Shown here: piece by piece, positions 1-32,000 of the stretch
How the letters are laid out: the number at the start of each line of letters is the position of its first letter
Position numbering within the stretch: the first letter of the stretch is position 1
Origin: Candidatus Iainarchaeum sp.
GTDB lineage: Archaea; Iainarchaeota; Iainarchaeia; Iainarchaeales; JACQJH01
Assembly: GCA_016205145.1 (NCBI GenBank)
Contig: JACQJH010000001.1
Location: 270,001-302,000, forward strand
Reading direction: 5' to 3'
Length of the DNA stretch: 32,000 nt
Made by a program: the position numbers and the translations under genes
The notes under the pieces: generated by a model
Database searches by the model: none
What the model was told of the DNA's origin: nothing
What the model saw: only the letters and a program-made list of their open reading frames with translations

Positions 1-838
1 ACGGGAAACCGATGGGTTCCACGTCAAGCTTGTAGTCGAGGAGCTTTTCCTTCTGCTCCGTCTGCCTTTTGAGGCCGGAAAACCTGTCGCTCCAGTCGAA
101 GACTATTGCGGGCAGGCTTGAAAGCAGGGCGCTTTCGATGAGAATGTGCATTGCGTGGTTTCTTTCCTTTTCAGTTCCGCCGTAGATTACGGTGTGCGAG
201 AAAAGCCTCAGCGGCTCTTTGAGCGGCTGGTTTTCCGCGGAAACCCCGAGAATGATTTCACCGGCCAGGTCGTGTTTTTGCATGTTTCCTTCATCCCGCT
301 CCCCGTCGGCTGTTGCAGGCCCGGCAGTGCCAAGGCTGTTAGGCATGAGTTCCATTGCCAGCAATGGCTGGGAGAAGAACGCGTTTTTTGTCTCGTCGCC
401 GCTTTTTTCCAGTTCCGAGAGCTCTATGTCGTATGCCTTTGAAAAGTTGCCGACAAGCTTTGCCGAGGTTTCAATCTGTTTGAGCTGCTCGTCGACGGTT
501 TCCTCGAGCGAATCCTTTTCAAGCGGCGAATACGCCGGCTCGGAGGGCAGGAGCAGGAATTTCATTGTTTTTTTAGGGTCGTGCCTTGAAACGACTATCG
601 CGTCTTTCGGAAAGGTTTCAACGAAACCGTCTATGTTGCCGGTAGCGTGGAAAACCTTGAAGAGCTGCGTAAGCGCGCCCTTTTTTTTGCCGTTTTCCTC
701 GTCGAAGACGGTTGCGAGCACGACGGATTCCGGGTTCAATTTGATTTCCGAGGCGTGGCCCAGGACATTGCCTTCGAACAATTGCTTCCAAGGGCCCTGT
801 AAAAACCTGGCCTCTCCGCTTTTCCGTTTCATGCCCAT
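1..838 (-). CDS. HerA/DUF87-like P-loop NTPase homologue with degenerate Walker A; only the N-terminal ~279 aa are present, the C-terminus lies beyond the left edge
   Basis: Absent from the ORF track because it runs off the edge. My manual reverse-strand translation from ATG 838 is open to nt 1; a second in-frame ATG is at 832 and an in-frame upstream stop at 893-895. Sequence: MGMKRKSGEARFLQGPWKQLFEGNVLGHASEIKLNPESVVLATVFDEENGKKK...DLAGEIILGVSAENQPLKEPLRLFSHTVIYGGTEKERNHAMHILIESALLSSLPAIVFDWSDRFSGLKRQTEQKEKLLDYKLDVEPIGFP. The stretch LRLFSHTVIYGG..(8)..ILIESA...PAIVFDWSDRFSGL follows the HerA/DUF87/DUF853 layout (H..I.G.TGSGKS....L.E....P..v.D..G.f.gL), but GxxxxGK[ST] is replaced by YGGTEKER. 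Confidence 0.65.
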   Translation of the reverse strand, partial: MGMKRKSGEARFLQGPWKQLFEGNVLGHASEIKLNPESVVLATVFDEENGKKKGALTQLFKVFHATGNIDGFVETFPKDAIVVSRHDPKKTMKFLLLPSEPAYSPLEKDSLEETVDEQLKQIETSAKLVGNFSKAYDIELSELEKSGDETKNAFFSQPLLAMELMPNSLGTAGPATADGERDEGNMQKHDLAGEIILGVSAENQPLKEPLRLFSHTVIYGGTEKERNHAMHILIESALLSSLPAIVFDWSDRFSGLKRQTEQKEKLLDYKLDVEPIGFP

Positions 839-854
839 AACCAAAAACCGCAGG

Positions 855-862
855 TTTAAATA
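855..862 (-). promoter_or_regulatory. TATA-like box (TATTTAAA on the minus strand) for the NTPase-like gene
   Basis: tttaaata lies 16 nt upstream of ATG 838 and 22 nt upstream of ATG 832, in a very AT-rich 82-nt divergent intergenic region. Confidence 0.4.
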
Positions 863-893
863 TGCCAATTTTATTATTAGATAAGTGTTAGCC

Positions 894-903
894 TAATAAA
901 AAT
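894..903 (+). promoter_or_regulatory. TATA-like box (TAATAAAAAT) for the coiled-coil gene
   Basis: It ends 17 nt upstream of ATG 921. No purine-rich SD lies between, which fits a leaderless or short-leader archaeal mRNA. Confidence 0.4.
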
Positions 904-920
904 TTTTGGTTGCGGTTTGC

Positions 921-1580
921 ATGGTGAACAAGCAGGTTGTCCTTGAAACTATCAAGAGAATGCGCGATTCCGGCCTGGACAATGCGGACATCGCCAAGAC
1001 TTTGCGCGACATCGGCATTTCCGACAATGAAGTCGAGGAATATCTTCTGGAGCTTGAGGACAGCTATGCAGGCAAAAAGCCCAAGCCCGCAAAGGCAGGG
1101 GAAGGCGATGCGCAGTCAGCCGAAGGCCGGGGCGGGGAACGCCAGGGTGAAGAACGCGATAGCGAAGCGGAAGAGGGGGATGCTGAAGGCGGGGCCGGAG
1201 ACGAGGTTCAAGGGCAGGCAGAGGACGATGATAATGACATTGACATTGCCGAAAAGACGGCGTTGCGCGTGAAAGAGCATTTGGACCGCAGGCTTGAGGA
1301 AGACGCAATGCAGGATGCCGAACTGCAGAACCGGCTTGACAGCCACTCCGAAAAGCTTGAGGCCATGCACGAGAACGTGCAGGACATCCACGGCAAAATC
1401 GCTTCGATTGCATCAGGGCCGTCGAACCGCGATCTGGAGAAGCGCCTTGCCGACATCAATGAAAGGCTCTCCGCTTTGGAGGCGCAGGTCAACGACCTCA
1501 AAGCATTGTCCACGGCATCAAAGGCTTTGCTTGCGAAAATCCTTGAAACCGACAGGCGCATTCTCGGCGAAAAAGATTAA
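921..1580 (+). CDS. Hypothetical acidic coiled-coil protein with a short helical N-domain, an E/D/G-rich linker and a C-terminal coiled coil
   Basis: The track ORF is 906..1580 with a TTG start; I prefer ATG 921 (MVNKQVVLETIKRMRDSGLDNADIAKTLRDIGISDNEVEEYL). The linker is GEERDSEAEEGDAEGGAGDEVQGQAEDDDNDID. Heptad-like segments include LEEDAMQDAELQNRLDSHSEKLEAMHENVQDIH and LEKRLADINERLSALEAQVNDLKAL. It is the only convincing plus-strand gene in the window. Confidence 0.8.
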   Translation: MVNKQVVLETIKRMRDSGLDNADIAKTLRDIGISDNEVEEYLLELEDSYAGKKPKPAKAGEGDAQSAEGRGGERQGEERDSEAEEGDAEGGAGDEVQGQAEDDDNDIDIAEKTALRVKEHLDRRLEEDAMQDAELQNRLDSHSEKLEAMHENVQDIHGKIASIASGPSNRDLEKRLADINERLSALEAQVNDLKALSTASKALLAKILETDRRILGEKD

Positions 1581-1609
1581 CTGTTTCTGACTTTGCAAAC
1601 ACCTTACTC

Positions 1610-1664
1610 GGCATTCTGCGAAAGCAGAATGCCTTGGTTTCGGCACGCGCGGTCGAAAACGCGC
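1610..1664 (+). terminator. Two-hairpin 3'-end element, copy A (candidate terminator or RNA-stability element)
   Basis: GGCATTCTGC-GAAA-GCAGAATGCC is a perfect 10-bp stem (1610-1619 / 1624-1633). It is followed by TTGGTTTCGGCAC and GCGCG-GTCGAAAA-CGCGC (1647-1664). A third small hairpin CCGG-ACGAAA-CCGG lies at 1665-1678. The element sits 30 nt after the stop of the 921..1580 gene, between convergent genes. Confidence 0.5.
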
Positions 1665-1678
1665 CCGGACGAAACCGG

Positions 1679-2032
1679 CTAACGGAAAATTTCGAAGAAC
1701 ATTTCCGACACGTTTTTTGCGCCCTGGCCCATGCGCGAAATGAGGTTCGGCGACTTCCACTTGTGGTGCGAGGGCGCAAACAACCCCTCGCCCGTTTTTT
1801 TGCCCATTTCCCTGAACGACCTGTCAACGAAACCTGTTTTGACGGCTCCGGCTTTCCTTTTCTCCATTTCGGAGACCGTGCCGTGCAGGAGGAACGAGAA
1901 AAAGCCTATGGTGATTTTGAGGATTGCCGCAACTATTCCGAAGACGAACAGCCAGAACCCGAAGACTTGTGCGTTAAGCTGCATTGCAATGAAGCCGAAG
2001 ACGAGCGTCCAGAAAATTGTCGCCCATTTCAT
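1679..2032 (-). CDS. Small membrane protein (2-3 TM) with a basic cytoplasmic tail; last gene of the small-membrane-protein operon
   Basis: 117-aa ORF: MKWATIFWTLVFGFIAMQLNAQVFGFWLFVFGIVAAILKITIGFFSFLL, then a KRK/KK-rich tail. Its ATG (2030-2032) directly abuts the stop of the upstream gene (TGAATG). Confidence 0.8.
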   Translation of the reverse strand: MKWATIFWTLVFGFIAMQLNAQVFGFWLFVFGIVAAILKITIGFFSFLLHGTVSEMEKRKAGAVKTGFVDRSFREMGKKTGEGLFAPSHHKWKSPNLISRMGQGAKNVSEMFFEIFR

Positions 2033-2356
2033 TCAATACCCGCCGGGTCCGCCGTAGCCCCCGCCGCCCATGTCACCGAACATGTCCATTGGATAGCCTT
2101 GCGGCGCACCGGGCTTGTCCCCGGAACCGAAGGCAAGCGCTATGATTATGAGGCTGACAAGGATTATGGGGCCGTATGTCTTCACGTCCGGGAAAAGGAA
2201 GAACGCGCCGAGCATGATGATGACAAGCAGTATTGTCCCGATGGAACGCATTGAAACCACGAGTATGCCGACAACTCCAAGAATCATCCACTGCTGGTTG
2301 AACTGTATGGCAAGCATTATGAGCAGGACGGCAATGATGAACGCGAGCGTATCCAT
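2033..2356 (-). CDS. Small membrane protein (3 TM) with a Gly/Met/Pro/Tyr-rich C-terminal tail
   Basis: 107-aa ORF: MDTLAFIIAVLLIMLAIQF...ILGVVGILVVSM...ILLVIIMLGAFFLF...IILVSLIIIALAF. The tail is GDKPGAPQGYPMDMFGDMGGGGYGGPGGY. It abuts the next gene with no gap. Confidence 0.8.
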   Translation of the reverse strand: MDTLAFIIAVLLIMLAIQFNQQWMILGVVGILVVSMRSIGTILLVIIMLGAFFLFPDVKTYGPIILVSLIIIALAFGSGDKPGAPQGYPMDMFGDMGGGGYGGPGGY

Positions 2357-2389
2357 TCAAATCACTTTTTTAATGCCGCCGCCATTTCA

Positions 2390-2614
2390 TCACGCCATTT
2401 TAGCGAACAATTCCTTTCCGAACGTCGCGAACAAAAATATCACTGCCGGAATCCAGACCAGCTCCGGGAACTGGAAAAACGTCAGGTAAACTACGATAAG
2501 CGAAAAGATGATGGCGAGTTTTGCGCTGCCAAGCTGGCCGCTCGCCCAGCGGAAAATCCACACAAGGTAGACGAGAGTCAGCACCTGAATGAGGTTTGTC
2601 ACAAAGTCAGCCAT
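2390..2614 (-). CDS. Small membrane protein (2-3 TM)
   Basis: 74-aa ORF: MADFVTNLIQVLTLVYLVWIFRW...LAIIFSLIVVYLTFF...VWIPAVIFLFATF. It has the same strand and spacing as its neighbours (33-35 nt gaps). Confidence 0.7.
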   Translation of the reverse strand: MADFVTNLIQVLTLVYLVWIFRWASGQLGSAKLAIIFSLIVVYLTFFQFPELVWIPAVIFLFATFGKELFAKMA

Positions 2615-2649
2615 TTTCCCGCCTTACCATAATTGTGCCGCATCCGGTT

Positions 2650-2985
2650 TTAATGCTGCCCTCCGAGAACCGAACGCACGTTGACCGTTCCCCAGAGTAT
2701 GACCGAGAAGAACCCGAAAGTCCAGAGAATGAACAGCACGTAAACCGATGAGAAGATGTAAACCCATTTTATTGCAAGGAAATATATCAGCACCCCCGAA
2801 ATTATGAGCGACGGCACGCCGGGGCCGAGGAAATTCCTCACTGTCGTGAAGATGACGAGCACGAGTATGAGCCTGAAAACGATGTTTGCCGGAGTGAAAA
2901 AATACATTATTGTCGGCACGGCAATGGCAATGAGCAGCAGGAACAGGAAAACCAGCACGAGCGCGTTGATTCCTTTTTCGTTCAT
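2650..2985 (-). CDS. Small polytopic membrane protein (4 TM)
   Basis: 111-aa ORF, almost entirely hydrophobic (INALVLVFLFLLLIAIAV, FRLILVLVIFTTV, SLIISGVLIYFLAI, VYVLFILWTFGFFSVILW). Its ATG overlaps the upstream stop (ATGA at 2982-2985) and GGAGG lies 6 nt upstream. Confidence 0.85.
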   Translation of the reverse strand: MNEKGINALVLVFLFLLLIAIAVPTIMYFFTPANIVFRLILVLVIFTTVRNFLGPGVPSLIISGVLIYFLAIKWVYIFSSVYVLFILWTFGFFSVILWGTVNVRSVLGGQH

Positions 2986-3317
2986 CTTCTGCCTCCTTCA
3001 TGGCGCATCGGCCCCATCATCGGCATTCCGCCGTGCGCCTGGTCCCCGCTCTGCGGCAGCGCCCAGAACACGTCTATCAAAAACTGCGTCATTCCGAAAG
3101 TAAGCATGAGGTATAGCACGAATATTCCGCCGAAAAACCGCCAGTAATCGAACACCACAAACCAGGAAATGATTGCAATCAGGAGCAATGCCATCGGGCC
3201 TTTTCCGAGGTGGTTGAGTATGAACGAAACGATCGTCATGAGCGCGAAAATCTTCAGCAGGAAGTTCGCGTCCGACAGGAGCTCGCCCAGCAAAAGCAAT
3301 GCCAAATCCGGTTGCAT
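2982..3317 (-). CDS. Small membrane protein (3-4 TM) with a Gly/Met/Pro-rich tail; first gene of the small-membrane-protein operon
   Basis: The track ORF is 2982..3356 (124 aa). I prefer ATG 3317 (MQPDLALLLLGELLSD...). The 13 extra codons (MEIIYSRKTIGNI) are AT-rich promoter-like DNA containing a TATA box 23 nt upstream of 3317. The tail is QSGDQAHGGMPMMGPMRHEGGRR. Confidence 0.8.
   Translation of the reverse strand: MQPDLALLLLGELLSDANFLLKIFALMTIVSFILNHLGKGPMALLLIAIISWFVVFDYWRFFGGIFVLYLMLTFGMTQFLIDVFWALPQSGDQAHGGMPMMGPMRHEGGRR
2992..2996 (-). promoter_or_regulatory. Shine-Dalgarno-like GGAGG for the 111-aa membrane protein gene
   Basis: The minus strand reads GAAGGAGGCAGAAGATGAAC, placing GGAGG 6 nt before ATG 2985, inside the 3' end of the upstream gene. 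Confidence 0.45.
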
Positions 3318-3340
3318 AATATTGCCTATGGTTTTTCTAC

Positions 3341-3348
3341 TATAAATA
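3341..3348 (-). promoter_or_regulatory. TATA-like box (TATTTATA on the minus strand) for the small-membrane-protein operon
   Basis: It lies 23 nt upstream of ATG 3317. A second motif, CTTTTTAATC (3358-3367), directly abuts the giant-1 stop codon (3368-3370). Confidence 0.45.
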
Positions 3349-3367
3349 ATTTCCATTGATTAAAAAG

Positions 3368-6300
3368 TCAGCTTATGCACGTATTCCCGGCTGACAGCCC
3401 CGACTCGAAGCCCTCGACGCTTTTCCCGCCTGCACCATTTTCCTCGAACAGTTTGAGCGCATTCCAGTAGAAAACGCTTTTGTCGCCGGAATCCGAAAGG
3501 CAAACAGTCTGGTCTCCGACCATTCTGAACAGGTCGTTGAGCTCCTGCACCGTGCCATTTGATGCGAGATTGTTTTTCTTCATCCCGCCCAAGCCGTTCA
3601 GGTTCACGGTCGTGCCGGTTTCGCTGTTCATTGTCGTGAACGAAAGCGTTCCGTCTCCTGGAGAAAGCGCCTTCAGCACATAGTTCGAGTTCGCGGGCGT
3701 AAAGACAACGGTTTTGAGGAAAACGTTTCCCTTCTTTTCCGCGCTCTGCCAGTCGACCGCGTAAGCGTTTTCGGCGCCCGGAACCGGGTCCGAGGAATTT
3801 CCTTTCCTGTCGGGCCTGTCCCAGAAAACGTTTGAAGCAAAGTCGCCTGAGAAGTCCTTGCAGTTCGACATTCCGGCCCAGTACGCGAAAACCGTGCCAA
3901 GGGTTTTCGGCTGGCCGGCCTGGAACAACTGGTAGTAGGCCGAGAGCCTGCTTCCATCCGTTTTGTCGGAAGACATTTTCATTACAACCGGTGTTGCATA
4001 ATTCGGCGAGAATGTCATCTCTTTGTCAGTCCCGGTTGCGCGCCTGACTGATAGCAGTGCTCCGCGCGTGTCAGCAAGGCCGTTGATTTTTGCCGGGTCG
4101 GCCTCGATTTTTGTCCTCAGCAATGTCATTGCATCCGAGTTTTCAATCGGCTTTGTTTCGATTATGTCCTGCGAGTTTTCAGTCGAGATTTTCACGGCTT
4201 GGCCGCTGTTCAAATAGTTCAGGCCATAGCCCTGCCTGCCATTGCTTGTGCCGACCCCGACCTTTCCGTCGAACGGCAGATAATAGAATGTCGATTGCGG
4301 TTCAGGATAGCCCTTGTAATAGAATTTCACAAGGATTTTTGCCTTGGGCTTTCCGTCCGGGCCGAAGAATTTCCAGCCGTCGCCGAAGTCGATCCAGGCC
4401 TGTGCGTCATACGTGCCTGCATCGGGCAGTTTGTCGGAGCTTGTAGTGTATTGGAAGTCAAGCCTGTCAGTGTCAGCAAAGTAGTCCGCAAACTTTCCCG
4501 TTCCATCGGAATCGAAATAGCTGGGCGTGTTGTAGAATGTCTTGTGCGCGTAGAATTCCGCGAAATCCTTCTGGAAATCGTCCGAATAACCGTCCCTTAT
4601 CAGGTTGACTCTTGGCCTGAGCAGTTTCCTGAGGGTTTCCTTGTCGGGAACGTGCTCCGTCCAGTTGGGTTCCTGCTGGTCGGCGTTTATGAGTTCTCCG
4701 AATGTTTCCAGGTCGCGGTCAAAGAACGCCTCTACTCCGGAAACTCCGGGCATCACTTCGTATGTCGTGTTCTTCAGCCAGCATTCCTCGTCCGCAGGAG
4801 GGGAAAAATTCCAGAACAGCAGTTGCAGGTTGTCTGTTGAGTAATGCGTTGCGTCGCTTGCCGGCAGTGCGTTCACGAAACCGGGTGCAAACAACGCGTA
4901 TGCAATGAACGGGTGCCCGGATTTTCCCAATGCGTTCCCGTCGAATCCGAGTTCCGCTGAGCTGTTCCTTGCAACGCTGATCTCCTTTTCCTCGTCCCCT
5001 GACACCGCGTTTCCTTCGGTTCCGCGCAAACGGAAATGCACTTTTACTGTCCTGTCCTCCGAAGTCCTGTTGAACACCTCGACCGTGAATTTGAAATTGT
5101 CGTTTTCGTCCTTGTCGTAGCGCAGTCTCTGCAGGCCGATTTTTCCGGCAGGCACGTCCTTTTGGCTTGCAGTGCGGGTGTTTTCCTCGGCCACGCCCTG
5201 CCTTACTTTGTATTCGGGGTTGACCGGGCAAAAAAATACCGGGTTCGCGTCGAAGAATTCGCGCAGGAACTGCATTTTCTGCGTCAATGCAATGCTGAAC
5301 TGCGTTGCGTCGCAGTAAATGCCATCCGGATTGTCTGCATCACAGCTTTCCGCATTGATGTTGTCGCTTCCATCCGTTGTCCACTTCCAGTTGAGGTTGA
5401 CTTTAGGCAAGGCCCCTTCGCCCGTCCTTCCGTTTGCGTTGCATGCGAACACGTTGTTGCTTAACTGAACGGGCTGCCATTGCTGCAATTCCTTGGTTTG
5501 CACGCGGATGTGGAATTTCTGCGAATACGTGCGCGTTGAAATGCCATTGCAGCTTCCCTGTTCGGGCGAATCGCCTATGTTGTATTCGGCGAGCGTTCCG
5601 CTGCTGCATTCGATGTCATACGAGTCATCGCCCGTTCCATGGCTTCCGTTTTCATTGTCATGCCTGAAGTCGCCGTGCACGTGCTCATTCGCCGAGACTG
5701 TGAGGATGCCGTATTCCGGCAAATCCGACCCGTAGCCTTGGTTTGAAAAGTCTATTTCCTGGGTTTCGAATAATCCATCCCGCCCTTCCCTGAAATTCCA
5801 TTCCGGCTTTATTTTTCCATCGAAACCGCTCACAGAAAGCATGTCGTCTGATGTGTCGGGCGGCACTTTCAGCGAAGGGTCTTTCAGCGAGGTCGAGCCG
5901 CCCAGGTTTATGACGAATGCCGGAAGCGTGTTCACTGCATGAACGTCATGGCATGAAAAGAACAGGTCTGCCAACAACATGACCGCAAAGTATGCGATGA
6001 CTCCGATTGCAATGTTTATCGCGAACGATGTTCCAATCGTTGCCGCGGTTGTCCCGCCTGCAAGCGCGGCCGTCACTCCCCCGATTGAAACGCCGAGTCC
6101 GATGGAAAGCAAGGCGGTTACAGTAACGCTTACCTGGATGCTTGTCGCAATCAGGGCGGCGGTTTTAACATAGCTCCTGAACTTTGCCCTGTCAGTGTTC
6201 TGCAAATCCTTCCACACGCAGCCGTCAGCGCGCACCTTGACCTGTTCGATGTACGCGTTGTTGTACAGCGCTGTCTTGTCCTCGCTGCCGGGGAAAACTT

Positions 6301-9300
6301 TCAGGTCGTACCGGTCCATTGAAAAGTAGCCCATGCCCGCCCAAGGCCTGCCGTTTTCCCAGTGCGCCGGGTTGAATACAAGGATATCGTCCTTGCGCAG
6401 TTTTTTGGGCGCCCTTGAAGCGAAATTTCCGTAAACGTTTATGCCGTAAACCCCGGCTATGTCGCGGTCGCCGTCGACCTTTATTGTCTTGTGATTTGTG
6501 TTCGGGCCCGGCACCAGTTCGAAGTCTTTTTCTGACAGGCTCAGGCCGCCTTCGGTTCCGCCTGAGCATCTTCCGTCCTGGTAGCACAGCCTTATCCGCA
6601 CCGGCTGGCTTATGTTCGGGCAGTTTTCAATTGAAACCGTGATTTCGCCGGTGGGATCGAAGAATGGCGTGCCTGGATTGTCGGCGAGTTCGCGCCTGCC
6701 GTTTTCCGGAGAATAGCTGATGCAAGTTGAAAGGTTGACAAGGCTGATTCTTCCGCTGAAATCCCTTGTTGCCTGGGTTTCGTCGAAGCCGTGCTCGGAT
6801 TTTAGCAGGCCGTTAACCTGAATGTCGAATCCCGCATCATTGTTTTCCGCGCCGAGCTTTGAAGTGAAGACAAGGCTTGCGGAAACGCTTTGCCCGGCCG
6901 GAATTTTTTCAAGCACGCCGATGGGCACGTTCGGCGGCAATGCGTACAATCCGATTTCCCTTCCCGTGCCGTCCTTCAATGAAAGTGAAACGTCGCCGAG
7001 ATGGCCGCCGCTGTTGGGCTGGTACGAAAACTTCAATCCGTCCAGGGCAATCGGCGTGCCGTCGATTTCGCAGTTGTTGGTTATGCTGGAGATGTGCCCG
7101 TCGGTTTTCCCGTTGTCCGTGAAGTCAACCCAGTCGGGGTTGTCGATTGAAACGCATGGCGTTGCGGGAACGTCGCCGAGGGAAATCGCAACTTTCAGCG
7201 GCAGTTGCACGTCATAGGTTTTTGCGAACGCCGCGTTCTCGAAAGTGAAAAGCGCCTGGCCGTCCACGCTCTCGTTTTTGGCGATGAGCAGAGGTGAAAT
7301 GATTTTGGTTTTGATTATGCCTGAAACCTCTTTTTCCTCGAGGCCCGCAAGTTTCAGGCCATTGCCGGAGTCCACGCCGGTTTTAGCGCGCAGGAACGAA
7401 AGCATTGAAGTGTAGTCGAGCAGTGCAAAGAACCTGGAATTTTTTCCGGACAGGCCTGCCTCAGCAAGCCCCAGTTCGGCGCCGGAAAAATTTTTCATGG
7501 TCAGGGTTTCCTGTATTATTTCCTCCGTCCTGTTCCGCGAGTTCACGCCTGACGCGAGGCTTTCAGGCTCGAATGCGATTATTTCATCCGAAACCACGAG
7601 CTTCAATTGCGCGTCCTGCCAGTAGCCGATTTTTTCGGCTTCGAAAACAATTTGCGTCGATGGCGAGCTTGCCGGCAGATGGAACACGGCTTTTCCCTGG
7701 CCATCGCTCAGGCAGTTGTTGCCTGAAATGCATGAAAGCATTGTTTCGGTTCCGTCGGCAAGCCTTTTCCTCGCCTTCAACAGCACGTTCTCCAGCAGCT
7801 TCCCCTGGCGGTCTTTCACCGTCACAAGAATGTCTTTTTCCTCGAATGCGTGCAATTTGTCAGGTTCGGCTGACAGGACAAGCGACTCGTTTTTCCTTGT
7901 CCGGAAGCCGATTTTTTCCCTGAACAGTGTCTGTCCCGCGGAAAAGATTTTTGTTTCAAGCGAGTTCGCCTGCACCTTGCTGCCGCGTATCCGCAATTTC
8001 ACGAGCACGCTTTTTCCCTTTGAAAAGTTTGGCAGGGGGATTGCACTTATTTTGGATGCGTTGAAGTTCGCATTTTCGACAATGTTTGACTGCGTGTCAA
8101 GAACAGAATAGCCTTCGATTGCAATGCCGTTGTCCTCCGCGTTCCTGGAATCAACGCTTGAAATTGAAAGCGCGGGCTGTGCAAACTCCGCATCCGAGTT
8201 GTTCCTGATTATGAACGAAACCTCGTATGGCGCGAAAACAATGATGTCGTACGGCGGATCGAGGAAAAGGTTTTCGCGGAGGTCCAAGACTTTTTCGCCG
8301 GCATAGCAGAAATCGGAATCACAGCGGACCAGCACACCTTCCTGGAAATCGCTCAAGTCAAACGTTTTCGCGTACAGCTCTTTTTTTGACGCGGTTTCAC
8401 GCGCGGCCCCCAACTCGGTGTCGGCAGGCATCCTGCTGTAAGAGTCTCCGCTGGCAGTCCACGCCCTGTAATGCATTGGCAGCGGCGAGAACGCGGGCGT
8501 GGAACTTTTCACCACGACTTCAAAGCCGGCTTCAGCCACCATTTCTTTTCCGTCCGGTGCAAACCTTGCGTTCGCCCATTTTCCGGGCATGCCTGTCTGC
8601 GGCACGGGATTTTCCGCATCAGTGCCCGCCGGAGGATTGTAAGCTGCGCCCTTTTCAATTGCCGCGTTTCCTATGTCCACTGCGCCTACGAAAAGGTTTT
8701 CGCCGGCAATTCCTGCCTGGTCGCCTGCCCTGAAATGGACGCCGGCGCCTTCAACGCCTGCGGGAACGCTCAGGCGAAACAATGCAATGTACGAATGGCC
8801 TGCTTCCATTGCATTGCTTTGCCTGTAATTGTCAAGCATTCCAATGAATTCGATTTTTGGTCCGGCAATGCCGCCTTGCAGTGGCAGTTCGCCGGAAAAT
8901 TCCGCCTTGGTGTTTGCGAAAAGCGTTTTCGGGATTGTCGTGAAAGAAACATGGCCGGGCGAGGTTATGACCACAAAGGCTTTCTGCCCCGCCCTTATTT
9001 TCTGCGAAGCCTTTCCGTTTGGCAGATCAAATTTTGCAATGCTTTCTCCGAGCATGTTGAAGAATTCGGCCTGCGAGTTTTGGAGCGGCGCGCCTTGTTC
9101 ATCAGTTGCCTCGATTTCAACATCGGCATCGCCTATGACCAGCCTTACCCTGAATTCGTTCAGCTCCTTTTTCAGGATTTTTTTGGCAATCCCTTTCGGC
9201 GCGGCGTATGCCTGCGCCTTGTACGCCGAAGGGTAAAGCGTTTCCTCTTTCACTCCCGCCCACAATGCAACGCCGTTGGCGTCGGTTGAACGCGCGGGAT

Positions 9301-10831
9301 ACGGCGCGAGATTCCCGTTTTCAAACAACAGCTTTGCAATCGCGCCTTCGACCGCAACATCGTCCTCGTCGAAAACCTGCACCCTCACCTTTCCGGAGTT
9401 TTCCTCCGTGACTTTTTCCAGTTCGATTGAAACGTTCTGCTCGCCGCTGAGCGAGGCAATGCCTGCCGTGCCGTAAAAATAGTCGTCCTGCGAAACCACG
9501 ATTGCCAGGTTTGCCTGCGGGTCGAAGAATGAAACGATTGCGTCTTCGCCGCCTGTGCCGGTTTTTCCCGTGCCTATTTCAGCGCCGTTTGCATTGCGCA
9601 CGGAAACAACTGCATTTCCAATCCTGCCGCCCGAACCTTTTTCAATTGCTGAAACAACGAGTCTGGCGCGCACGTTCCTTGAAACAACCGCATTCACGGC
9701 CGTTTCCTGTGCTGGCAGGACTTCAATGCCCTGCTGAGAATAGCCGGAATACGCGCCGTTCGCATCCGAAACAACAACAGAATACCTGCCCGGCAGGAGG
9801 CCCTTGAAGACTGCCTGTCCATAATATTCCGTGTTTTTTTCCGCGACCAGCCCGCCTTCGAAATCATTTAGCCGCACCGAAAAATTCGTTGACGTGACAA
9901 TGCCTTGCTTTTCATCCGCTATCGTCACCCGGATTTTTCCCGCAATCGCCAAGTCCGCCCCGGTTTCGCGGATTTTTCCCTCGCAGTCATTTGCGCACGC
10001 GTTTGCGTCCTCGCTGTTCTGGCATACGCCGTCACCGCAAACCGCGCCCGCCCCGCTCACGCCGCCGGACAAGAGCTCTGGTGTCAAGGTGAGAGTGTTG
10101 ACGGGCTGGGGCAATTGGAATGTTTCCTCGCCAAAGCCGGACGCAAGCACAGTCGCGGAGAGACCGATGCACTCTGAAACGTTTTCAACGATTATTTTTC
10201 CGTCGCCGTCGTCGTCCGCCAAAACTTCTATGGGCAGAGTGCCCTGCCTGCATGAAAGCCTGACGCTTGTGCCCTTTCTTGCAACGCGCTCGCCGCTTGG
10301 GGCCTTGAAAATTATCGTCTTAGTTGGAACTTCCACGCCGGCATATTGCAGGACGATTTTCTGTTCCACGCCGGCCTGAACCGCAAACGTGCCGGCGAAA
10401 CCTGAAACGGTTTTGCCGTTCACAAGCTGTTCCCTCACGGCAATTTCAATGCTGTCAGCATTTCCTGCCGCCACTGAAAACCTGCCATCTGCGCCGGAAA
10501 CAGCTTCGCCGGCAGCGCTTCCAACAATGAAATTGATTTTCACACTTGACAGGCCCTGTCCGGTCAGGTCAACAACCGCAAAATCCGCGTGAACGCCCTG
10601 ATTTGGCATTGCCTGCTGCAAAAAAATGGCCGCGCCGAACACTAGAACAAGCAAAACCATTGCCAGCAGCAATGCAAACGACGGCACAACCCTGTCGACC
10701 GCGTCAACAACGCCGTAAACAGGCGCGCCCTTCGCCTGCAATGCGTCAAGCAGGGAATAATACCTGTCTTCCGCCGAATAATAGAGTTCTTTCAGTTTTC
10801 CAAGCAAGCCCATGTAGAACAGCCTTTTCAT
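3368..10831 (-). CDS. Giant membrane-anchored surface protein, paralogue 1 (2487 aa)
   Basis: Uninterrupted 7.46-kb ORF. It has the N-box GLLGKLKELYYSAEDRYYSLLDALQAKGAPVYGVVDAVDRVVPSF and the TM helix ALLLAMVLLVLVFGAAIFL. Beta-sandwich repeats follow, e.g. KIRVTIADEKQGIVTSTNFSVRLNDFEGGLVAEKNTEYYGQAVFKGLLPGRYSVVVSDANGAYSGY. It also has a CGDGVCQNSEDANACANDC motif, a central hydrophobic block and a C-terminal module (NPDGIYCDATQFSIAL, DGYSDDFQKDFAEFY, FYYLPFDGKVGVGTSNGRQGYG). It is collinear with giants 2 and 3. An alternative start is ATG 10813 (MGLLGK). Confidence 0.97.
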   Translation of the reverse strand: MKRLFYMGLLGKLKELYYSAEDRYYSLLDALQAKGAPVYGVVDAVDRVVPSFALLLAMVLLVLVFGAAIFLQQAMPNQGVHADFAVVDLTGQGLSSVKINFIVGSAAGEAVSGADGRFSVAAGNADSIEIAVREQLVNGKTVSGFAGTFAVQAGVEQKIVLQYAGVEVPTKTIIFKAPSGERVARKGTSVRLSCRQGTLPIEVLADDDGDGKIIVENVSECIGLSATVLASGFGEETFQLPQPVNTLTLTPELLSGGVSGAGAVCGDGVCQNSEDANACANDCEGKIRETGADLAIAGKIRVTIADEKQGIVTSTNFSVRLNDFEGGLVAEKNTEYYGQAVFKGLLPGRYSVVVSDANGAYSGYSQQGIEVLPAQETAVNAVVSRNVRARLVVSAIEKGSGGRIGNAVVSVRNANGAEIGTGKTGTGGEDAIVSFFDPQANLAIVVSQDDYFYGTAGIASLSGEQNVSIELEKVTEENSGKVRVQVFDEDDVAVEGAIAKLLFENGNLAPYPARSTDANGVALWAGVKEETLYPSAYKAQAYAAPKGIAKKILKKELNEFRVRLVIGDADVEIEATDEQGAPLQNSQAEFFNMLGESIAKFDLPNGKASQKIRAGQKAFVVITSPGHVSFTTIPKTLFANTKAEFSGELPLQGGIAGPKIEFIGMLDNYRQSNAMEAGHSYIALFRLSVPAGVEGAGVHFRAGDQAGIAGENLFVGAVDIGNAAIEKGAAYNPPAGTDAENPVPQTGMPGKWANARFAPDGKEMVAEAGFEVVVKSSTPAFSPLPMHYRAWTASGDSYSRMPADTELGAARETASKKELYAKTFDLSDFQEGVLVRCDSDFCYAGEKVLDLRENLFLDPPYDIIVFAPYEVSFIIRNNSDAEFAQPALSISSVDSRNAEDNGIAIEGYSVLDTQSNIVENANFNASKISAIPLPNFSKGKSVLVKLRIRGSKVQANSLETKIFSAGQTLFREKIGFRTRKNESLVLSAEPDKLHAFEEKDILVTVKDRQGKLLENVLLKARKRLADGTETMLSCISGNNCLSDGQGKAVFHLPASSPSTQIVFEAEKIGYWQDAQLKLVVSDEIIAFEPESLASGVNSRNRTEEIIQETLTMKNFSGAELGLAEAGLSGKNSRFFALLDYTSMLSFLRAKTGVDSGNGLKLAGLEEKEVSGIIKTKIISPLLIAKNESVDGQALFTFENAAFAKTYDVQLPLKVAISLGDVPATPCVSIDNPDWVDFTDNGKTDGHISSITNNCEIDGTPIALDGLKFSYQPNSGGHLGDVSLSLKDGTGREIGLYALPPNVPIGVLEKIPAGQSVSASLVFTSKLGAENNDAGFDIQVNGLLKSEHGFDETQATRDFSGRISLVNLSTCISYSPENGRRELADNPGTPFFDPTGEITVSIENCPNISQPVRIRLCYQDGRCSGGTEGGLSLSEKDFELVPGPNTNHKTIKVDGDRDIAGVYGINVYGNFASRAPKKLRKDDILVFNPAHWENGRPWAGMGYFSMDRYDLKVFPGSEDKTALYNNAYIEQVKVRADGCVWKDLQNTDRAKFRSYVKTAALIATSIQVSVTVTALLSIGLGVSIGGVTAALAGGTTAATIGTSFAINIAIGVIAYFAVMLLADLFFSCHDVHAVNTLPAFVINLGGSTSLKDPSLKVPPDTSDDMLSVSGFDGKIKPEWNFREGRDGLFETQEIDFSNQGYGSDLPEYGILTVSANEHVHGDFRHDNENGSHGTGDDSYDIECSSGTLAEYNIGDSPEQGSCNGISTRTYSQKFHIRVQTKELQQWQPVQLSNNVFACNANGRTGEGALPKVNLNWKWTTDGSDNINAESCDADNPDGIYCDATQFSIALTQKMQFLREFFDANPVFFCPVNPEYKVRQGVAEENTRTASQKDVPAGKIGLQRLRYDKDENDNFKFTVEVFNRTSEDRTVKVHFRLRGTEGNAVSGDEEKEISVARNSSAELGFDGNALGKSGHPFIAYALFAPGFVNALPASDATHYSTDNLQLLFWNFSPPADEECWLKNTTYEVMPGVSGVEAFFDRDLETFGELINADQQEPNWTEHVPDKETLRKLLRPRVNLIRDGYSDDFQKDFAEFYAHKTFYNTPSYFDSDGTGKFADYFADTDRLDFQYTTSSDKLPDAGTYDAQAWIDFGDGWKFFGPDGKPKAKILVKFYYKGYPEPQSTFYYLPFDGKVGVGTSNGRQGYGLNYLNSGQAVKISTENSQDIIETKPIENSDAMTLLRTKIEADPAKINGLADTRGALLSVRRATGTDKEMTFSPNYATPVVMKMSSDKTDGSRLSAYYQLFQAGQPKTLGTVFAYWAGMSNCKDFSGDFASNVFWDRPDRKGNSSDPVPGAENAYAVDWQSAEKKGNVFLKTVVFTPANSNYVLKALSPGDGTLSFTTMNSETGTTVNLNGLGGMKKNNLASNGTVQELNDLFRMVGDQTVCLSDSGDKSVFYWNALKLFEENGAGGKSVEGFESGLSAGNTCIS
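3371..5950 (-). other. Conserved C-terminal module of giant 1 (about aa 1627-2487), function unknown
   Basis: It aligns by eye along its length with giant 2, e.g. LIRDGYSDDFQKDFAEFYAHKTFYNTPSYF vs IMRDGFTQDFQKDFDEFAKTKSFFATPSYY, and FSPNYATPVVMKMSS vs YSPSFATPVLLRVSS. A 24-nt stretch is identical at DNA level (5285-5308 = 12777-12800). Confidence 0.65.
5950..6170 (-). other. Central hydrophobic hinge of giant 1 (about aa 1556-1626), 2-3 predicted TM-like segments
   Basis: YVKTAALIATSIQVSVTVTALLSIGLGVSIGGVTAALAGGTTAATIGTSFAINIAIGVIAYFAVMLLADLFFSC is about 70 residues, nearly free of charge and rich in G/A/T/I/V. Confidence 0.6.
8935..10600 (-). repeat. Intragenic tandem array of carboxypeptidase-regulatory-like/Ig-like beta-sandwich domains (giant 1, about aa 78-632)
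   Basis: A recurrent ~80-90 aa pattern: alternating hydrophobic strand (xVxVxVxD), G..l..A.V, T...G.a.f..l.pG.Y.v.v...gy. Examples start at RARLVVSAIEKGSGGRIGNAVVSVRNANG and GKVRVQVFDEDDVAVEGAIAKLLFENG. Confidence 0.6.
10607..10831 (-). other. Conserved N-terminal box plus signal-anchor TM (giant 1)
   Basis: See the three-way alignment in findings. The hydrophobic helix begins only at about aa 53, so this is not a classical cleaved Sec signal. Confidence 0.7.
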
Positions 10832-10846
10832 ATAATGGGCATTCGG

Positions 10847-10862
10847 CTATAAAAGTTTTCTC
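10847..10862 (-). promoter_or_regulatory. BRE/TATA-like promoter of giant 1 (GAGAAAAC-TTTTATAG on the minus strand)
   Basis: TTTTATAG (10847-10854) ends 15 nt before ATG 10831 and 33 nt before ATG 10813. The purine-rich GAGAAAAC lies immediately upstream. The AAACTTTT core is shared with the box at 31143-31156. Confidence 0.5.
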
Positions 10863-10919
10863 GCACGCGCTTTCGATCGCGTGTGCCGAAACTAAGGCGT
10901 ATTGCTACGGCAATACGCC
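10862..10919 (-). terminator. Two-hairpin 3'-end element, copy B (candidate terminator downstream of giant 2)
   Basis: The minus strand reads GGCGTATTGC-CGTA-GCAATACGCC (perfect 10-bp stem, 10896-10919), then TTAGTTTCGGCA, then CACGCG-ATCGAAAG-CGCGTG. It starts 57 nt after the giant-2 stop, in sense orientation. It is homologous to copy A at 1610-1664. Confidence 0.5.
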
Positions 10920-10976
10920 GAGTAAACTATTGCAGAATTAAATGTTTCCGGGGCGTGCGAGTGGCAGAGTTCCCTA

Positions 10977-13900
10977 TTATGGCAGTTCCCTTGGCCCGGT
11001 CTTGGGTTCGGTCTGCGTGCACGCGGCTTCCGCGGCATTCATCTGGCCCTGCATGTTTTCAAGTATGGGCTTGGGGTTCCAGAAGAACGCGCTGAAAGCC
11101 CTTGAAGAAGAGCCATCAACACACAATGCGCCGTCGTTGACAAGATTGAAAACGTCCTGCAAAGTGTTTATGCCGCTGCCCGGCGAATTGTTCGCCATGC
11201 CGGAAACTCCGACCAATGCGACCTTGTCTCCCGCCTCGTCCGCGGTTGAAAGGCTGGCGCTCTGCGAAGCCGAAGTGATGTAAATCCTTGACGAAACGTT
11301 TTGCGGCGTGAAAATGACAGTGCTCAAGCCGACGCTGGTCGAAGCTCTCTTGGGCGAGCACCATTCAAAGCCGTAAGAAGTGGAAACCGCATCCCCGAGA
11401 ACGCGCGCGCACTGTTTCTCAAGGGCCTGCCTGTCCCTGGCATTGTAAAACCTTTCCGCCGCAAGCGCGTCGTCAAAGTCCCTGCATGCTCCCCCAACGC
11501 CCGTCCATTCCGACAGGTATGTCGAGGTTCCGAACGGAGTGCCGCCAATGTCGACTCCGTAGAAAGCGTAAGCAGATTCGGCAACCGGGCTTGAAACCCT
11601 CAACAATACCGGCGTCGCAAAGCTCGGGCTGTAATCCAGCTTTGTTGTTTCGCCTTGCGTTGAAACGCTCAGAACTATTCCGCGTTCCGTCTGGTTCAGT
11701 GTCCTGAAATCGTTGTTGAAGCTTGCCAAAATCCAGCCGTTTGGCACGGGCAATGAAGTCGGCGAATTGGTTGCAAACACCGGCTGTGAGGAATCAGCAT
11801 TGATTTTGATTGACTTTTCCGATTCTTGCCTGAAGTTGACGCCATAGCCCTGCCTGCCATTCGCGCTGTCCAATCCGACTCTTCCGTCAAACGGCAGATA
11901 ATAGAACGGGCTCTCCGGGTTCGGCGCGGCTTCTCTCGTCAGCTTGACTTCGATGAAAACATCGGGCTTTCCGTCCCTGTAAAAGTCCCAGTTTTCGTTG
12001 TTGAACTTGATGTTCATTTCAACCAAATATTTGCCTGCTTCGGCAAAGCCTATTGCCTGGCCGGGCACAATGAATTTGAACCTGTTCGTGTCGCCGAACA
12101 GCTCTCCAAGCCCGTCGTTTTCGGTGTAATAGCTTGGCGTTGCAAAGAACGACTTTGTCTTTGCGAACTCGTCGAAGTCCTTCTGGAAGTCCTGCGTGAA
12201 ACCGTCGCGCATTATGCTCGCCTCAAACCTCAAGTCCTTCAACGCCTTCTCCGAACCAGGCAGTTTGCCCCGTTCAAGCTCGGTCGCAACAACGTAATCG
12301 GAGAACTTCTTTGTGCTGTAATCCCCGCAGTCCTGCAATCCCGAGAAACCCCATGCAAAGTCGCTGTTCAAATGGTCGTTTGCCTTTTCCGCGTTCTTGC
12401 AGTCGGCGCACAATGCGACTGTGGCGTTCGCGTCAATCTGGTACTGGCCCTGCCTCAGGCCGTCAACTATGCAGCTTGTGCTTGACTTTGTCTGCACTGA
12501 AACGTCTTCCTCGCATTCCTTGACAACCGAGCCGTCAGCCGCCTTGACAGTGGTCTTCACTTTCGCCTGAACCGCCTGCGCATTCGAATTGCTGACCGTT
12601 ACGACAACCTCGCCGGTGTTGTTGCCGAGCTTCCTGACCTGGGTCCTCGTTATCCCCGCATCCGCGTCAATTTCGCTCAACGACTGTTCCCTTATGGACG
12701 AAACCGATTCGGGTGAAGCGCATTCGAACGGCCTGTTGGCCTCGACAAAGTCCCTGAAATCCTGCAATTTCTTGAGCAATGCAATGCTGAACTGCGTTGC
12801 ATCACAGTAGATTCCATCCGGGTTCGAGGCATCGCAGCTGTTTTCCTTGACACTGCTCCAGCTCCAGCCTATGCCCTTTGCAAGGCCGATTGCGGGCAGG
12901 GCCTCTTTTCCGGTCGAGCCGATCCTTGCGCCAAGCTGGCAGTTGTTCAAAGTTACCGCCGGGCAGGGGAAAGTGTTCGGGCCGCATTCCTTGGGATCGA
13001 ATGAATTGAACTGCAAATGGAATTTTTCGAGTATTTTGTTCCTGTCCTCTGTTGTCTTCTTTTCATTGGCTTTCGGCTGGTCGGGCTCCCTTTTGCCCTT
13101 GTAGCCTTCGGTTTCAAACTGCTGCCTTCTCGCCTGCACCTTCAACAGCCTGAAAAACGGCACTGTCGGGTCGGCCTGCTTTATTCCCTTTGAATTGATG
13201 AACGCCAGATCCTGCAGATAGTTCGCAAGCAGGGGATCATCCTGCCTTGGAATGCTTGAATTCGTGTCAAGAATCTGCAATACGATGTCCTTGCTTTCCT
13301 CTTCAGCAATAGTTGCCGTGCCCGCGCCGGTGGCCGGCTCGATTTTTTCGCCCGTCATCAGCAATTTGATTTCCCCGACAAGCGCATCCTTGGCAATGAT
13401 TGTAAACTTCACGTCATCCTGGTTGTTGTAAGCCATCCACGTGCCGAAAATCAGGCCATACATGCCGTAGCTGTAAGGATTGGGCTTGCCGAGAATGGCC
13501 GAACCGGCGCCGATCAAAACACTTGTCATGAGCTGTGGCAGTCCGCCCTGCCCGCCAAGCGCTCCGCCGCCGGTCAAAATGTAGCCCATCGGATTCTCTG
13601 CAAAAGTTGGATATTGGCCCGAACCCATCTGCGGCCCGCCGCCAAACAGCGTGCCCTGCTGTCCAAACAAATCGTACCCCGTCAAAGGCGCGGTCACAAG
13701 GCCGGTGGAAGGCGAAACATCCGAGCCCTGCGCCAGGCCGGCGATGGAGGAATGCGAAATGTCTTCTGACAAGCTGGCCGACTGTGAAGTCCATTGCGTG
13801 CACGCGTCGCTGTCGCCGGAATCGCATTTGACTTTCAATGCTTCAAGCCCTGTCACTTCAAAGATGTTGGTTCCTGATGATTCAAGGCTTTTTGACTTGT

Positions 13901-16900
13901 AAACCGCGGTATCTTGTGTACTGCCCCGGTGCCTTATAGTGTAACGTTCGGCATAGTTTTTGCTCGTGTCTTTGTAGGAATATTTGTAGCTGACAAAACA
14001 GAATCCTGTATTGGGTGAAGTATACCTGTATGGGCAGTTGTTGCTTGCTGTCTTAGCAACCAAACCAGTGGTAGCATTTTTCAAGAATGCGGCTCGGACA
14101 GTGTCCGGCGTCACGGTTATATTGCCCACACTGTGTGGCTGGCTGTCATTAAGTGTTGTCGCGCCAGCCCCCCAATTTTCTTTTGAAGTGCTGTATTGCA
14201 CGGTATTGTCCACAGTAATCCTAAAACGGGCAAGAACAGTTTGATTAGATGTCCTATATGTGACATATTTGTACCAGTTTGTGGCCAAAAAAGAATCAAC
14301 GTCTTTGGTTTTGCCCGGTTGGTTGGGCACCGGTTCCTGTGTTCCGGACCATCCGACAAAAGTTTTGCTCAAATCAACCGTGCCGGTTCCTTCCGCACCG
14401 GGAGCGGGTTTTGGTGTTCCAGTTACAACTGTCGACCGAGGCCCGTCGCCGGATGTGTTGAATGCAACAATATAATAGAAATAAGTTTTCGCGTTTGCCA
14501 ACCCTTGGTGTAAAAATTCCGCAATTTGGACTGTTTCTGCTAGCACATACGGCGTGGTATCTGGCTCCGCGGTAAATCCGAAATAAATTTTGTATCCTGT
14601 CGCGCCGGCAACAGCTTCCCAAGTCAACGTTATTTTTGCATCTCCTTCATCAACCGTTATTCCTGCAACTTTTTTTGGTTTTGTCGCTGCAGGGGCCTGC
14701 CCGCTACTGATTGATATTTCCTCAGATTCCCCCTGGCCTATAATTTTTCCGCTGCTATCGGCTGCTTGGACGAGGAAGCGGTAGTTTCCAGGACTCAATT
14801 CATCAAACACTGTTGCATCAACGGTTGACCCCAATGACCTGTCTGCAAGTGAATGATATTCCTCTTTTATGACATATCTGCTTGCACCCTCGACTAGTGT
14901 CCATGACACAGTGGCCGCGTTGCCGTTGGGTTGTGCTGTTACAGTTATTTCTTTCATTCCGGTTCCTGCGCCTGGTTCTTGTGTCTGTCCGGCAATAACT
15001 TTGACTTTTAGTGTTATTATGTTTCCGTTGCAATTTGCGGTTATTGTCGTGTCCCCGATTGCTATTGCGGTTATGGTTGTTGTCTTTCCGCTTGTCGGGG
15101 AAACCTCTGCAATGGATGCCTCTTGTGTTCTCCAAGCAATGCTTTCGCAGTTTTCCGCCTGCAGCGCCTTTGTTTGTCCGACCTGCAATTCTATTGTGTG
15201 GGTATTGTTTATTGTTTGTCCGCCACTGATTATTTCAAAGCCGCTTCCGCCTTCAGCTTTACTTTCACTCATTATAAATTTTATTTTTGCCTCTGCCGTG
15301 CTTTCCAGGTTCAATGCCTTGTTTCTGGCAATGAATTTGAGCTGGAATTCATTGGGCAGTTTTTTGATGTCAAATACTTTTATTGTAAATGCCGGGATGT
15401 CGTTTTCCTTTGTAACAGTCCAGTCAGTCGTGGATTTTAGGCTGCCGCTGTCCCAGTCGTATTCGGTTACTTTATCGGGGTTGTCGATTTCGCCTATAAA
15501 TGTGATTTCCCCGGCCTTGCTGACATTTATCTCATTGGTTTTATTGCTTGTAAGGAGTTCAAGTGGGCGTCCATTCGGACTGAGTATTCTTGCTTCGCCG
15601 AGCTGGTCGGGGTCGATGACGTGGACTATAATCGTGTTCGAAACCACTTCGCCTTGCGTATCTGTCGCCTTGAGTCTTGCCTGTATCATATAGTCTCCAG
15701 GTTTCGGGGCTGTCCCAGTATATGTTTCCCCGTTCCGTGTGGTGATTGGCACGACTTCGCCGTTGCGCAACCATTCTATTTCGCGGTCTGCACCGTGGAT
15801 TGTTTCGTTATACTCTGCGACAAACTTTATTTCGTCGTTGGGCTTGAAAGGCGGCTCGCTTAACAGCCTGATTTTGAATCCTTCCGGCGCTTTAAGGCTT
15901 TTTATTTCGCCTGCAATCTTGACTGTTTTGATTATTTCCTGCGCCTTTTTATTGATTATGGCTGTCATCGGCACGGTAAGTGTTATTTCGTCGACTTTGA
16001 CTTCGTCTATGTTTTCAAATTTGCTTTGCCTGTCCTTTGAAATGACTATAGAGTACTGGCCGTTCTGGTTTGGTCCCGCAACGCTGTCTATTTTCCAGTC
16101 CGGCCACTCCTTGTCGGCTGAGAATCCTCTGCCCGAGCTTATGCTGACGTTTCCGCCGCGCCAGCTTATCTTGTCCTTTTGTATCTGCGTTATGGCCGTG
16201 CCCTGCTGCGGCGTGAGTTCTGCAGCAGCCCGTATTCTCGGATAACCCGTTGCCGGGTCGTTCGGATCAATATATATGACGCCTGTTGCAGTAACCACGG
16301 CCTGCATTTCCTGTTGCGTCAGCGGCTTTATTTCTTTTTTGCTCGCCCCGTAGTATTGTCCTATCGCGCCCAATGCCATCATGAGCAGGCCGGTTTTGAG
16401 GCCTTCCATGAGGGCTTTTCCGAAGTCTTTTGTGCGCGAAGTGATTTCGACTTTTTTTTCCGAGCACTTGTTCAAGAGCTGTGCCGTGTCATAACCGTCG
16501 AACTGGTTTGTGGGGTCGTCGTAGACGTCGAACTCGTATTTGCTCAATTCAAAGCAGCCGTCCGGCGCGATGCGCGCCCTGACCATTTTCAACAGCCTTT
16601 CCTCGGTCTGGCCGAAGGGAGTCGCGTTCACAAATACCGGGTACTGTCCGGGATTGTTGTTTTCCGCGAGAATCTGGATTGCCTTGGTTTCCTTTTCCCC
16701 GAGCTGGAAATTGCTTTCGCTTAAATTGAGCTTTGACTGGAGTTTGAACTGCGTTGCCTGGCCGCAGCCAAGCGTTTCAATGTTGAATTCCCCGCTTTCG
16801 CCTTTTTTCATGTTGACTATGCCCTTGTCTATGCGGACGCAGTCCTTGAAATTGACTGCCGCGATTTCAACCGTCATCTTGTCGTTGAGCGTCTGGCTCC

Positions 16901-19900
16901 CGCTGTCGGTTTTGTTGCCTGCCTGGAATTCGATCGTCGCTTTTGCGCTTCCGCTTGTTCCCGCGTCAGGCGTGAACACCAGTGTGAGGGTCTGGCTTTC
17001 CTCCGGTTCCATTCTTGCAAGGATTGTCCTGTAATAGCCGTCCCTCAGTTCCTTTGTGAACTGTTCGCTTCTCAACTCGAATGTTCCGATGCTGTTGCTC
17101 TGCCAGTCGATTTTCGCCTGAATCTGTTCCAATGGGATGGGTGTCGAGGCGACTGTGCAGTTGTTCTGCAATGTCACGGAAACCTGCACTGGCGAGCCTT
17201 CTGTCGAGGTTTTCCATTCCTTTTTGCTTATCGTGAAGCAGGTCGGAGTGTCGGCTTCTCCCCCCACGCCGATGGAAATCTTGACGGGCAATTCGAAACT
17301 CCATTCTTCATCAAGCCCTTCAAGCGTCGCAATAAGAGTTCCGGACAGGTTTGTCGCCTGTGAAACCCTTCTGCCGAGGTCGGAGAGGTTTGCCCTTAAA
17401 GTGAAGCTTGACTTGTCGTTTGCCTTGATTGTTTCGCCTTTGAATGTTTCAAGCCATTGCGAGACCTGGTCTTCGCTGATGTAGCCGCGCAAGTCGCCTT
17501 GCAGTTCGAATTGCCTGACTTTGAGGTTGAACTCGGTCCTGTTTGTTATGTCGAAGACTGCCGTGTTGTCCGGCCTTGTCTGCGCATTGAGCGTAAGGCC
17601 GAGCGTGTCGGGCGACAATTCCGCGATTTTGTCGTTCACGTTGAGCGCGGTTTCAAACGTCTTGTATTCCTCTTTTTCGACGAACAGCTTGAGCTTTTCC
17701 CCCGGCATCTGGCTTGGCAGTTGTATCTGCGCTATTCCCTTGACTGTCGTGTCTGCCTGCAGCAATGTCGAGTTGAACCTGTCCTTTATTTTGACTGCCG
17801 CATTTTCGACTTCGAGTTTCGTGTTCTTGTCCTTGACTGACACGGTTATCTCGTTCTGCACGCCTGATGCGAGCAAATCGGGCCTGATTTGCACGTCAAA
17901 CTCTTTTGCGGGGTCGACTGTTATTGAAATGTTCTTTTCGTACCTTATCCTCTGCCCGCTTCTCAATAGTATTTTGATTGTCTGGCTGCCCGGAGCCTGA
18001 GGCGAGAAGTTTAGCGTTGTGCTTATCGCGTCGCCCGGCTTGAAGTCCTGCACGTTTATCCAGGCGGTTTCAAACGCGTTCACGTCGCCTGATTTTTTTC
18101 CGTTCTGGCTGCCATAGACCGTGTAAGCGCCCAAATCCATTTTTTCTTCCGGGTTCTGGATTTTCATTGTGGCCTGCGGGAAAGTGTCGACGTCGTTCCC
18201 GGAATTATTCTGTATGGTGAAGTTGAACACGTACGGGTTGAATATTTTGGCAGTGAAGTCATTGTTGACTGTGGTCAGAATGTCCTCTTTCCTGTCAAGT
18301 ATGCTGCCGGAGAAGCAGAACCTGTCGTTGCAAAGCGTTTCGGTTCCGACCTGGCGCGTTTCCGTTTTTGCGTTGGCGTAAAGGCCTTGCTTGCCCCCCG
18401 CATTTTCACTTTCGCCGAGCCCGGTGTCAAGGGGATCTCTCTTCCACCGGTTGTCCTGCGTTATTGCCCAGGCGCGGTAGAATATGTTGAGTTCGTCTGA
18501 AACGCCTGCGGTTTTCTTGACTTTGATGTCGGCCGTGAACTCTATTATGCCTGACTGGAATGACTGCCATTCAGCGTTGAACCATTTTGCCTCGTCAAGC
18601 GTTTCCTGTATCTGGCTGTCCTGCGCATAATTGTCGGGCGGATTGTATGACACCGATTTGATGACTGCGGGGTTTGCCGGCAGGTTCAGTTTTTTTATGA
18701 GCAACTGGTCGGTTTCAATCCTGTTCGTGTTTCCCGTCCTGACGTGCACGCCCACGCGCCTGTAATTCCTTGTGTTGTCCTGCCTTGGAATGTGCAGTTT
18801 GAATTTTGCCGTATACTCTTCGCCTTCCGTGAGAACCGTTGCAAGGTCTGCGCCCTTGTAGAGGCCGGCAAGCTCTATCTGGACGTCGCCGCTGATTTCT
18901 TCCGGCTCAAGCGTTGCGTCTATGACTGTCGCGGAGTTGGGCTGTATGTCGTACACTATTGTCGTGTAACTGCCATAGCCTTCCTTTGAGACTACGGCGT
19001 AAACGCTTTTGTCCGCCTTTGTGGTGTATGTCAGTATTCCGTCGGGGCTTTCAACCGGCCTTGAGCCTCCTCCGACCACTTCCCTGAAAACCGGGTCGTA
19101 GAATGTGACGTCCGCAAATTGTATGGGCTGGCCGTCCTTGTCTTTCACGTGCACTTCGATTGTGCCGTCCGGGATCTGCAAGGTTACGACAAGCCTCTGC
19201 TTTTCGTACGCGTTCTGCACGAACTTGACCGGGTCGCTCCAGCCTGCTGTGGAGCCTTTGAATGCGAATGCCTTGTATGTTCCTGTGGGCGCGATGAATT
19301 CGGCTATGCCGTTGACATCGGTTGTTTTTTGCGCGTATCCGAGGCTGAAGCCCTCTTCAGTGTACAGCTTTACCGTCGCGTTCCTGATCTTTTTGCCCTC
19401 GTCGCTTAAAACCTGCACCTGCAATTGGGCGCCGCAGCTGCTGTTGCCCGGAATGAATCTTTCCATTTCGACTATGCGCAAAGTGTTGTTCGGCACTATT
19501 CCGGAGAGCCTTTGGGGACAGTATCCTGCATGGTCTATTGTCATATCGTATGGCGTGTCCTCTTCCACGCTGAAGACTGCGTTGAAATCAGTGCTTGAGG
19601 TTGTCTTTGTCTCGATTTCCCGCCCGTCCCTGAAGAGCGTTGCTATTGCGCCGCTTATGCCGGAACCGTTGTCCTTGTCGACCGTTTTTATCCTGATGGT
19701 GTGCAGTCCGCTTAGCGTTCCACCGCCCCCTCCGCCGGACTGCAGTGTTATCGTTATGGTTTCCCTTCCGTTTGCCTGCACTGAAACGCTTTGCGATGTT
19801 TTTGAAGCATAGTTTGCCGTCGAAGAGGTTCTTGCAAAGTATGTTCCCGGGGAAACGTCGAACGACGCTGTGCCGCCGATTGCGTCTTTTGTGTCAACGG

Positions 19901-20738
19901 GCACGCCGTCATACCCGTCATCCGTGAAAATGCTGACTTCGACCGTGCTGCTGATGAAATTGCCCTGGCTGTTCAGGAGTTCGACGTCAATCGTGCCCTG
20001 TCCGCCTGAGATTTCCTTTTCCTGCAACAGTATGGTGTTTGTGATTTTGCTTAACGGCACGCCGTGCTGGGGCTCGAAGCTGTATGATTCGGCTGTCGCA
20101 AGCAGTTCGCCGCAGTCGCTTGGCTCCTGGACTTCAGCCGAGCCGTTCACGACAGTGATGCTGTCCGGCGGAATCGCATCCGGGTTCGTGCATTCAAAGC
20201 TTATGCTTACGGCTTCGGTTATCCTGTTGCCTGTCGCGTCCTTGATGAGAATCGTGCGTTTTGTGGTGCGCGTTGCTCCCGGCGATTCCTTTTCAAGTTC
20301 CACTGTTGCCAGGGTGTCAAGGCGGTCCACAATTATTGCCTGGCTCACAAGCTTGTAGCCCTGCACCGACACGCCAAGTTCGACTTCGCTGTTGAGCTTG
20401 AATTTTTGGCTTGGAATCCTGCCGCCTGCATCCGTCCTGAACGGGTTCGTGGTGCCTTCGAAGCCTAATGTTACGTATGCATTTTCGACGGGCCGCCTGC
20501 TTTCATCAAGCACCAGCACAGTGAGTTGCGCGTTGTCCGAATTGATGAGAGTCCACGCAAAGCCCGCTGTGCCGAGAATGAGCAATAGCACGAGTATGAG
20601 GAACAGCACGAATGACGGCATTATCCTGTCAATTGGTTCGACGATTTTGTAGACTGGGATGCTCTGGTCGAGCTTGTCGAGGAACCTGTAATATTTGTCT
20701 TCCCACGCGTAATAGATGTCCTTGAGCCCCAAATGCAA
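10977..20738 (-). CDS. Giant membrane-anchored surface protein, paralogue 2 (3253 aa), with an extra PKD-like/Big_2/FN3 cassette
   Basis: Uninterrupted 9.76-kb ORF. It has the N-box GLKDIYYAWEDKYYRFLDKLDQSIPVYKIVEPIDRIMPSF and the TM helix VLFLILVLLLILGTAGFAW. About 6-7 beta-sandwich repeats and a shared middle region follow. The inserted Ig-like cassette, a G-rich hydrophobic hinge and the C-terminal module (NPDGIYCDATQFSIALLKKLQDFRDFV, FYYLPFDGRVGLDSANGRQGYGVNF) complete it. Only TTG codons (20738 or 20732) can start a protein that keeps the conserved box. Confidence 0.97.
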   Translation of the reverse strand: MHLGLKDIYYAWEDKYYRFLDKLDQSIPVYKIVEPIDRIMPSFVLFLILVLLLILGTAGFAWTLINSDNAQLTVLVLDESRRPVENAYVTLGFEGTTNPFRTDAGGRIPSQKFKLNSEVELGVSVQGYKLVSQAIIVDRLDTLATVELEKESPGATRTTKRTILIKDATGNRITEAVSISFECTNPDAIPPDSITVVNGSAEVQEPSDCGELLATAESYSFEPQHGVPLSKITNTILLQEKEISGGQGTIDVELLNSQGNFISSTVEVSIFTDDGYDGVPVDTKDAIGGTASFDVSPGTYFARTSSTANYASKTSQSVSVQANGRETITITLQSGGGGGGTLSGLHTIRIKTVDKDNGSGISGAIATLFRDGREIETKTTSSTDFNAVFSVEEDTPYDMTIDHAGYCPQRLSGIVPNNTLRIVEMERFIPGNSSCGAQLQVQVLSDEGKKIRNATVKLYTEEGFSLGYAQKTTDVNGIAEFIAPTGTYKAFAFKGSTAGWSDPVKFVQNAYEKQRLVVTLQIPDGTIEVHVKDKDGQPIQFADVTFYDPVFREVVGGGSRPVESPDGILTYTTKADKSVYAVVSKEGYGSYTTIVYDIQPNSATVIDATLEPEEISGDVQIELAGLYKGADLATVLTEGEEYTAKFKLHIPRQDNTRNYRRVGVHVRTGNTNRIETDQLLIKKLNLPANPAVIKSVSYNPPDNYAQDSQIQETLDEAKWFNAEWQSFQSGIIEFTADIKVKKTAGVSDELNIFYRAWAITQDNRWKRDPLDTGLGESENAGGKQGLYANAKTETRQVGTETLCNDRFCFSGSILDRKEDILTTVNNDFTAKIFNPYVFNFTIQNNSGNDVDTFPQATMKIQNPEEKMDLGAYTVYGSQNGKKSGDVNAFETAWINVQDFKPGDAISTTLNFSPQAPGSQTIKILLRSGQRIRYEKNISITVDPAKEFDVQIRPDLLASGVQNEITVSVKDKNTKLEVENAAVKIKDRFNSTLLQADTTVKGIAQIQLPSQMPGEKLKLFVEKEEYKTFETALNVNDKIAELSPDTLGLTLNAQTRPDNTAVFDITNRTEFNLKVRQFELQGDLRGYISEDQVSQWLETFKGETIKANDKSSFTLRANLSDLGRRVSQATNLSGTLIATLEGLDEEWSFELPVKISIGVGGEADTPTCFTISKKEWKTSTEGSPVQVSVTLQNNCTVASTPIPLEQIQAKIDWQSNSIGTFELRSEQFTKELRDGYYRTILARMEPEESQTLTLVFTPDAGTSGSAKATIEFQAGNKTDSGSQTLNDKMTVEIAAVNFKDCVRIDKGIVNMKKGESGEFNIETLGCGQATQFKLQSKLNLSESNFQLGEKETKAIQILAENNNPGQYPVFVNATPFGQTEERLLKMVRARIAPDGCFELSKYEFDVYDDPTNQFDGYDTAQLLNKCSEKKVEITSRTKDFGKALMEGLKTGLLMMALGAIGQYYGASKKEIKPLTQQEMQAVVTATGVIYIDPNDPATGYPRIRAAAELTPQQGTAITQIQKDKISWRGGNVSISSGRGFSADKEWPDWKIDSVAGPNQNGQYSIVISKDRQSKFENIDEVKVDEITLTVPMTAIINKKAQEIIKTVKIAGEIKSLKAPEGFKIRLLSEPPFKPNDEIKFVAEYNETIHGADREIEWLRNGEVVPITTRNGETYTGTAPKPGDYMIQARLKATDTQGEVVSNTIIVHVIDPDQLGEARILSPNGRPLELLTSNKTNEINVSKAGEITFIGEIDNPDKVTEYDWDSGSLKSTTDWTVTKENDIPAFTIKVFDIKKLPNEFQLKFIARNKALNLESTAEAKIKFIMSESKAEGGSGFEIISGGQTINNTHTIELQVGQTKALQAENCESIAWRTQEASIAEVSPTSGKTTTITAIAIGDTTITANCNGNIITLKVKVIAGQTQEPGAGTGMKEITVTAQPNGNAATVSWTLVEGASRYVIKEEYHSLADRSLGSTVDATVFDELSPGNYRFLVQAADSSGKIIGQGESEEISISSGQAPAATKPKKVAGITVDEGDAKITLTWEAVAGATGYKIYFGFTAEPDTTPYVLAETVQIAEFLHQGLANAKTYFYYIVAFNTSGDGPRSTVVTGTPKPAPGAEGTGTVDLSKTFVGWSGTQEPVPNQPGKTKDVDSFLATNWYKYVTYRTSNQTVLARFRITVDNTVQYSTSKENWGAGATTLNDSQPHSVGNITVTPDTVRAAFLKNATTGLVAKTASNNCPYRYTSPNTGFCFVSYKYSYKDTSKNYAERYTIRHRGSTQDTAVYKSKSLESSGTNIFEVTGLEALKVKCDSGDSDACTQWTSQSASLSEDISHSSIAGLAQGSDVSPSTGLVTAPLTGYDLFGQQGTLFGGGPQMGSGQYPTFAENPMGYILTGGGALGGQGGLPQLMTSVLIGAGSAILGKPNPYSYGMYGLIFGTWMAYNNQDDVKFTIIAKDALVGEIKLLMTGEKIEPATGAGTATIAEEESKDIVLQILDTNSSIPRQDDPLLANYLQDLAFINSKGIKQADPTVPFFRLLKVQARRQQFETEGYKGKREPDQPKANEKKTTEDRNKILEKFHLQFNSFDPKECGPNTFPCPAVTLNNCQLGARIGSTGKEALPAIGLAKGIGWSWSSVKENSCDASNPDGIYCDATQFSIALLKKLQDFRDFVEANRPFECASPESVSSIREQSLSEIDADAGITRTQVRKLGNNTGEVVVTVSNSNAQAVQAKVKTTVKAADGSVVKECEEDVSVQTKSSTSCIVDGLRQGQYQIDANATVALCADCKNAEKANDHLNSDFAWGFSGLQDCGDYSTKKFSDYVVATELERGKLPGSEKALKDLRFEASIMRDGFTQDFQKDFDEFAKTKSFFATPSYYTENDGLGELFGDTNRFKFIVPGQAIGFAEAGKYLVEMNIKFNNENWDFYRDGKPDVFIEVKLTREAAPNPESPFYYLPFDGRVGLDSANGRQGYGVNFRQESEKSIKINADSSQPVFATNSPTSLPVPNGWILASFNNDFRTLNQTERGIVLSVSTQGETTKLDYSPSFATPVLLRVSSPVAESAYAFYGVDIGGTPFGTSTYLSEWTGVGGACRDFDDALAAERFYNARDRQALEKQCARVLGDAVSTSYGFEWCSPKRASTSVGLSTVIFTPQNVSSRIYITSASQSASLSTADEAGDKVALVGVSGMANNSPGSGINTLQDVFNLVNDGALCVDGSSSRAFSAFFWNPKPILENMQGQMNAAEAACTQTEPKTGPRELP
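10980..13420 (-). other. Conserved C-terminal module of giant 2 (about aa 2441-3253)
   Basis: Same motif order as in giant 1: FHLQFNSF, NPDGIYCDATQFSIAL, DGFTQDFQKDFDEF, FYYLPFDG..NGRQGYG, SFATPVLLRVSS, VIFTPQN, FFWNPKPILEN. Confidence 0.65.
13420..13690 (-). other. Gly-rich hydrophobic hinge B of giant 2
   Basis: LFGQQGTLFGGGPQMGSGQYPTFAENPMGYILTGGGALGGQGGLPQLMTSVLIGAGSAILGKPNPYSYGMYGLIFGTWMAY. Confidence 0.55.
14405..14960 (-). other. Two fibronectin type III domains within giant 2
   Basis: The first is ITVTAQPNGNAATVSWTLVEGASRYVIKEEY...LSPGNYRFLVQAADSSGKIIGQGE. The second is GITVDEGDAKITLTWEAVAGATGYKIYFGFTAEP...LANAKTYFYYIVAFNTSGDGPRS. Both show the classic FN3 signatures (W in strand B, Y.v/Y.i in strand C, Y.f.V.A.n..G in F-G). 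Confidence 0.75.
14990..15245 (-). other. Big_2 (bacterial Ig-like group 2) domain within giant 2
   Basis: THTIELQVGQTKALQAENCESIAWRTQEASIAEVSPTSGKTTTITAIAIGDTTITANCNGNIITLKVKV matches the Big_2 pattern (l.vG.t..l......v.W.S.n..iA.V...G.vta...G.a.Ita...g....v.v.V). Confidence 0.75.
15270..15880 (-). other. Two PKD-like/Ig-like domains within giant 2
   Basis: The first is FKPNDEIKFVAEYNETIHGADREIEWLRNGEVV...GDYMIQARLKATDTQGEVVSNTIIVHV. The second is GEITFIGEIDNPDKVTEYDWDSGSLKS...FTIKVFDIKKLPNEFQLKFIARN. YDWDSG resembles the PKD WDFGDG core. Confidence 0.5.
16341..16403 (-). other. Hydrophobic hinge A of giant 2 (GLKTGLLMMALGAIGQYYGAS)
   Basis: It sits at the position equivalent to the start of the giant-1 hinge, after KVEITSRTKDFGKALME (giant 1 has DRAKFRSYVKT there). 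Confidence 0.45.
18905..20520 (-). repeat. Intragenic tandem array of carboxypeptidase-regulatory-like/Ig-like beta-sandwich domains (giant 2)
   Basis: Examples: AQLTVLVLDESRRPVENAYVTLGFEG, GTIDVELLNSQGNFISSTVEVSIFTDDG...GTASFDVSPGTYFARTSS, AQLQVQVLSDEGKKIRNATVKLYTEEG...GIAEFIAPTGTYKAFAFK, GTIEVHVKDKDGQPIQFADVTFYD. Confidence 0.6.
20529..20738 (-). other. Conserved N-terminal box plus signal-anchor TM (giant 2)
   Basis: See the alignment in findings. Confidence 0.7.
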
Positions 20739-20749
20739 TCCCTTTCACG

Positions 20750-20757
20750 ATTTTAAC
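20750..20757 (-). promoter_or_regulatory. TATA-like box (GTTAAAAT on the minus strand) upstream of giant 2
   Basis: It ends 11 nt before TTG 20738 and 17 nt before TTG 20732. A second AT-rich candidate (ATTAATAAAAG, about 20790-20800) lies further upstream. Confidence 0.35.
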
Positions 20758-20831
20758 GCCGACCGATTAACCGGTATTATTCTTGTCGTTTCTTTTATTA
20801 ATACCTTTTCTTTTTTTTAACTTTTCCTGTT

Positions 20832-21338
20832 TCACAGCGAAGCCAGCGCTTCAAGCGCCGGAAGTATTTCGTCGCCTTCAATTGCCGCGGTTATTGCAAC
20901 TATGGTTGCCGGGAGGATTATGCCAAGAAAAATGATTGCCGCGATTGCCATGATTATTTTTTTGTTGAACGCGAATGCGTTTTCCTTTCCCGTCATGTCC
21001 TTGTGCAGGAGTATGCCGATTGTCGCGCCGGTCTTCAAGCTTAATGCAAGCGGCAGCAGGAGGAGCGCGGCCGCGGGCTGTTTTGCAATAACCGGCCCCA
21101 TAATCATTCCTATTGCAATCGCCACGACCGGCGAAAGGTAGCCGAAGAAAAGAACCGACAGCACGAGTGCGGCGGCGGACAGGAGCAGGGTCTGGATTAT
21201 CATGTTGCCCTTGAACGGCATTGCGATCGAGGTTTCAAAAAAAATTGCGATGGACAGGCCGAGCAGCAATGCGAGCATGCTGATAAGGAACAGGACTTTT
21301 GTTTCCGGCGGCAACCTGCCAGTTTCCAAAAAAACCAC
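20832..21338 (-). CDS. Polytopic membrane protein (4-5 TM) encoded between giants 3 and 2
   Basis: 168-aa ORF with a GTG start: VLFLISMLALLLGLSIAIFF, MIIQTLLLSAAALVLSVLFFGYLSPVVAIAIGMIMGPVI, AAALLLLPLALSL, IIMAIAAIIFLGIILPATIVAITAAI. It lies 47 nt after the giant-3 stop and 93 nt before the giant-2 start. Confidence 0.85.
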   Translation of the reverse strand: MVFLETGRLPPETKVLFLISMLALLLGLSIAIFFETSIAMPFKGNMIIQTLLLSAAALVLSVLFFGYLSPVVAIAIGMIMGPVIAKQPAAALLLLPLALSLKTGATIGILLHKDMTGKENAFAFNKKIIMAIAAIIFLGIILPATIVAITAAIEGDEILPALEALASL

Positions 21339-21385
21339 TTTTTTCCGTTAGGCTTTTTCCTTATTTGATTAAATCATTATCGGCC

Positions 21386-24300
21386 TTATTTGGGCGCGGC
21401 CGGGGCGGTCGTGCCGCCCGTTGCAGGTGGCGTTGTTTTCGGAGCGCTTGACCCTGCCGGCTGCTGTGCCCCTGTTTGCGTTCCGGCCTGCGTGTTCGCC
21501 GCGGTTTGCGTTTCTTCTATCTGCGCCCGTTCCGGCAGCGTCTTGTTCCACGCAATCTTCAGCCTTGTCTTTGTGGCCTGCACTACGCAGGCTTCGCCGC
21601 TTGCAATCTTGTCGATGACTGCCTTGATTGACGCGTCCTCTGCCTGGCCTTTTTCGTTCACCCTTATCTGGCGCGGGTTCGTGAACTGGTATTCTTTTCC
21701 GATCGTTGCAAGGCTGTTGTCTGCCGTGCCGGCCGCGGTTGCCTGCGCCGCCGCACAGTACAGCCTGAACAGGAATTCCTTGTTCCACGGCACGAAAACG
21801 AATGATGTCAGTATGGGTGTGCTGTTGTCTGTTTCAATCGAATGGTTTTTCGCGCTGCCTGATGCGTTCGAGCAGTACTGTGAAACGTCCTGCGTTACGG
21901 CGTCTGCAACCGGCTTCCGGCCGCCGAACCAGGTCAGGAGGTTTTCGCTTTCCACTTCCTGCGTTCCGTCGAACAGTTCGTAGAACGCCTTGCCCTTTCC
22001 TTTTTCCGGCACGACTTCCAGCTGCAGTTCCGTGTCGACGGAGGGATTGAACTTGAAGTCCGTCGAGCTTATGTCAATGAGCACGCCGTCCTTTGTGTCC
22101 GCAAACGCGCTTCCGAGCCTGCCTTTGAGGCTTTTCAGGCCGCCGCTTCCGCTGAAAACATTCACCAGGCTGTCGGCGCTGTTGAAGACAAGCCGTATCG
22201 GGCTTCCGGCGCCTTTCACGCTTGTTCCATAGCCGGTGCGCCTGTTGCCGCCCAATTTTCCGTCGAACGGCAGCCTGAGCAGCAGGTTGTTTGCCGCGAA
22301 TTTGCCTGATGACGTGTCGATTTCCTCGATGCTTTGCAGTTTTGTCAGTTCGACGGTTACTGTCCTGGCGGTCCAATCGTAGTTGATGAATTGCCCGTGC
22401 CTGCCGGTTTCAATGTTCGTGTTCGGCAATTCTATGCCCTCGGCGCTTAATGTCTTGAAGTTCCACCTGCTGCCCGCCGGCTTCACATTCATGCCCGTTG
22501 TTTCGGCGGCGTATTCCGACGCGAAGTCGTCGACAAGGCCCTGGCTGTAGCCGTCCGCTATGAGGTTTGTTTCCGTGTCAATGTTTTCGTAGTAGAGCTT
22601 CCACAGGTCCGAGAACTGCATAAGCCACAGCCTGTCCTCTTCGGAAATTTTTTCGTTGTTCCTTATGCCGATCCTGAATGAAATGTTTTTGAGCAGGCGC
22701 TGCAGGAACCTGTAGTCGATGTTTTTGCCGTCGACCGTCACCTGGGCTATTGTGGCGGCATTTCCGACCTTTTCCCTGATTTTCTGGTGGAATGCCTTGA
22801 ACTCGTTGAATGTTGCGACGTAAGTCGGGAATTTTGCCGGGGGCTTGTCGGCCTTGAGCACGCTTTCCAGTATGGCATTGTCTTCCTCTGTGAGGCCGAT
22901 GGTTTCTATTTCCGCGACAATGTTGTCCTTCCTTTCCGGGGCATTCTTTTCGATTTCGCGTATGAGCGTTTCCATTATGCCAAGGTATGTGAGCGCATTG
23001 CCCACTGTCGGCGGGTCGAGCTTGTCAAGCTGGCTTTTCGCGTCGGAAACCTCGGCGGGAAGCCTTGACCTGCTTTCAAGTATTGTGCCGCCGCTGCCCA
23101 CAAAGAAGACAAGCTTTTTTGCCGGCGACACGGCATTGTCAGTGACCGGTCTCTGCCTGACGCTGAACCTGAACAGGTTTTTCGTGTTTGTTTGCAGGCA
23201 AATGCCTGAAGTTTCGCCGATGCAGCCGTTTTTCTGCAGGCTGCCGATGGCCTTCTCTATTTCCTTCTGCTTTTTGGTCAATGAAACCATGTTCTGGACA
23301 GCATCGCAGAAGTTCTGGCCCGCGCCGGTATTCCATGTTTCAGTGCCGACTTTTTTCGGGACGTCGCACACGTTTTTCTTGACTGCGCCGAAACTCCAGT
23401 CGAACAAAAGCCTGTTGAAATATGCTTCAGTGTAATATGCGTCGCCGGTGTGCGCGCCTTCGATTTGCTGCGAGCATGCGAAGTAGTCTTTCTTTGCAAG
23501 CAGGCCTCCGCCCGGCGGAGTGGGTGTGGGAGTTTCCTCTCCAGTGGGCTTTCCTTCCACTGGCGTTGTCGCGCATGTTTCAAAGAATTCTTCCGTTATG
23601 TCTTCCGGCTGCACTGATTCGTGCAGTACCCTTACGATTGCCGGCAGTCCGACACCCTGCGTTTCGGGCACCTGCACCCTTGTGAGTTTTGCCTGGACCG
23701 GCTTTTCGACGTCGGCGCAAAGCGTTTTCAGGCCGCTCCTGTCAATGAACATTGTGATGTTGTGCTTGTCGTCCGTTATCGCGAATGACAATGCAAGGCC
23801 TGTCTTGGAGTCCCTCCAAGTCAACGGCCTTATATCGCTTAGCCTGTCGATTGTGCCGCAGCCGTTCGGGTGCTGGGCGTCCTTGATTATCAGGACCTGG
23901 TTCCTTTTTTCAGGCGTGAACTGGAAGACCTTGCCGTTGCCCTTGTCGAATTCCTCCTGTGGAATGACGCCGAGGGAATGCCCGAGGTTTATGTAGTATT
24001 GTTTGGTGTTGAGCGCGTCCTTGTTTATGCAGTTCTGGAAATTCTTTTCATCCGAACCCGGCTCTTCCAGCGCATCCAGGAATTCGCCTGCCGCGAACTT
24101 GTCCTCAAGCACCCTGAAATAGCTTTCCGTCCTCTCGCTTCCAAGCTGGTCGAAGAACGTTACCTTCGCGTCTGCCCTCACTTCTATCCTGTAGAATCCT
24201 GTCTGCAGGAACAGCCTGAGCTGGCCGAGCTGCCTGAAAGTCTGGCCTTTGAGCATCAATATTGCCTGTTTCCTGTAGCTTATGTCCGGCTTTATTTCGA

Positions 24301-27300
24301 ATTGGAGTTCCTGGGTTGTCCTGTTGTTCGGGCCCATTTTCCTGGCTTCGTCTATGAAATAAATCTGGCTGACAAGCGGGCATTTGCCTTCGTCGGGCTG
24401 CTGCACGGCTTCCTGCTGGCCGGTCTGCTTGTTTGTCTGCGTCTGGGTTGCCTGTCCGGTTGTTGCCTCACTCGGCACGTCGCAGATGAATGACAATGCT
24501 GATTCGTCTGTCGGCACCCTTATGCCCATGTCGTAGCAGTAATTGATTATCTGCACCTTGACCGGCGTGCCGAAGAATCCGGAAAAGTCTATCTTGTTCG
24601 GCGGCATGAGCTTGAGGCAGTCGCGCGCCTGCGCGGAAATGTCTCCTTGCGGCCTGGTGAAAATCTCGACATCCTGCACTTTCACGAACCTGTCCTCGGT
24701 TTCCGCGTTCCTCGCCTTCACTTCTATGTTGAACCTGCCGAAAGTGTAGCCGGCCTGCACCTTCAAATCCTTTGAATCGTCTTTCGACACGACAAACGAT
24801 GATTCCGGCACCTGTATTTCGGCGTCCGCTTCAAGCTTTATTTCAACGTCGTTTCCGCAGTTGTTGGTTATCCTGAACCTGTCCGAGCCGAAGGGATTTA
24901 TTCCATAATTGAAGGAATTCGAGAAAGCCTGATTCACTGGCGTTCCGCCGTAGAATGCCCCGCCGTACATGCTTGAAGGGTATGCTCCGACAGGATACGG
25001 CGAGTAGGCCTGCGTTCCGCCGTATGCCCCGGTTGCGTTCGGCGAACTTGCGCTTGTGGTGCTGAAAGTGTTGTAGCCGTACGCATACTGGCTTGCAGGA
25101 TAGGGCGTCTGGTAGCCTGCCCCTGACTGGTAACCATATCCGGCGCCCAATGCGCCTGAATAGGCGTTCGGGTTGTAGCCGTAGCCCTGGTAAATGCCAT
25201 AACCGAGGTTTGGCGGGGAAGCGATTATCTGCAACTGTGTCGGCTGGACTTTCACGCACTTCGCGAGATTGCTGATTCCCGCGTCAACGGAGAGCACAGA
25301 ATAAATCTGTTCCGTGCCGTTTTCCGTTGGATTGGATGCCCTCAATATTATTTTCGGCGACGCGCTTGCCGAACTGATCTTTTCGTTCGGCTGGAACGCA
25401 AGCTTTATTTCCACGGCCGAGTTTTTCTGCATGTTCGCAAAAACCGTCTGGAACTTTTCGTCCAGGGGAATGCTTATCCTGCCGAAGCCTTCCTGTTCAG
25501 TGTAGCCTGTCGGGCTTTCGGCGTCAAGCCTGAACGTTCCAATCTCGTCCTGGTTTTCCCATGAAACTTTTGCGGAAACATTCTTGAGGTCGATTGCCTG
25601 CTGCTCCACTTTGCAGTTGTTTGTCACGGTGACAGTGAGAGTTTTCTGCTCGCCTGCCGTTGAAATTTTCCAGCTGTTAGGGTCGACTGCAAGGCAGGTT
25701 GCGCTGTCAACGGTTTTGCCCAGGCTGATCCTGACTTCGATCGGCACGGCCTGGACCCATCTTTTTCCGAGGTCCTTGTTTGCGAGATAGATTGACATTG
25801 CGCCTGAAACCACTGTATTCTTTGTCAGGCCATAGGCTGCGTCGGCCAGTTCGATTGAAATGGAAATGTTGGAATCCTGGTCCGGCAGGAACAGTGTCTT
25901 CTTGTAGTCCTTGCCCGGCTTGACAATAAGGTACTGCGACAGGCCAGCGGAAAACTGGATGTCTTCGACTTCAAGCGGAATCTTTGTGAAATTCTCCACA
26001 AGCACGGTCGGCTCCGCTGACGGCATCTTTGTGAGGTTGAGTTCCTGCTTTATTTCAGGCGGCGAAATCCTCAGCAATTGGCCGGAAACCGTGAGTTCGG
26101 TTTGAGCCGGCCTGTAGCCCTGCTTTTGCGCTGTTATCGTGATTTTGTCGTTCGCGTTCGGTGATGGCAGCAGGGCATCAATTGTCCCGTTCCTGTCGGT
26201 TTGGCCTATCGCAATTGTTTTGCCGTTGCTTGCCACGCCGACAACCGCGTTTTCTATGGGCGCATTGTCCTCGCCTGAAACCTTCACAAGCAGCTGGTTG
26301 TCAATGAATGGCACGAGCTGCTTCGGCAGGACATCGATGTTCAATGTTTTCGCTTCCGGAACATTGACGATTATCGTTTCGCGCAGTATCTCCGCGTTGT
26401 CGGATGATTTGATGATGAGGATTATCGCATTGTCCCCCTCGCTTTTCGTAGAGAACCTGACTTTGCCGCTGACAACCGAATCCTGCTGCAATGTTCCGAT
26501 TCCGTTTTCAATGTCCGATTGCGCGGTTCCGGTGAACGCCTGTCCGAAAGCGTCGGTTATCGAATAATCGCCGAGTTCGAGGCCTTCGCCCGAAATGACC
26601 ATGCCGGAGTTCGCATAGGTCTGCCTTGAAATGCTTGAAACCGTGAAGCTGAACTCGTATTCGGTTGAAAGCTTCGCTGAATAACTGTCAATGACCTGCA
26701 CCTTGGATTTTTCCGCAAGGTCTTCCATGAAAAGCGTTTTGCAGAAACTCTGGTTGCAGAGGTTTGTTGGCCCGACGCTCAGCACTTTCTGCTTTGCGTT
26801 CGCGTACAATGCAAGCTTTTCCGCGGAGTTCAGGCTTTCTCCAAGTTCCTTGTCGACCGGGTCCCTGATGATTGATCCCCTGACACCATAGCCGCGGTAC
26901 CAGAATTCAAGCAAATCGCCTTGTGCCGCGGTCGAGCTTACCAGCAGTTCGACGTTCGCCTCGTAGACGCCGCTTTCGGCATTGCGCCAGACAACGTTCG
27001 CCCATTTCGCGTCGCCGGTCGTGATTTTTCCGGCGTCGGTTGCCTCGCCTTTCGGCGGAGTGTACGACGTGCCCCTGACTGTCGTGCCGGCTGTTTCAAC
27101 GCCTGAAATCAGTATGCTGTCCTCTTCCATTATGTTCTGCCTGCCGGCAATGCTTTTTCCGGTGCGCACGTGCAGGCCGGCTTCGCTGTAGCCTGAGCCT
27201 TTGGGCACGAGCAATTGGACTTTTGCAATGTATCTTTGCCCGGGCACGATGTTGGATTCCGAGCTTTCGTTGTCAAGCGTGAAAATTCCCGCGACATTCG

Positions 27301-29131
27301 CCTGCAAGGCTGGAACGCTTTTCACCATTGTGACGGTTTTCTGCACCGTGACTCCGGCAAGCGGCTTTATCGGCACGGTATTGTATTTCAGATAGTTTTC
27401 GGCTTCAACTGAAATGAACGGCTTTTTGTCAAGGCGCACGCTGGCCGTTGCTTCGCCCGCGCTGTCAGTCTGCGATTCCTCGAGCGTTGCCCCGGTTTCA
27501 AGGTCAATTGCCTTCACTGCCGCGTCCGGCAAAGGCTGGCCCTGGCCGTCCAAAACTTTGACGAGAATGTCGCCGAAGCCGATGTCAAGCGTTATCTGGG
27601 TCTGCGCGGGCTGCCTTGCCTCGATTGTTATCGGCGAAGAGTTTTTCGGCTCAAAGCCTGCCTTCACAGCTTCGACGAAATACGTGCCCGGCTCGATCCT
27701 TGCGAACGAAACGGTTCCATTCGAGCCCGTCACAAGCGGTTTTCCCGCCGGCGAACCGTCGTTCCTTTTGAGAGTTGCCTTCACGTTGTCCACCGGCTGG
27801 CCCGTGCTGTCGACTATGCTGACTGAAAGCGAACCCGAATTGGTTTCCGTTGCCTTCTGCAGTTTGACTTCGATTGTCTGGTCGGATGGCTTCACGTTGC
27901 TGAGGCTTTTCAGAATGTATTCGGGGTGGTCAAGCTCTATATAGTATGAAACGTTTTCCGAAACATTGATGGTTGCCTTTCCGTCGCTTCCGGTTTTTGT
28001 CGTGCCAAGCACCGGCTCGGAAGCGCTTTTCTTGAGCCTCACGTTCACGTTCTGCACCGGCTCGTTCGTTGCGGAATCCTTTACAATCAATGAAATTGTG
28101 CCGGCAACGCTGCGCTTCATCACGACGTCAAAGCTTATCGACTGGTTTGGCAGCAATGGCTTTGCGTCGCCTGAAGGCGTCTGGTTTGCCTGAAGGTAGG
28201 TTCCCTGCGGGTCGAATGCAGTTATATAATATGTTCCCGGTGGCACGCTGGCGAAAGAATATGTTCCGGCTGTGGAAGTGTAGCCTTCCTGTATGGCAAA
28301 GTTGCCTTCGGTCTCGCTTGTGAGCGAGAGCCTTATGCCTGCGATGGCGCCGCCGTTTTCATTCCTGGCGAAAACATTGACTGTGCCTGTTGCCGGCTCT
28401 TCGGCCTGCAACTGGATTCTTGGCGCGGGGTCTGACATGCTTATGCTTGCGTTGCTGCCCGAATATTTTCCAAGCGGGTCGACAAGAAGGATGCCGCAGT
28501 CGCTTGGCACATTGGGAACGTCGATGACGCCGGTCTGCGTTGACAATTGCGTGTTGAACGCGGAGTTGCCGGAGCAGGAAAATCTTGCGGTGATTGTTTC
28601 GCCTGAAACCAGTTCGTTGGTGTTTGCGTTGACGAACTGCACGGTTTTCGTTGAAGTCGTCACCTTGCTTTGCAGGCTGATAGTTTTTTCGGAAGAACCG
28701 TCAAATGTTATTGATTCCCTGCCGTCATTGTAGCCGGGCTGTGAGGCGCTTACAACAACGGTTGCGCCGCGCCTGCCTTTCAGCGCGTATTCCCCGGCAT
28801 CATTTGTTGTTCCGGTGGTTTCACCGACAGCACCGTTCTGCCATTCAAAGTTCAGGGTTGCGCCGGCAATGCCTTCTCCGGACTGCGCGTCAAGGAGTTT
28901 TATCGTGGTTGTTTCCTGCGGTGAAACCGCGGGGAGAACCAAAAACCAGCCGATCAGGCCGAGTATGAGAAGCAAAAGGATTATTGCGATGGGGAAGCTT
29001 GGTATGCCGTTTTTTTCAAGCGCGTCAACCGCGGAATAGACCGGAACGCCCTTGTTGTCAAGCCAGTCAAGGAAGCCATAGTATTTTTCTTCAAGGTGAA
29101 TGTAAAATTCCTTCAAGCCCATCGGATTCAC
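21386..29131 (-). CDS. Giant membrane-anchored surface protein, paralogue 3 (2581 aa)
   Basis: Uninterrupted 7.75-kb ORF. The track start is GTG 29131; ATG 29122 gives MGLKEFYIHLEEKYYGFLDWLDNKGVPVYSAVDALEKNGIPSF followed by the TM helix PIAIILLLLILGLIGWFLV. It has about 6 beta-sandwich repeats, a shared middle region (AGLHVRTGK, EFWYRGYGV, NLCNQSFC, C...NNC pairs) and a ~105-aa Tyr/Gly-rich low-complexity hinge. The divergent C-terminal module includes NFCDAVQNMVSL, LIADGYSQGLVDDFASEY and LRLPFDGKLGGNRRTGYG. The tail is T/P/A/Q-rich. Confidence 0.97.
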   Translation of the reverse strand: MNPMGLKEFYIHLEEKYYGFLDWLDNKGVPVYSAVDALEKNGIPSFPIAIILLLLILGLIGWFLVLPAVSPQETTTIKLLDAQSGEGIAGATLNFEWQNGAVGETTGTTNDAGEYALKGRRGATVVVSASQPGYNDGRESITFDGSSEKTISLQSKVTTSTKTVQFVNANTNELVSGETITARFSCSGNSAFNTQLSTQTGVIDVPNVPSDCGILLVDPLGKYSGSNASISMSDPAPRIQLQAEEPATGTVNVFARNENGGAIAGIRLSLTSETEGNFAIQEGYTSTAGTYSFASVPPGTYYITAFDPQGTYLQANQTPSGDAKPLLPNQSISFDVVMKRSVAGTISLIVKDSATNEPVQNVNVRLKKSASEPVLGTTKTGSDGKATINVSENVSYYIELDHPEYILKSLSNVKPSDQTIEVKLQKATETNSGSLSVSIVDSTGQPVDNVKATLKRNDGSPAGKPLVTGSNGTVSFARIEPGTYFVEAVKAGFEPKNSSPITIEARQPAQTQITLDIGFGDILVKVLDGQGQPLPDAAVKAIDLETGATLEESQTDSAGEATASVRLDKKPFISVEAENYLKYNTVPIKPLAGVTVQKTVTMVKSVPALQANVAGIFTLDNESSESNIVPGQRYIAKVQLLVPKGSGYSEAGLHVRTGKSIAGRQNIMEEDSILISGVETAGTTVRGTSYTPPKGEATDAGKITTGDAKWANVVWRNAESGVYEANVELLVSSTAAQGDLLEFWYRGYGVRGSIIRDPVDKELGESLNSAEKLALYANAKQKVLSVGPTNLCNQSFCKTLFMEDLAEKSKVQVIDSYSAKLSTEYEFSFTVSSISRQTYANSGMVISGEGLELGDYSITDAFGQAFTGTAQSDIENGIGTLQQDSVVSGKVRFSTKSEGDNAIILIIKSSDNAEILRETIIVNVPEAKTLNIDVLPKQLVPFIDNQLLVKVSGEDNAPIENAVVGVASNGKTIAIGQTDRNGTIDALLPSPNANDKITITAQKQGYRPAQTELTVSGQLLRISPPEIKQELNLTKMPSAEPTVLVENFTKIPLEVEDIQFSAGLSQYLIVKPGKDYKKTLFLPDQDSNISISIELADAAYGLTKNTVVSGAMSIYLANKDLGKRWVQAVPIEVRISLGKTVDSATCLAVDPNSWKISTAGEQKTLTVTVTNNCKVEQQAIDLKNVSAKVSWENQDEIGTFRLDAESPTGYTEQEGFGRISIPLDEKFQTVFANMQKNSAVEIKLAFQPNEKISSASASPKIILRASNPTENGTEQIYSVLSVDAGISNLAKCVKVQPTQLQIIASPPNLGYGIYQGYGYNPNAYSGALGAGYGYQSGAGYQTPYPASQYAYGYNTFSTTSASSPNATGAYGGTQAYSPYPVGAYPSSMYGGAFYGGTPVNQAFSNSFNYGINPFGSDRFRITNNCGNDVEIKLEADAEIQVPESSFVVSKDDSKDLKVQAGYTFGRFNIEVKARNAETEDRFVKVQDVEIFTRPQGDISAQARDCLKLMPPNKIDFSGFFGTPVKVQIINYCYDMGIRVPTDESALSFICDVPSEATTGQATQTQTNKQTGQQEAVQQPDEGKCPLVSQIYFIDEARKMGPNNRTTQELQFEIKPDISYRKQAILMLKGQTFRQLGQLRLFLQTGFYRIEVRADAKVTFFDQLGSERTESYFRVLEDKFAAGEFLDALEEPGSDEKNFQNCINKDALNTKQYYINLGHSLGVIPQEEFDKGNGKVFQFTPEKRNQVLIIKDAQHPNGCGTIDRLSDIRPLTWRDSKTGLALSFAITDDKHNITMFIDRSGLKTLCADVEKPVQAKLTRVQVPETQGVGLPAIVRVLHESVQPEDITEEFFETCATTPVEGKPTGEETPTPTPPGGGLLAKKDYFACSQQIEGAHTGDAYYTEAYFNRLLFDWSFGAVKKNVCDVPKKVGTETWNTGAGQNFCDAVQNMVSLTKKQKEIEKAIGSLQKNGCIGETSGICLQTNTKNLFRFSVRQRPVTDNAVSPAKKLVFFVGSGGTILESRSRLPAEVSDAKSQLDKLDPPTVGNALTYLGIMETLIREIEKNAPERKDNIVAEIETIGLTEEDNAILESVLKADKPPAKFPTYVATFNEFKAFHQKIREKVGNAATIAQVTVDGKNIDYRFLQRLLKNISFRIGIRNNEKISEEDRLWLMQFSDLWKLYYENIDTETNLIADGYSQGLVDDFASEYAAETTGMNVKPAGSRWNFKTLSAEGIELPNTNIETGRHGQFINYDWTARTVTVELTKLQSIEEIDTSSGKFAANNLLLRLPFDGKLGGNRRTGYGTSVKGAGSPIRLVFNSADSLVNVFSGSGGLKSLKGRLGSAFADTKDGVLIDISSTDFKFNPSVDTELQLEVVPEKGKGKAFYELFDGTQEVESENLLTWFGGRKPVADAVTQDVSQYCSNASGSAKNHSIETDNSTPILTSFVFVPWNKEFLFRLYCAAAQATAAGTADNSLATIGKEYQFTNPRQIRVNEKGQAEDASIKAVIDKIASGEACVVQATKTRLKIAWNKTLPERAQIEETQTAANTQAGTQTGAQQPAGSSAPKTTPPATGGTTAPAAPK
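21389..24890 (-). other. C-terminal module of giant 3, a divergent and longer version of the module in giants 1 and 2
   Basis: Same order of recognisable motifs as in giants 1 and 2, but with much lower identity and extra segments such as a Q/T-rich stretch TGQATQTQTNKQTGQQEAVQQ. Confidence 0.5.
24890..25220 (-). other. Tyr/Gly/Ala/Ser/Pro low-complexity hinge of giant 3
   Basis: PPNLGYGIYQGYGYNPNAYSGALGAGYGYQSGAGYQTPYPASQYAYGYNTFSTTSASSPNATGAYGGTQAYSPYPVGAYPSSMYGGAFYGGTPV. There are no charged residues over about 100 aa. Confidence 0.8.
27340..28915 (-). repeat. Intragenic tandem array of carboxypeptidase-regulatory-like/Ig-like beta-sandwich domains (giant 3)
   Basis: Examples: GTVNVFARNENGGAIAGIRLSLTSE...GTYSFASVPPGTYYITAFDPQG, GTISLIVKDSATNEPVQNVNVRLKK, GSLSVSIVDSTGQPVDNVKATLKRNDG...GTVSFARIEPGTYFVEAVKAGF, GDILVKVLDGQGQPLPDAAVKAIDLETG. 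Confidence 0.65.
28922..29131 (-). other. Conserved N-terminal box plus signal-anchor TM (giant 3)
   Basis: See the alignment in findings. Confidence 0.7.
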
Positions 29132-29159
29132 TTGTTCACTCTATCTGCGCAGTTGGCCA

Positions 29160-29167
29160 TATTATTT
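29160..29167 (-). promoter_or_regulatory. Candidate TATA-like box (AATAATAT on the minus strand) upstream of giant 3
   Basis: It ends 28 nt before GTG 29131 and 37 nt before ATG 29122. Other AT-rich candidates are at about 29180-29188 and 29252-29259 (TTTAAATA). I cannot choose between them from sequence alone. Confidence 0.3.
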
Positions 29168-29331
29168 CCTGCTTTTCAATATATTAAGCTTTCCATGCAA
29201 AGCCGCCCGGCCGGACCAATTTCTCTTTTGATTATGTTAAAAGTGTTATGATATTTAAATGCTTTTTGTTGCGCGTTTGCGGTCAGGATATTTTTTTTGC
29301 CGGTTTTTTTTGCCCGCCTGGAAACTTTTTT

Positions 29332-31134
29332 TTATCCTGGCACGCACTTTGGGGTTGCAAGGCTTAATCCGCCAGGCTGCGGTTCCACTGAATAGCAGTG
29401 CCACTCCGCCGTCGTTGCATCGCATGTTCCGGGCGCGGCGCCCGGCGGCCGGATGAAACAGCTTGTGCCGTCTGAAACCGGATGGAACTTTCCGGTAAAC
29501 GGATGATATGTGTTGTCCAAAAGCCTTATCCTGAAAATGAACTCGTTTTGCTTGTCGACCTTGTACGTTGAATTGTTTTCCTTGAATGCCAGCGTAACCG
29601 AAACGCTTTTTGCCTTGGCGCAATAAGCTTTTGTTTCGTTGTAACCCGTTGGCGGGGAAGCAGACGGCTCTATGTTTGCGCATGCCGCATCAGATTCCGA
29701 CAGCGGCGTGAAAGCGCTTTTGCCTGTTGCCGGGTCCAGGAAAATTCCGAAGCCGACGTTCGCGTGCGGCCCGACCTGCTCTTCGAACGGGCATACTCCT
29801 GCAGAATTGCCGGAATATGCGTAGGTTCCCGTTGCCGGGGGCGGCAGAACATTCGGCGGCTCATTATTGAGCTGGGTGATTTTTTTTGACGGCATGGCGC
29901 TGATGTCCACGGCAATGTCATTGAGGACAGCGCAGTCGGCTCCTTCAATCTGTCCCGGCGTTGCACCGGCTGTGCTGGGCACAAGCTCAAGGCCTGCCGC
30001 GATGTCCGGTGCGCCCGGAAGCGAGGCGGCAAGCCGGGCATTCGACTGCGCGATTTTGCACACGCGCCTTTTCACCATCGTTGTTATCCTCTGCCGCAGA
30101 TCGGACTGGTTGGACTGGCTTGCAGGATAATTGAAATTGTCGTTTGGGTCTGAGGCATTGCACATTCCGCGCTGCTGCATGTCCGGCGTGCACGGCACGG
30201 TTATGTTGCCTGTGAAACAGCTGCTGCCCGGAGTGCCCGCAATCCTGTCGGTTTGCGGCGCAGTGAAAGGGTTTGTGCGCCAGTTGCAAACGCTTTCATC
30301 GCACATCCCCAATTGAATCTGCTCTATTTCATTGTGCACGCGCGGCGAAAACAATCCGAAATCCGCGCCGGTGTTGTCCTCGCCGTAATCGTGCGCAAAA
30401 CTTTTCGCGATTGCTATTGCCCTGAAAATCCTCAGTGGAACGTAAATCTTGAAATTGGTTCTCGGCAAAATCGATTCCTTGCGCACGTTGCCCCTGCCGT
30501 CCGACACCACTATTTTTGGAAGGCTTTCGAATTCCGCGTCCGTAAGCCCTGACATGTTGAGGTTCACGTAAAACGTGCCCTGCCCGCAGTCATCCGGGTT
30601 TCCGTCAGGGCAGCCGACGACGCTGAAAAAGTTTCCCGCGTTCACGCTGTTCCTCACTGCGGAGGCAAGAACCGGTTTTGTGGAATCCGCGTTGCCTTCC
30701 AGGCTTATCGCATATTCCGCGAAAAAGCTTGGAGTAGATTCAAGCAATACCTGCAGATCGTTCGCCATGAAGTCGACAAAGCGCGTGCTTGTCGCGTCGC
30801 CGAAATTCGCCCTTGCGAAATCCTGCTGTATTTCCTGCCACGACCTGTCTTCCAGGTTCAAGGTGTAATAGTTTGTAGGCGAGGAAAGCCAGTTTGAAAT
30901 CGTCTTGCGCAGAGTGTAATTGAAGGACTGCAGTGCATCCGCCTTCACAAGGTCAGTGACTGCCTTCAGCTCGGCCTGCGTCTGTATGTTGGTTATGTTC
31001 TGCTGCGCGTTCCTTTCGGTTTCAATCATGCTGTTGACGAGCAGCGCCGCCAGGAGGATGAGCATGAATGACAGCAGGGCGGTGAAAAGGTTGAATGCTC
31101 GCTGGTTCAATTGCAAAACCGGAAAGATTAACAC
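29332..31134 (-). CDS. Cys-rich secreted or surface protein (600 aa) with an archaeal class III (type IV pilin-like) signal or N-terminal anchor
   Basis: The N-terminus is ..LQLNQRA/FNLFTALLSFMLILLAALLVNSMIETE, with R at -2, A at -1 and then a 22-residue uncharged hydrophobic helix. The mature part has 16 Cys, often in close pairs (GCPDGNPDDCG, MCDESVCNW, SSCFTGNITVPCTPDMQQRGMCN, TSCFIRPPGAAPGTCDATTAEWHC). The track start is GTG 31134. TTG 31116 or 31110 would give the short prepeptide MQLNQRA or MNQRA and fits the TATA spacing better. Confidence 0.9.
   Translation of the reverse strand: MLIFPVLQLNQRAFNLFTALLSFMLILLAALLVNSMIETERNAQQNITNIQTQAELKAVTDLVKADALQSFNYTLRKTISNWLSSPTNYYTLNLEDRSWQEIQQDFARANFGDATSTRFVDFMANDLQVLLESTPSFFAEYAISLEGNADSTKPVLASAVRNSVNAGNFFSVVGCPDGNPDDCGQGTFYVNLNMSGLTDAEFESLPKIVVSDGRGNVRKESILPRTNFKIYVPLRIFRAIAIAKSFAHDYGEDNTGADFGLFSPRVHNEIEQIQLGMCDESVCNWRTNPFTAPQTDRIAGTPGSSCFTGNITVPCTPDMQQRGMCNASDPNDNFNYPASQSNQSDLRQRITTMVKRRVCKIAQSNARLAASLPGAPDIAAGLELVPSTAGATPGQIEGADCAVLNDIAVDISAMPSKKITQLNNEPPNVLPPPATGTYAYSGNSAGVCPFEEQVGPHANVGFGIFLDPATGKSAFTPLSESDAACANIEPSASPPTGYNETKAYCAKAKSVSVTLAFKENNSTYKVDKQNEFIFRIRLLDNTYHPFTGKFHPVSDGTSCFIRPPGAAPGTCDATTAEWHCYSVEPQPGGLSLATPKCVPG
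31033..31107 (-). other. Putative class III signal peptide cleavage region and hydrophobic pilin-like helix
   Basis: QRA|FNLFTALLSFMLILLAALLV fits the [KR][GAS]|hydrophobic rule used for archaeal prepilin peptidase substrates. There is no Glu at +5, which argues against a bacterial type. Confidence 0.45.
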
Positions 31135-31142
31135 AGTTGAAG

Positions 31143-31156
31143 ATTAAAAAGTTTGT
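31143..31156 (-). promoter_or_regulatory. BRE/TATA-like promoter (ACAAAC-TTTTTAAT on the minus strand) of the pilin-like gene
   Basis: The TATA-like box ends 8 nt before GTG 31134 but 26 nt before TTG 31116. It shares the core AAACTTTT with the giant-1 promoter. Confidence 0.45.
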
Positions 31157-31275
31157 CCGCGTTCGCCCGCCGGCCGTTCAGGCGCCGTCGCAGAAGGACT
31201 CTGCCTTGTTTCAACAGGCGGATGAATTCCTGTATGCGCCGGCGCGTTTTTCAATTGCAAACCCGTTTAACGAAC

Positions 31276-31295
31276 CGGCGGGCTTCAGCCCGCCG
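31276..31295 (-). terminator. Perfect 8-bp GC-rich hairpin immediately 3' of the amidase gene
   Basis: The minus strand reads CGGCGGGC-TGAA-GCCCGCCG, starting 4 nt after the TGA stop (31300-31302), followed by GTTCGTT...GGGTTTGC. Confidence 0.45.
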
Positions 31296-31299
31296 TAAT

Positions 31300-32000
31300 T
31301 CAGCATTTGAAAGTGCACTTGTAACTGTTCGCGCCGTCCCTGGTGTAAAGGTGCAGGCCGTTTCCCAAATCGCGCGGAAACCCCGTCGGCTCGGAAACCA
31401 ACCTGTTTGTTGAAGTGCAGCCGTGCCCGATGATGTTCCCTTCGGCAATGTTGTATTTTGCGGCAAGGCCCTGCACGAGCTGTTTCACTGCCTGCTGCTG
31501 TGCCGGGGGATAGGAATCAGAGCCGTTGCCCATGTTGACTATTTCTATTCCTATTGACCTTCCGTTCACGCAGTTTGCGTGCCAAGCCTTCTTGTCTTCG
31601 GGAATCACTTCGACTATTTCGCCCTGCTTTCCGACAATGTAATGCGAGCTTGCCTGGTGGGAGTCGGCCCACCAGCTTAACGCGCCGGAAATGTTCCCGC
31701 CCGCGGTGTGATGCAGGACTATAGTGTCAATCCGCGTGCCGTTCCTTGAACTCGAATTCGACTGCACTGATTTTGCCTGGCTTGCGGAAACAAAGTTTGT
31801 CATGGGAACGGTTTTGACATTGCCACTCAGTTCAGCTGAAGTTTTTTTTTTATCCGCAGGCTCCTGCATTGCGCCCTGCTGGCTCCGCCATTTTGCGACG
31901 TCGGCTTTCACGTTGCGGATGTATGCCCCGGTGTCGTTTTCGCTTGACGGCGCATAAATTGGCAGTATGTCGTCAACGGTTGTTTTGCCCTGCGGGAAAT
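31300..32000 (-). CDS. N-acetylmuramoyl-L-alanine amidase (Amidase_2 / PGRP / T7-lysozyme family); the frame is open to the right edge, so it is probably 5'-truncated
   Basis: IDTIVLHHTAGGN...SHYIVGKQGEIVEVIPEDKKAWHANCVNGRSIGIEIVNMG...YPPAQQQAVKQLVQGLAAKYNI..GNIIGHG matches the Amidase_2 layout (H.TA; YH.iI...G.i......aWHA...N..SIGIE..G....t..Q...l..L...L...y.I....i.GH). The track starts it at GTG 31911. My manual translation upstream shows no stop through nt 32000 (..FPQGKTTVDDILPIYAPSSENDTGAYIRNVKADV..). Confidence 0.85.
   Translation of the reverse strand, partial: FPQGKTTVDDILPIYAPSSENDTGAYIRNVKADVAKWRSQQGAMQEPADKKKTSAELSGNVKTVPMTNFVSASQAKSVQSNSSSRNGTRIDTIVLHHTAGGNISGALSWWADSHQASSHYIVGKQGEIVEVIPEDKKAWHANCVNGRSIGIEIVNMGNGSDSYPPAQQQAVKQLVQGLAAKYNIAEGNIIGHGCTSTNRLVSEPTGFPRDLGNGLHLYTRDGANSYKCTFKC

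Follow-up and report, generated by a model that had tools for sequence, protein, structure and literature searches.

What kind of structure is encoded by a chromosomal row of genes in which giant paralogous proteins stand beside very small membrane proteins and a pilin-like protein? The window, i.e., the whole stretch of 32,000 nucleotides that was analysed, comes from a MAG of Candidatus Diapherotrites (Iainarchaeota, DPANN), in agreement with the preliminary description, which had suggested an episymbiotic small-genome archaeon. It covers most of a chromosomal locus of ~40-45 kb, the rest of which lies beyond the window. All eleven minus-strand genes proposed in that description are real by the ORF calls, and both reported junctions, an ATGA overlap (2982-2985) and a TGAATG junction (2030-2035), occur in the sequence. 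The features, from left to right, are as follows.

1-838, minus strand: HerA-like protein, N-terminal 279 aa, starting at 838 and running off the left end; conserved neighbour
921-1580, plus strand: acidic coiled-coil protein (cc), convergent with s5; conserved neighbour
1679-2032, minus strand: s5, 117 aa, 2 TM, basic hydrophilic tail; start abuts the s4 stop (TGAATG)
2033-2356, minus strand: s4, 107 aa, 3-4 TM, Gly/Tyr/Met-rich C-terminal tail
2390-2614, minus strand: s3, 74 aa, 3 TM; best conserved component
2650-2985, minus strand: s2, 111 aa, 4 TM; start overlaps the s1 stop (ATGA)
2982-3356, minus strand: s1, 124 aa, 3 TM, paralogue of s2 and s3; 11 nt from giant D
3368-10831, minus strand: giant D (formerly giant 1), 2487 aa
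3371-5539, minus strand: giant D C-module, ending ...NTCIS
5948-6163, minus strand: giant D Gly/Ala-rich hydrophobic segment (aa 1557-1628)
6701-8866, minus strand: giant D middle module
10625-10816, minus strand: giant D N-box
10977-20738, minus strand: giant C (formerly giant 2), 3253 aa
11022-13043, minus strand: giant C C-module
~14000-16000, minus strand: giant C insert of lower GC with fn3-type domains
16803-18899, minus strand: giant C middle module
20562-20738, minus strand: giant C N-box
20832-21338, minus strand: m168, 168-aa membrane protein, 4-5 TM; variable accessory
21386-29122, minus strand: giant B (formerly giant 3), 2578 aa from the probable start ATG 29122 (ORF 21386-29131, 2581 aa)
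21497-23494, minus strand: giant B diverged C-module
25223-27304, minus strand: giant B middle module
28925-29122, minus strand: giant B N-box and TM helix
29332-31110, minus strand: pilin-like Cys-rich protein, 592 aa from TTG 31110 (ORF opens at GTG 31134; 600 aa, 29332-31134)
31300-32000, minus strand: probable C-terminal end of giant A, the gene continuing past the right window end
~31420-31740, minus strand: Amidase_2 domain, probably of giant A

The suspected paralogy of the giants is genuine, with BLASTP matches of 1e-55 to 1e-91 across the N-terminal 1300-1600 residues; over the C-terminal ~700 residues, giants D and C match at 1e-77 and giant B weakly. The giants begin with an N-box of ~45 residues and a single hydrophobic helix, followed by 2,400-3,200 residues of Ig-like repeats and family-specific modules, of which a conserved Cys-containing C-module forms the final part of giants B, C, and D. 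The N-box is shared among all giants, is ~50% identical between paralogues at an overall identity of 23-26%, and occurs together with the TM helix as a free-standing mini-gene in locus L002. The C-module family comprises 821 representative clusters, and its structural model is of medium quality (pLDDT 66). The only domain matches in giants B-D are generic Ig-like repeats, namely CarboxypepD_reg (six repeats in giant B, E 1.5e-38), Big_1, SpaA, and fn3. The modules have a surface-type composition, with 1.65% Cys in the C-module and ~1.0 N-x-S/T sequons per 100 aa, as compared with 0.36-0.43 in the HerA-like protein and PolB. A hydrophobic segment before the tip is found in 32 of 48 last giants, as opposed to 11 of 56 other giants.

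Three giants had been counted at first, and a peptidoglycan amidase had been assigned to the flank; the count for the locus is four (A-D), and the amidase ORF, being probably the C-terminal tip of giant A, is probably a component of the system. On a Logan contig (L004), this gene encodes a protein of at least 929 aa with an Amidase_2 domain (E 4.4e-29) and a weak Glucosaminidase match (21 bits, below the cut-off), and the protein's residues 195-482 align with 2498-2829 of the L071 giant A (BLASTP 3e-14, phmmer 7.9e-9); this one local match, at 26% identity, links the amidase to giant A. Giant A of L070 gives no match to the amidase protein, and the fusion is found in the organism of the window only.

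The most likely start of the pilin-like gene is TTG 31110 (MNQRAFNLFTAL...), and the 600-aa protein contains 2.65% Cys, with eight Cys columns (nearly) invariant across its family. Of its 69 homologues, all with an organism name come from Diapherotrites or from an archaeon left unclassified. The family N-terminus (MNxxG|FNLFTALVSF, then a hydrophobic helix) agrees with the pilin-like label, as does an AF2 model (pLDDT 85.5, pTM 0.83) with a helix at residues 11-84. The nearest counterparts are those type IV pilin-like proteins of archaea that carry class III signal peptides (pilins, archaellins, and the sugar-binding proteins of the bindosome), with which the family shares a short leader, Gly or Ala at -1 and Phe at +1 of the predicted cleavage site, a hydrophobic helix of ~20 residues, and, in the model, a 74-residue N-terminal helix bearing a globular head. 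However, Foldseek matches this ~500-residue head to no pilin, and the model as a whole to no entry in PDB or BFVD.

A crude Kyte-Doolittle scan places 2-4 hydrophobic helices in each small protein, 4-5 in m168, and one at the N-terminus of each giant and of the 600-aa protein. Pfam, NCBIfam, and PHROGs yield no match for the small proteins, N-box, middle module, C-module, or 600-aa protein, and PADLOC and PDB yield none for the locus modules outside the generic Ig-like repeats; the earlier statement that the small proteins, N-box, and C-module belong to no nameable family thus stands, and profile searches place none of the modules in a known adhesin or S-layer family.

Conservation of gene order, which the preliminary description had proposed as a test, was assessed from 150 tblastn-confirmed C-modules in GTDB species genomes, which gave 65 loci. 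Of the 49 loci from other Iainarchaeota species that were informative, 41 have the same five small membrane genes, in unchanged order, after the last C-module giant. Among the eight exceptions, five have another giant downstream; L069 retains s1 and s2, with s3-s5 not seen, and L009 and L047 carry a C-module giant with no s-cluster in the ~10 kb examined downstream. Linkage persists through an inversion (L061) and insertions (L051, L060). Individually, s1 is found in 55 loci (its orthologues in L001 and L002, of 42-45% identity, occupy the same position), s4 and s5 in 51 each, and s3 has a median pairwise identity across loci of 53%, equal to that of PolB. At the head of the locus, six other genomes show the order archaeosortase (where present), giant A, pilin-like gene, giant B, m168 (where present), giant C; the pilin-like gene is flanked by giants A and B in L070, L071, L089, L090, L091, and L092. 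Homologues of m168 (155-159 aa) likewise follow giant B in L070 (HMM 7e-7) and L092 (BLASTP 1.9e-4), a positional analogue does so in L091, and m168 is absent from L071, L089, and L090.

The giants themselves keep their places. In 39 of 41 cases, the protein of another locus that best matches the last giant is itself in last place, second-from-last giants best match one another in 24 of 28, and orthologues score above in-genome paralogues in 54 of 56; similarly, the C-module of giant C best matches second-from-last giants elsewhere and that of giant D the last. The giants are ancient, position-specific, non-interchangeable orthologues and not recent copies, and the locus is confined to one DPANN phylum, Iainarchaeota (Diapherotrites), within which it is conserved gene for gene.

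Synteny by itself is no proof of functional coupling, and independent adhesins and unrelated small membrane proteins could have stayed together through inherited gene order, with no dedicated machine. Gene order in this lineage is generally stable, judging from the conserved block, which runs on beyond s5 through a coiled-coil gene, the HerA-like gene, a second coiled-coil gene, PolB (19/19 loci), and MetAP; toxin-antitoxin pairs and other genes have been inserted among the components with the block still intact, and a separate TATA-like region lies upstream of every giant. Nevertheless, giant D and s1 are separated by only 11 nt, s1-s5 overlap or abut in an operon-like manner, and the order recurs among species with PolB only ~53% identical, a divergence at which prokaryotic gene order usually survives only within operons. 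Moreover, the paralogues vary neither in number nor in position, unlike an adhesin repertoire, and have the same N-box in common, which makes inherited order an unlikely explanation.

It is likewise doubtful that the locus specifies an ordinary S-layer-like or glycocalyx coat as the envelope of Iainarchaeota, with no specific role in cell contact. It apparently occurs throughout the phylum as a single copy with a fixed subunit set, its ectodomains are rich in Ig-like domains, like many archaeal S-layer proteins, and an archaeosortase-family gene heads it; in haloarchaea, the archaeosortase ArtA processes the S-layer glycoprotein. The gene was seen on the same strand, directly upstream of giant A, in five of six other genomes, its position falling outside the window for the present organism; the proteins, of 180-223 aa, score 32.5 bits against TIGR04178 (cut-off 23), have precomputed PF09721 matches, and keep the Cys, Arg, and His motifs intact (LCTG, NxxRI, HNxLFR). 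Exosortase/archaeosortase protein-sorting systems reportedly have dedicated adjacent targets, a situation that the adjacency to giant A resembles; however, no locus protein carries the canonical C-terminal signal (motif, TM helix, and basic tail, PGF-CTERM type), and the giants appear to be anchored at the N-terminus. An S-layer survey (10.1101/2024.05.28.596244 supplement) gives Iainarchaeota, by its own assignment, a putatively separate 1039-aa S-layer protein, A0A2G9N319. A peptidoglycan amidase on giant A, furthermore, would be useless in an archaeal coat.

Far less probable is a type IV pilus-like, T4SS-like, or Ced/Ted-like transport machine with a HerA-like motor, a channel or pilins made of the small proteins, and the 600-aa protein as a pilin. 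This idea draws on the pilin-type N-terminus and on the HerA-like gene, which lies downstream of s5 in all 26 loci with enough sequence; in addition, the small proteins of 2-4 TM helices are reminiscent of CedA1/A2 or VirB2/VirB3. The neighbour's kinship with HerA/FtsK-superfamily ATPases, including archaeal Ced DNA-import ATPases, held up: its family profile matches the PDB HerA structure 4d2i (E 0.0019), as well as 7f6d and YjgR, Pfam DUF87 matches 8 of 29 family members (the AR10 member above the cut-off), and at the P-loop region NCBIfam CedD matches weakly (E 0.0037; 16 bits, the cut-off being 600). The NTPase character given to it in the preliminary description needs correcting: the Walker A position reads GGxxxDRxH, with GKS/T not conserved, and LPE replaces the Walker B acidic pair. 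By sequence, the protein is a genuine though remote HerA relative from which the Walker A motif has disappeared. Nor does a NurA partner adjoin it. The s-proteins match no Ced or other NCBIfam/Pfam model; no prepilin peptidase, PilB/FlaI, or PilC/FlaJ gene was seen among the called genes of the fetched loci, and no pilus assembly ATPase or platform gene was seen among their called genes or conserved ORF families. The HerA-like gene is, moreover, a separate transcription unit, and because the PolB adjacency is equally conserved, its linkage is indistinguishable from general synteny. The cc gene is found in 42 loci, at 3-158 nt from s5 in most and at 0.7-2.5 kb in six. Unrelated genes intervene between s5 and the HerA-like gene in six genomes; cc and the HerA-like gene are both possible members of the surface system.

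An integrated virus, plasmid, or defence island, suggested by the size of the locus, its genes, mostly with no assigned function, and the TA modules inside it in some genomes, has a negligible likelihood, as PHROGs and PADLOC return coiled-coil noise only, the locus sits in the same chromosomal place beside PolB in every genome checked, and the window contains no tRNA, integrase, or repeat boundary and has a GC of ~0.53 throughout except for a dip inside giant C.

Comparable systems exist in part. Bacterial giant Ig-repeat adhesins with dedicated export genes (LapA, SiiE, and MpIBP with T1SS) likewise place Ig-repeat proteins of several thousand residues beside membrane-protein genes that could serve them; however, the present locus has no RTX repeats, C-terminal secretion signal, or ABC, MFP, or TolC genes, and it has an N-terminal helix anchor and four fixed paralogues instead of one adhesin. 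SPEARE proteins of Nanohaloarchaeota are said to be giant proteins of ultrasmall symbionts. Giant genes of Omnitrophota have been implicated in cell-wall degradation (10.1101/2023.11.21.568195). Both are very large, mostly extracellular proteins of small-genome organisms, some with wall-degrading or attachment domains comparable to the giant A amidase, but no common domains were found except generic Ig-like folds, and they are single genes with no conserved array of small membrane partners. The Omnitrophota giants are also far larger, with many TM helices and SecA-like domains.

The reading favoured here, which stands about an even chance, is a phylum-specific, multi-subunit surface apparatus of Iainarchaeota, possibly for contact with bacteria. 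The giants would be signal-anchored N-in with a cytoplasmic N-box, and therefore their C-modules would lie at the far ends of long fibres or spikes on the cell surface. The s1-s5 proteins, with m168 where present, may form a dedicated membrane base that inserts or holds the giants through the N-box and TM anchors, and the three giants with a C-module may have the paralogues s1-s3 as partners. The archaeosortase-family enzyme found at the locus head in other genomes might process one component, and the Gly/Ala-rich hydrophobic segment just before the tip module of giant D could enter a membrane. The apparatus would contact other cells, and the amidase at the distal end of giant A would act on bacterial walls, which could be its only substrate because the archaeon has no murein. 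Because its gene order is conserved and it matches no characterised system, the locus is a strong candidate for an undescribed cell-surface or cell-contact apparatus.

The eleven successive minus-strand open reading frames that the preliminary description had placed at 1679-31134 were recovered at the sizes it gave by a six-frame ORF listing, and both couplings are in the sequence, ATGA (overlap) at 2982-2985 and TGAATG (junction) at 2030-2035. A gap of only 11 nt separates giant D, the last of four very large paralogous, putative surface proteins (giants A-D), from s1, the first of five small polytopic membrane proteins (s1-s5); from ~3 kb up to its right end, the window shows a negative AT skew, consistent with minus-strand coding there. 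The membrane character ascribed to the small proteins was reproduced in a simple hydropathy scan, with 2-4 helices in each and 4-5 in the 168-aa membrane protein (m168). A single N-terminal helix was found in giants B, C, and D and in the Cys-rich pilin-like protein (600 aa, 29332-31134), together with an additional 70-residue Gly/Ala-rich hydrophobic stretch in giant D. As had been anticipated, no part could be assigned to a nameable family: Pfam gave generic Ig-like repeats in the giants and no match in the other proteins, and NCBIfam and PHROGs matched neither the giants' modules nor the other locus proteins. Scanning the window for tRNA genes, Rfam families, and tandem repeats gave nothing or trivial matches only. 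The supposition of a small-genome archaeon was correct as to lineage, the source being a Candidatus Diapherotrites archaeon MAG (proteins MBI4052681-88); the same population is represented in groundwater runs SRR12113384 and SRR12113385. Because the gene contexts of six pilin-like homologues show the same layout, the contents of the window are read as the pilin-like gene, B, m168, C, D, and s1-s5. Upstream of giants D and B, at 10832-10976 and 29123-29331, TATA-like elements (CTTTTATAG, TTTAAATA, and TTAATATA) and GC-rich hairpins were noted by eye, in view of which the giants may have promoters of their own, and s1-s5 may be carried on the giant D transcript.

The gene order of this block was found to be conserved in other genomes. 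A search with the C-module of giant D (the conserved C-terminal part of the giants) returned nine homologues, all of the named ones archaeal, and on the contigs of two of them five small genes come after the giant, and then a divergent coiled-coil gene and a HerA-like gene of ~510 aa. Each small gene on these two contigs has its own orthologue among s1-s5, and the order is unchanged; identities are mostly 31-59%, with the lowest, ~22%, in s5. Scanning the C-module alignment against one genome per GTDB species gave 150 confirmed matches in 65 loci, nearly all labelled Iainarchaeum or unclassified archaeon and including the complete AR10 genome and that of Ca. Iainarchaeum andersonii. Local HMMs applied to these loci revealed a recurring one-strand order of tandem giants, each composed of an N-box, a middle module, and a C-module, then s1, s2, s3, s4, and s5, beyond which lie a coiled-coil gene (cc), the HerA-like gene, and a second coiled-coil gene (cc2); of these, the HerA-like gene shares the strand of s1-s5, and both coiled-coil genes are on the opposite one. 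Of the 49 loci whose downstream DNA is long enough, 41 have s1-s5 after the last C-module; among the eight exceptions, five have a further giant downstream and L069 has s1 and s2 without s3-s5, and in L009 and L047 the s-cluster was not found within 10 kb of the C-module giant. The linkage of the s-cluster persists through an inversion (L061) and insertions (L051, L060). Median pairwise identity is 53% for family B DNA polymerase (PolB) and for s3, 38% for s4, 34% for the HerA-like protein, and 31% for s5, and the genomes that carry the locus are deeply diverged. Toxin-antitoxin-type pairs are inserted among the locus components, for example at L001 3356-4160 (UPF0175 and DUF3368 by Pfam), with further candidates, read from sequence alone, at L011 4184-4916 and L028 2160-3464; similarly, L070 carries inserted genes at 9396-9932 and 11740-12951, including an AAA_14/DUF4143 gene. 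The component order is undisturbed by these insertions.

The giants first numbered 3, 2, and 1, here B, C, and D, are true paralogues, as had been claimed, with BLASTP E values of 1e-55 to 1e-91 over their first 1300-1600 residues; D and C have in common a C-terminal module of ~700 residues (31% identity, E 1e-77) that is weakly kept in B. For the last giant, the best-scoring C-module in another genome belongs to the last giant there in 39 of 41 cases; for the second-from-last giant, it belongs to the second-from-last in 24 of 28; and the orthologue outscores the same-genome paralogue in 54/56 comparisons. These positional best matches argue that the giant paralogues are older than the radiation and have retained their positions, and such fixed giants would be the expectation for distinct subunits of one structure rather than for an adhesin repertoire that varies. 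Among 1.84 billion representatives, a full HMMER search placed the C-module in 821 clusters; in each of the best 150 of these, the protein is a giant or a fragment in which the module is C-terminal. Four of those 150 carry names, three as Diapherotrites and one as Micrarchaeota. The structure modelled for the C-module has medium quality (pLDDT 66), and its sole Foldseek match is a beta-sandwich of ~100 residues common to GH3 enzymes (TM 0.1); PDB profile searches with the C-module and middle module gave nothing except Ig/MG-like domains. A hydrophobic segment precedes the tip module in 32 of 48 last giants versus 11 of 56 other giants. The density of N-x-S/T sequons is ~1.0 per 100 aa in the modules versus 0.36-0.43 in the HerA-like protein and PolB, and Cys makes up 1.65% of the C-module; both values are weakly compatible with an extracellular location.

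Several local features of the giants were also recorded. Window positions 14000-16000 (giant C, aa ~1580-2245) have a GC content of 0.47 versus ~0.53 elsewhere and a very strong AT skew; this stretch lies within a C-specific insert with fn3 and weak Y_Y_Y and pilus-N-like matches, and the insert may be a later domain acquisition. The last giants (L005-L069) share the ending ...(A/E)G(Q/E)(S/T)C-I-G-Y-G-S, which in giant D corresponds to window 3368-3385, and Cys occurs within the final six residues of 37/41 last and 21/28 second-from-last giants, where it could be a disulphide or modification site. A free-standing 70-aa ORF at 1961-2173 of L002 (identical to L036), between the last giant and s1, consists of an N-box and TM helix alone, which suggests an independent module made up of N-box and anchor. 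Directly N-terminal to the TM helix, every giant carries P-[SA]-F (VPSF, MPSF, IPSF, or PAF), located in the window N-boxes at 10640-10660, 20580-20600, and 28940-28960 and in giant A of L070, L071, L089, and L090. The motif recalls PGF-type sortase motifs, a reading that was dismissed, as the motif would be cytoplasmic if the N-terminus is inside the cell.

At the head of the locus, the six contexts of pilin-like homologues run from giant A (2547-2894 aa) through the pilin-like gene to giant B, sometimes with a membrane protein of 155-159 aa, and giant C is next in five of the six. Giant A in these genomes has the N-box and lacks the C-module. Two heads share contigs with tails (L070 with L037, and L071 with L027), so that the A-pilin-B heads join the C-D-s1-s5 tails. 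Directly 5' of giant A in 5/6 other genomes, and thus in related loci outside the window, lies an exosortase/archaeosortase-family gene encoding 180-223 aa:

L070, 479-1081: exosortase/archaeosortase-family gene
L089, 597-1160: exosortase/archaeosortase-family gene
L090, 428-1099: exosortase/archaeosortase-family gene
L091, 670-1212: exosortase/archaeosortase-family gene
L092, 278-826: exosortase/archaeosortase-family gene

The L070 protein scores 32.5 bits against TIGR04178 (cut-off 23), and those of L089-L092 match PF09721; the Cys-Arg-His set is intact (LCTG/LCSG, NxxRI, and HxxLFR), and mutual identity is 32-59%. The related loci thus have the enzyme with its catalytic set, as in exosortase/archaeosortase systems, but the C-terminal signal of its targets is absent: a canonical sorting signal (motif, TM helix, and basic tail) was not found in the locus proteins. 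C-termini are hydrophilic in giants A and B and in one pilin-like protein (L089) of the locus-head loci, as well as in the last (ending ...CIGYGS) and second-from-last giants across loci.

The pilin-like protein has 69 homologues of 350-670 aa (mostly 500-630 aa), the named ones all from Diapherotrites or an unclassified archaeon. A class III-type N-terminus is present, with the 54-member consensus MNxxG/FNLFTALVSFxLIxLAVLL (short charged leader, Gly/Ala at -1, hydrophobic helix); if translation starts at TTG 31110, the window protein begins MNQRA/FNLFTALLSFMLILLAALL and would match the family pattern. An AlphaFold2 model built from 54 sequences (pLDDT 85.5, pTM 0.83) comprises a helix of 74 residues (11-84) and a large mixed head; Foldseek gave a best E of 0.29 against the PDB, with no pilin among credible matches, and no match against BFVD. 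Type IV pilin-like proteins thus have the N-terminal signature in common with this protein, but their assembly genes were not seen: PilB/FlaI, PilC/FlaJ, and prepilin peptidase are absent from the called genes and precomputed Pfam annotations of L001, L002, L070, L071, and L089-L092, and likewise from the conserved ORF families of the 65 loci.

The two genes that had been taken as flanks fared differently in part. For the HerA-like NTPase homologue at the left end, homology to the HerA central and C-terminal domains stands: among PDB structures, the family profile matches HerA 4d2i (E 0.0019), 7f6d, and YjgR; Pfam finds DUF87 in 8 of 29 members, the AR10 member scoring 24.3 bits (cut-off 23.2); and one member has a HerA_C match at 9e-7. 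The motifs of HerA/FtsK ATPases, Walker A GxxGxGK[ST] and Walker B hhhhDE, are not kept, however; the consensus reads GGxxxDRxH, without a conserved Lys-Ser/Thr, and the segment aligned to the HerA 'EEAH' is 'LPE'. The protein is probably a non-catalytic, diverged HerA relative. Its gene is downstream of s5 in 26/26 loci, PolB lies past cc2 in 19/19, and six genomes have unrelated genes between s5 and cc; on present comparisons, the position of the HerA-like gene could reflect general synteny as readily as membership of the surface system. The polymerase gene that follows cc2 (for example, L001 8641-11073) is often accompanied by a methionine aminopeptidase gene, and replication or repair, rather than the surface locus, may be the proper context of the HerA-like/cc/cc2 trio. 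The N-terminus of cc (window 921-1040 and orthologues) has a conserved helical domain of ~45 residues, VVLETIKKMxDSGxDDxxIxxTLxDIGLSEEEI, without a family match.

At the right end, the amidase domain of the supposed flanking peptidoglycan amidase is present, but the gene is most likely no flank. On a Logan contig that includes 2.8 kb of the putative giant A, the gene right of the pilin-like gene encodes at least 929 aa, with Amidase_2 at E 4.4e-29 and a weak glucosaminidase match. Because residues 195-482 match a near-C-terminal region of the L071 giant A (BLASTP 3e-14; phmmer 7.9e-9), it most likely represents the end of giant A in this organism, which would put a peptidoglycan hydrolase at the would-be distal tip. 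None of the other genomes examined showed the amidase fusion, the L070 giant A was unmatched, and a metagenome scan with the giant A tail gave only generic Amidase_2 domains on unrelated contigs.

Taken together, the comparisons describe a phylum-specific, gene-for-gene conserved locus with four positionally orthologous giants bearing a common N-terminal box and anchor, in which giant D shows an operon-like link to five small membrane proteins, three of them paralogous, and which includes a pilin-type protein. A dedicated cell-surface system is its probable product. In a layered reading, whose chances we judge to be evenly balanced, the giants would be N-in signal-anchored surface fibres with C-modules at their tips, s1-s5 would be a membrane base for their insertion or retention, and the structure would contact other cells. 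That these cells are bacteria is a tentative proposal, made because the amidase tip of giant A and the hydrophobic segment before the tip module point there. It is a bolder and rather unlikely suggestion that the four N-anchored giants on their base constitute an unrecognised cell-contact or penetration machine attacking a bacterial partner, in which the giant A tip would open the partner's peptidoglycan, the Gly/Ala-rich segment of giant D would enter its membrane, and the archaeosortase-family enzyme and pilin-like subunit would complete the assembly.

Two alternatives, each improbable, survive best. The locus may owe its order to inherited synteny of unrelated genes. It may also encode an ordinary envelope coat; against this, a different S-layer protein is proposed for Iainarchaeota in the supplement to 10.1101/2024.05.28.596244, the anchor of the giants is N-terminal, not the C-terminal one (TM or PGF-CTERM) sought as an S-layer trait, and Pfam and NCBIfam matched no archaeal S-layer family in the giants. 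A pilus, T4SS, or Ced-like transporter, to which the pilin-type N-terminus and the HerA homology might point, is very improbable, since the motor motifs are lost, the CedD match reaches 16 bits versus a cut-off of 600, and s1-s5 and m168 have no NCBIfam or Pfam match. A mobile element can be dismissed almost entirely; PADLOC and PHROGs gave coiled-coil noise only. RTX/T1SS adhesin traits were also sought, and no HemolysinCabind or ABC match occurs in the giants or neighbours; the giant genes of Omnitrophota (10.1101/2023.11.21.568195) offer a generic parallel, as giant surface proteins of ultrasmall organisms. In the comparisons with type IV pili, archaeosortase-target pairs, S-layers, RTX adhesins, Ced/T4SS, and HerA ATPases, at least one defining feature of each was missing, and no description of the locus was found in the open-access literature.

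The locus occupies about 3% of a ~1.2-Mb genome, and this share, the phylum-wide gene-for-gene conservation, the conservation of s3 at the level of PolB, and the lack of a known relative or fold for its specific modules mark it as a core, lineage-defining structure. It yields several new domain families and an N-terminal sorting or anchoring box, as well as a possible non-canonical archaeosortase-substrate relationship. The literature searched described no Iainarchaeota culture; if the locus encodes a contact apparatus, the giants, the pilin-like protein, and s1-s5 would be targets for cryo-ET labelling, proteomics, host prediction, and enrichment, and the amidase tip would indicate bacterial partners. 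Should the penetration machine prove real, bacteria, not archaea, would be the hosts or prey of this DPANN phylum, and the locus would represent a new class of archaeal surface nanomachine.

What the first reader, a model, noticed from the sequence alone, without database searches (positions are those of the whole stretch)
3371..5950. Conserved C-terminal module of ~810-1170 aa with invariant motifs and no recognisable family
All three giants end in a collinear module. Giants 1 and 2 share long identical strings: NPDGIYCDATQFSIAL, DFQKDF, TPSY, FYYLPFDG, NGRQGYG and ATPV. They also share 24 identical nucleotides (5285-5308 and 12777-12800) and 17 identical nucleotides around the LPFDG codons (about 4272-4288 and 11889-11905). 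Giant 3 keeps the same order in diverged form (NFCDAVQNMVSL, DGYSQGLVDDFASEY, LPFDGKLGGNRRTGYG). The other copies are at 10980-13420 and 21389-24890. This is the best-conserved part of the proteins, so it is probably the functional head rather than a spacer.
Basis: seen in the sequence. Interest (0 to 1): 0.7.

Follow-up and report, generated by a model that had tools for sequence, protein, structure and literature searches.

The report
Unannotated tail domain of archaeal giants
The three giant membrane-anchored surface proteins in this window, from a Diapherotrites/Iainarchaeota archaeon, all end in the same ~800-residue domain; it is conserved across that phylum, matches no known protein family or solved structure, and its function is still unknown.

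Summary
Three minus-strand ORFs (G1 3368-10831, G2 10977-20738, G3 21386-29131) are full-length paralogues. Each has an N-terminal membrane anchor, about 1,400 aa of Ig-like domains and a collinear C-terminal module. All quoted peptide strings and the 24-nt identity are present. The 17-nt match is one base off, and a 21-nt run was missed.

A profile of the module finds 797 protein clusters. In the 159 sequences examined (150 listed hits plus the window's own) it sits at the extreme C-terminus, and 96 of 96 full-length homologues share the same stalk. Labelled genomes are almost all Candidatus Iainarchaeum. The gene order (G3)-G2-G1 followed by small membrane proteins recurs in about 50 of 66 loci.

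Pfam, NCBIfam, PHROGs, PADLOC and PDB sequence and profile searches find nothing. A confident AlphaFold model (pLDDT 89.5) has no global Foldseek match in PDB or BFVD. Only an inserted Ig-like β-sandwich is recognisable.

My best reading is a disulfide-stabilised extracellular recognition or assembly module of a conserved, fixed-size envelope complex, not a variable host-binding tip. This is inferred, not shown. In G1-type proteins a hydrophobic hairpin just upstream probably holds the module at a membrane, so "distal head" is not established.

It is a real, uncharacterised domain family. Interest is moderate.

The parts
3371..5926 (-). G1 C-terminal module (G1 residues 1636-2487, 852 aa), the focus of the finding
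   Evidence: Profile envelope. AlphaFold model pLDDT 89.5, pTM 0.73. No family or fold match.
5948..6163 (-). G1 internal hydrophobic, Gly/Ala/Ser/Thr-rich region (residues 1557-1628), a probable membrane hairpin directly upstream of the module
   Evidence: Kyte-Doolittle 19-aa windows up to 2.4. Present in 48 of 70 G1-type but 2 of 30 G2-type homologues at the same position. Length 27-93 aa with an acidic downstream flank.
5285..5431 (-). Cys-rich motif block GRTGEGALPKV...W.W...C...NPDGIYCDATQFSIAL. Includes the 24-nt run 5285-5308 shared with G2.
   Evidence: At least 90% conserved in 132 modules: G166, G169, P174, W180, C195, Y204, C205, D206, Q209, F210. The nucleotide run is confirmed.
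4889..5140 (-). Ig-like β-sandwich inserted in the module (module residues 263-346). Variable, and absent from homologue P0004.
   Evidence: Seven β-strands in the model. It is taken to be the part matched by the local 85-140-column Foldseek hits to β-sandwich/Ig-like domains, although the output does not give query coordinates. Weak Pfam Mannosidase_ig hit at G1 1915-1961. The region is a gap in P0004. Lowest conservation in the module, 20%.
4223..4579 (-). Core motif region RDGYSDDFQKDF ... FYYLPFDG ... NGRQGYG, containing the invariant P551, G554, G557, R564 and Y567 (50-sequence alignment A3)
   Evidence: Invariant or at least 90% conserved columns in 50- and 132-sequence alignments. 21-nt and 17-nt runs shared with G2.
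3371..4120 (-). C-terminal β-rich part of the module (about module residues 602-852), with the motifs RG, P..ATPV, W.G...C, PDR, Y...W, VC and WNP
   Evidence: Secondary structure from the model. Conserved columns N615 to N822.
10980..13415 (-). G2 C-terminal module (G2 residues 2442-3253; profile envelope 2470-3242)
   Evidence: 30.7% identity to G1 over 732 columns, E 9e-78. Profile envelope.
21530..24001 (-). G3 C-terminal module, the diverged copy (G3 residues 1711-2534)
   Evidence: Alignment A1. G3-type orthologues keep the motifs. Orthologue in L001 at 23% identity over 859 columns, E 2e-34.
21389..21529 (-). G3 low-complexity Thr/Gln/Ala/Pro-rich C-terminal tail, not part of the conserved module
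   Evidence: Translation. No counterpart in the alignment.
24002..24877 (-). G3-type-specific extension upstream of the shared module.
   Evidence: Aligns only to G3-type orthologues, for example L039 from G3 residue 1583. No counterpart in G1 or G2.
3368..10831 (-). Giant 1 (2487 aa). Identical to NCBI MBI4052686.1, annotated only as a carboxypeptidase regulatory-like domain-containing protein.
10977..20738 (-). Giant 2 (3253 aa; MBI4052687.1), with a lineage-specific insertion of about 900 aa at residues about 1470-2380
21386..29131 (-). Giant 3 (2581 aa in this ORF call; MBI4052689.1 is 2578 aa)
1679..3356 (-). Five small multi-TM proteins immediately downstream of G1: s1 2982-3356, s2 2650-2985, s2b 2390-2614, s3 2033-2356, s4 1679-2032. 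They are conserved partners of the giants.
   Evidence: Homologues of s1, s2 and s3 in 52, 50 and 47 of 66 related loci, s4 in 7. Collinear with L001, where the s4 match is weak, E 2.6e-4; the s2b correspondence to L001's 87-aa ORF is by eye. 11-nt gap between G1 and s1 and a 4-nt overlap between s1 and s2.

Best explanation
**What it is (shown).** The region encodes the C-terminal module, about 790-850 aa, that marks a family of giant membrane-anchored envelope proteins. Complete members have a median length of about 2,400 aa. Where a specific taxon is given, it is almost always Candidatus Iainarchaeum (Diapherotrites/Iainarchaeota, DPANN). The window holds three anciently diverged paralogues (G3, G2, G1) in a conserved operon with five small membrane proteins.

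**Topology (inferred).** An N-terminal signal-anchor helix holds each giant in the cell membrane. About 1,400 aa of Ig-like domains (CarboxypepD_reg, Big_1, MG-like) lie outside the cell. The C-terminal module is also extracellular and stabilised by conserved cysteines that probably form disulfides. It is predicted to be one compact multi-domain body: a β-hairpin region, a Cys-rich loop with a helical hairpin, an inserted Ig-like sandwich, an α/β core carrying the DF..DF, LPFDG and R.GYG motifs, and a C-terminal β-sandwich-rich part.

**Function (inferred, the mechanism I commit to).** The module is a conserved recognition or assembly domain. Through it the paralogous giants contact each other, the small membrane proteins, or an invariant envelope ligand. 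Together they build a fixed-dimension cell-envelope scaffold that is S-layer-like or strut-like. It is not a spacer and not a fast-evolving host-receptor-binding tip. In G1-type proteins a hydrophobic hairpin just upstream probably tethers the module at the membrane.
For: **Real and homologous.**
- G1 against G2: E 9e-78.
- A nine-sequence alignment has 25 invariant columns across all three paralogue types.
- G3-type orthologues keep the motifs.

**A large family with a fixed architecture.**
- 797 clusters at E<=1e-3 and 511 at E<=1e-30.
- In the 159 sequences examined, the module ends 0-36 residues from the C-terminus.
- 96 of 96 full-length homologues share the same stalk.
- Lengths are tightly distributed: Q1 2355, median 2426, Q3 2557, n=77.

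**Phylum-wide and syntenic.**
- 158 relatives in species-representative genomes. Of 65 loci, 32 are labelled Iainarchaeum, including Ca. I. andersonii, and only 4 carry any other specific label.
- Order G2>G1 in 28 loci, G3>G2(>G1) in 5, and s1/s2/s3 downstream in 47-52 of 66 loci.
- L001 is collinear with the window from the G3 type through to the divergent coiled-coil gene.

**Extracellular.**
- An N-terminal hydrophobic (KD>=1.6) segment in 98 of 104 full-length members, with more K+R before it than after.
- Conserved Cys columns at module positions 162, 195, 205, 233, 382, 689, 809 and 850, with no CxxC pattern.
- Acidic pI.

**Compact folded unit.** pLDDT 89.5 and pTM 0.73.

**Conserved rather than variable.** Identity peaks in the module against the stalk. 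Invariant D206, Q209, D445, D454, R564 and Y567 are retained in all three paralogue types.

**Lifestyle context.** Ca. Iainarchaeum andersonii has been argued to be capable of autonomous growth (PMC6349945, PMC6642349). That fits a self-envelope role better than an obligatory host-binding role.
Against: - No experiment, expression data or structure bears on function, so the assembly or scaffold role is inference from conservation, synteny and length constancy only.
- No similarity to any known S-layer protein was seen among the listed Foldseek hits.
- N-glycosylation sequons are not enriched, whereas characterised archaeal S-layer proteins are heavily glycosylated.
- Several invariant acidic, Arg and aromatic residues could equally form a sugar-binding or catalytic site.
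- Topology was judged with hydropathy and charge counts only. If the G1-type internal hydrophobic region is a single helix, that module would lie on the other side of a membrane.
- Oligomerisation was not tested.
Confidence: 0.4

Rival explanations
1. Host- or partner-cell adhesin head. The module sits at the end of the Ig-like stalk and binds a receptor (glycan or protein) on another cell. It would work like the C-terminal lectin-like domain of intimin/invasin or the ligand-binding region of RTX adhesins.
For: - The architecture of anchor, Ig-like array and globular C-terminal module is that of known adhesins (Pfam Big_1, SdrD_B and SpaA hits in the stalk).
- Many DPANN archaea are episymbionts (PMC7906910, PMC6349945).
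- The variable Ig-like insert could tune specificity.
- Conserved Asp, Arg, Asn and aromatic residues are compatible with a carbohydrate site.
Against: - The motif-bearing core is the conserved part across the sampled Iainarchaeota genomes and across three old paralogues. That is the opposite of what is usual for host-specificity determinants.
- Strict synteny, fixed length and no domain shuffling are atypical for adhesins.
- G1-type modules appear membrane-tethered.
- Iainarchaeum has been proposed to be possibly free-living (PMC6349945).
- No lectin fold was detected.
Confidence: 0.25
2. Extracellular enzyme. The module would be a novel glycan- or protein-degrading catalytic domain displayed on a stalk. 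Its invariant Asp and Arg residues would form the active site.
For: - Invariant D206, D445, D454 and R564, plus D706 and N822 conserved in at least 98% of 132 modules, and many conserved aromatics.
- The local Foldseek hits for the β-sandwich are accessory domains of glycoside hydrolases GH66, GH3, GH2 and GH29.
- A peptidoglycan amidase gene lies nearby.
Against: - No catalytic-domain match at all by sequence or structure.
- The GH hits cover only about 85-140 residues of non-catalytic sandwich.
- No conserved His, Ser, Glu or Lys.
- The amidase is not syntenic elsewhere, 0 of 66 loci.
- Three paralogous copies of one enzyme in fixed order are hard to explain.
Confidence: 0.1
3. Membrane-insertion or cell-cell bridge device. 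The Gly/Ala-rich hydrophobic segment upstream of the G1-type module would insert into a neighbouring cell's membrane. The giant would then tether two membranes, and the conserved module would act at the target membrane in docking, pore formation or fusion.
For: - A position-conserved hydrophobic region of 27-93 aa in 48 of 70 G1-type proteins, some with a CPPC turn between two hydrophobic halves.
- G2-type proteins have Gly-rich amphipathic segments at the same place.
- Cytoplasmic bridges and intimate membrane contacts are described for other DPANN (PMC6349945).
Against: - An internal hydrophobic hairpin in a Sec-exported protein would most simply integrate into the producer's own membrane.
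- No similarity to known fusogens, apart from a 107-column local hit to the 99-residue HAP2 domain 3.
- G3-type proteins lack any such segment.
- There is no evidence that Iainarchaeota form bridges.
Confidence: 0.1
4. Cytoplasmic C-terminal domain. By analogy with SPEARE giants, whose most conserved part is intracellular and lies behind a TM helix near the C-terminus, the internal hydrophobic segment would be a single TM and the module would lie inside the cell.
For: - In SPEARE proteins the conserved region is the intracellular portion behind a TM helix (PMC6642349).
- Some G1-type hydrophobic regions are only 27-35 aa long.
Against: - G2- and G3-type proteins have the homologous module but no convincing TM segment before it.
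- Cysteines are conserved in both stalk and module, with no metal-binding spacing.
- The flank after the hydrophobic region is acidic.
- No nuclease, ATPase or other cytoplasmic domain signature was found.
Confidence: 0.05

Closest known systems
Inverse-autotransporter adhesins (intimin, invasin)
   Same: An N-terminal membrane anchor, a rod of Big_1-type Ig-like domains and a C-terminal globular functional domain. Big_1 hits occur in the stalk.
   Different: These are bacterial outer-membrane β-barrel anchors; here the anchor is a single archaeal TM helix. The intimin and invasin heads are small C-type-lectin-like domains of about 100 aa (my own knowledge). Here the module is about 800 aa, multi-domain and has no lectin match. 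The proteins here are about 2,400 aa and occur in triplicate with small membrane partners.
Giant RTX / BIg-repeat adhesins (e.g. MpIBP, SiiE, LapA; my own knowledge)
   Same: Very long extender regions of Ig-like repeats, with the functional, non-repetitive region at the C-terminal end.
   Different: RTX adhesins are T1SS substrates with Ca-binding RTX repeats and modular, shuffled ligand-binding domains. Here there are no RTX repeats, no domain shuffling, an N-terminal TM anchor and one conserved module.
Archaeal S-layer and stalk proteins (SlaA/SlaB, tetrabrachion, candidate DPANN S-layer proteins NEQ300 and MJ1_0160)
   Same: Ig-like-rich, extracellular, membrane-anchored envelope proteins that set a fixed spacing. 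DPANN S-layer proteins are still undetermined and lineage-specific (bioRxiv 10.1101/2023.10.27.564410).
   Different: The DPANN candidates described in that preprint are about 1,000 aa, several have C-terminal anchors, and all are heavily N-glycosylated. Here the proteins are about 2,400 aa with N-terminal anchors, sequons are not enriched, there are three paralogues plus five small TM proteins, and no S-layer protein appears among the listed structural hits.
SPEARE giant proteins of Nanohaloarchaeota (PMC6642349)
   Same: Giant DPANN proteins occupying a few percent of a small genome. They are mostly extracytoplasmic, with adhesion-type domains, a TM segment and a conserved terminal region.
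   Different: SPEARE proteins carry recognisable serine protease, laminin-G and type III restriction-enzyme domains, and their conserved part is cytoplasmic. None of these domains is present here, and the conserved module is most likely extracellular.
Bacterial α2-macroglobulin-like proteins (ECAM/YfhM, MagD; my own knowledge) and NOMO
   Same: Membrane-anchored chains of MG / CarboxypepD_reg-type β-sandwiches. There are weak bMG3, MG4 and NOMO1-like hits in the stalk and low-probability Foldseek hits to C3, C4 and A2M.
   Different: No CxEQ thioester motif and no thioester or receptor-binding domain. The similarity concerns the stalk only, not the C-terminal module.

Membership tests
Any curated protein family (Pfam-A, NCBIfam, PHROGs, PADLOC) | A profile-HMM match covering the motif-bearing module | tested here: not met
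   No family over the module in G1, G2 or G3. In 50 family members, each scanned on its own, only sporadic single-member Ig-like or chance hits appeared.
Any solved structure (PDB) or predicted viral structure (BFVD) | A global or core-domain structural match to the module | tested here: not met
   With the pLDDT 89.5 model, the best PDB and BFVD hits have TMq <=0.13. The long alignments have rmsd 20-50 Å, and only local β-sandwich/Ig-like-domain hits of 85-140 columns are credible. The PDB profile search gave a best E of 0.5. Caveat: only whole-model queries were possible, and AFDB was not available.
Inverse autotransporter adhesins (intimin/invasin) | N-terminal outer-membrane β-barrel, plus a C-terminal C-type-lectin-like domain | tested here: not met
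   The N-terminus is a single hydrophobic helix. There is no IAT β-barrel or lectin hit. Only the Big_1-like repeats are shared.
α2-macroglobulin / thioester-containing proteins | A CxEQ thioester motif within an α/α-toroid thioester domain | tested here: not met
   No C.EQ anywhere in G1, G2 or G3. No thioester-domain Pfam hit.
Polymorphic toxin / contact-dependent inhibition proteins (CdiA-CT, Rhs-CT) | A hypervariable C-terminal toxin domain after a conserved demarcation motif, followed by a cognate variable immunity gene | tested here: not met
   Here the C-terminal module is the conserved part. The downstream small genes are conserved membrane proteins in 47-52 of 66 loci. No toxin family hit.
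Archaeal S-layer proteins | Forms the 2-D surface lattice, is among the most abundant proteins, and is heavily glycosylated | not testable with these tools
   No expression, proteomic or imaging data are available. The indirect data are mixed: phylum-wide conservation and fixed length argue for it, while sequons are not enriched and no structural similarity was seen.
Cell-cell fusogens (class II / fusexin / HAP2) | A three-domain β-rich ectodomain with fusion loops, followed by a C-terminal TM | tested here: not met
   Only a 107-column local hit to the 99-residue HAP2 domain 3 chain (7lr4_C, TMq 0.10). There is no C-terminal TM (no hydrophobic segment after the CDATQ landmark in any of 104 proteins).
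SPEARE proteins | Serine protease, laminin-G adhesion and type III restriction endonuclease domains | tested here: not met
   None of these domains was detected. The definition is taken from PMC6642349.

The most novel reading that the evidence does not exclude
The three giants and the five small membrane proteins form a previously unknown archaeal envelope machine. G1-type proteins would be anchored at both ends, by an N-terminal TM and a hydrophobic hairpin. Alternatively the hairpin would insert into a partner cell's membrane, and the conserved module with its novel fold would be the hub that docks the G2 and G3 modules. This would be a new kind of intercellular tether or bridge, or cage-like cell wall, specific to Iainarchaeota, built on a domain with no relatives elsewhere in biology.
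Probability: 0.12. Interest if true: 0.85.

Novelty: new variant of a known kind. Interest (0 to 1): 0.55.

Why it matters
No DPANN envelope or cell-contact protein has yet been characterised structurally. S-layer proteins of DPANN are still "not determined" (bioRxiv 10.1101/2023.10.27.564410).

Here about 25 kb of the window encodes one conserved cluster. Its defining module of about 800 aa is unannotated: NCBI names these proteins only after a stalk domain.

Defining this domain family, its three paralogue types and its five small membrane partners gives concrete targets. These are antibodies, proteomics, cryo-ET and AlphaFold-Multimer, aimed at how Iainarchaeota build their surface or contact other cells. 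The module would also justify a new family entry in the domain databases.

The biological payoff stays speculative until a function is shown.

Tried and rejected
- **Single-sequence and profile searches against curated libraries and PDB sequences.** Nothing over the motifs.
- **First AlphaFold run with 11 sequences.** It gave pLDDT 67.8, and its Foldseek hits were only β-sandwiches. It was superseded by the 50-sequence run.
- **Word-index homology search.** It found only 6-8 relatives and none for the G3 module. This badly under-represents the family; the exhaustive profile search found 797 clusters.
- **Exact look-up of the G1 contig.** It failed. The source was recovered through cluster members instead.
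- **Aligning 72 mostly full-length giants.** The tool failed, so shorter members were used.
- **Alignment A3 as a pattern source for locus search.** It was too diverse, so A1 was used.
- **Viral origin or virus-borne copies.** Rejected: no relative in IMG/VR and no PHROG.
- **Gene conversion between G1 and G2 as the cause of the 24-nt identity.** Not needed: P of about 0.01 given amino-acid identity and codon usage, with 54% of identical residues using the same codon.
- **Thioester (A2M-like) chemistry.** Rejected: no CxEQ.
- **Polymorphic-toxin logic.** Rejected: the C-terminus is conserved, not variable.
- **RNA genes or tRNAs in the window.** None.
- **Literature.** No paper describing this family was found.
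Full report
**1. What is in the window**

The minus strand carries three uninterrupted giant ORFs (translations):
- G1, 3368-10831, 2487 aa
- G2, 10977-20738, 3253 aa
- G3, 21386-29131, 2581 aa

They are identical or nearly identical to NCBI proteins MBI4052686.1, MBI4052687.1 and MBI4052689.1. These come from a 613-kb contig of a "Candidatus Diapherotrites archaeon" MAG and are annotated only as "carboxypeptidase regulatory-like domain-containing protein".

Each giant begins with a conserved segment of about 45 aa followed by a strongly hydrophobic helix. Next comes about 1,400 aa that gives hits to Ig-like families such as CarboxypepD_reg, Big_1, SdrD_B, SpaA and MG. These hits are strong in G3 and mostly weak or sub-threshold in G1 and G2. 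Over this stalk the three proteins are collinear at 22-26% identity.

**2. Checking the observation**

BLASTP gives 30.7% identity over 732 columns, E 9e-78.

The nucleotide runs check out as follows:
- The 24-nt identity 5285-5308 = 12777-12800 is exact.
- A further 21-nt run, 4223-4243 = 11841-11861, was missed.
- Codon-shuffled controls give at most 16 nt.

I also redrew codons from the genes' own usage while keeping the protein alignment. Under that model a run of 24 nt or more occurs with P of about 0.01, and 54% of identical residues already share the codon. The DNA identity is therefore essentially a consequence of protein conservation.

G3 is much more diverged. BLASTP gives only E 8e-5 to G1 and nothing to G2. 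A nine-sequence alignment nevertheless has 25 invariant columns shared by all three. Five G3-type orthologues from other genomes retain FCDA.QF..AL, LPFDG.YG, VC and WN in the same order.

Profile-defined boundaries are G1 1636-2487, G2 about 2470-3242 and G3 about 1711-2534. The part of G3 that is shared with G1 and G2 is therefore about 825 aa, not about 1170.

**3. How widespread it is**

The word-index search found only eight relatives. An exhaustive profile search of 1.84 billion cluster representatives found 797 clusters at E<=1e-3 and 511 at E<=1e-30.

- In the 159 sequences examined (the 150 listed hits, earlier hits and the window's own giants), the module ends 0-36 residues from the C-terminus.
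- All 96 full-length homologues share the same stalk.
- Complete proteins cluster tightly in length: Q1 2355, median 2426, Q3 2557.
- I found no case of the module attached to a different architecture.
- No viral copy was found.

A scan of one genome per prokaryotic species found 158 relatives. Of the 65 loci kept, 32 are labelled Candidatus Iainarchaeum, including Ca. I. andersonii SCGC AAA011-E11. Another 29 are unspecific "archaeon" records, and four carry other labels (two Micrarchaeota, one Thaumarchaeota, one Chloroflexi), which may be mis-binned or mislabelled.

**4. Genomic context**

The cluster is syntenic across the sampled genomes.
- In an 83-kb JGI contig (L001) the order matches the window: G3 type, G2 type, G1 type, then small membrane proteins, then a divergently transcribed acidic coiled-coil protein.
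- Among 66 loci, homologues of s1, s2 and s3 follow the giants in 52, 50 and 47 loci, and the coiled-coil gene is present in 39.
- The order G2>G1 occurs in 28 loci, G3>G2(>G1) in 5 and G2>G1>G1 in 4.
- In the window, G1 and s1 are 11 nt apart, and s1 and s2 overlap by 4 nt.

The three giants are therefore old paralogues with orthologues in other genomes. They are not recent duplicates, and they belong to a conserved multi-gene unit.

**5. Is it a known family or fold?**

Nothing covers the motifs in any of these searches:
- Pfam on whole proteins, and on 50 family members individually
- NCBIfam
- PHROGs
- PADLOC
- phmmer against PDB
- a 50-sequence profile against PDB, best E 0.5, on the Ig-like insert

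An 11-sequence AlphaFold run was mediocre, with pLDDT 67.8. A 50-sequence alignment gave a confident model of G1 1636-2487, with pLDDT 89.5, pTM 0.73 and 606 of 852 residues at pLDDT 90 or above.

Foldseek with that model against PDB and BFVD gave no global match. TM scores normalised to the query are 0.13 or lower, and the "long" alignments have rmsd 20-50 Å. Only local hits of 85-140 columns to β-sandwich/Ig-like domains are credible. These include accessory domains of GH66, GH3, GH2 and GH29 enzymes, the transglutaminase barrel, complement MG domains and HAP2 domain 3.

I assign these hits to the seven-strand insert at module residues 263-346, because it is the obvious Ig-like sandwich in the model, it has a weak Pfam Mannosidase_ig hit, it is the least conserved stretch, and it is absent from homologue P0004. 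The Foldseek output does not give query coordinates, so this assignment is an inference.

There are caveats. Only whole-model queries were possible, AFDB was not available, and only the top 50 hits are shown.

**6. Anatomy of the module**

From the model and a 132-sequence profile alignment, in module numbering (add 1635 for G1):
- **Residues 1-145.** β-hairpins after a D(Y/F)VINL motif, with a disordered loop.
- **Residues 160-260.** A Cys-rich loop, G.TG..ALP.....W.W...C...N..G.YCDATQF, leading into a helical hairpin and a CP motif.
- **Residues 263-346.** The Ig-like insert.
- **Residues 347-600.** An α/β core carrying L..D....DF..DF, G.Y and Y..P..G..G......R..YG.
- **Residues 601-852.** A β-rich part with RG, P..ATP, W.G...C, PDR, Y...W, C and WN.

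P551, G554, G557, R564 and Y567 are invariant in the 50-sequence alignment; in the 132-module alignment D454, G504, P551, R564 and Y567 are at 100% and G554 and G557 at 97-98%. Conserved polar residues are D206, Q209, D445, D450, D454, R564, N615, R621, D706 and N822. No His, Ser, Glu or Lys is conserved.

Conserved Cys columns fall at 162, 195, 205, 233, 382, 689, 809 and 850, with no CxxC spacing. I therefore read them as disulfides. There is no thioester motif, sequons are not enriched, and the pI is about 4.7-5.4.

**7. The hydrophobic region upstream**

Directly before the G1 module lies a Gly/Ala/Ser/Thr-rich hydrophobic region, residues 1557-1628.
- The same feature occurs at the same position in 48 of 70 G1-type homologues but only 2 of 30 G2-type homologues. 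G2-type proteins have Gly-rich amphipathic segments there, and G3 has none.
- It is 27-93 aa long, with a median of about 44.
- Some members have two hydrophobic halves joined by a CPPC turn.
- It is followed by an acidic flank.

Both the stalk and the module carry conserved cysteine pairs, and the homologous G2 and G3 modules have no TM before them. The simplest topology is therefore N-in, stalk out, hairpin, module out. This is inferred, not shown. It means the G1-type module is probably held at a membrane rather than at a free distal tip.

**8. What it most likely does**

Shown:
- It is a real, folded, conserved domain, found almost only in Iainarchaeota-labelled genomes.
- It occurs only in this giant-protein architecture.
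- It is present in three ancient paralogue types.
- It is encoded with conserved small membrane proteins.

Inferred:
- The motif-bearing core is the conserved part across the sampled genomes and across paralogues.
- Protein length is tightly constrained.
- Synteny is strict, and there is no domain shuffling.

These features fit a structural or assembly role better than a rapidly evolving host-specificity determinant. I therefore favour a recognition or assembly module of a fixed-dimension envelope complex, S-layer-like or strut-like, with confidence about 0.4. Ca. Iainarchaeum andersonii has been argued to be capable of autonomous growth (PMC6349945, PMC6642349), which fits this modestly.

The rivals are:
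- a host or partner adhesin head (0.25)
- a novel stalk-displayed enzyme (0.1)
- a membrane-insertion or bridge device using the G1 hairpin (0.1)
- a cytoplasmic domain as in SPEARE (0.05)

None can be excluded without experiments.

**9. Comparison with what is known**

- **Architecture.** It works like anchor-stalk-module surface proteins: intimin/invasin, RTX/BIg adhesins, tetrabrachion or SlaB-type S-layer stalks, NOMO, and SPEARE.
- **Membership.** It is not a member of any of them. The defining features were tested and are absent: the β-barrel anchor and lectin head, the thioester, a variable toxin C-terminus with an immunity gene, the SPEARE protease/laminin-G/restriction domains, and the fusogen ectodomain with a C-terminal TM (see the membership table).
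- **S-layer membership.** This cannot be tested with these tools.

**10. Verdict**

- **Observation:** confirmed, with small coordinate corrections.
- **Interpretation:** "no recognisable family" is supported. "Best-conserved part" and "head" are only partly supported.
- **Novelty:** a new, uncharacterised domain family within a known kind of protein (giant Ig-stalk envelope proteins), embedded in a conserved operon that has not been described in the literature I could search.
- **Interest:** moderate (0.55). It is a good, concrete lead into DPANN envelope biology, but no function has been demonstrated and giant surface proteins as such are not surprising in DPANN.

Noticed in passing
window 31300-31911 (-): A 203-aa Amidase_2 protein (PF01510, E 4e-30; AmpD-like), which is a peptidoglycan N-acetylmuramoyl-L-alanine amidase, encoded in an archaeal contig. 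It is not syntenic with the giants in any of 66 related loci. It may be a bacterial-derived gene relevant to interaction with bacteria.
   Followed up: partly
window 29332-31134 (-): A 600-aa Cys-rich protein just upstream of G3. Its N-terminus, ...LNQRAFNLFTALLSFMLILLAALLV, resembles an archaeal class III (prepilin-type) signal. It has no Pfam or NCBIfam hit and no homologue in the 66 related loci.
   Followed up: partly
window 1679-3356 (-): Five small 3-4-TM proteins follow G1 with an 11-nt gap and a 4-nt overlap: s1 2982-3356, s2 2650-2985, s2b 2390-2614 (below the 80-aa ORF cut-off), s3 2033-2356 and s4 1679-2032. Homologues of s1, s2 and s3 follow the giants in 47-52 of 66 loci. s1 and s3 end in Gly/Met/Pro/Tyr-rich tails. 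None has a family match.
   Followed up: partly
window 906-1580 (+): An acidic coiled-coil protein of 224 aa, transcribed divergently from the cluster. It is conserved at the same position in 39 of 66 loci. Only weak coiled-coil or winged-helix Pfam hits were found.
   Followed up: partly
window 10690-10831, 20600-20738 and 28990-29131 (-): the N-termini of G1, G2 and G3: The roughly 45 residues before the N-terminal TM helix carry a conserved motif, ..(K/E)(E/D)(L/I)YY..ED(K/R)YY..LD.L....(I/A)PVY..V(D/E).....(V/I)PSF. Mean identity to 96 homologues is 31-35%, higher than in most stalk windows. This suggests a conserved cytoplasmic partner or a targeting signal.
   Followed up: partly
window about 13600-16330 (-): G2 residues about 1470-2380: An insertion of about 900 aa, unique to this G2. 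It contains an fn3 domain (residues 2026-2107) and other Ig-like repeats, and has no counterpart in 96 full-length homologues. It explains why G2 is about 800 aa longer than the family median.
   Followed up: partly
window 20832-21338 (-): A 168-aa ORF for an apparently multi-TM hydrophobic protein lies between G3 and G2 (probably MBI4052688). It is absent from the syntenic locus L001, where the two giants are adjacent.
   Followed up: no
window about 24900-25204 (-): G3 residues about 1310-1410: A Gly/Tyr-rich low-complexity stretch, GYGIYQGYGYNPNAYSGALGAGYGYQSGAGYQTPYP.... It sits where G1-type proteins have a hydrophobic hairpin and G2-type proteins a Gly-rich segment. Its composition is reminiscent of the Gly/Tyr-rich tail of small protein s3.
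   Followed up: no
L001 9968-16893: In the syntenic JGI contig the G1-type gene is split. A 2010-aa ORF is followed by a 266-aa ORF that starts inside the NGR.GYG motif and carries the rest of the module. This is probably a frameshift or an assembly error.
   Followed up: no

Follow-up and report, generated by a model that had tools for sequence, protein, structure and literature searches.

Helical-hairpin membrane anchors, which pair a stop-transfer segment with one that re-initiates translocation, are built from two adjacent arms whose flanks lie on the same side of the membrane. In polytopic membrane proteins, marginally hydrophobic helices can insert with a neighbour's help, and the loops of ordinary transmembrane hairpins usually carry K/R (positive-inside rule). 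Alpha-pore-forming toxins (colicin, diphtheria toxin TH8-9, ClyA/Hbl/Nhe) contain hydrophobic hairpins or beta-tongues; in the soluble form of the toxin, the hairpin is packed within an amphipathic helical bundle. Class I viral fusion proteins (filovirus GP2, arenavirus GP2, ASLV Env) have an internal hydrophobic Gly/Ala-rich fusion loop, placed between two cysteines in a protein with a separate transmembrane anchor, and the filovirus GP2 loop is stabilised by its internal disulfide (PMC6926192). Multi-thousand-residue, Ig-like-rich proteins encoded by tandem paralogous genes are known as surface proteins of ultra-small symbionts such as nanohaloarchaea and CPR bacteria; the literature searched describes no internal cysteine-bracketed hydrophobic hairpin in them. 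DPANN archaea form cytoplasmic bridges and other intimate contacts, for which the molecular agents are unknown (PMC11329633).

Giant proteins of similar size and make-up are encoded in the window (the whole stretch of DNA analysed, 32,000 nucleotides from Candidatus Iainarchaeum sp.) by tandem paralogous, Ig-like-rich genes in a reduced DPANN genome. They differ from the nanohaloarchaeal and CPR giants in belonging to another family, whose C-terminal module (C-module) is without a counterpart in Pfam, NCBIfam, PHROG or PDB. When the C-module and the neighbouring small ORFs were searched against Pfam, NCBIfam and PHROGs, the only match was Amidase_2, from a peptidoglycan amidase gene in the same neighbourhood as the giants. 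Profile searches (E ≤ 1e-3, clusters at 50% identity) gave at least 812 representative clusters for the giant-protein family, and 196 family loci were found in genomes, nearly all labelled Candidatus Iainarchaeum; the family is restricted almost entirely to one phylum, the Iainarchaeota (Diapherotrites, DPANN). Giant genes make up a sizeable share of the sub-megabase Iainarchaeota genomes and are clustered, in a conserved arrangement, with genes for four small membrane proteins. Literature searches found no paper on the family, which as far as we found appears undescribed. Giant 1, the subject of this analysis, scores 1,002.8 bits against the C-module profile and carries the family C-module motifs YCDATQFS and PFYYLPFDG.VG...GRQGYG, together with the N-terminal tail motif of the giants (YY..ED.YY..LD.L....PVY...D..D...PSF), the signal anchor and an N-terminal module (N-module) ending in the C.W motif. 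Tail and transmembrane helix are kept in 39 loci and in all three giants of the window. The features of giant 1 are as follows.

3368..10831, minus strand: giant 1 ORF, 2,487 aa, with N-terminal tail and anchor, N-module, hydrophobic block and C-module
10601..10831, minus strand: conserved N-terminal tail (~50 aa), then the signal-anchor helix
10619-10675, minus strand: signal-anchor helix, aa 53-71, Hessa-scale 19-mer sum -4.9
6164..10600, minus strand: N-module, aa 78-1556, beta-rich, with Ig-like and CarboxypepD_reg-type domains
6218..6220, minus strand: Cys1538, within the C.W motif that closes the N-module; brackets the junction on its upstream side
5957-6163, minus strand: full hydrophobic block TAAL...DLFF, aa 1557-1625
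6089..6163, minus strand: H1 arm, aa 1557-1581, TAALIATSIQVSVTVTALLSIGLGV, marginally hydrophobic
6026..6088, minus strand: Gly/Ala/Thr-rich uncharged connector, aa 1582-1602, coil in AlphaFold2, 19-mer sum +4.8
5957..6025, minus strand: H2 arm, aa 1603-1625, FAINIAIGVIAYFAVMLLADLFF, the block's sole transmembrane-grade segment
5951..5953, minus strand: Cys1627 (SCHD), downstream bracket of the junction
5903..5926, minus strand: LPAFVINL, which opens the C-module; family motif LPD[YF][VI]INL
3371..5956, minus strand: C-module, aa 1626-2487, beta-rich and multidomain, with invariant cysteines and the YCDATQFS motif

The domain types of the N-module were assigned from Pfam matches in paralogues and from BLAST to giants 2 and 3 and to P0002-P0011.

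The block of giant 1 is a genuine, non-random hydrophobic element of membrane type. Residues 1557-1621 form a run of 65 without D, E, K, R or H in a protein of which 22.9% of the residues are charged. Of 22,000 composition-preserving shuffles of giant 1, one contained an uncharged run at least that long, and the second-longest uncharged run of the protein, 33 residues, is that of the N-terminal anchor region. The sequence-only reading had described a seventy-residue uncharged block about 1500 aa from an N-terminal anchor. The peptide quoted there is present exactly (from aa 1558, window positions 5957-6160), the figure of seventy being slightly generous because D1622 ends the run at 65 residues, and the anchor is real (aa 53-71, sum -4.9), with the block starting 1,486 residues past it. 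Hydrophobicity was measured as a simple 19-mer sum on the Hessa scale, without position weighting, and a sum of ≤ 1 was taken as transmembrane-grade. H2 reached this grade (aa 1603-1621, -0.8). The 19-mer sums of H1 ranged from +1.6 to +3 (best +2.4 over aa 1557-1586; +1.6 for aa 1573-1591, running from H1 into the loop), and the connector, the middle 21 residues, is incompetent to span a membrane at +4.8. With one transmembrane-grade arm, one marginal arm and an incompetent middle, the block therefore has two arms, not three, and the two or three spans proposed earlier are not supported. The block contains no K or R, and the basic stretch RAKFRSYVK lies directly upstream of it. Nine small-xxx-small-xxx-small motifs are present, strict GxxxG only once. 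Apolar residues alternate with small or polar ones in aa 1564-1586 and 1599-1612, where the hydrophobic moment is 1.2-2.2 at 170-180 degrees vs 0.3-0.5 at 100 degrees.

We then compared the junction between the two modules across relatives. The block of giant 1 falls exactly between the two homology blocks common to all relatives, the N-module (giant 1 aa ~7-1550) and the C-module (aa ~1690-2487). Among 89 representatives with both flanks, this junction is hypervariable in length (5-877 aa). Its content differs across the family as well: it can be empty or be occupied by a hydrophobic hairpin, by a coiled coil, by Cys-rich repeats, by Ig/fn3 domains or by Pro/Thr linkers. In the family alignments, of which the full-length one comprised 24 sequences, a Gly/Ala-rich H1 directly follows C.W and a hydrophobic H2 directly precedes [DE].C...LPDY[VI]INL. 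The connector is the insertion site, at which paralogues hold up to ~880 aa, and H1 and H2 form one block in giant 1 because no insert parts them. The block is two family-wide segments fused, which lie on either side of an insertion hot-spot. H1 is conserved in composition, but neither in sequence nor in length. Family blocks are rich in A (18%) and G (17%) and charge-free over 45-150 residues, a composition like that of fusion or insertion peptides, as had been noted from giant 1.

A look at homologues for hydrophobic segments had also been suggested with the sequence-only reading, and a transmembrane-grade segment does recur, in 31/89 representatives and always close to where the junction ends on its C-terminal side (0-14 aa away). 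Homologous H2 segments reach 19-mer sums of -4 to -5, and in 99 giants from genome loci the corresponding segment ranges from -5.3 to +13. Members of transmembrane type group in clades, within which they have the motif CPxC-xxIG-IxV in common; their H2 stays at -2.4 to -4.1 although identity is <50%. Most homologues with an intact C-module have a junction without a transmembrane-grade segment, and junctions of 5-30 aa are present inside transmembrane-type clades; the hydrophobic element was lost repeatedly in the family. Lack of conservation had been named beforehand as a point that would refute the membrane reading, and it applies by half: site and composition are conserved, the sequence is not, and some members are without the element. 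H1 and H2 of long-insert members are rich in Gly yet not transmembrane-grade (e.g. YTVGGFMVGGLLGGLFG), and GGxxxGGxxGG patterns are clear in these relatives.

Equivalent G-rich or Y/G-rich segments had been proposed for giants 2 and 3. For giant 2 the homology stands, with the two segments ~900 aa apart and an Ig/fn3-type insert between them:

16344..16415, minus strand: giant 2 H1 homologue, aa 1442-1465, ALMEGLKTGLLMMALGAIGQYYGA, directly after the N-module homology, +5.6
13428..13595, minus strand: giant 2 H2 homologue, aa 2382-2437, Gly-rich, ending ...GLIFGTWMAY, +6.2

Neither segment is transmembrane-grade. In giant 3, homology to the N-module stops where a Y/G-rich low-complexity tract begins (aa 1310-1416). 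This tract lacks hydrophobic character, and giant 3 was not matched by HMMs built on the junction flanks.

The side of the membrane on which the flanks lie was approached through cysteines, charges and sequons. A cysteine was present both upstream and downstream of the junction in 64 of the 89 representatives, neither was present in 22, and one alone occurred in 3 (downstream in all, upstream in 0). This co-occurrence (Fisher 6e-18) is a correlation that is partly phylogenetic. In minimal members only ~20 aa separate the two cysteines, and a Cys1538-Cys1627 disulfide is putative in giant 1. Across 30 transmembrane-type blocks (2,115 aa), K+R amounts to 0.47 per 100 aa. Their downstream flank has 4.1 D/E vs 0.5 K/R per 15 aa and their upstream flank 2.8 D/E vs 1.9 K/R; the flanks are net acidic on both sides, and therefore both look 'outside'. 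The comparison of cysteines and sequons on the two sides of the block, likewise proposed earlier, gave the same densities in the N- and C-modules of giant 1 (Cys, 1.15% and 1.28%; N-X-S/T, 0.81% and 0.93%). At least 8 C-module cysteines are invariant, whether or not a member has the block. The bracketing cysteines, acidic flanks, equal densities and junction-less homologues suggest that both flanks lie on the same, outer side.

In an AlphaFold2 model of giant 1 aa 1400-2487 (mean pLDDT 78.8, pTM 0.70), a beta-rich scaffold was obtained, the C-module having only two longer helices, at fragment 443-488. The block was modelled at pLDDT 23-49 as a helix (1551-1570, pLDDT <45), a coil over the connector (pLDDT 23-33) and a second helix (1603-1624). 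For P0081, a strongly hydrophobic homologue, scaffold pLDDT was 81.7 and block pLDDT 25-44, and only H2 was helical. Neither model packed the block confidently against the chain. When the AlphaFold2 model was compared with PDB and BFVD by Foldseek, the result was only domain-level similarity to beta-sandwiches (Foldseek TM ≤ 0.13), and no fold assignment is possible for this reason. A profile search of PDB sequences gave one chance match (E = 0.75), and Pfam, searched up to E = 10 with the block and its Gly-rich homologues, gave nothing meaningful. Bacterial alpha-2-macroglobulin, with its hypervariable bait region as a possible analogue of the junction, was considered and rejected: the three giants have no CxEQ thioester motif, and the sole links are sub-threshold bMG3/MG4 Pfam matches and domain-level Foldseek similarity (Foldseek TM ≤ 0.13).

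Our preferred, though tentative, reading (probability roughly 0.4) is that the block, in giant 1 and in about a third of the family, is a cysteine-bracketed, two-armed hairpin in a membrane, probably the cell's own, with both modules outside. Sec-type export would begin at the N-terminal signal anchor. H1, the Gly/Ala/Thr connector and H2 would leave the fold between Cys1538 and Cys1627 and return to the same point, and because the hairpin exits and re-enters at one point, N-module and C-module would both be on the outer side. As a helical hairpin, the H1/H2 pair would partition into the cytoplasmic membrane of the archaeon itself, with H2 as a transmembrane-grade helix and H1 as its marginal partner; H1 would serve as a stop-transfer segment and H2 would re-initiate translocation. 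A shallower re-entrant wedge would be an alternative form. The junction and the C-module would in this way be fastened to the cell surface by a second membrane attachment.

Both the placement of the hairpin in a lipid bilayer and the assignment of that bilayer to the cell itself are inferred. On the Hessa and von Heijne scale, segments so hydrophobic are normally released by the Sec translocon into the membrane of the producer. The HIV gp41 fusion peptide does pass a translocon; it scores +2.2 on the same scale, vs -0.8 for H2 of giant 1 and -4 for homologues. The arrangement resembles helical-hairpin anchors in its two adjacent arms, one transmembrane-grade and one marginal, in having its flanks on the same side and in following a Sec-type anchor. 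It differs from them in that the giant 1 connector has no positive charge and the hairpin sits between extracellular modules of 1,480 and 860 aa; in the giants it is also bracketed by cysteines, dispensable in many relatives and replaced by extracellular domains in paralogues. Several observations count against an own-membrane hairpin. The connector, which would be cytoplasmic, is without K/R. H1 is marginal, conserved by composition only and non-helical in the P0081 model. The H1/H2 tips of paralogues bear inserts of extracellular type (Ig/fn3, Cys-rich repeats, Pro/Thr linkers); the tip there is outward, not cytoplasmic. Finally, the element has repeatedly been lost.

Some of these features would suit a loop that acts in trans, an idea also raised in the sequence-only reading and one that we regard as unlikely on balance: an insertion or fusion loop between a long Ig-domain stalk and a C-terminal head, plunging into the membrane of a host or prey. 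Such a loop would be shielded until contact and would then tether the two cells, or perturb their membranes or fuse them. The block is charge-free, Gly/Ala-rich and bracketed by co-occurring cysteines, paralogues with long inserts clearly have the tip of this hairpin outside the cell, and the site is hypervariable, as expected for an exposed interaction surface. At +2.4, H1 of giant 1 is near the gp41 fusion peptide (+2.2). Intimate contacts of DPANN archaea are known (PMC11329633), and the peptidoglycan amidase gene lies in the neighbourhood. Against these points, H2 of many homologues, at -3 to -5, greatly exceeds known fusion peptides in hydrophobicity, so that capture by the producer's own translocon would be expected. 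Giant 1 is without flanking heptad-repeat or coiled-coil refolding machinery, its C-module is beta-rich, Foldseek found no match to a fusion-protein or toxin fold, the literature searched shows no demonstrated host association of Iainarchaeota, and the element is missing in many family members.

It is doubtful, in particular, that the hairpin is a cellular counterpart of the viral internal fusion loop, inserting into the membrane of a partner cell. As in the class I loops, an internal hydrophobic Gly/Ala-rich segment lies between two cysteines, with a separate transmembrane anchor (PMC6926192), the disulfide being putative here. However, the block of the giants is 65-150 aa long vs ~45 aa in the viral loops, their H2 scores -0.8 to -5 vs +2 to +9 on the same scale, and heptad repeats, six-helix-bundle machinery and similarity of sequence or fold are all lacking. 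If a fusion loop were nevertheless the right reading, the hypervariable inserts of paralogues would be alternative partner-recognition tips. Alpha-pore-forming toxins offer a further parallel, a charge-free, A/G/V/I/S/T-rich hairpin of 35-60 residues that inserts from outside; the giants differ from them in their beta-rich scaffold, in the block being unpacked in AlphaFold2, and in having no homology to them.

Rather unlikely, too, is that the block is not embedded in lipid at all and is either a glycine-zipper-like motif for self-association or docking, through oligomerisation of the giants or binding to conserved small membrane proteins, or a tolerated low-complexity filler of a permissive surface loop. 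A junction that tolerates 5 to 877 aa, an H1 conserved in composition only and the Gly-rich H1/H2 of long-insert members, which are not transmembrane-grade, would fit such a filler or motif. The nine small-xxx-small-xxx-small motifs of giant 1 recall transmembrane glycine zippers (GxxxGxxxG) in the repeated small-xxx-small spacing of the arms, and four genes for small polytopic membrane proteins lie directly downstream of the giants in 36-51 of 69 loci. However, giant 1 matches none of the Pfam glycine-zipper models searched (PF13436, PF13488, PF13441; best match in a relative, E = 1.9, far short of the cut-off), and a transmembrane-grade H2 shows no clear association with small membrane-protein genes lying next to the giant (35% vs 25%). 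Moreover, a charge-free stretch of 65-150 residues with a segment at -1 to -5 cannot sit in water, AlphaFold2 gives the block no packing partner in the chain, and hydrophobicity is maintained within clades.

An odd number of spans (one or three), which would place the 860-residue C-module in the cytoplasm, is very improbable. H2 alone is transmembrane-grade, with H1 marginal and only H2 helical in the P0081 model, and the basic RAKFRSYVK lies just upstream of the block, all of which would suit an odd number. On that topology, however, the homologous C-module would need to lie on opposite membrane sides in different members, given junctions of 5-877 aa. The flank after H2 is strongly acidic and almost without K/R, the opposite of a cytoplasmic flank, and the middle segment at +4.8 cannot be a third span. 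Taken with the junction-less homologues, the co-occurrence of cysteines on either side, the equal Cys and sequon densities, the invariant C-module cysteines and the acidic flanks, these points led us to reject the earlier proposal of a C-terminal module that returns to the cytoplasm.

That the block is a buried beta-rich core, which the sequence-only reading had named as its refutation, or the beta-hairpin stem of a barrel pore, is scarcely credible: the period-2 amphipathicity of giant 1 (z = 2.3 vs shuffles) would fit, but a stem of the beta-pore-forming toxin type was rejected because the signal is not family-wide (median z = -0.3; z > 2 in only 3/43 members), and a buried core was rejected on the AlphaFold2 models, which show low-confidence, unpacked helices and coil with no strands packed in the beta scaffold, and on the members that fold with a 5-aa junction.

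How the giants relate to membranes is set by the junction element. Should the stapled hairpin be a second anchor in the cell's own membrane, the giants would be surface-coat proteins attached at two points, which would settle the topology of the hypervariable site. Should its target be another cell's membrane instead, DPANN membrane penetration or fusion, a process observed by microscopy and without a known molecular agent (PMC11329633), would gain its first candidate effector. Under either reading, a cysteine-bracketed hot-spot with interchangeable contents is a compact, testable experimental target.

One long gene array occupies the minus strand of the window and encodes three large paralogous predicted surface proteins, giants 1, 2 and 3.

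Features of the gene array (window coordinates)
31300-31911, minus strand: Amidase_2 ORF, 203 aa, PF01510 match
29332-31134, minus strand: 600-aa ORF
21386-29131, minus strand: giant 3, 2,581 aa
28920-29131, minus strand: N-terminal tail and anchor of giant 3
between giant 3 and giant 2, minus strand: 168-aa polytopic ORF
10977-20738, minus strand: giant 2, 3,253 aa
20530-20738, minus strand: N-terminal tail and anchor of giant 2
3368-10831, minus strand: giant 1, 2,487 aa
10601-10831, minus strand: N-terminal tail and anchor of giant 1
5957-6163, minus strand: hydrophobic block of giant 1, aa 1557-1625
1679-3356, minus strand: five small membrane-protein ORFs
2982-3356, minus strand: small polytopic membrane protein, 124 aa
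2650-2985, minus strand: small polytopic membrane protein, 111 aa
2390-2614, minus strand: small polytopic membrane protein, 74 aa
2033-2356, minus strand: small polytopic membrane protein, 107 aa

The peptide quoted in the sequence-only reading matches giant 1 exactly, and the hydrophobic block is real. It had been called seventy uncharged residues; the long run free of D/E/K/R/H was confirmed, at a length of 65 residues (1557-1621), and a run this long arose in 1 of 22,000 shuffles of giant 1, 22.9% of whose residues are charged. Hydrophobicity was expressed as a simple 19-residue sum on the Hessa/von Heijne biological scale, with simplified values and without position weighting (TM-grade, sum ≤1).

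Parts of giant 1
N-terminal anchor: 19-mer sum -4.9
aa ~7-1550: N-module, by BLAST homology
first arm (H1): 19-mer sum +1.6 to +3
middle 21 residues (connector): 19-mer sum +4.8
aa 1603-1621, last arm (H2): 19-mer sum -0.8
aa ~1690-2487: C-module, by BLAST homology

The block is thus one TM-grade arm (H2), one marginal arm (H1) and a connector unable to span the membrane, and the two or three spans proposed earlier reduce to two arms.

BLAST comparison of giants 1-3 with one another and with eleven relatives from the database gave two shared homology blocks, the N- and C-modules, with a variable middle between them. The middles of the relatives contain two recurring Gly/Ala-rich hydrophobic segments: H1, directly behind a C.W motif that closes the N-module, and H2, directly ahead of an acidic patch, a cysteine and the LPD[YF][VI]INL motif that opens the C-module. 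The interval is empty or holds Ala/Lys-rich coiled-coil-like sequence, Cys-rich repeats (CC...C type in some relatives) with Pro/Thr linkers, or Ig/fn3 domains; the junction is a modular insertion hot-spot. In giant 1, which lacks an insert, H1 and H2 adjoin each other and so form the 65-residue block. The claim that giants 2 and 3 carry G-rich hydrophobic or Y/G-rich equivalents held for giant 2, whose two segments lie about 900 aa from each other on either side of an insert with fn3 sequence (sums +5.6 and +6.2, neither TM-grade). This insert (13596-16343, minus strand, aa ~1466-2381; fn3 PF00041, E = 5e-6, plus Ig-like sequence) sits exactly at the junction occupied by the block in giant 1. 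Giant 3 belongs to a divergent subfamily; its Y/G-rich tract starts where N-module homology ends, is not hydrophobic and had no match to the junction-flank HMMs beside it. The tract itself (24884-25204, minus strand, aa 1310-1416, 107 residues, GYGIYQGYGYNPNAYSGALGAGYGYQSGAGYQ...) is uncharged, of low complexity and inside a 122-residue uncharged run; relative P0008 has a similar one in the same place.

HMMs built for the two flanks located both in 89 representatives, with junction lengths of 5-877 aa (median 111 aa). A TM-grade segment was present in 31 of the 89, and this segment, H2, always lay ≤14 residues from where the junction ends on its C-terminal side; 99 giants taken from genome loci likewise showed a continuum of H2 hydrophobicity from -5.3 to above +10. 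Fused blocks recur in several relatives, some resembling that of giant 1 and some exceeding it in length (P0021, 63 aa; P0054, 51 aa; P0145, 108 aa; P0127, with 150 uncharged residues). As to conservation among homologues, H2 keeps its hydrophobicity and a CPxC-xxIG-IxV motif recognisable within clades; H1 is conserved in composition alone, its length varies, and the element is absent from some members. CPxC (CPPC, CPVC, CPAC, CIPC) stands at the N-terminal end of H2 in many TM-type relatives (P0021, P0054, P0057, P0111, P0113, P0103, P0118, P0078; loci L021, L023, L025, L060), making four cysteines around the hairpin with the two that bracket the junction, and may act in redox chemistry or metal binding where the hairpin meets the membrane; giant 1 has no CPxC at H2.

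The bracketing cysteines (Cys1538 and Cys1627 in giant 1) co-occur: both are present in 64 representatives, neither in 22, the upstream one only in 0 and the downstream one only in 3 (Fisher 6e-18, ignoring kinship), and in minimal members they lie ~20 residues apart. This pattern would have the look of a disulfide-closed loop widened by insertions, which would place both junction flanks in one compartment. We propose that, export having started from the N-terminal signal anchor, a two-armed hydrophobic hairpin would leave and re-enter the protein surface at a single point, its base probably stapled by a putative Cys1538-Cys1627 disulfide, and would be sunk in a lipid bilayer with the N- and C-modules both outside. 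Tentatively (probability about 0.4), we favour the producing cell's own membrane as this bilayer, since export from a signal anchor and an H2 hydrophobicity reaching -4 or -5 in the family would favour lateral release: by their established behaviour, Sec translocons normally let segments this hydrophobic out sideways into the membrane of the producer. For comparison, the simple scale gives +2.2 for the gp41 fusion peptide, which does get through a translocon.

The same hydrophobicity counts against the latent loop inserting into another cell's membrane that the sequence-only reading had suggested, which we consider unlikely, if the best of the alternatives. Three features weigh against the own-membrane reading and favour this loop instead: a connector, cytoplasmic in an own-membrane hairpin, that carries no positive charge, an H1 that is weak and poorly conserved, and a tip that bears plainly extracellular domains in long-insert paralogues. 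So read, the cysteine-bracketed hairpin may be likened to the internal fusion loop of filovirus GP2, which is disulfide-stabilised (PMC6926192).

Somewhat less likely still is a role away from lipid, as a glycine-zipper-like association motif or tolerated filler; the element differs from glycine-zipper families in giving no HMM match. In a rough C-module NJ tree, the hydrophobic element is lost sporadically, and TM-type members group in short-junction clades, in which H2 stays at -2.4 to -4.1 although identity is <50%.

A return of the C-terminal module to the cytoplasm, as had also been proposed, is very improbable. The 30 TM-type blocks (2,115 residues) contain 0.47 K+R per 100 aa, with a strongly acidic downstream flank (4.1 D/E vs 0.5 K/R per 15 aa) and a mildly acidic upstream one. 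The N- and C-modules have the same Cys and N-X-S/T densities. The C-module keeps its invariant cysteines whether or not a member has the block, and it is not plausible that homologous modules lie in the cytoplasm of some members and outside the cell in the rest. Together with the cysteine co-occurrence, these observations led us to reject an odd span number and a cytoplasmic C-module.

An AlphaFold2 model of giant 1 residues 1400-2487 (24-sequence alignment; mean pLDDT 78.8, pTM 0.70) gave the block as helix 1551-1570, coil and helix 1603-1624 at pLDDT 23-49; in a model of P0081, whose H2 scores -4.1 (mean pLDDT 81.7, pTM 0.76), the block (pLDDT 25-44) was helical in H2 only. The scaffold is confident, beta-rich and multidomain in both, so the block is an excursion without packing against the remaining chain. 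A beta stem or core, the least probable reading, is dismissed because the block is unpacked in both models and the apolar/polar alternation that giant 1 shows in its first arm (z = 2.3) is no family trait (median z -0.3), as it would be in beta-stem pore formers. Foldseek against PDB and BFVD returned no global structural relative. The C-module of giant 1 (3371-5956, minus strand, 860 residues), with many 10-residue stretches >90 pLDDT, is possibly a new multidomain architecture.

All three giants open with a conserved tail of ~50 residues, behind which comes a strongly hydrophobic helix, and have Ig-like domains (CarboxypepD_reg, Big_1, SpaA, MG-type) in their N-terminal halves. The ~45 residues before the helix (YY..ED.YY..LD.L....PVY...D.ID...PSF), also found in homologues from 39 loci, are presumably cytoplasmic, matched no family model and are possibly a targeting or docking signal. 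Directly downstream of giant 1, the four small polytopic membrane proteins (2033-3356) had zero matches in Pfam, NCBIfam and PHROG, and all homologues of the 74-aa protein are Diapherotrites hypotheticals. In 36-51 of the 69 loci from Iainarchaeota they come right behind the C-module of a giant and keep this order, at 45-70% identity vs ~30% for the giants. The four are candidates for a partner complex in the membrane. The 600-aa ORF upstream of giant 3 begins with a hydrophobic segment (QRAFNLFTALLSFMLILLAALLV) and had neither a Pfam match nor a tblastn match among the 69 related loci. The 203-aa ORF clearly encodes an N-acetylmuramoyl-L-alanine amidase domain (E = 4e-30), shows no obvious signal peptide and lies in an otherwise archaeal (Iainarchaeota-like) neighbourhood; an archaeal peptidoglycan hydrolase is a hint of interplay with bacteria.

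Searched exhaustively with a C-module profile, the database yielded 812 representative clusters at E ≤ 1e-3, of which 530 had E ≤ 1e-30; most are of 2,300-2,700 aa. Scanning one genome per species gave 196 loci, nearly all labelled Candidatus Iainarchaeum; Ca. Iainarchaeum andersonii is among the sources, as is a complete genome of 1.05 Mb. As a rule, the giants occur as tandem paralogues. At locus L002 (relative P0002; 3333-9818), a 1,154-aa protein with a giant-type N-terminus precedes a distinct 966-aa protein that has an N-terminal hydrophobic segment too, and two full-length giants come after them; the pair may be a split giant. The C-module had zero sequence matches in Pfam, NCBIfam, PHROG and PDB, and literature searches found no paper describing the family. 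The element differs from viral fusion proteins (no heptad repeats, no fusion-protein fold) and helical-bundle toxins (no such scaffold), and the giants from thioester proteins (no thioester motif). It would act like a helical-hairpin anchor or insertion loop, yet belongs to none of the named families: it is a proposed hairpin element set in an undescribed protein family.

Follow-up and report, generated by a model that had tools for sequence, protein, structure and literature searches.

A conserved N-terminal box next to the membrane anchor of giant envelope proteins in Iainarchaeota, a possible docking handle

In DPANN archaea, giant surface proteins take up a large part of a tiny genome, and we know of no work on their targeting, anchoring or organisation. 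For very large bacterial surface proteins, the ESPR, an extension of about 25 residues ahead of the n-h-c signal, has been proposed to do more than merely target the protein (PMC2805444). The ESPR (PF13018) has charged and hydrophobic parts of its own and precedes a classical cleavable signal in Gram-negative autotransporters, trimeric autotransporters and TpsA proteins. The YSIRK-G/S and KxYKxGKxW motifs are conserved in the N-region of the export signals of large wall-associated or adhesin proteins of Gram-positive bacteria and are tied to a particular secretion site or pathway; both (PF04650 and TIGR03715) are short motifs in the basic n-region of a cleaved signal peptide. The PGF-, PEF- and Loki-CTERM signals of large archaeal surface proteins set a P-x-F triplet against a transmembrane (TM) helix; they are C-terminal, face outward and have a basic tail after the helix. 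Type II (N-in, signal-anchored) bitopic proteins, an architectural description rather than a homologous family, combine a short cytoplasmic N-terminal tail, a single long anchor and a large extracytoplasmic C-terminal domain, and their cytoplasmic tails often hold docking or sorting information.

Here we analyse a window of DNA (the whole stretch under study, 32,000 nucleotides) from Candidatus Iainarchaeum sp., about 25 kb of which is taken up by three giant genes whose products, giants 1, 2 and 3, begin with a common box. Like the ESPR, this box is a conserved N-terminal extension before a hydrophobic export segment on very large surface proteins; unlike the ESPR, it is archaeal, about 45 residues long, acidic and predicted to form a helix-loop-helix, and it precedes a segment of anchor length with no detected cleavage motif. 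With the CTERM signals it shares the P-x-F triplet abutting a TM helix, but it is N-terminal, presumably faces the cytoplasm and has no basic tail past the helix. Compared with the tails of type II bitopic proteins, which it resembles in layout, it is unusually conserved, predicted to be folded, specific to one phylum and common to several diverged giants.

Three giants share an N-terminal box

The open reading frames of giants 1, 2 and 3 were listed on the minus strand at 3368-10831, 10977-20738 and 21386-29131, and the box ranges are their N-termini. Three box peptides given in an earlier note on this DNA proved exact letter by letter; the strand, which that note left unstated, is minus, and plus-strand translation of all three ranges yields nonsense. 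The true starts are likely to lie slightly inside the listed frames, at ATG 10813 for giant 1 (MGLLGKL...), at TTG 20732 for giant 2 (MGLKDIYY..., the same start as in its database entry P0024) and at ATG 29122 for giant 3 (MGLKEFY...). At these revised starts all three proteins open with Met-Gly-Leu, matching the family consensus, and a TATA-like TTTTATA lies about 35 nucleotides upstream of the giant 1 ATG (Table 1). Giant 1 is identical to P0001, an NCBI MAG protein of a Candidatus Diapherotrites archaeon, and giant 2 is P0024 (3251 aa, MBI4052687.1).

The common opening reads MG-L-K-x-x-Y-x3-E-[DE]-[KR]-Y-Y-x2-L-D … P-V-Y … P-S-F and is followed directly by 23-34 uncharged residues. The conserved, charged segment of about 45 residues that the earlier note placed immediately N-terminal to a hydrophobic anchor is thus real, as seen both in the alignment and with an independent profile. 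When the three N-termini are aligned, 23 of about 72 columns are invariant, and identity among the giants is 39-50% in the box region against about 23% in the ectodomains, making the box their best-conserved part. Scored with a profile of 150 other family members from which the window's own sequences were left out (Z = 1.84e9), giant 2 reaches 89.3 bits (E 1e-20), giant 1 82.1 bits (E 1.9e-18) and giant 3 63.4 bits (E 1.2e-12); a six-frame profile scan of the window finds exactly three copies. Synonymous sites vary among these copies, which indicates selection on the protein and not on a DNA or RNA element.

Table 1 Features of the giant-protein locus, in window coordinates.
Feature	Coordinates	Strand	Description
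Giant 1	3368..10813	-	~2481 aa: box, TM, beta-sandwich region, mid hydrophobic cluster, conserved C-terminal domain
Giant 1 box	10676..10813	-	MGLLGKLKELYYSAEDRYYSLLDALQAKGAPVYGVVDAVDRVVPSF; aa 7-52 of the frame listed from 10831
Giant 1 hydrophobic segment after PSF, putative signal-anchor TM helix	10607..10675	-	ALLLAMVLLVLVFGAAIFLQQAM...; Kyte-Doolittle (KD) peak 3.05
Giant 2	10977..20732	-	3251 aa: box, TM, CarboxypepD_reg, Ig-like and fn3 domains, conserved C-terminal domain
Giant 2 box	20610..20732	-	MGLKDIYYAWEDKYYRFLDKLDQSIPVYKIVEPIDRIMPSF; start TTG 20732
Giant 2 hydrophobic anchor	20541..20609	-	VLFLILVLLLILGTAGFAWTLIN; KD peak 2.87; sole giant 2 segment with KD >= 1.5
Giant 3	21386..29122	-	~2578 aa: box, TM, six CarboxypepD_reg stretches, Tyr/Gly-rich region, divergent C-terminal domain
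Giant 3 box, giant 3-type variant	28994..29122	-	MGLKEFYIHLEEKYYGFLDWLDNKGVPVYSAVDALEKNGIPSF; start ATG 29122
Giant 3 hydrophobic anchor	28925..28993	-	PIAIILLLLILGLIGWFLVLPAV; KD peak 3.16; sole giant 3 segment with KD >= 1.5
m168	20832..21338	-	168-aa polytopic membrane protein between giants 3 and 2; conserved upstream neighbour of giant 2-type genes
p600	29332..31134	-	600 aa, N-terminal hydrophobic pilin-like segment; first gene of conserved cluster
Four small membrane proteins	2033..3356	-	124, 111, 74 and 107 aa; directly downstream of giant 1
cc224	906..1580	+	224-aa acidic coiled-coil protein; divergent orientation, end of cluster

Distribution and conservation of the box

An exhaustive profile search found the box in 999 representative proteins at E<=1e-3 and in 546 at E<=1e-10. 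It lies nearly always at residue 1; for nearly all of the best 150 of the 999, the match begins no later than residue 20. The data come entirely from uncultivated MAGs, and the named carrier genomes are almost all Iainarchaeota (Diapherotrites). The box therefore extends well beyond the three paralogues of the window, and the simple recent duplication that had been entertained for them does not apply; giant 1-, 2- and 3-type proteins are old orthologous groups. Across 153 N-termini, Y11, E15, Y19 and P43 are 100% conserved and D23 (99%), P30, S44 and F45 (98% each), D39 (96%) and Y32 (95%) are near-invariant, and the net charge of the box is acidic (mean -1.8 over family N-termini). A giant 3-type variant, LDWLD.KG.PVY..VDA.E..N.PSFP, is also present in the giant 3-type orthologues of other genomes.

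Intact carriers are nearly all longer than 1,100 aa and hold many beta-sandwich domains, and short box frames that appear complete are giants broken by frameshift. A separate class of carriers, 1,150-1,500 aa long, is without the C-terminal domain of the giants and sometimes lies away from a full giant trio. Homologous giants without the box retain a short tail and the TM segment (P0003, and a 2459-aa gene in locus L001), so the box is unlikely to be needed for the export of proteins of this kind and is probably an add-on rather than an export requirement. Carriers are at present named only 'carboxypeptidase regulatory-like domain-containing protein' or 'hypothetical'.

Comparison with known signals

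As the earlier note had supposed, the box matches no known signal or domain family in Pfam, NCBIfam, PDB or Foldseek, where results were empty or non-significant. Pfam-A, which includes ESPR and YSIRK, gave no box match with the three whole giants at E<=0.1 or with 11 box-plus-TM segments at E<=10; NCBIfam, whose models cover KxYKxGKxW as well as the CTERM sorting signals, had no significant match to the box; and PDB sequence and fold (Foldseek) searches with the box gave no match. Membership of the ESPR family was rejected on the missing PF13018 match and on the carriers being archaeal and without a beta-barrel translocator domain. YSIRK (PF04650) and KxYKxGKxW (TIGR03715) were likewise set aside, neither model matching in Pfam or NCBIfam, and in contrast to these systems the conserved cluster shows neither accessory Sec genes nor another export ATPase. 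A CTERM assignment was discarded on the N-terminal place of the box and on matches that are non-significant (Loki-CTERM, E 0.45 in 2 of 11; PEF-CTERM, E 2.5 in 1 of 11).

Nor is the box a Tat or class III signal, in agreement with the earlier reading. A twin-arginine motif, [ST]-R-R-x-F-L, precedes the h-region in 0 of 130 N-termini and in none of the three giants; a lipobox, [LVI][ASTVI][GAS]C, follows it in 1 of 130 family N-termini. Class III (type IV pilin-like) signals have a short basic n-region and, immediately ahead of the hydrophobic helix, a site for prepilin peptidase, whereas here a conserved acidic stretch of 45 residues leads up to the helix, with V-P-S-F rather than [KR]-[GA] at the junction. 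The further claim that this is not a Sec signal holds for the box itself but not for the hydrophobic segment after P-S-F, which is an ordinary candidate Sec/SRP signal-anchor.

Predicted structure and topology

AlphaFold2 (AF2) modelling of the giant 1 N-terminus from 53 sequences (pLDDT 89.8, pTM 0.62) predicts helices at residues 9-33, 38-46 and 51-74, the first two, which make up the box, at pLDDT of about 93. The model reads as an amphipathic helix, a short helix and then a TM helix with P-S-F as its cap; helix 1 has a muH of 0.45 and its invariant residues lie on one side. The uncharged stretch after P-S-F has a median length of 28 residues over family N-termini (10th-90th percentile 23-34), and the anchors of the three giants have Kyte-Doolittle peaks of about 3 (2.9-3.2). 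This long hydrophobic segment near the N-terminus gives a type II signal-anchor layout, and the single TM anchor ascribed earlier to all three giants is correct for giants 2 and 3 but not for giant 1, in which an additional strongly hydrophobic cluster occurs mid-protein (aa 1557-1630).

A cytoplasmic box, as the earlier note presumed, is consistent with the extracellular-type domains past the anchor (CarboxypepD_reg, Big_1, PKD and fn3 in Pfam) and with K+R counts, which average 5.6 for the box and 2.5 for the 45 residues past the TM segment. The 15-residue flank N-terminal to the TM segment has a K+R of only 1.6. Because the box is net acidic, the charge-difference case for an N-in orientation is weak, and we infer this topology mainly from domain content. 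Small-x-small motifs after the hydrophobic segment show no enrichment (75% against a background of 70%), and the anchor may be uncleaved.

A conserved gene cluster

The cluster runs from the pilin-like p600 through a giant 3-type gene, m168, a giant 2-type gene and a giant 1-type gene to four small membrane proteins, and the order giant 3-type, m168, giant 2-type, giant 1-type recurs across many genomes, the complete one of AR10 among them. In five loci (L003, L005, L006, L034 and L036) a box gene has an m168 homologue immediately upstream; m168 itself has a weak Pfam match (EI24/CysZ only, E 0.018) and is a candidate partner of the box. Homologues of p600 are found upstream of giants in 10 loci, and its match to the ComGF pilin is non-significant (E 0.15). 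All four small membrane proteins, which have no Pfam match, recur in the same order in five loci (L004, L007, L027, L036 and L039), the 124-aa protein also in L040. In the same five loci cc224, for which Pfam gives weak coiled-coil matches only, is in conserved synteny. At its position in L080 is a 195-aa gene on the opposite strand, a counterpart by position. A neighbour at window positions 1-835 (minus strand), taken earlier for an NTPase, could not be confirmed as one: it has no match in Pfam, NCBIfam or PDB, and neither has its complete 361-aa homologue.

Discussion

We tentatively favour the view that, in these signal-anchored giant envelope proteins, the box forms a juxtamembrane module on the cytoplasmic side and would serve as a shared docking or assembly handle. 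It would be a small folded helix-loop-helix right at the start of a set of very large envelope proteins specific to the phylum Iainarchaeota (Diapherotrites). After a Met-Gly start, an amphipathic helix of about 25 residues would present an invariant face of tyrosines and acids (Y11, E15, Y19 and D23, together with Y12, D16, Y/W18 and L22); a loop with an invariant proline, a short helix (VYKVIDPID) and the invariant Pro-Ser-Phe would follow, the latter capping a long and very hydrophobic TM helix. With this helix serving as a Sec/SRP signal-anchor that is not cleaved, the box would remain on the cytoplasmic side, close to the membrane (N-in), and a beta-sandwich ectodomain of 1,100-3,200 aa would lie outside the cell. 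The presence of the same box on anciently diverged proteins (giant 1-, 2- and 3-type and the 1,150-1,500-aa class) makes a common handle most likely. The box may bind a single common partner, in the cytoplasm or in the membrane, or else its counterparts on sister giants, and such binding could position, cluster or co-assemble the giants.

The strong conservation of the box could instead reflect a role in biogenesis (targeting, or the pacing of translocation) and not stable docking. It is unlikely, in our judgement, that the box is the leader of a cleavable signal, an archaeal functional analogue of ESPR, YSIRK and KxYKxGKxW that tunes targeting or slows Sec translocation of very long passengers and that signal peptidase cuts off along with the hydrophobic segment. 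Its occurrence on very large exported proteins only, its place directly N-terminal to a hydrophobic export segment and the same design in bacterial giants (PMC2805444) would suit such a leader, but none of these models matches even at E<=10, and the hydrophobic segment, with 19-24+ L/I/V/F residues in 23-34 uncharged ones, resembles an anchor rather than an h-region of 7-15 residues. There is also no conserved c-region or small-x-small enrichment, the acidic box differs from signal-peptide n-regions, and box-less paralogues have the same TM segment. A sortase-type signal is highly improbable. In that reading P-S-F and the TM helix are the N-terminal counterpart of the PGF-, PEF- and Loki-CTERM signals and undergo cleavage and/or lipid modification by an archaeosortase-like enzyme, as the invariant triplet exactly at the TM boundary and the two CTERM hits, the sole sorting-type matches in NCBIfam, might suggest; yet those hits are non-significant, the motif is N-terminal rather than C-terminal, no basic cluster follows the TM segment, and P-S-F would face the cytoplasm whereas archaeosortase works on the outer face. 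Moreover, as a helix cap in the AF2 model, P-S-F has a structural reason to be conserved, which argues against such a signal.

Docking among the giants themselves is doubtful in the form of a short cytoplasmic coiled coil, in which the amphipathic helices of co-expressed giants 1, 2 and 3 would build a hetero-oligomer with no separate partner. Hydrophobic residues are spaced in a heptad-like manner over about three heptads (L7, F10/Y11, L14, Y18, F21/L22 and I25), the genes of the three paralogues always occur together, in one direction and in fixed order, and a distinct, conserved giant 3-type variant is what a subunit with its own place in a hetero-complex should show; but conservation is highest at tyrosines and acids that flank the hydrophobic stripe rather than within it, and the 1,150-1,500-aa class has the box sometimes without a full trio nearby. 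Denzer et al. reportedly found in 1995 that the folding state of an N-terminal domain affects signal-anchor orientation. That the box acts on topology only, as a fast-folding mini-domain that blocks translocation of the N-terminus so that the anchor inserts N-in and C-out, is nevertheless very unlikely: a compact helical module is confidently predicted directly before a long Leu-rich TM segment with few positive charges beside it, but about a dozen near-invariant side chains (Y, E, D, P and PSF) across the phylum exceed the needs of a generic folding plug, and box-less paralogues reach the same architecture with a short basic tail. As to a dedicated export machinery that recognises the box as a tag, the earlier note's suggestion is not supported: none was found, and box-less homologous giants exist. 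We also have little confidence in a broader version, an Iainarchaeota-specific pathway that would capture the box of each giant at the inner membrane face and insert and arrange all three giants into one envelope super-structure. Its components would be uncharacterised proteins that are always co-encoded, namely m168 and the four small membrane proteins, perhaps joined by the coiled-coil protein and the 361-aa protein; we know of no described archaeal counterpart of such a protein-sorting system.

The pattern ~Y-x3-E-[DE]-[KR]-[YW]-Y-x2-L-D ... P-[VI]-Y ... D-P-I-D ... P-S-F followed by a TM segment provides a searchable marker, which singles out a set of envelope proteins across a whole phylum and would indicate a conserved cytoplasmic interaction surface. 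It allows a domain model in the style of Pfam or NCBIfam and better annotation, and it helps to fix start codons and to detect frameshifted giants in MAGs. If the co-clustered small membrane proteins do prove to be the partner, the box would belong to a new archaeal system for the sorting or assembly of surface proteins.

A conserved box precedes the anchor of three giant proteins

The window encodes three giant proteins, G1, G2 and G3, for which an earlier note, made from the DNA alone, proposed a shared N-terminal box ending in Pro-Ser-Phe (PSF) ahead of a transmembrane (TM) segment. Its coordinates give nonsense when translated on the plus strand, a reading that we rejected; on the minus strand they cover the first 70–75 codons of G1, G2 and G3, and the three peptide strings it gave proved exact. 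Each N-terminus comprises about 45 charged, Tyr-rich residues ending in PSF, immediately followed by a strongly hydrophobic stretch with Kyte–Doolittle peaks of 2.9–3.2. Three-way alignment of these N-termini gives 23 invariant columns, and identity among the paralogues is 39–50% in the box versus about 23% in the ectodomains. An independent profile of 150 other family members, from which the window's own sequences were excluded, scored G2 at 89.3, G1 at 82.1 and G3 at 63.4 bits (E values of 1e-20 to 1e-12 for a library size of 1.84e9 proteins), and a six-frame scan found exactly three box copies in the window. Synonymous positions vary between these copies, so that the constraint acts on the protein, and conservation at the DNA or RNA level was rejected.

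Family N-termini together with upstream sequence suggest that translation starts at ATG 10813 (G1), TTG 20732 (G2) and ATG 29122 (G3), all on the minus strand, and with these starts all three proteins would begin Met-Gly-Leu. Residue 2 is Gly in most family members, a striking conservation of a Met-Gly start; Met removal would leave these proteins beginning with Gly, which implies no known archaeal modification.

Features of the giant-protein cluster (coordinates in the window)
Feature	Coordinates	Strand	Remarks
G1 ORF	3368-10831	minus	2487 aa, one of three co-directional huge ORFs
G2 ORF	10977-20738	minus	3253 aa, one of three co-directional huge ORFs
G3 ORF	21386-29131	minus	2581 aa, one of three co-directional huge ORFs
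C-terminal region of G1, ~700 aa	3368-5520	minus
C-terminal region of G2, ~700 aa	10977-13025	minus
C-terminal region of G3, ~700 aa	21386-23500	minus	Divergent
p600, 600-aa protein	29332-31134	minus	Homologues are the first cluster gene, upstream of the array, at 10 loci in other genomes
ORF at left edge	1-835	minus	Runs off the window; syntenic after the coiled-coil gene at L036 and L080

The box defines a large unannotated family

Searching a word index for homologues of the three-sequence box alignment returned no matches, and an exhaustive HMM search was needed; the earlier note had called for a search with an HMM of the box. HMMER comparison of an 11-sequence box profile with 1.84 billion representative proteins yielded 999 matches at E ≤ 1e-3, 546 of them at E ≤ 1e-10; among the best 150 of the 999, the set that we inspected, nearly all matches start no later than residue 20. 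Across 153 N-termini, Y11, E15, Y19 and P43 are conserved without exception, followed by D23 (99%), P30, S44 and F45 (98% each), D39 (96%) and Y32 (95%), with the consensus MG-[IL]-x-D-x-[LI]-K-x-x-Y-[YF]-x-L-E-D-[KR]-[YW]-Y-x-x-L-D-K-[IL]-[DN]-x-K-[IV]-P-[VI]-Y-K-[VI]-[IV]-D-P-I-D-[KR]-V-[VF]-P-S-F. Pfam and NCBIfam searches of whole giants and isolated boxes found no N-terminal family, and neither a PDB sequence profile search of the box nor a Foldseek comparison of its AlphaFold2 model with the PDB gave a match. Databases name its carriers only 'carboxypeptidase regulatory-like domain-containing protein' or 'hypothetical protein', and our literature search found no paper mentioning the box motif strings and no description of giant envelope proteins from Diapherotrites or Iainarchaeota.

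The NCBI database contains a protein identical to G1, encoded on a 613-kb contig of a metagenome-assembled genome (MAG) labelled Candidatus Diapherotrites archaeon, and all box sequences come from MAGs or metagenomes. A scan of GTDB with a single peptide pattern, one genome per species, confirmed at least 190 box loci among at least 200 pattern matches. Titles for the 76 loci retained read Iainarchaeum, Diapherotrites or 'ainarchaeum' in 38 cases, only 'archaeon' in 31, including the complete Iainarchaeota genome AR10, and 'Micrarchaeota' in four. The other three belong to bins that a single study labelled as Thaumarchaeota, Falkowbacteria and Chloroflexi, and are probably mis-binned. None of 36 pattern matches in IMG/VR viral contigs was confirmed, and the box was not seen on viruses. 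The box is a phylum-specific archaeal pre-anchor module without an annotated family.

Intact box carriers are nearly all large, with extracellular-type domains

Intact carriers are nearly all large: complete box ORFs at the GTDB loci are mostly 1,150–3,100 aa, and the box is present in eight of ten G1 homologues, all 1.5–3.2 kaa, the exceptions being P0003, which has no box, and P0007, which is truncated inside it. Everything downstream of the hydrophobic segment is extracellular-type sequence. A separate class of complete box proteins of 1,150–1,500 aa resembles G1–G3 weakly and carries CarboxypepD_reg, Big_1 and PKD domains.

The existence of small box proteins was largely rejected. Of six short 'complete' box ORFs that we checked, four (L007, L051, L060 and L068) have giant-homologous sequence continuing in another frame; for ORFs of 478 aa (L043) and 674 aa (L010) no giant-like continuation was seen. 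Database entries P0020 and P0161 together make up one 2,565-aa protein (compare P0162), of which a 1,340-aa entry is half. Frameshifts cut several giant genes of public MAGs into a short box ORF plus downstream fragments. These are assembly errors or pseudogenes, and because of them databases overcount 'small' box proteins.

Some giants homologous to G1 have no box (P0003, and at locus L001 18071-25450 and 6918-9818). They carry a short basic tail and TM segment instead, for example MMDFIRENGRRISNAVETAGLVR-TM, and share clusters with box-bearing genes.

The giants end in an uncharacterised distal domain of about 700 aa, for which no Pfam match was found. Its motifs include NPDGIYCDATQFSIAL and FYYLPFDG-x-VG-x4-NGRQGYG, and its marker ...YCDATQFS... 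occurs in 49 of 55 family members of at least 2,000 aa; a YCDATQF-type motif occurs in none of 44 members of 1,000–2,000 aa. Just before this domain, in mid-protein, lies a further strongly hydrophobic cluster of G1 that is rich in Gly, Ala and Thr (aa 1557-1630; 5942-6163, minus; TAALIATSIQVSVTVTALLSIGLGVSIGG...FAINIAIGVIAYFAVMLLADLFF; Kyte–Doolittle up to 2.4), and weaker Gly-rich hydrophobic stretches lie at the same relative position in G2 and several homologues. The G1 cluster could cross the membrane additional times or insert into it as a loop and, if membrane-embedded, would bear on the topology of the C-terminal third. G3 contains a low-complexity stretch rich in Tyr, Gly, Ser and Ala (aa 1306-1415; 24887-25216, minus; GYGIYQGYGYNPNAYSGALGAGYGYQSGAGYQTPYPASQYAYGYN...), and its orthologue P0008 has a similar one.

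Box genes form ordered arrays

Box genes are arranged as co-directional tandem arrays in the fixed order G3-type, G2-type, G1-type, as assigned by best hits (L005, which is AR10, and L006, L015, L018, L019, L027, L028, L034, L036, L039 and L046). By this typing the three giants represent three old orthologous groups, separate and in conserved order across many genomes. Recent duplication within the three paralogues, a case that the earlier note had set against its own reading, was rejected on these grounds; the box is a feature of a large family and not a local duplication. A box variant, LDWLD-x-KG-[IV]-PVY-x-VVDA-[IV]-E-x-x-N-[IV]-PSFP, is diagnostic of the G3 type.

The neighbours of the giants are also conserved. 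The gene immediately upstream of the G2-type giant encodes a 168-aa polytopic protein; downstream of G1 come four small membrane proteins whose order is kept at 5–6 loci, and at five loci the cluster ends with an acidic coiled-coil protein in divergent orientation. The p600 N-terminus (…NQRAFNLFTALLSFMLILLAALLVNS…) resembles a type IV pilin-like class III signal; the sole domain match of this protein, ComGF, is not significant (E of 0.15). The ORF at the left edge is probably the neighbouring 'NTPase' of the earlier note, an assignment that we rejected as unsupported: searches of Pfam, NCBIfam and the PDB gave no match for the ORF, and its only homologue cluster in a 5.8-billion-protein index, P0167, is a complete 361-aa protein with no detectable domain. 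Among the cluster genes we recognised no ATPase and no other export component. Adjoining the cluster, a 203-aa protein (31300-31911, minus) has an N-acetylmuramoyl-L-alanine amidase domain (Pfam Amidase_2, E of 4e-30); a peptidoglycan-cleaving enzyme at this position in a DPANN archaeon could reflect interaction with bacteria.

The box is predicted to form a helical module at the membrane

AlphaFold2 modelling of G1 residues 1–80 from a 53-sequence alignment (mean pLDDT of 89.8, pTM of 0.62) predicts a long helix at residues 9–33, a short one at 38–46 and a TM helix at 51–74 that starts at the Ser-Phe of PSF, with the Pro just before it. Helix 1 is amphipathic (muH of 0.45), and Y11, Y12, E15, D16, Y/W18, Y19, L22 and D23 occupy one half of its wheel, the opposite face being variable. 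Such a pattern is expected where a surface makes specific contacts, be they inside the module or to a second protein.

The residues that follow PSF resemble an anchor. The uncharged stretch has a median length of 28 residues (10th–90th percentile, 23–34), and roughly its first 19 positions hold almost nothing but L, I, V, F or A. Small-x-small motifs past it are not enriched (75% versus a background of 70%). Among 130 family N-termini the Tat motif is absent, in keeping with the earlier note, and a lipobox occurs once. The box is net acidic (mean charge of −1.8), and K plus R average 5.6 in the box versus 2.5 in the following 45 aa. We infer that the hydrophobic segment is an uncleaved signal anchor with N-in/C-out topology, an architecture like that of type II signal-anchored proteins, with a tail that is unusually conserved here.

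A candidate docking handle

The nearest known counterparts of the box in function are ESPR, YSIRK and KxYKxGKxW, conserved sequences that extend export signals at the N-terminus of bacterial giant surface proteins. An extension ahead of the export signal is an established design principle of bacterial giant surface proteins (PMC2805444), and the box might by analogy be a cleaved leader of the ESPR kind, setting the pace at which very long passengers are exported through Sec. We consider this unlikely, as profile tests placed the box in none of the three families and no cleavage signature was found. A sortase-type P-x-F signal is barely credible, its sole matches, Loki-CTERM and PEF-CTERM, being non-significant.

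The evidence supports an add-on docking role over an obligatory export signal, because homologous giants without the box (P0003 and a 2,459-aa gene at L001) keep only a short tail and TM segment, the hydrophobic segment is of anchor length, polar and aromatic residues, not hydrophobic ones alone, form the conserved face, and the box occurs on at least four diverged protein groups. Our tentative preference, held at a little short of even confidence, is for a cytoplasmic, membrane-adjacent helix-loop-helix handle common to several distinct giant envelope proteins. By binding a shared partner or sister boxes, this handle would position or co-assemble the giants. Hetero-oligomerisation of G1, G2 and G3 through their amphipathic helices we regard as improbable, and a folding plug that does nothing but determine topology as more doubtful still.

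The carriers belong to uncultivated organisms, and in them the box may function in docking or assembly. As a feature it is robust; it occurs widely across a single DPANN phylum, strong selection clearly acts on it, and it points to an interaction.
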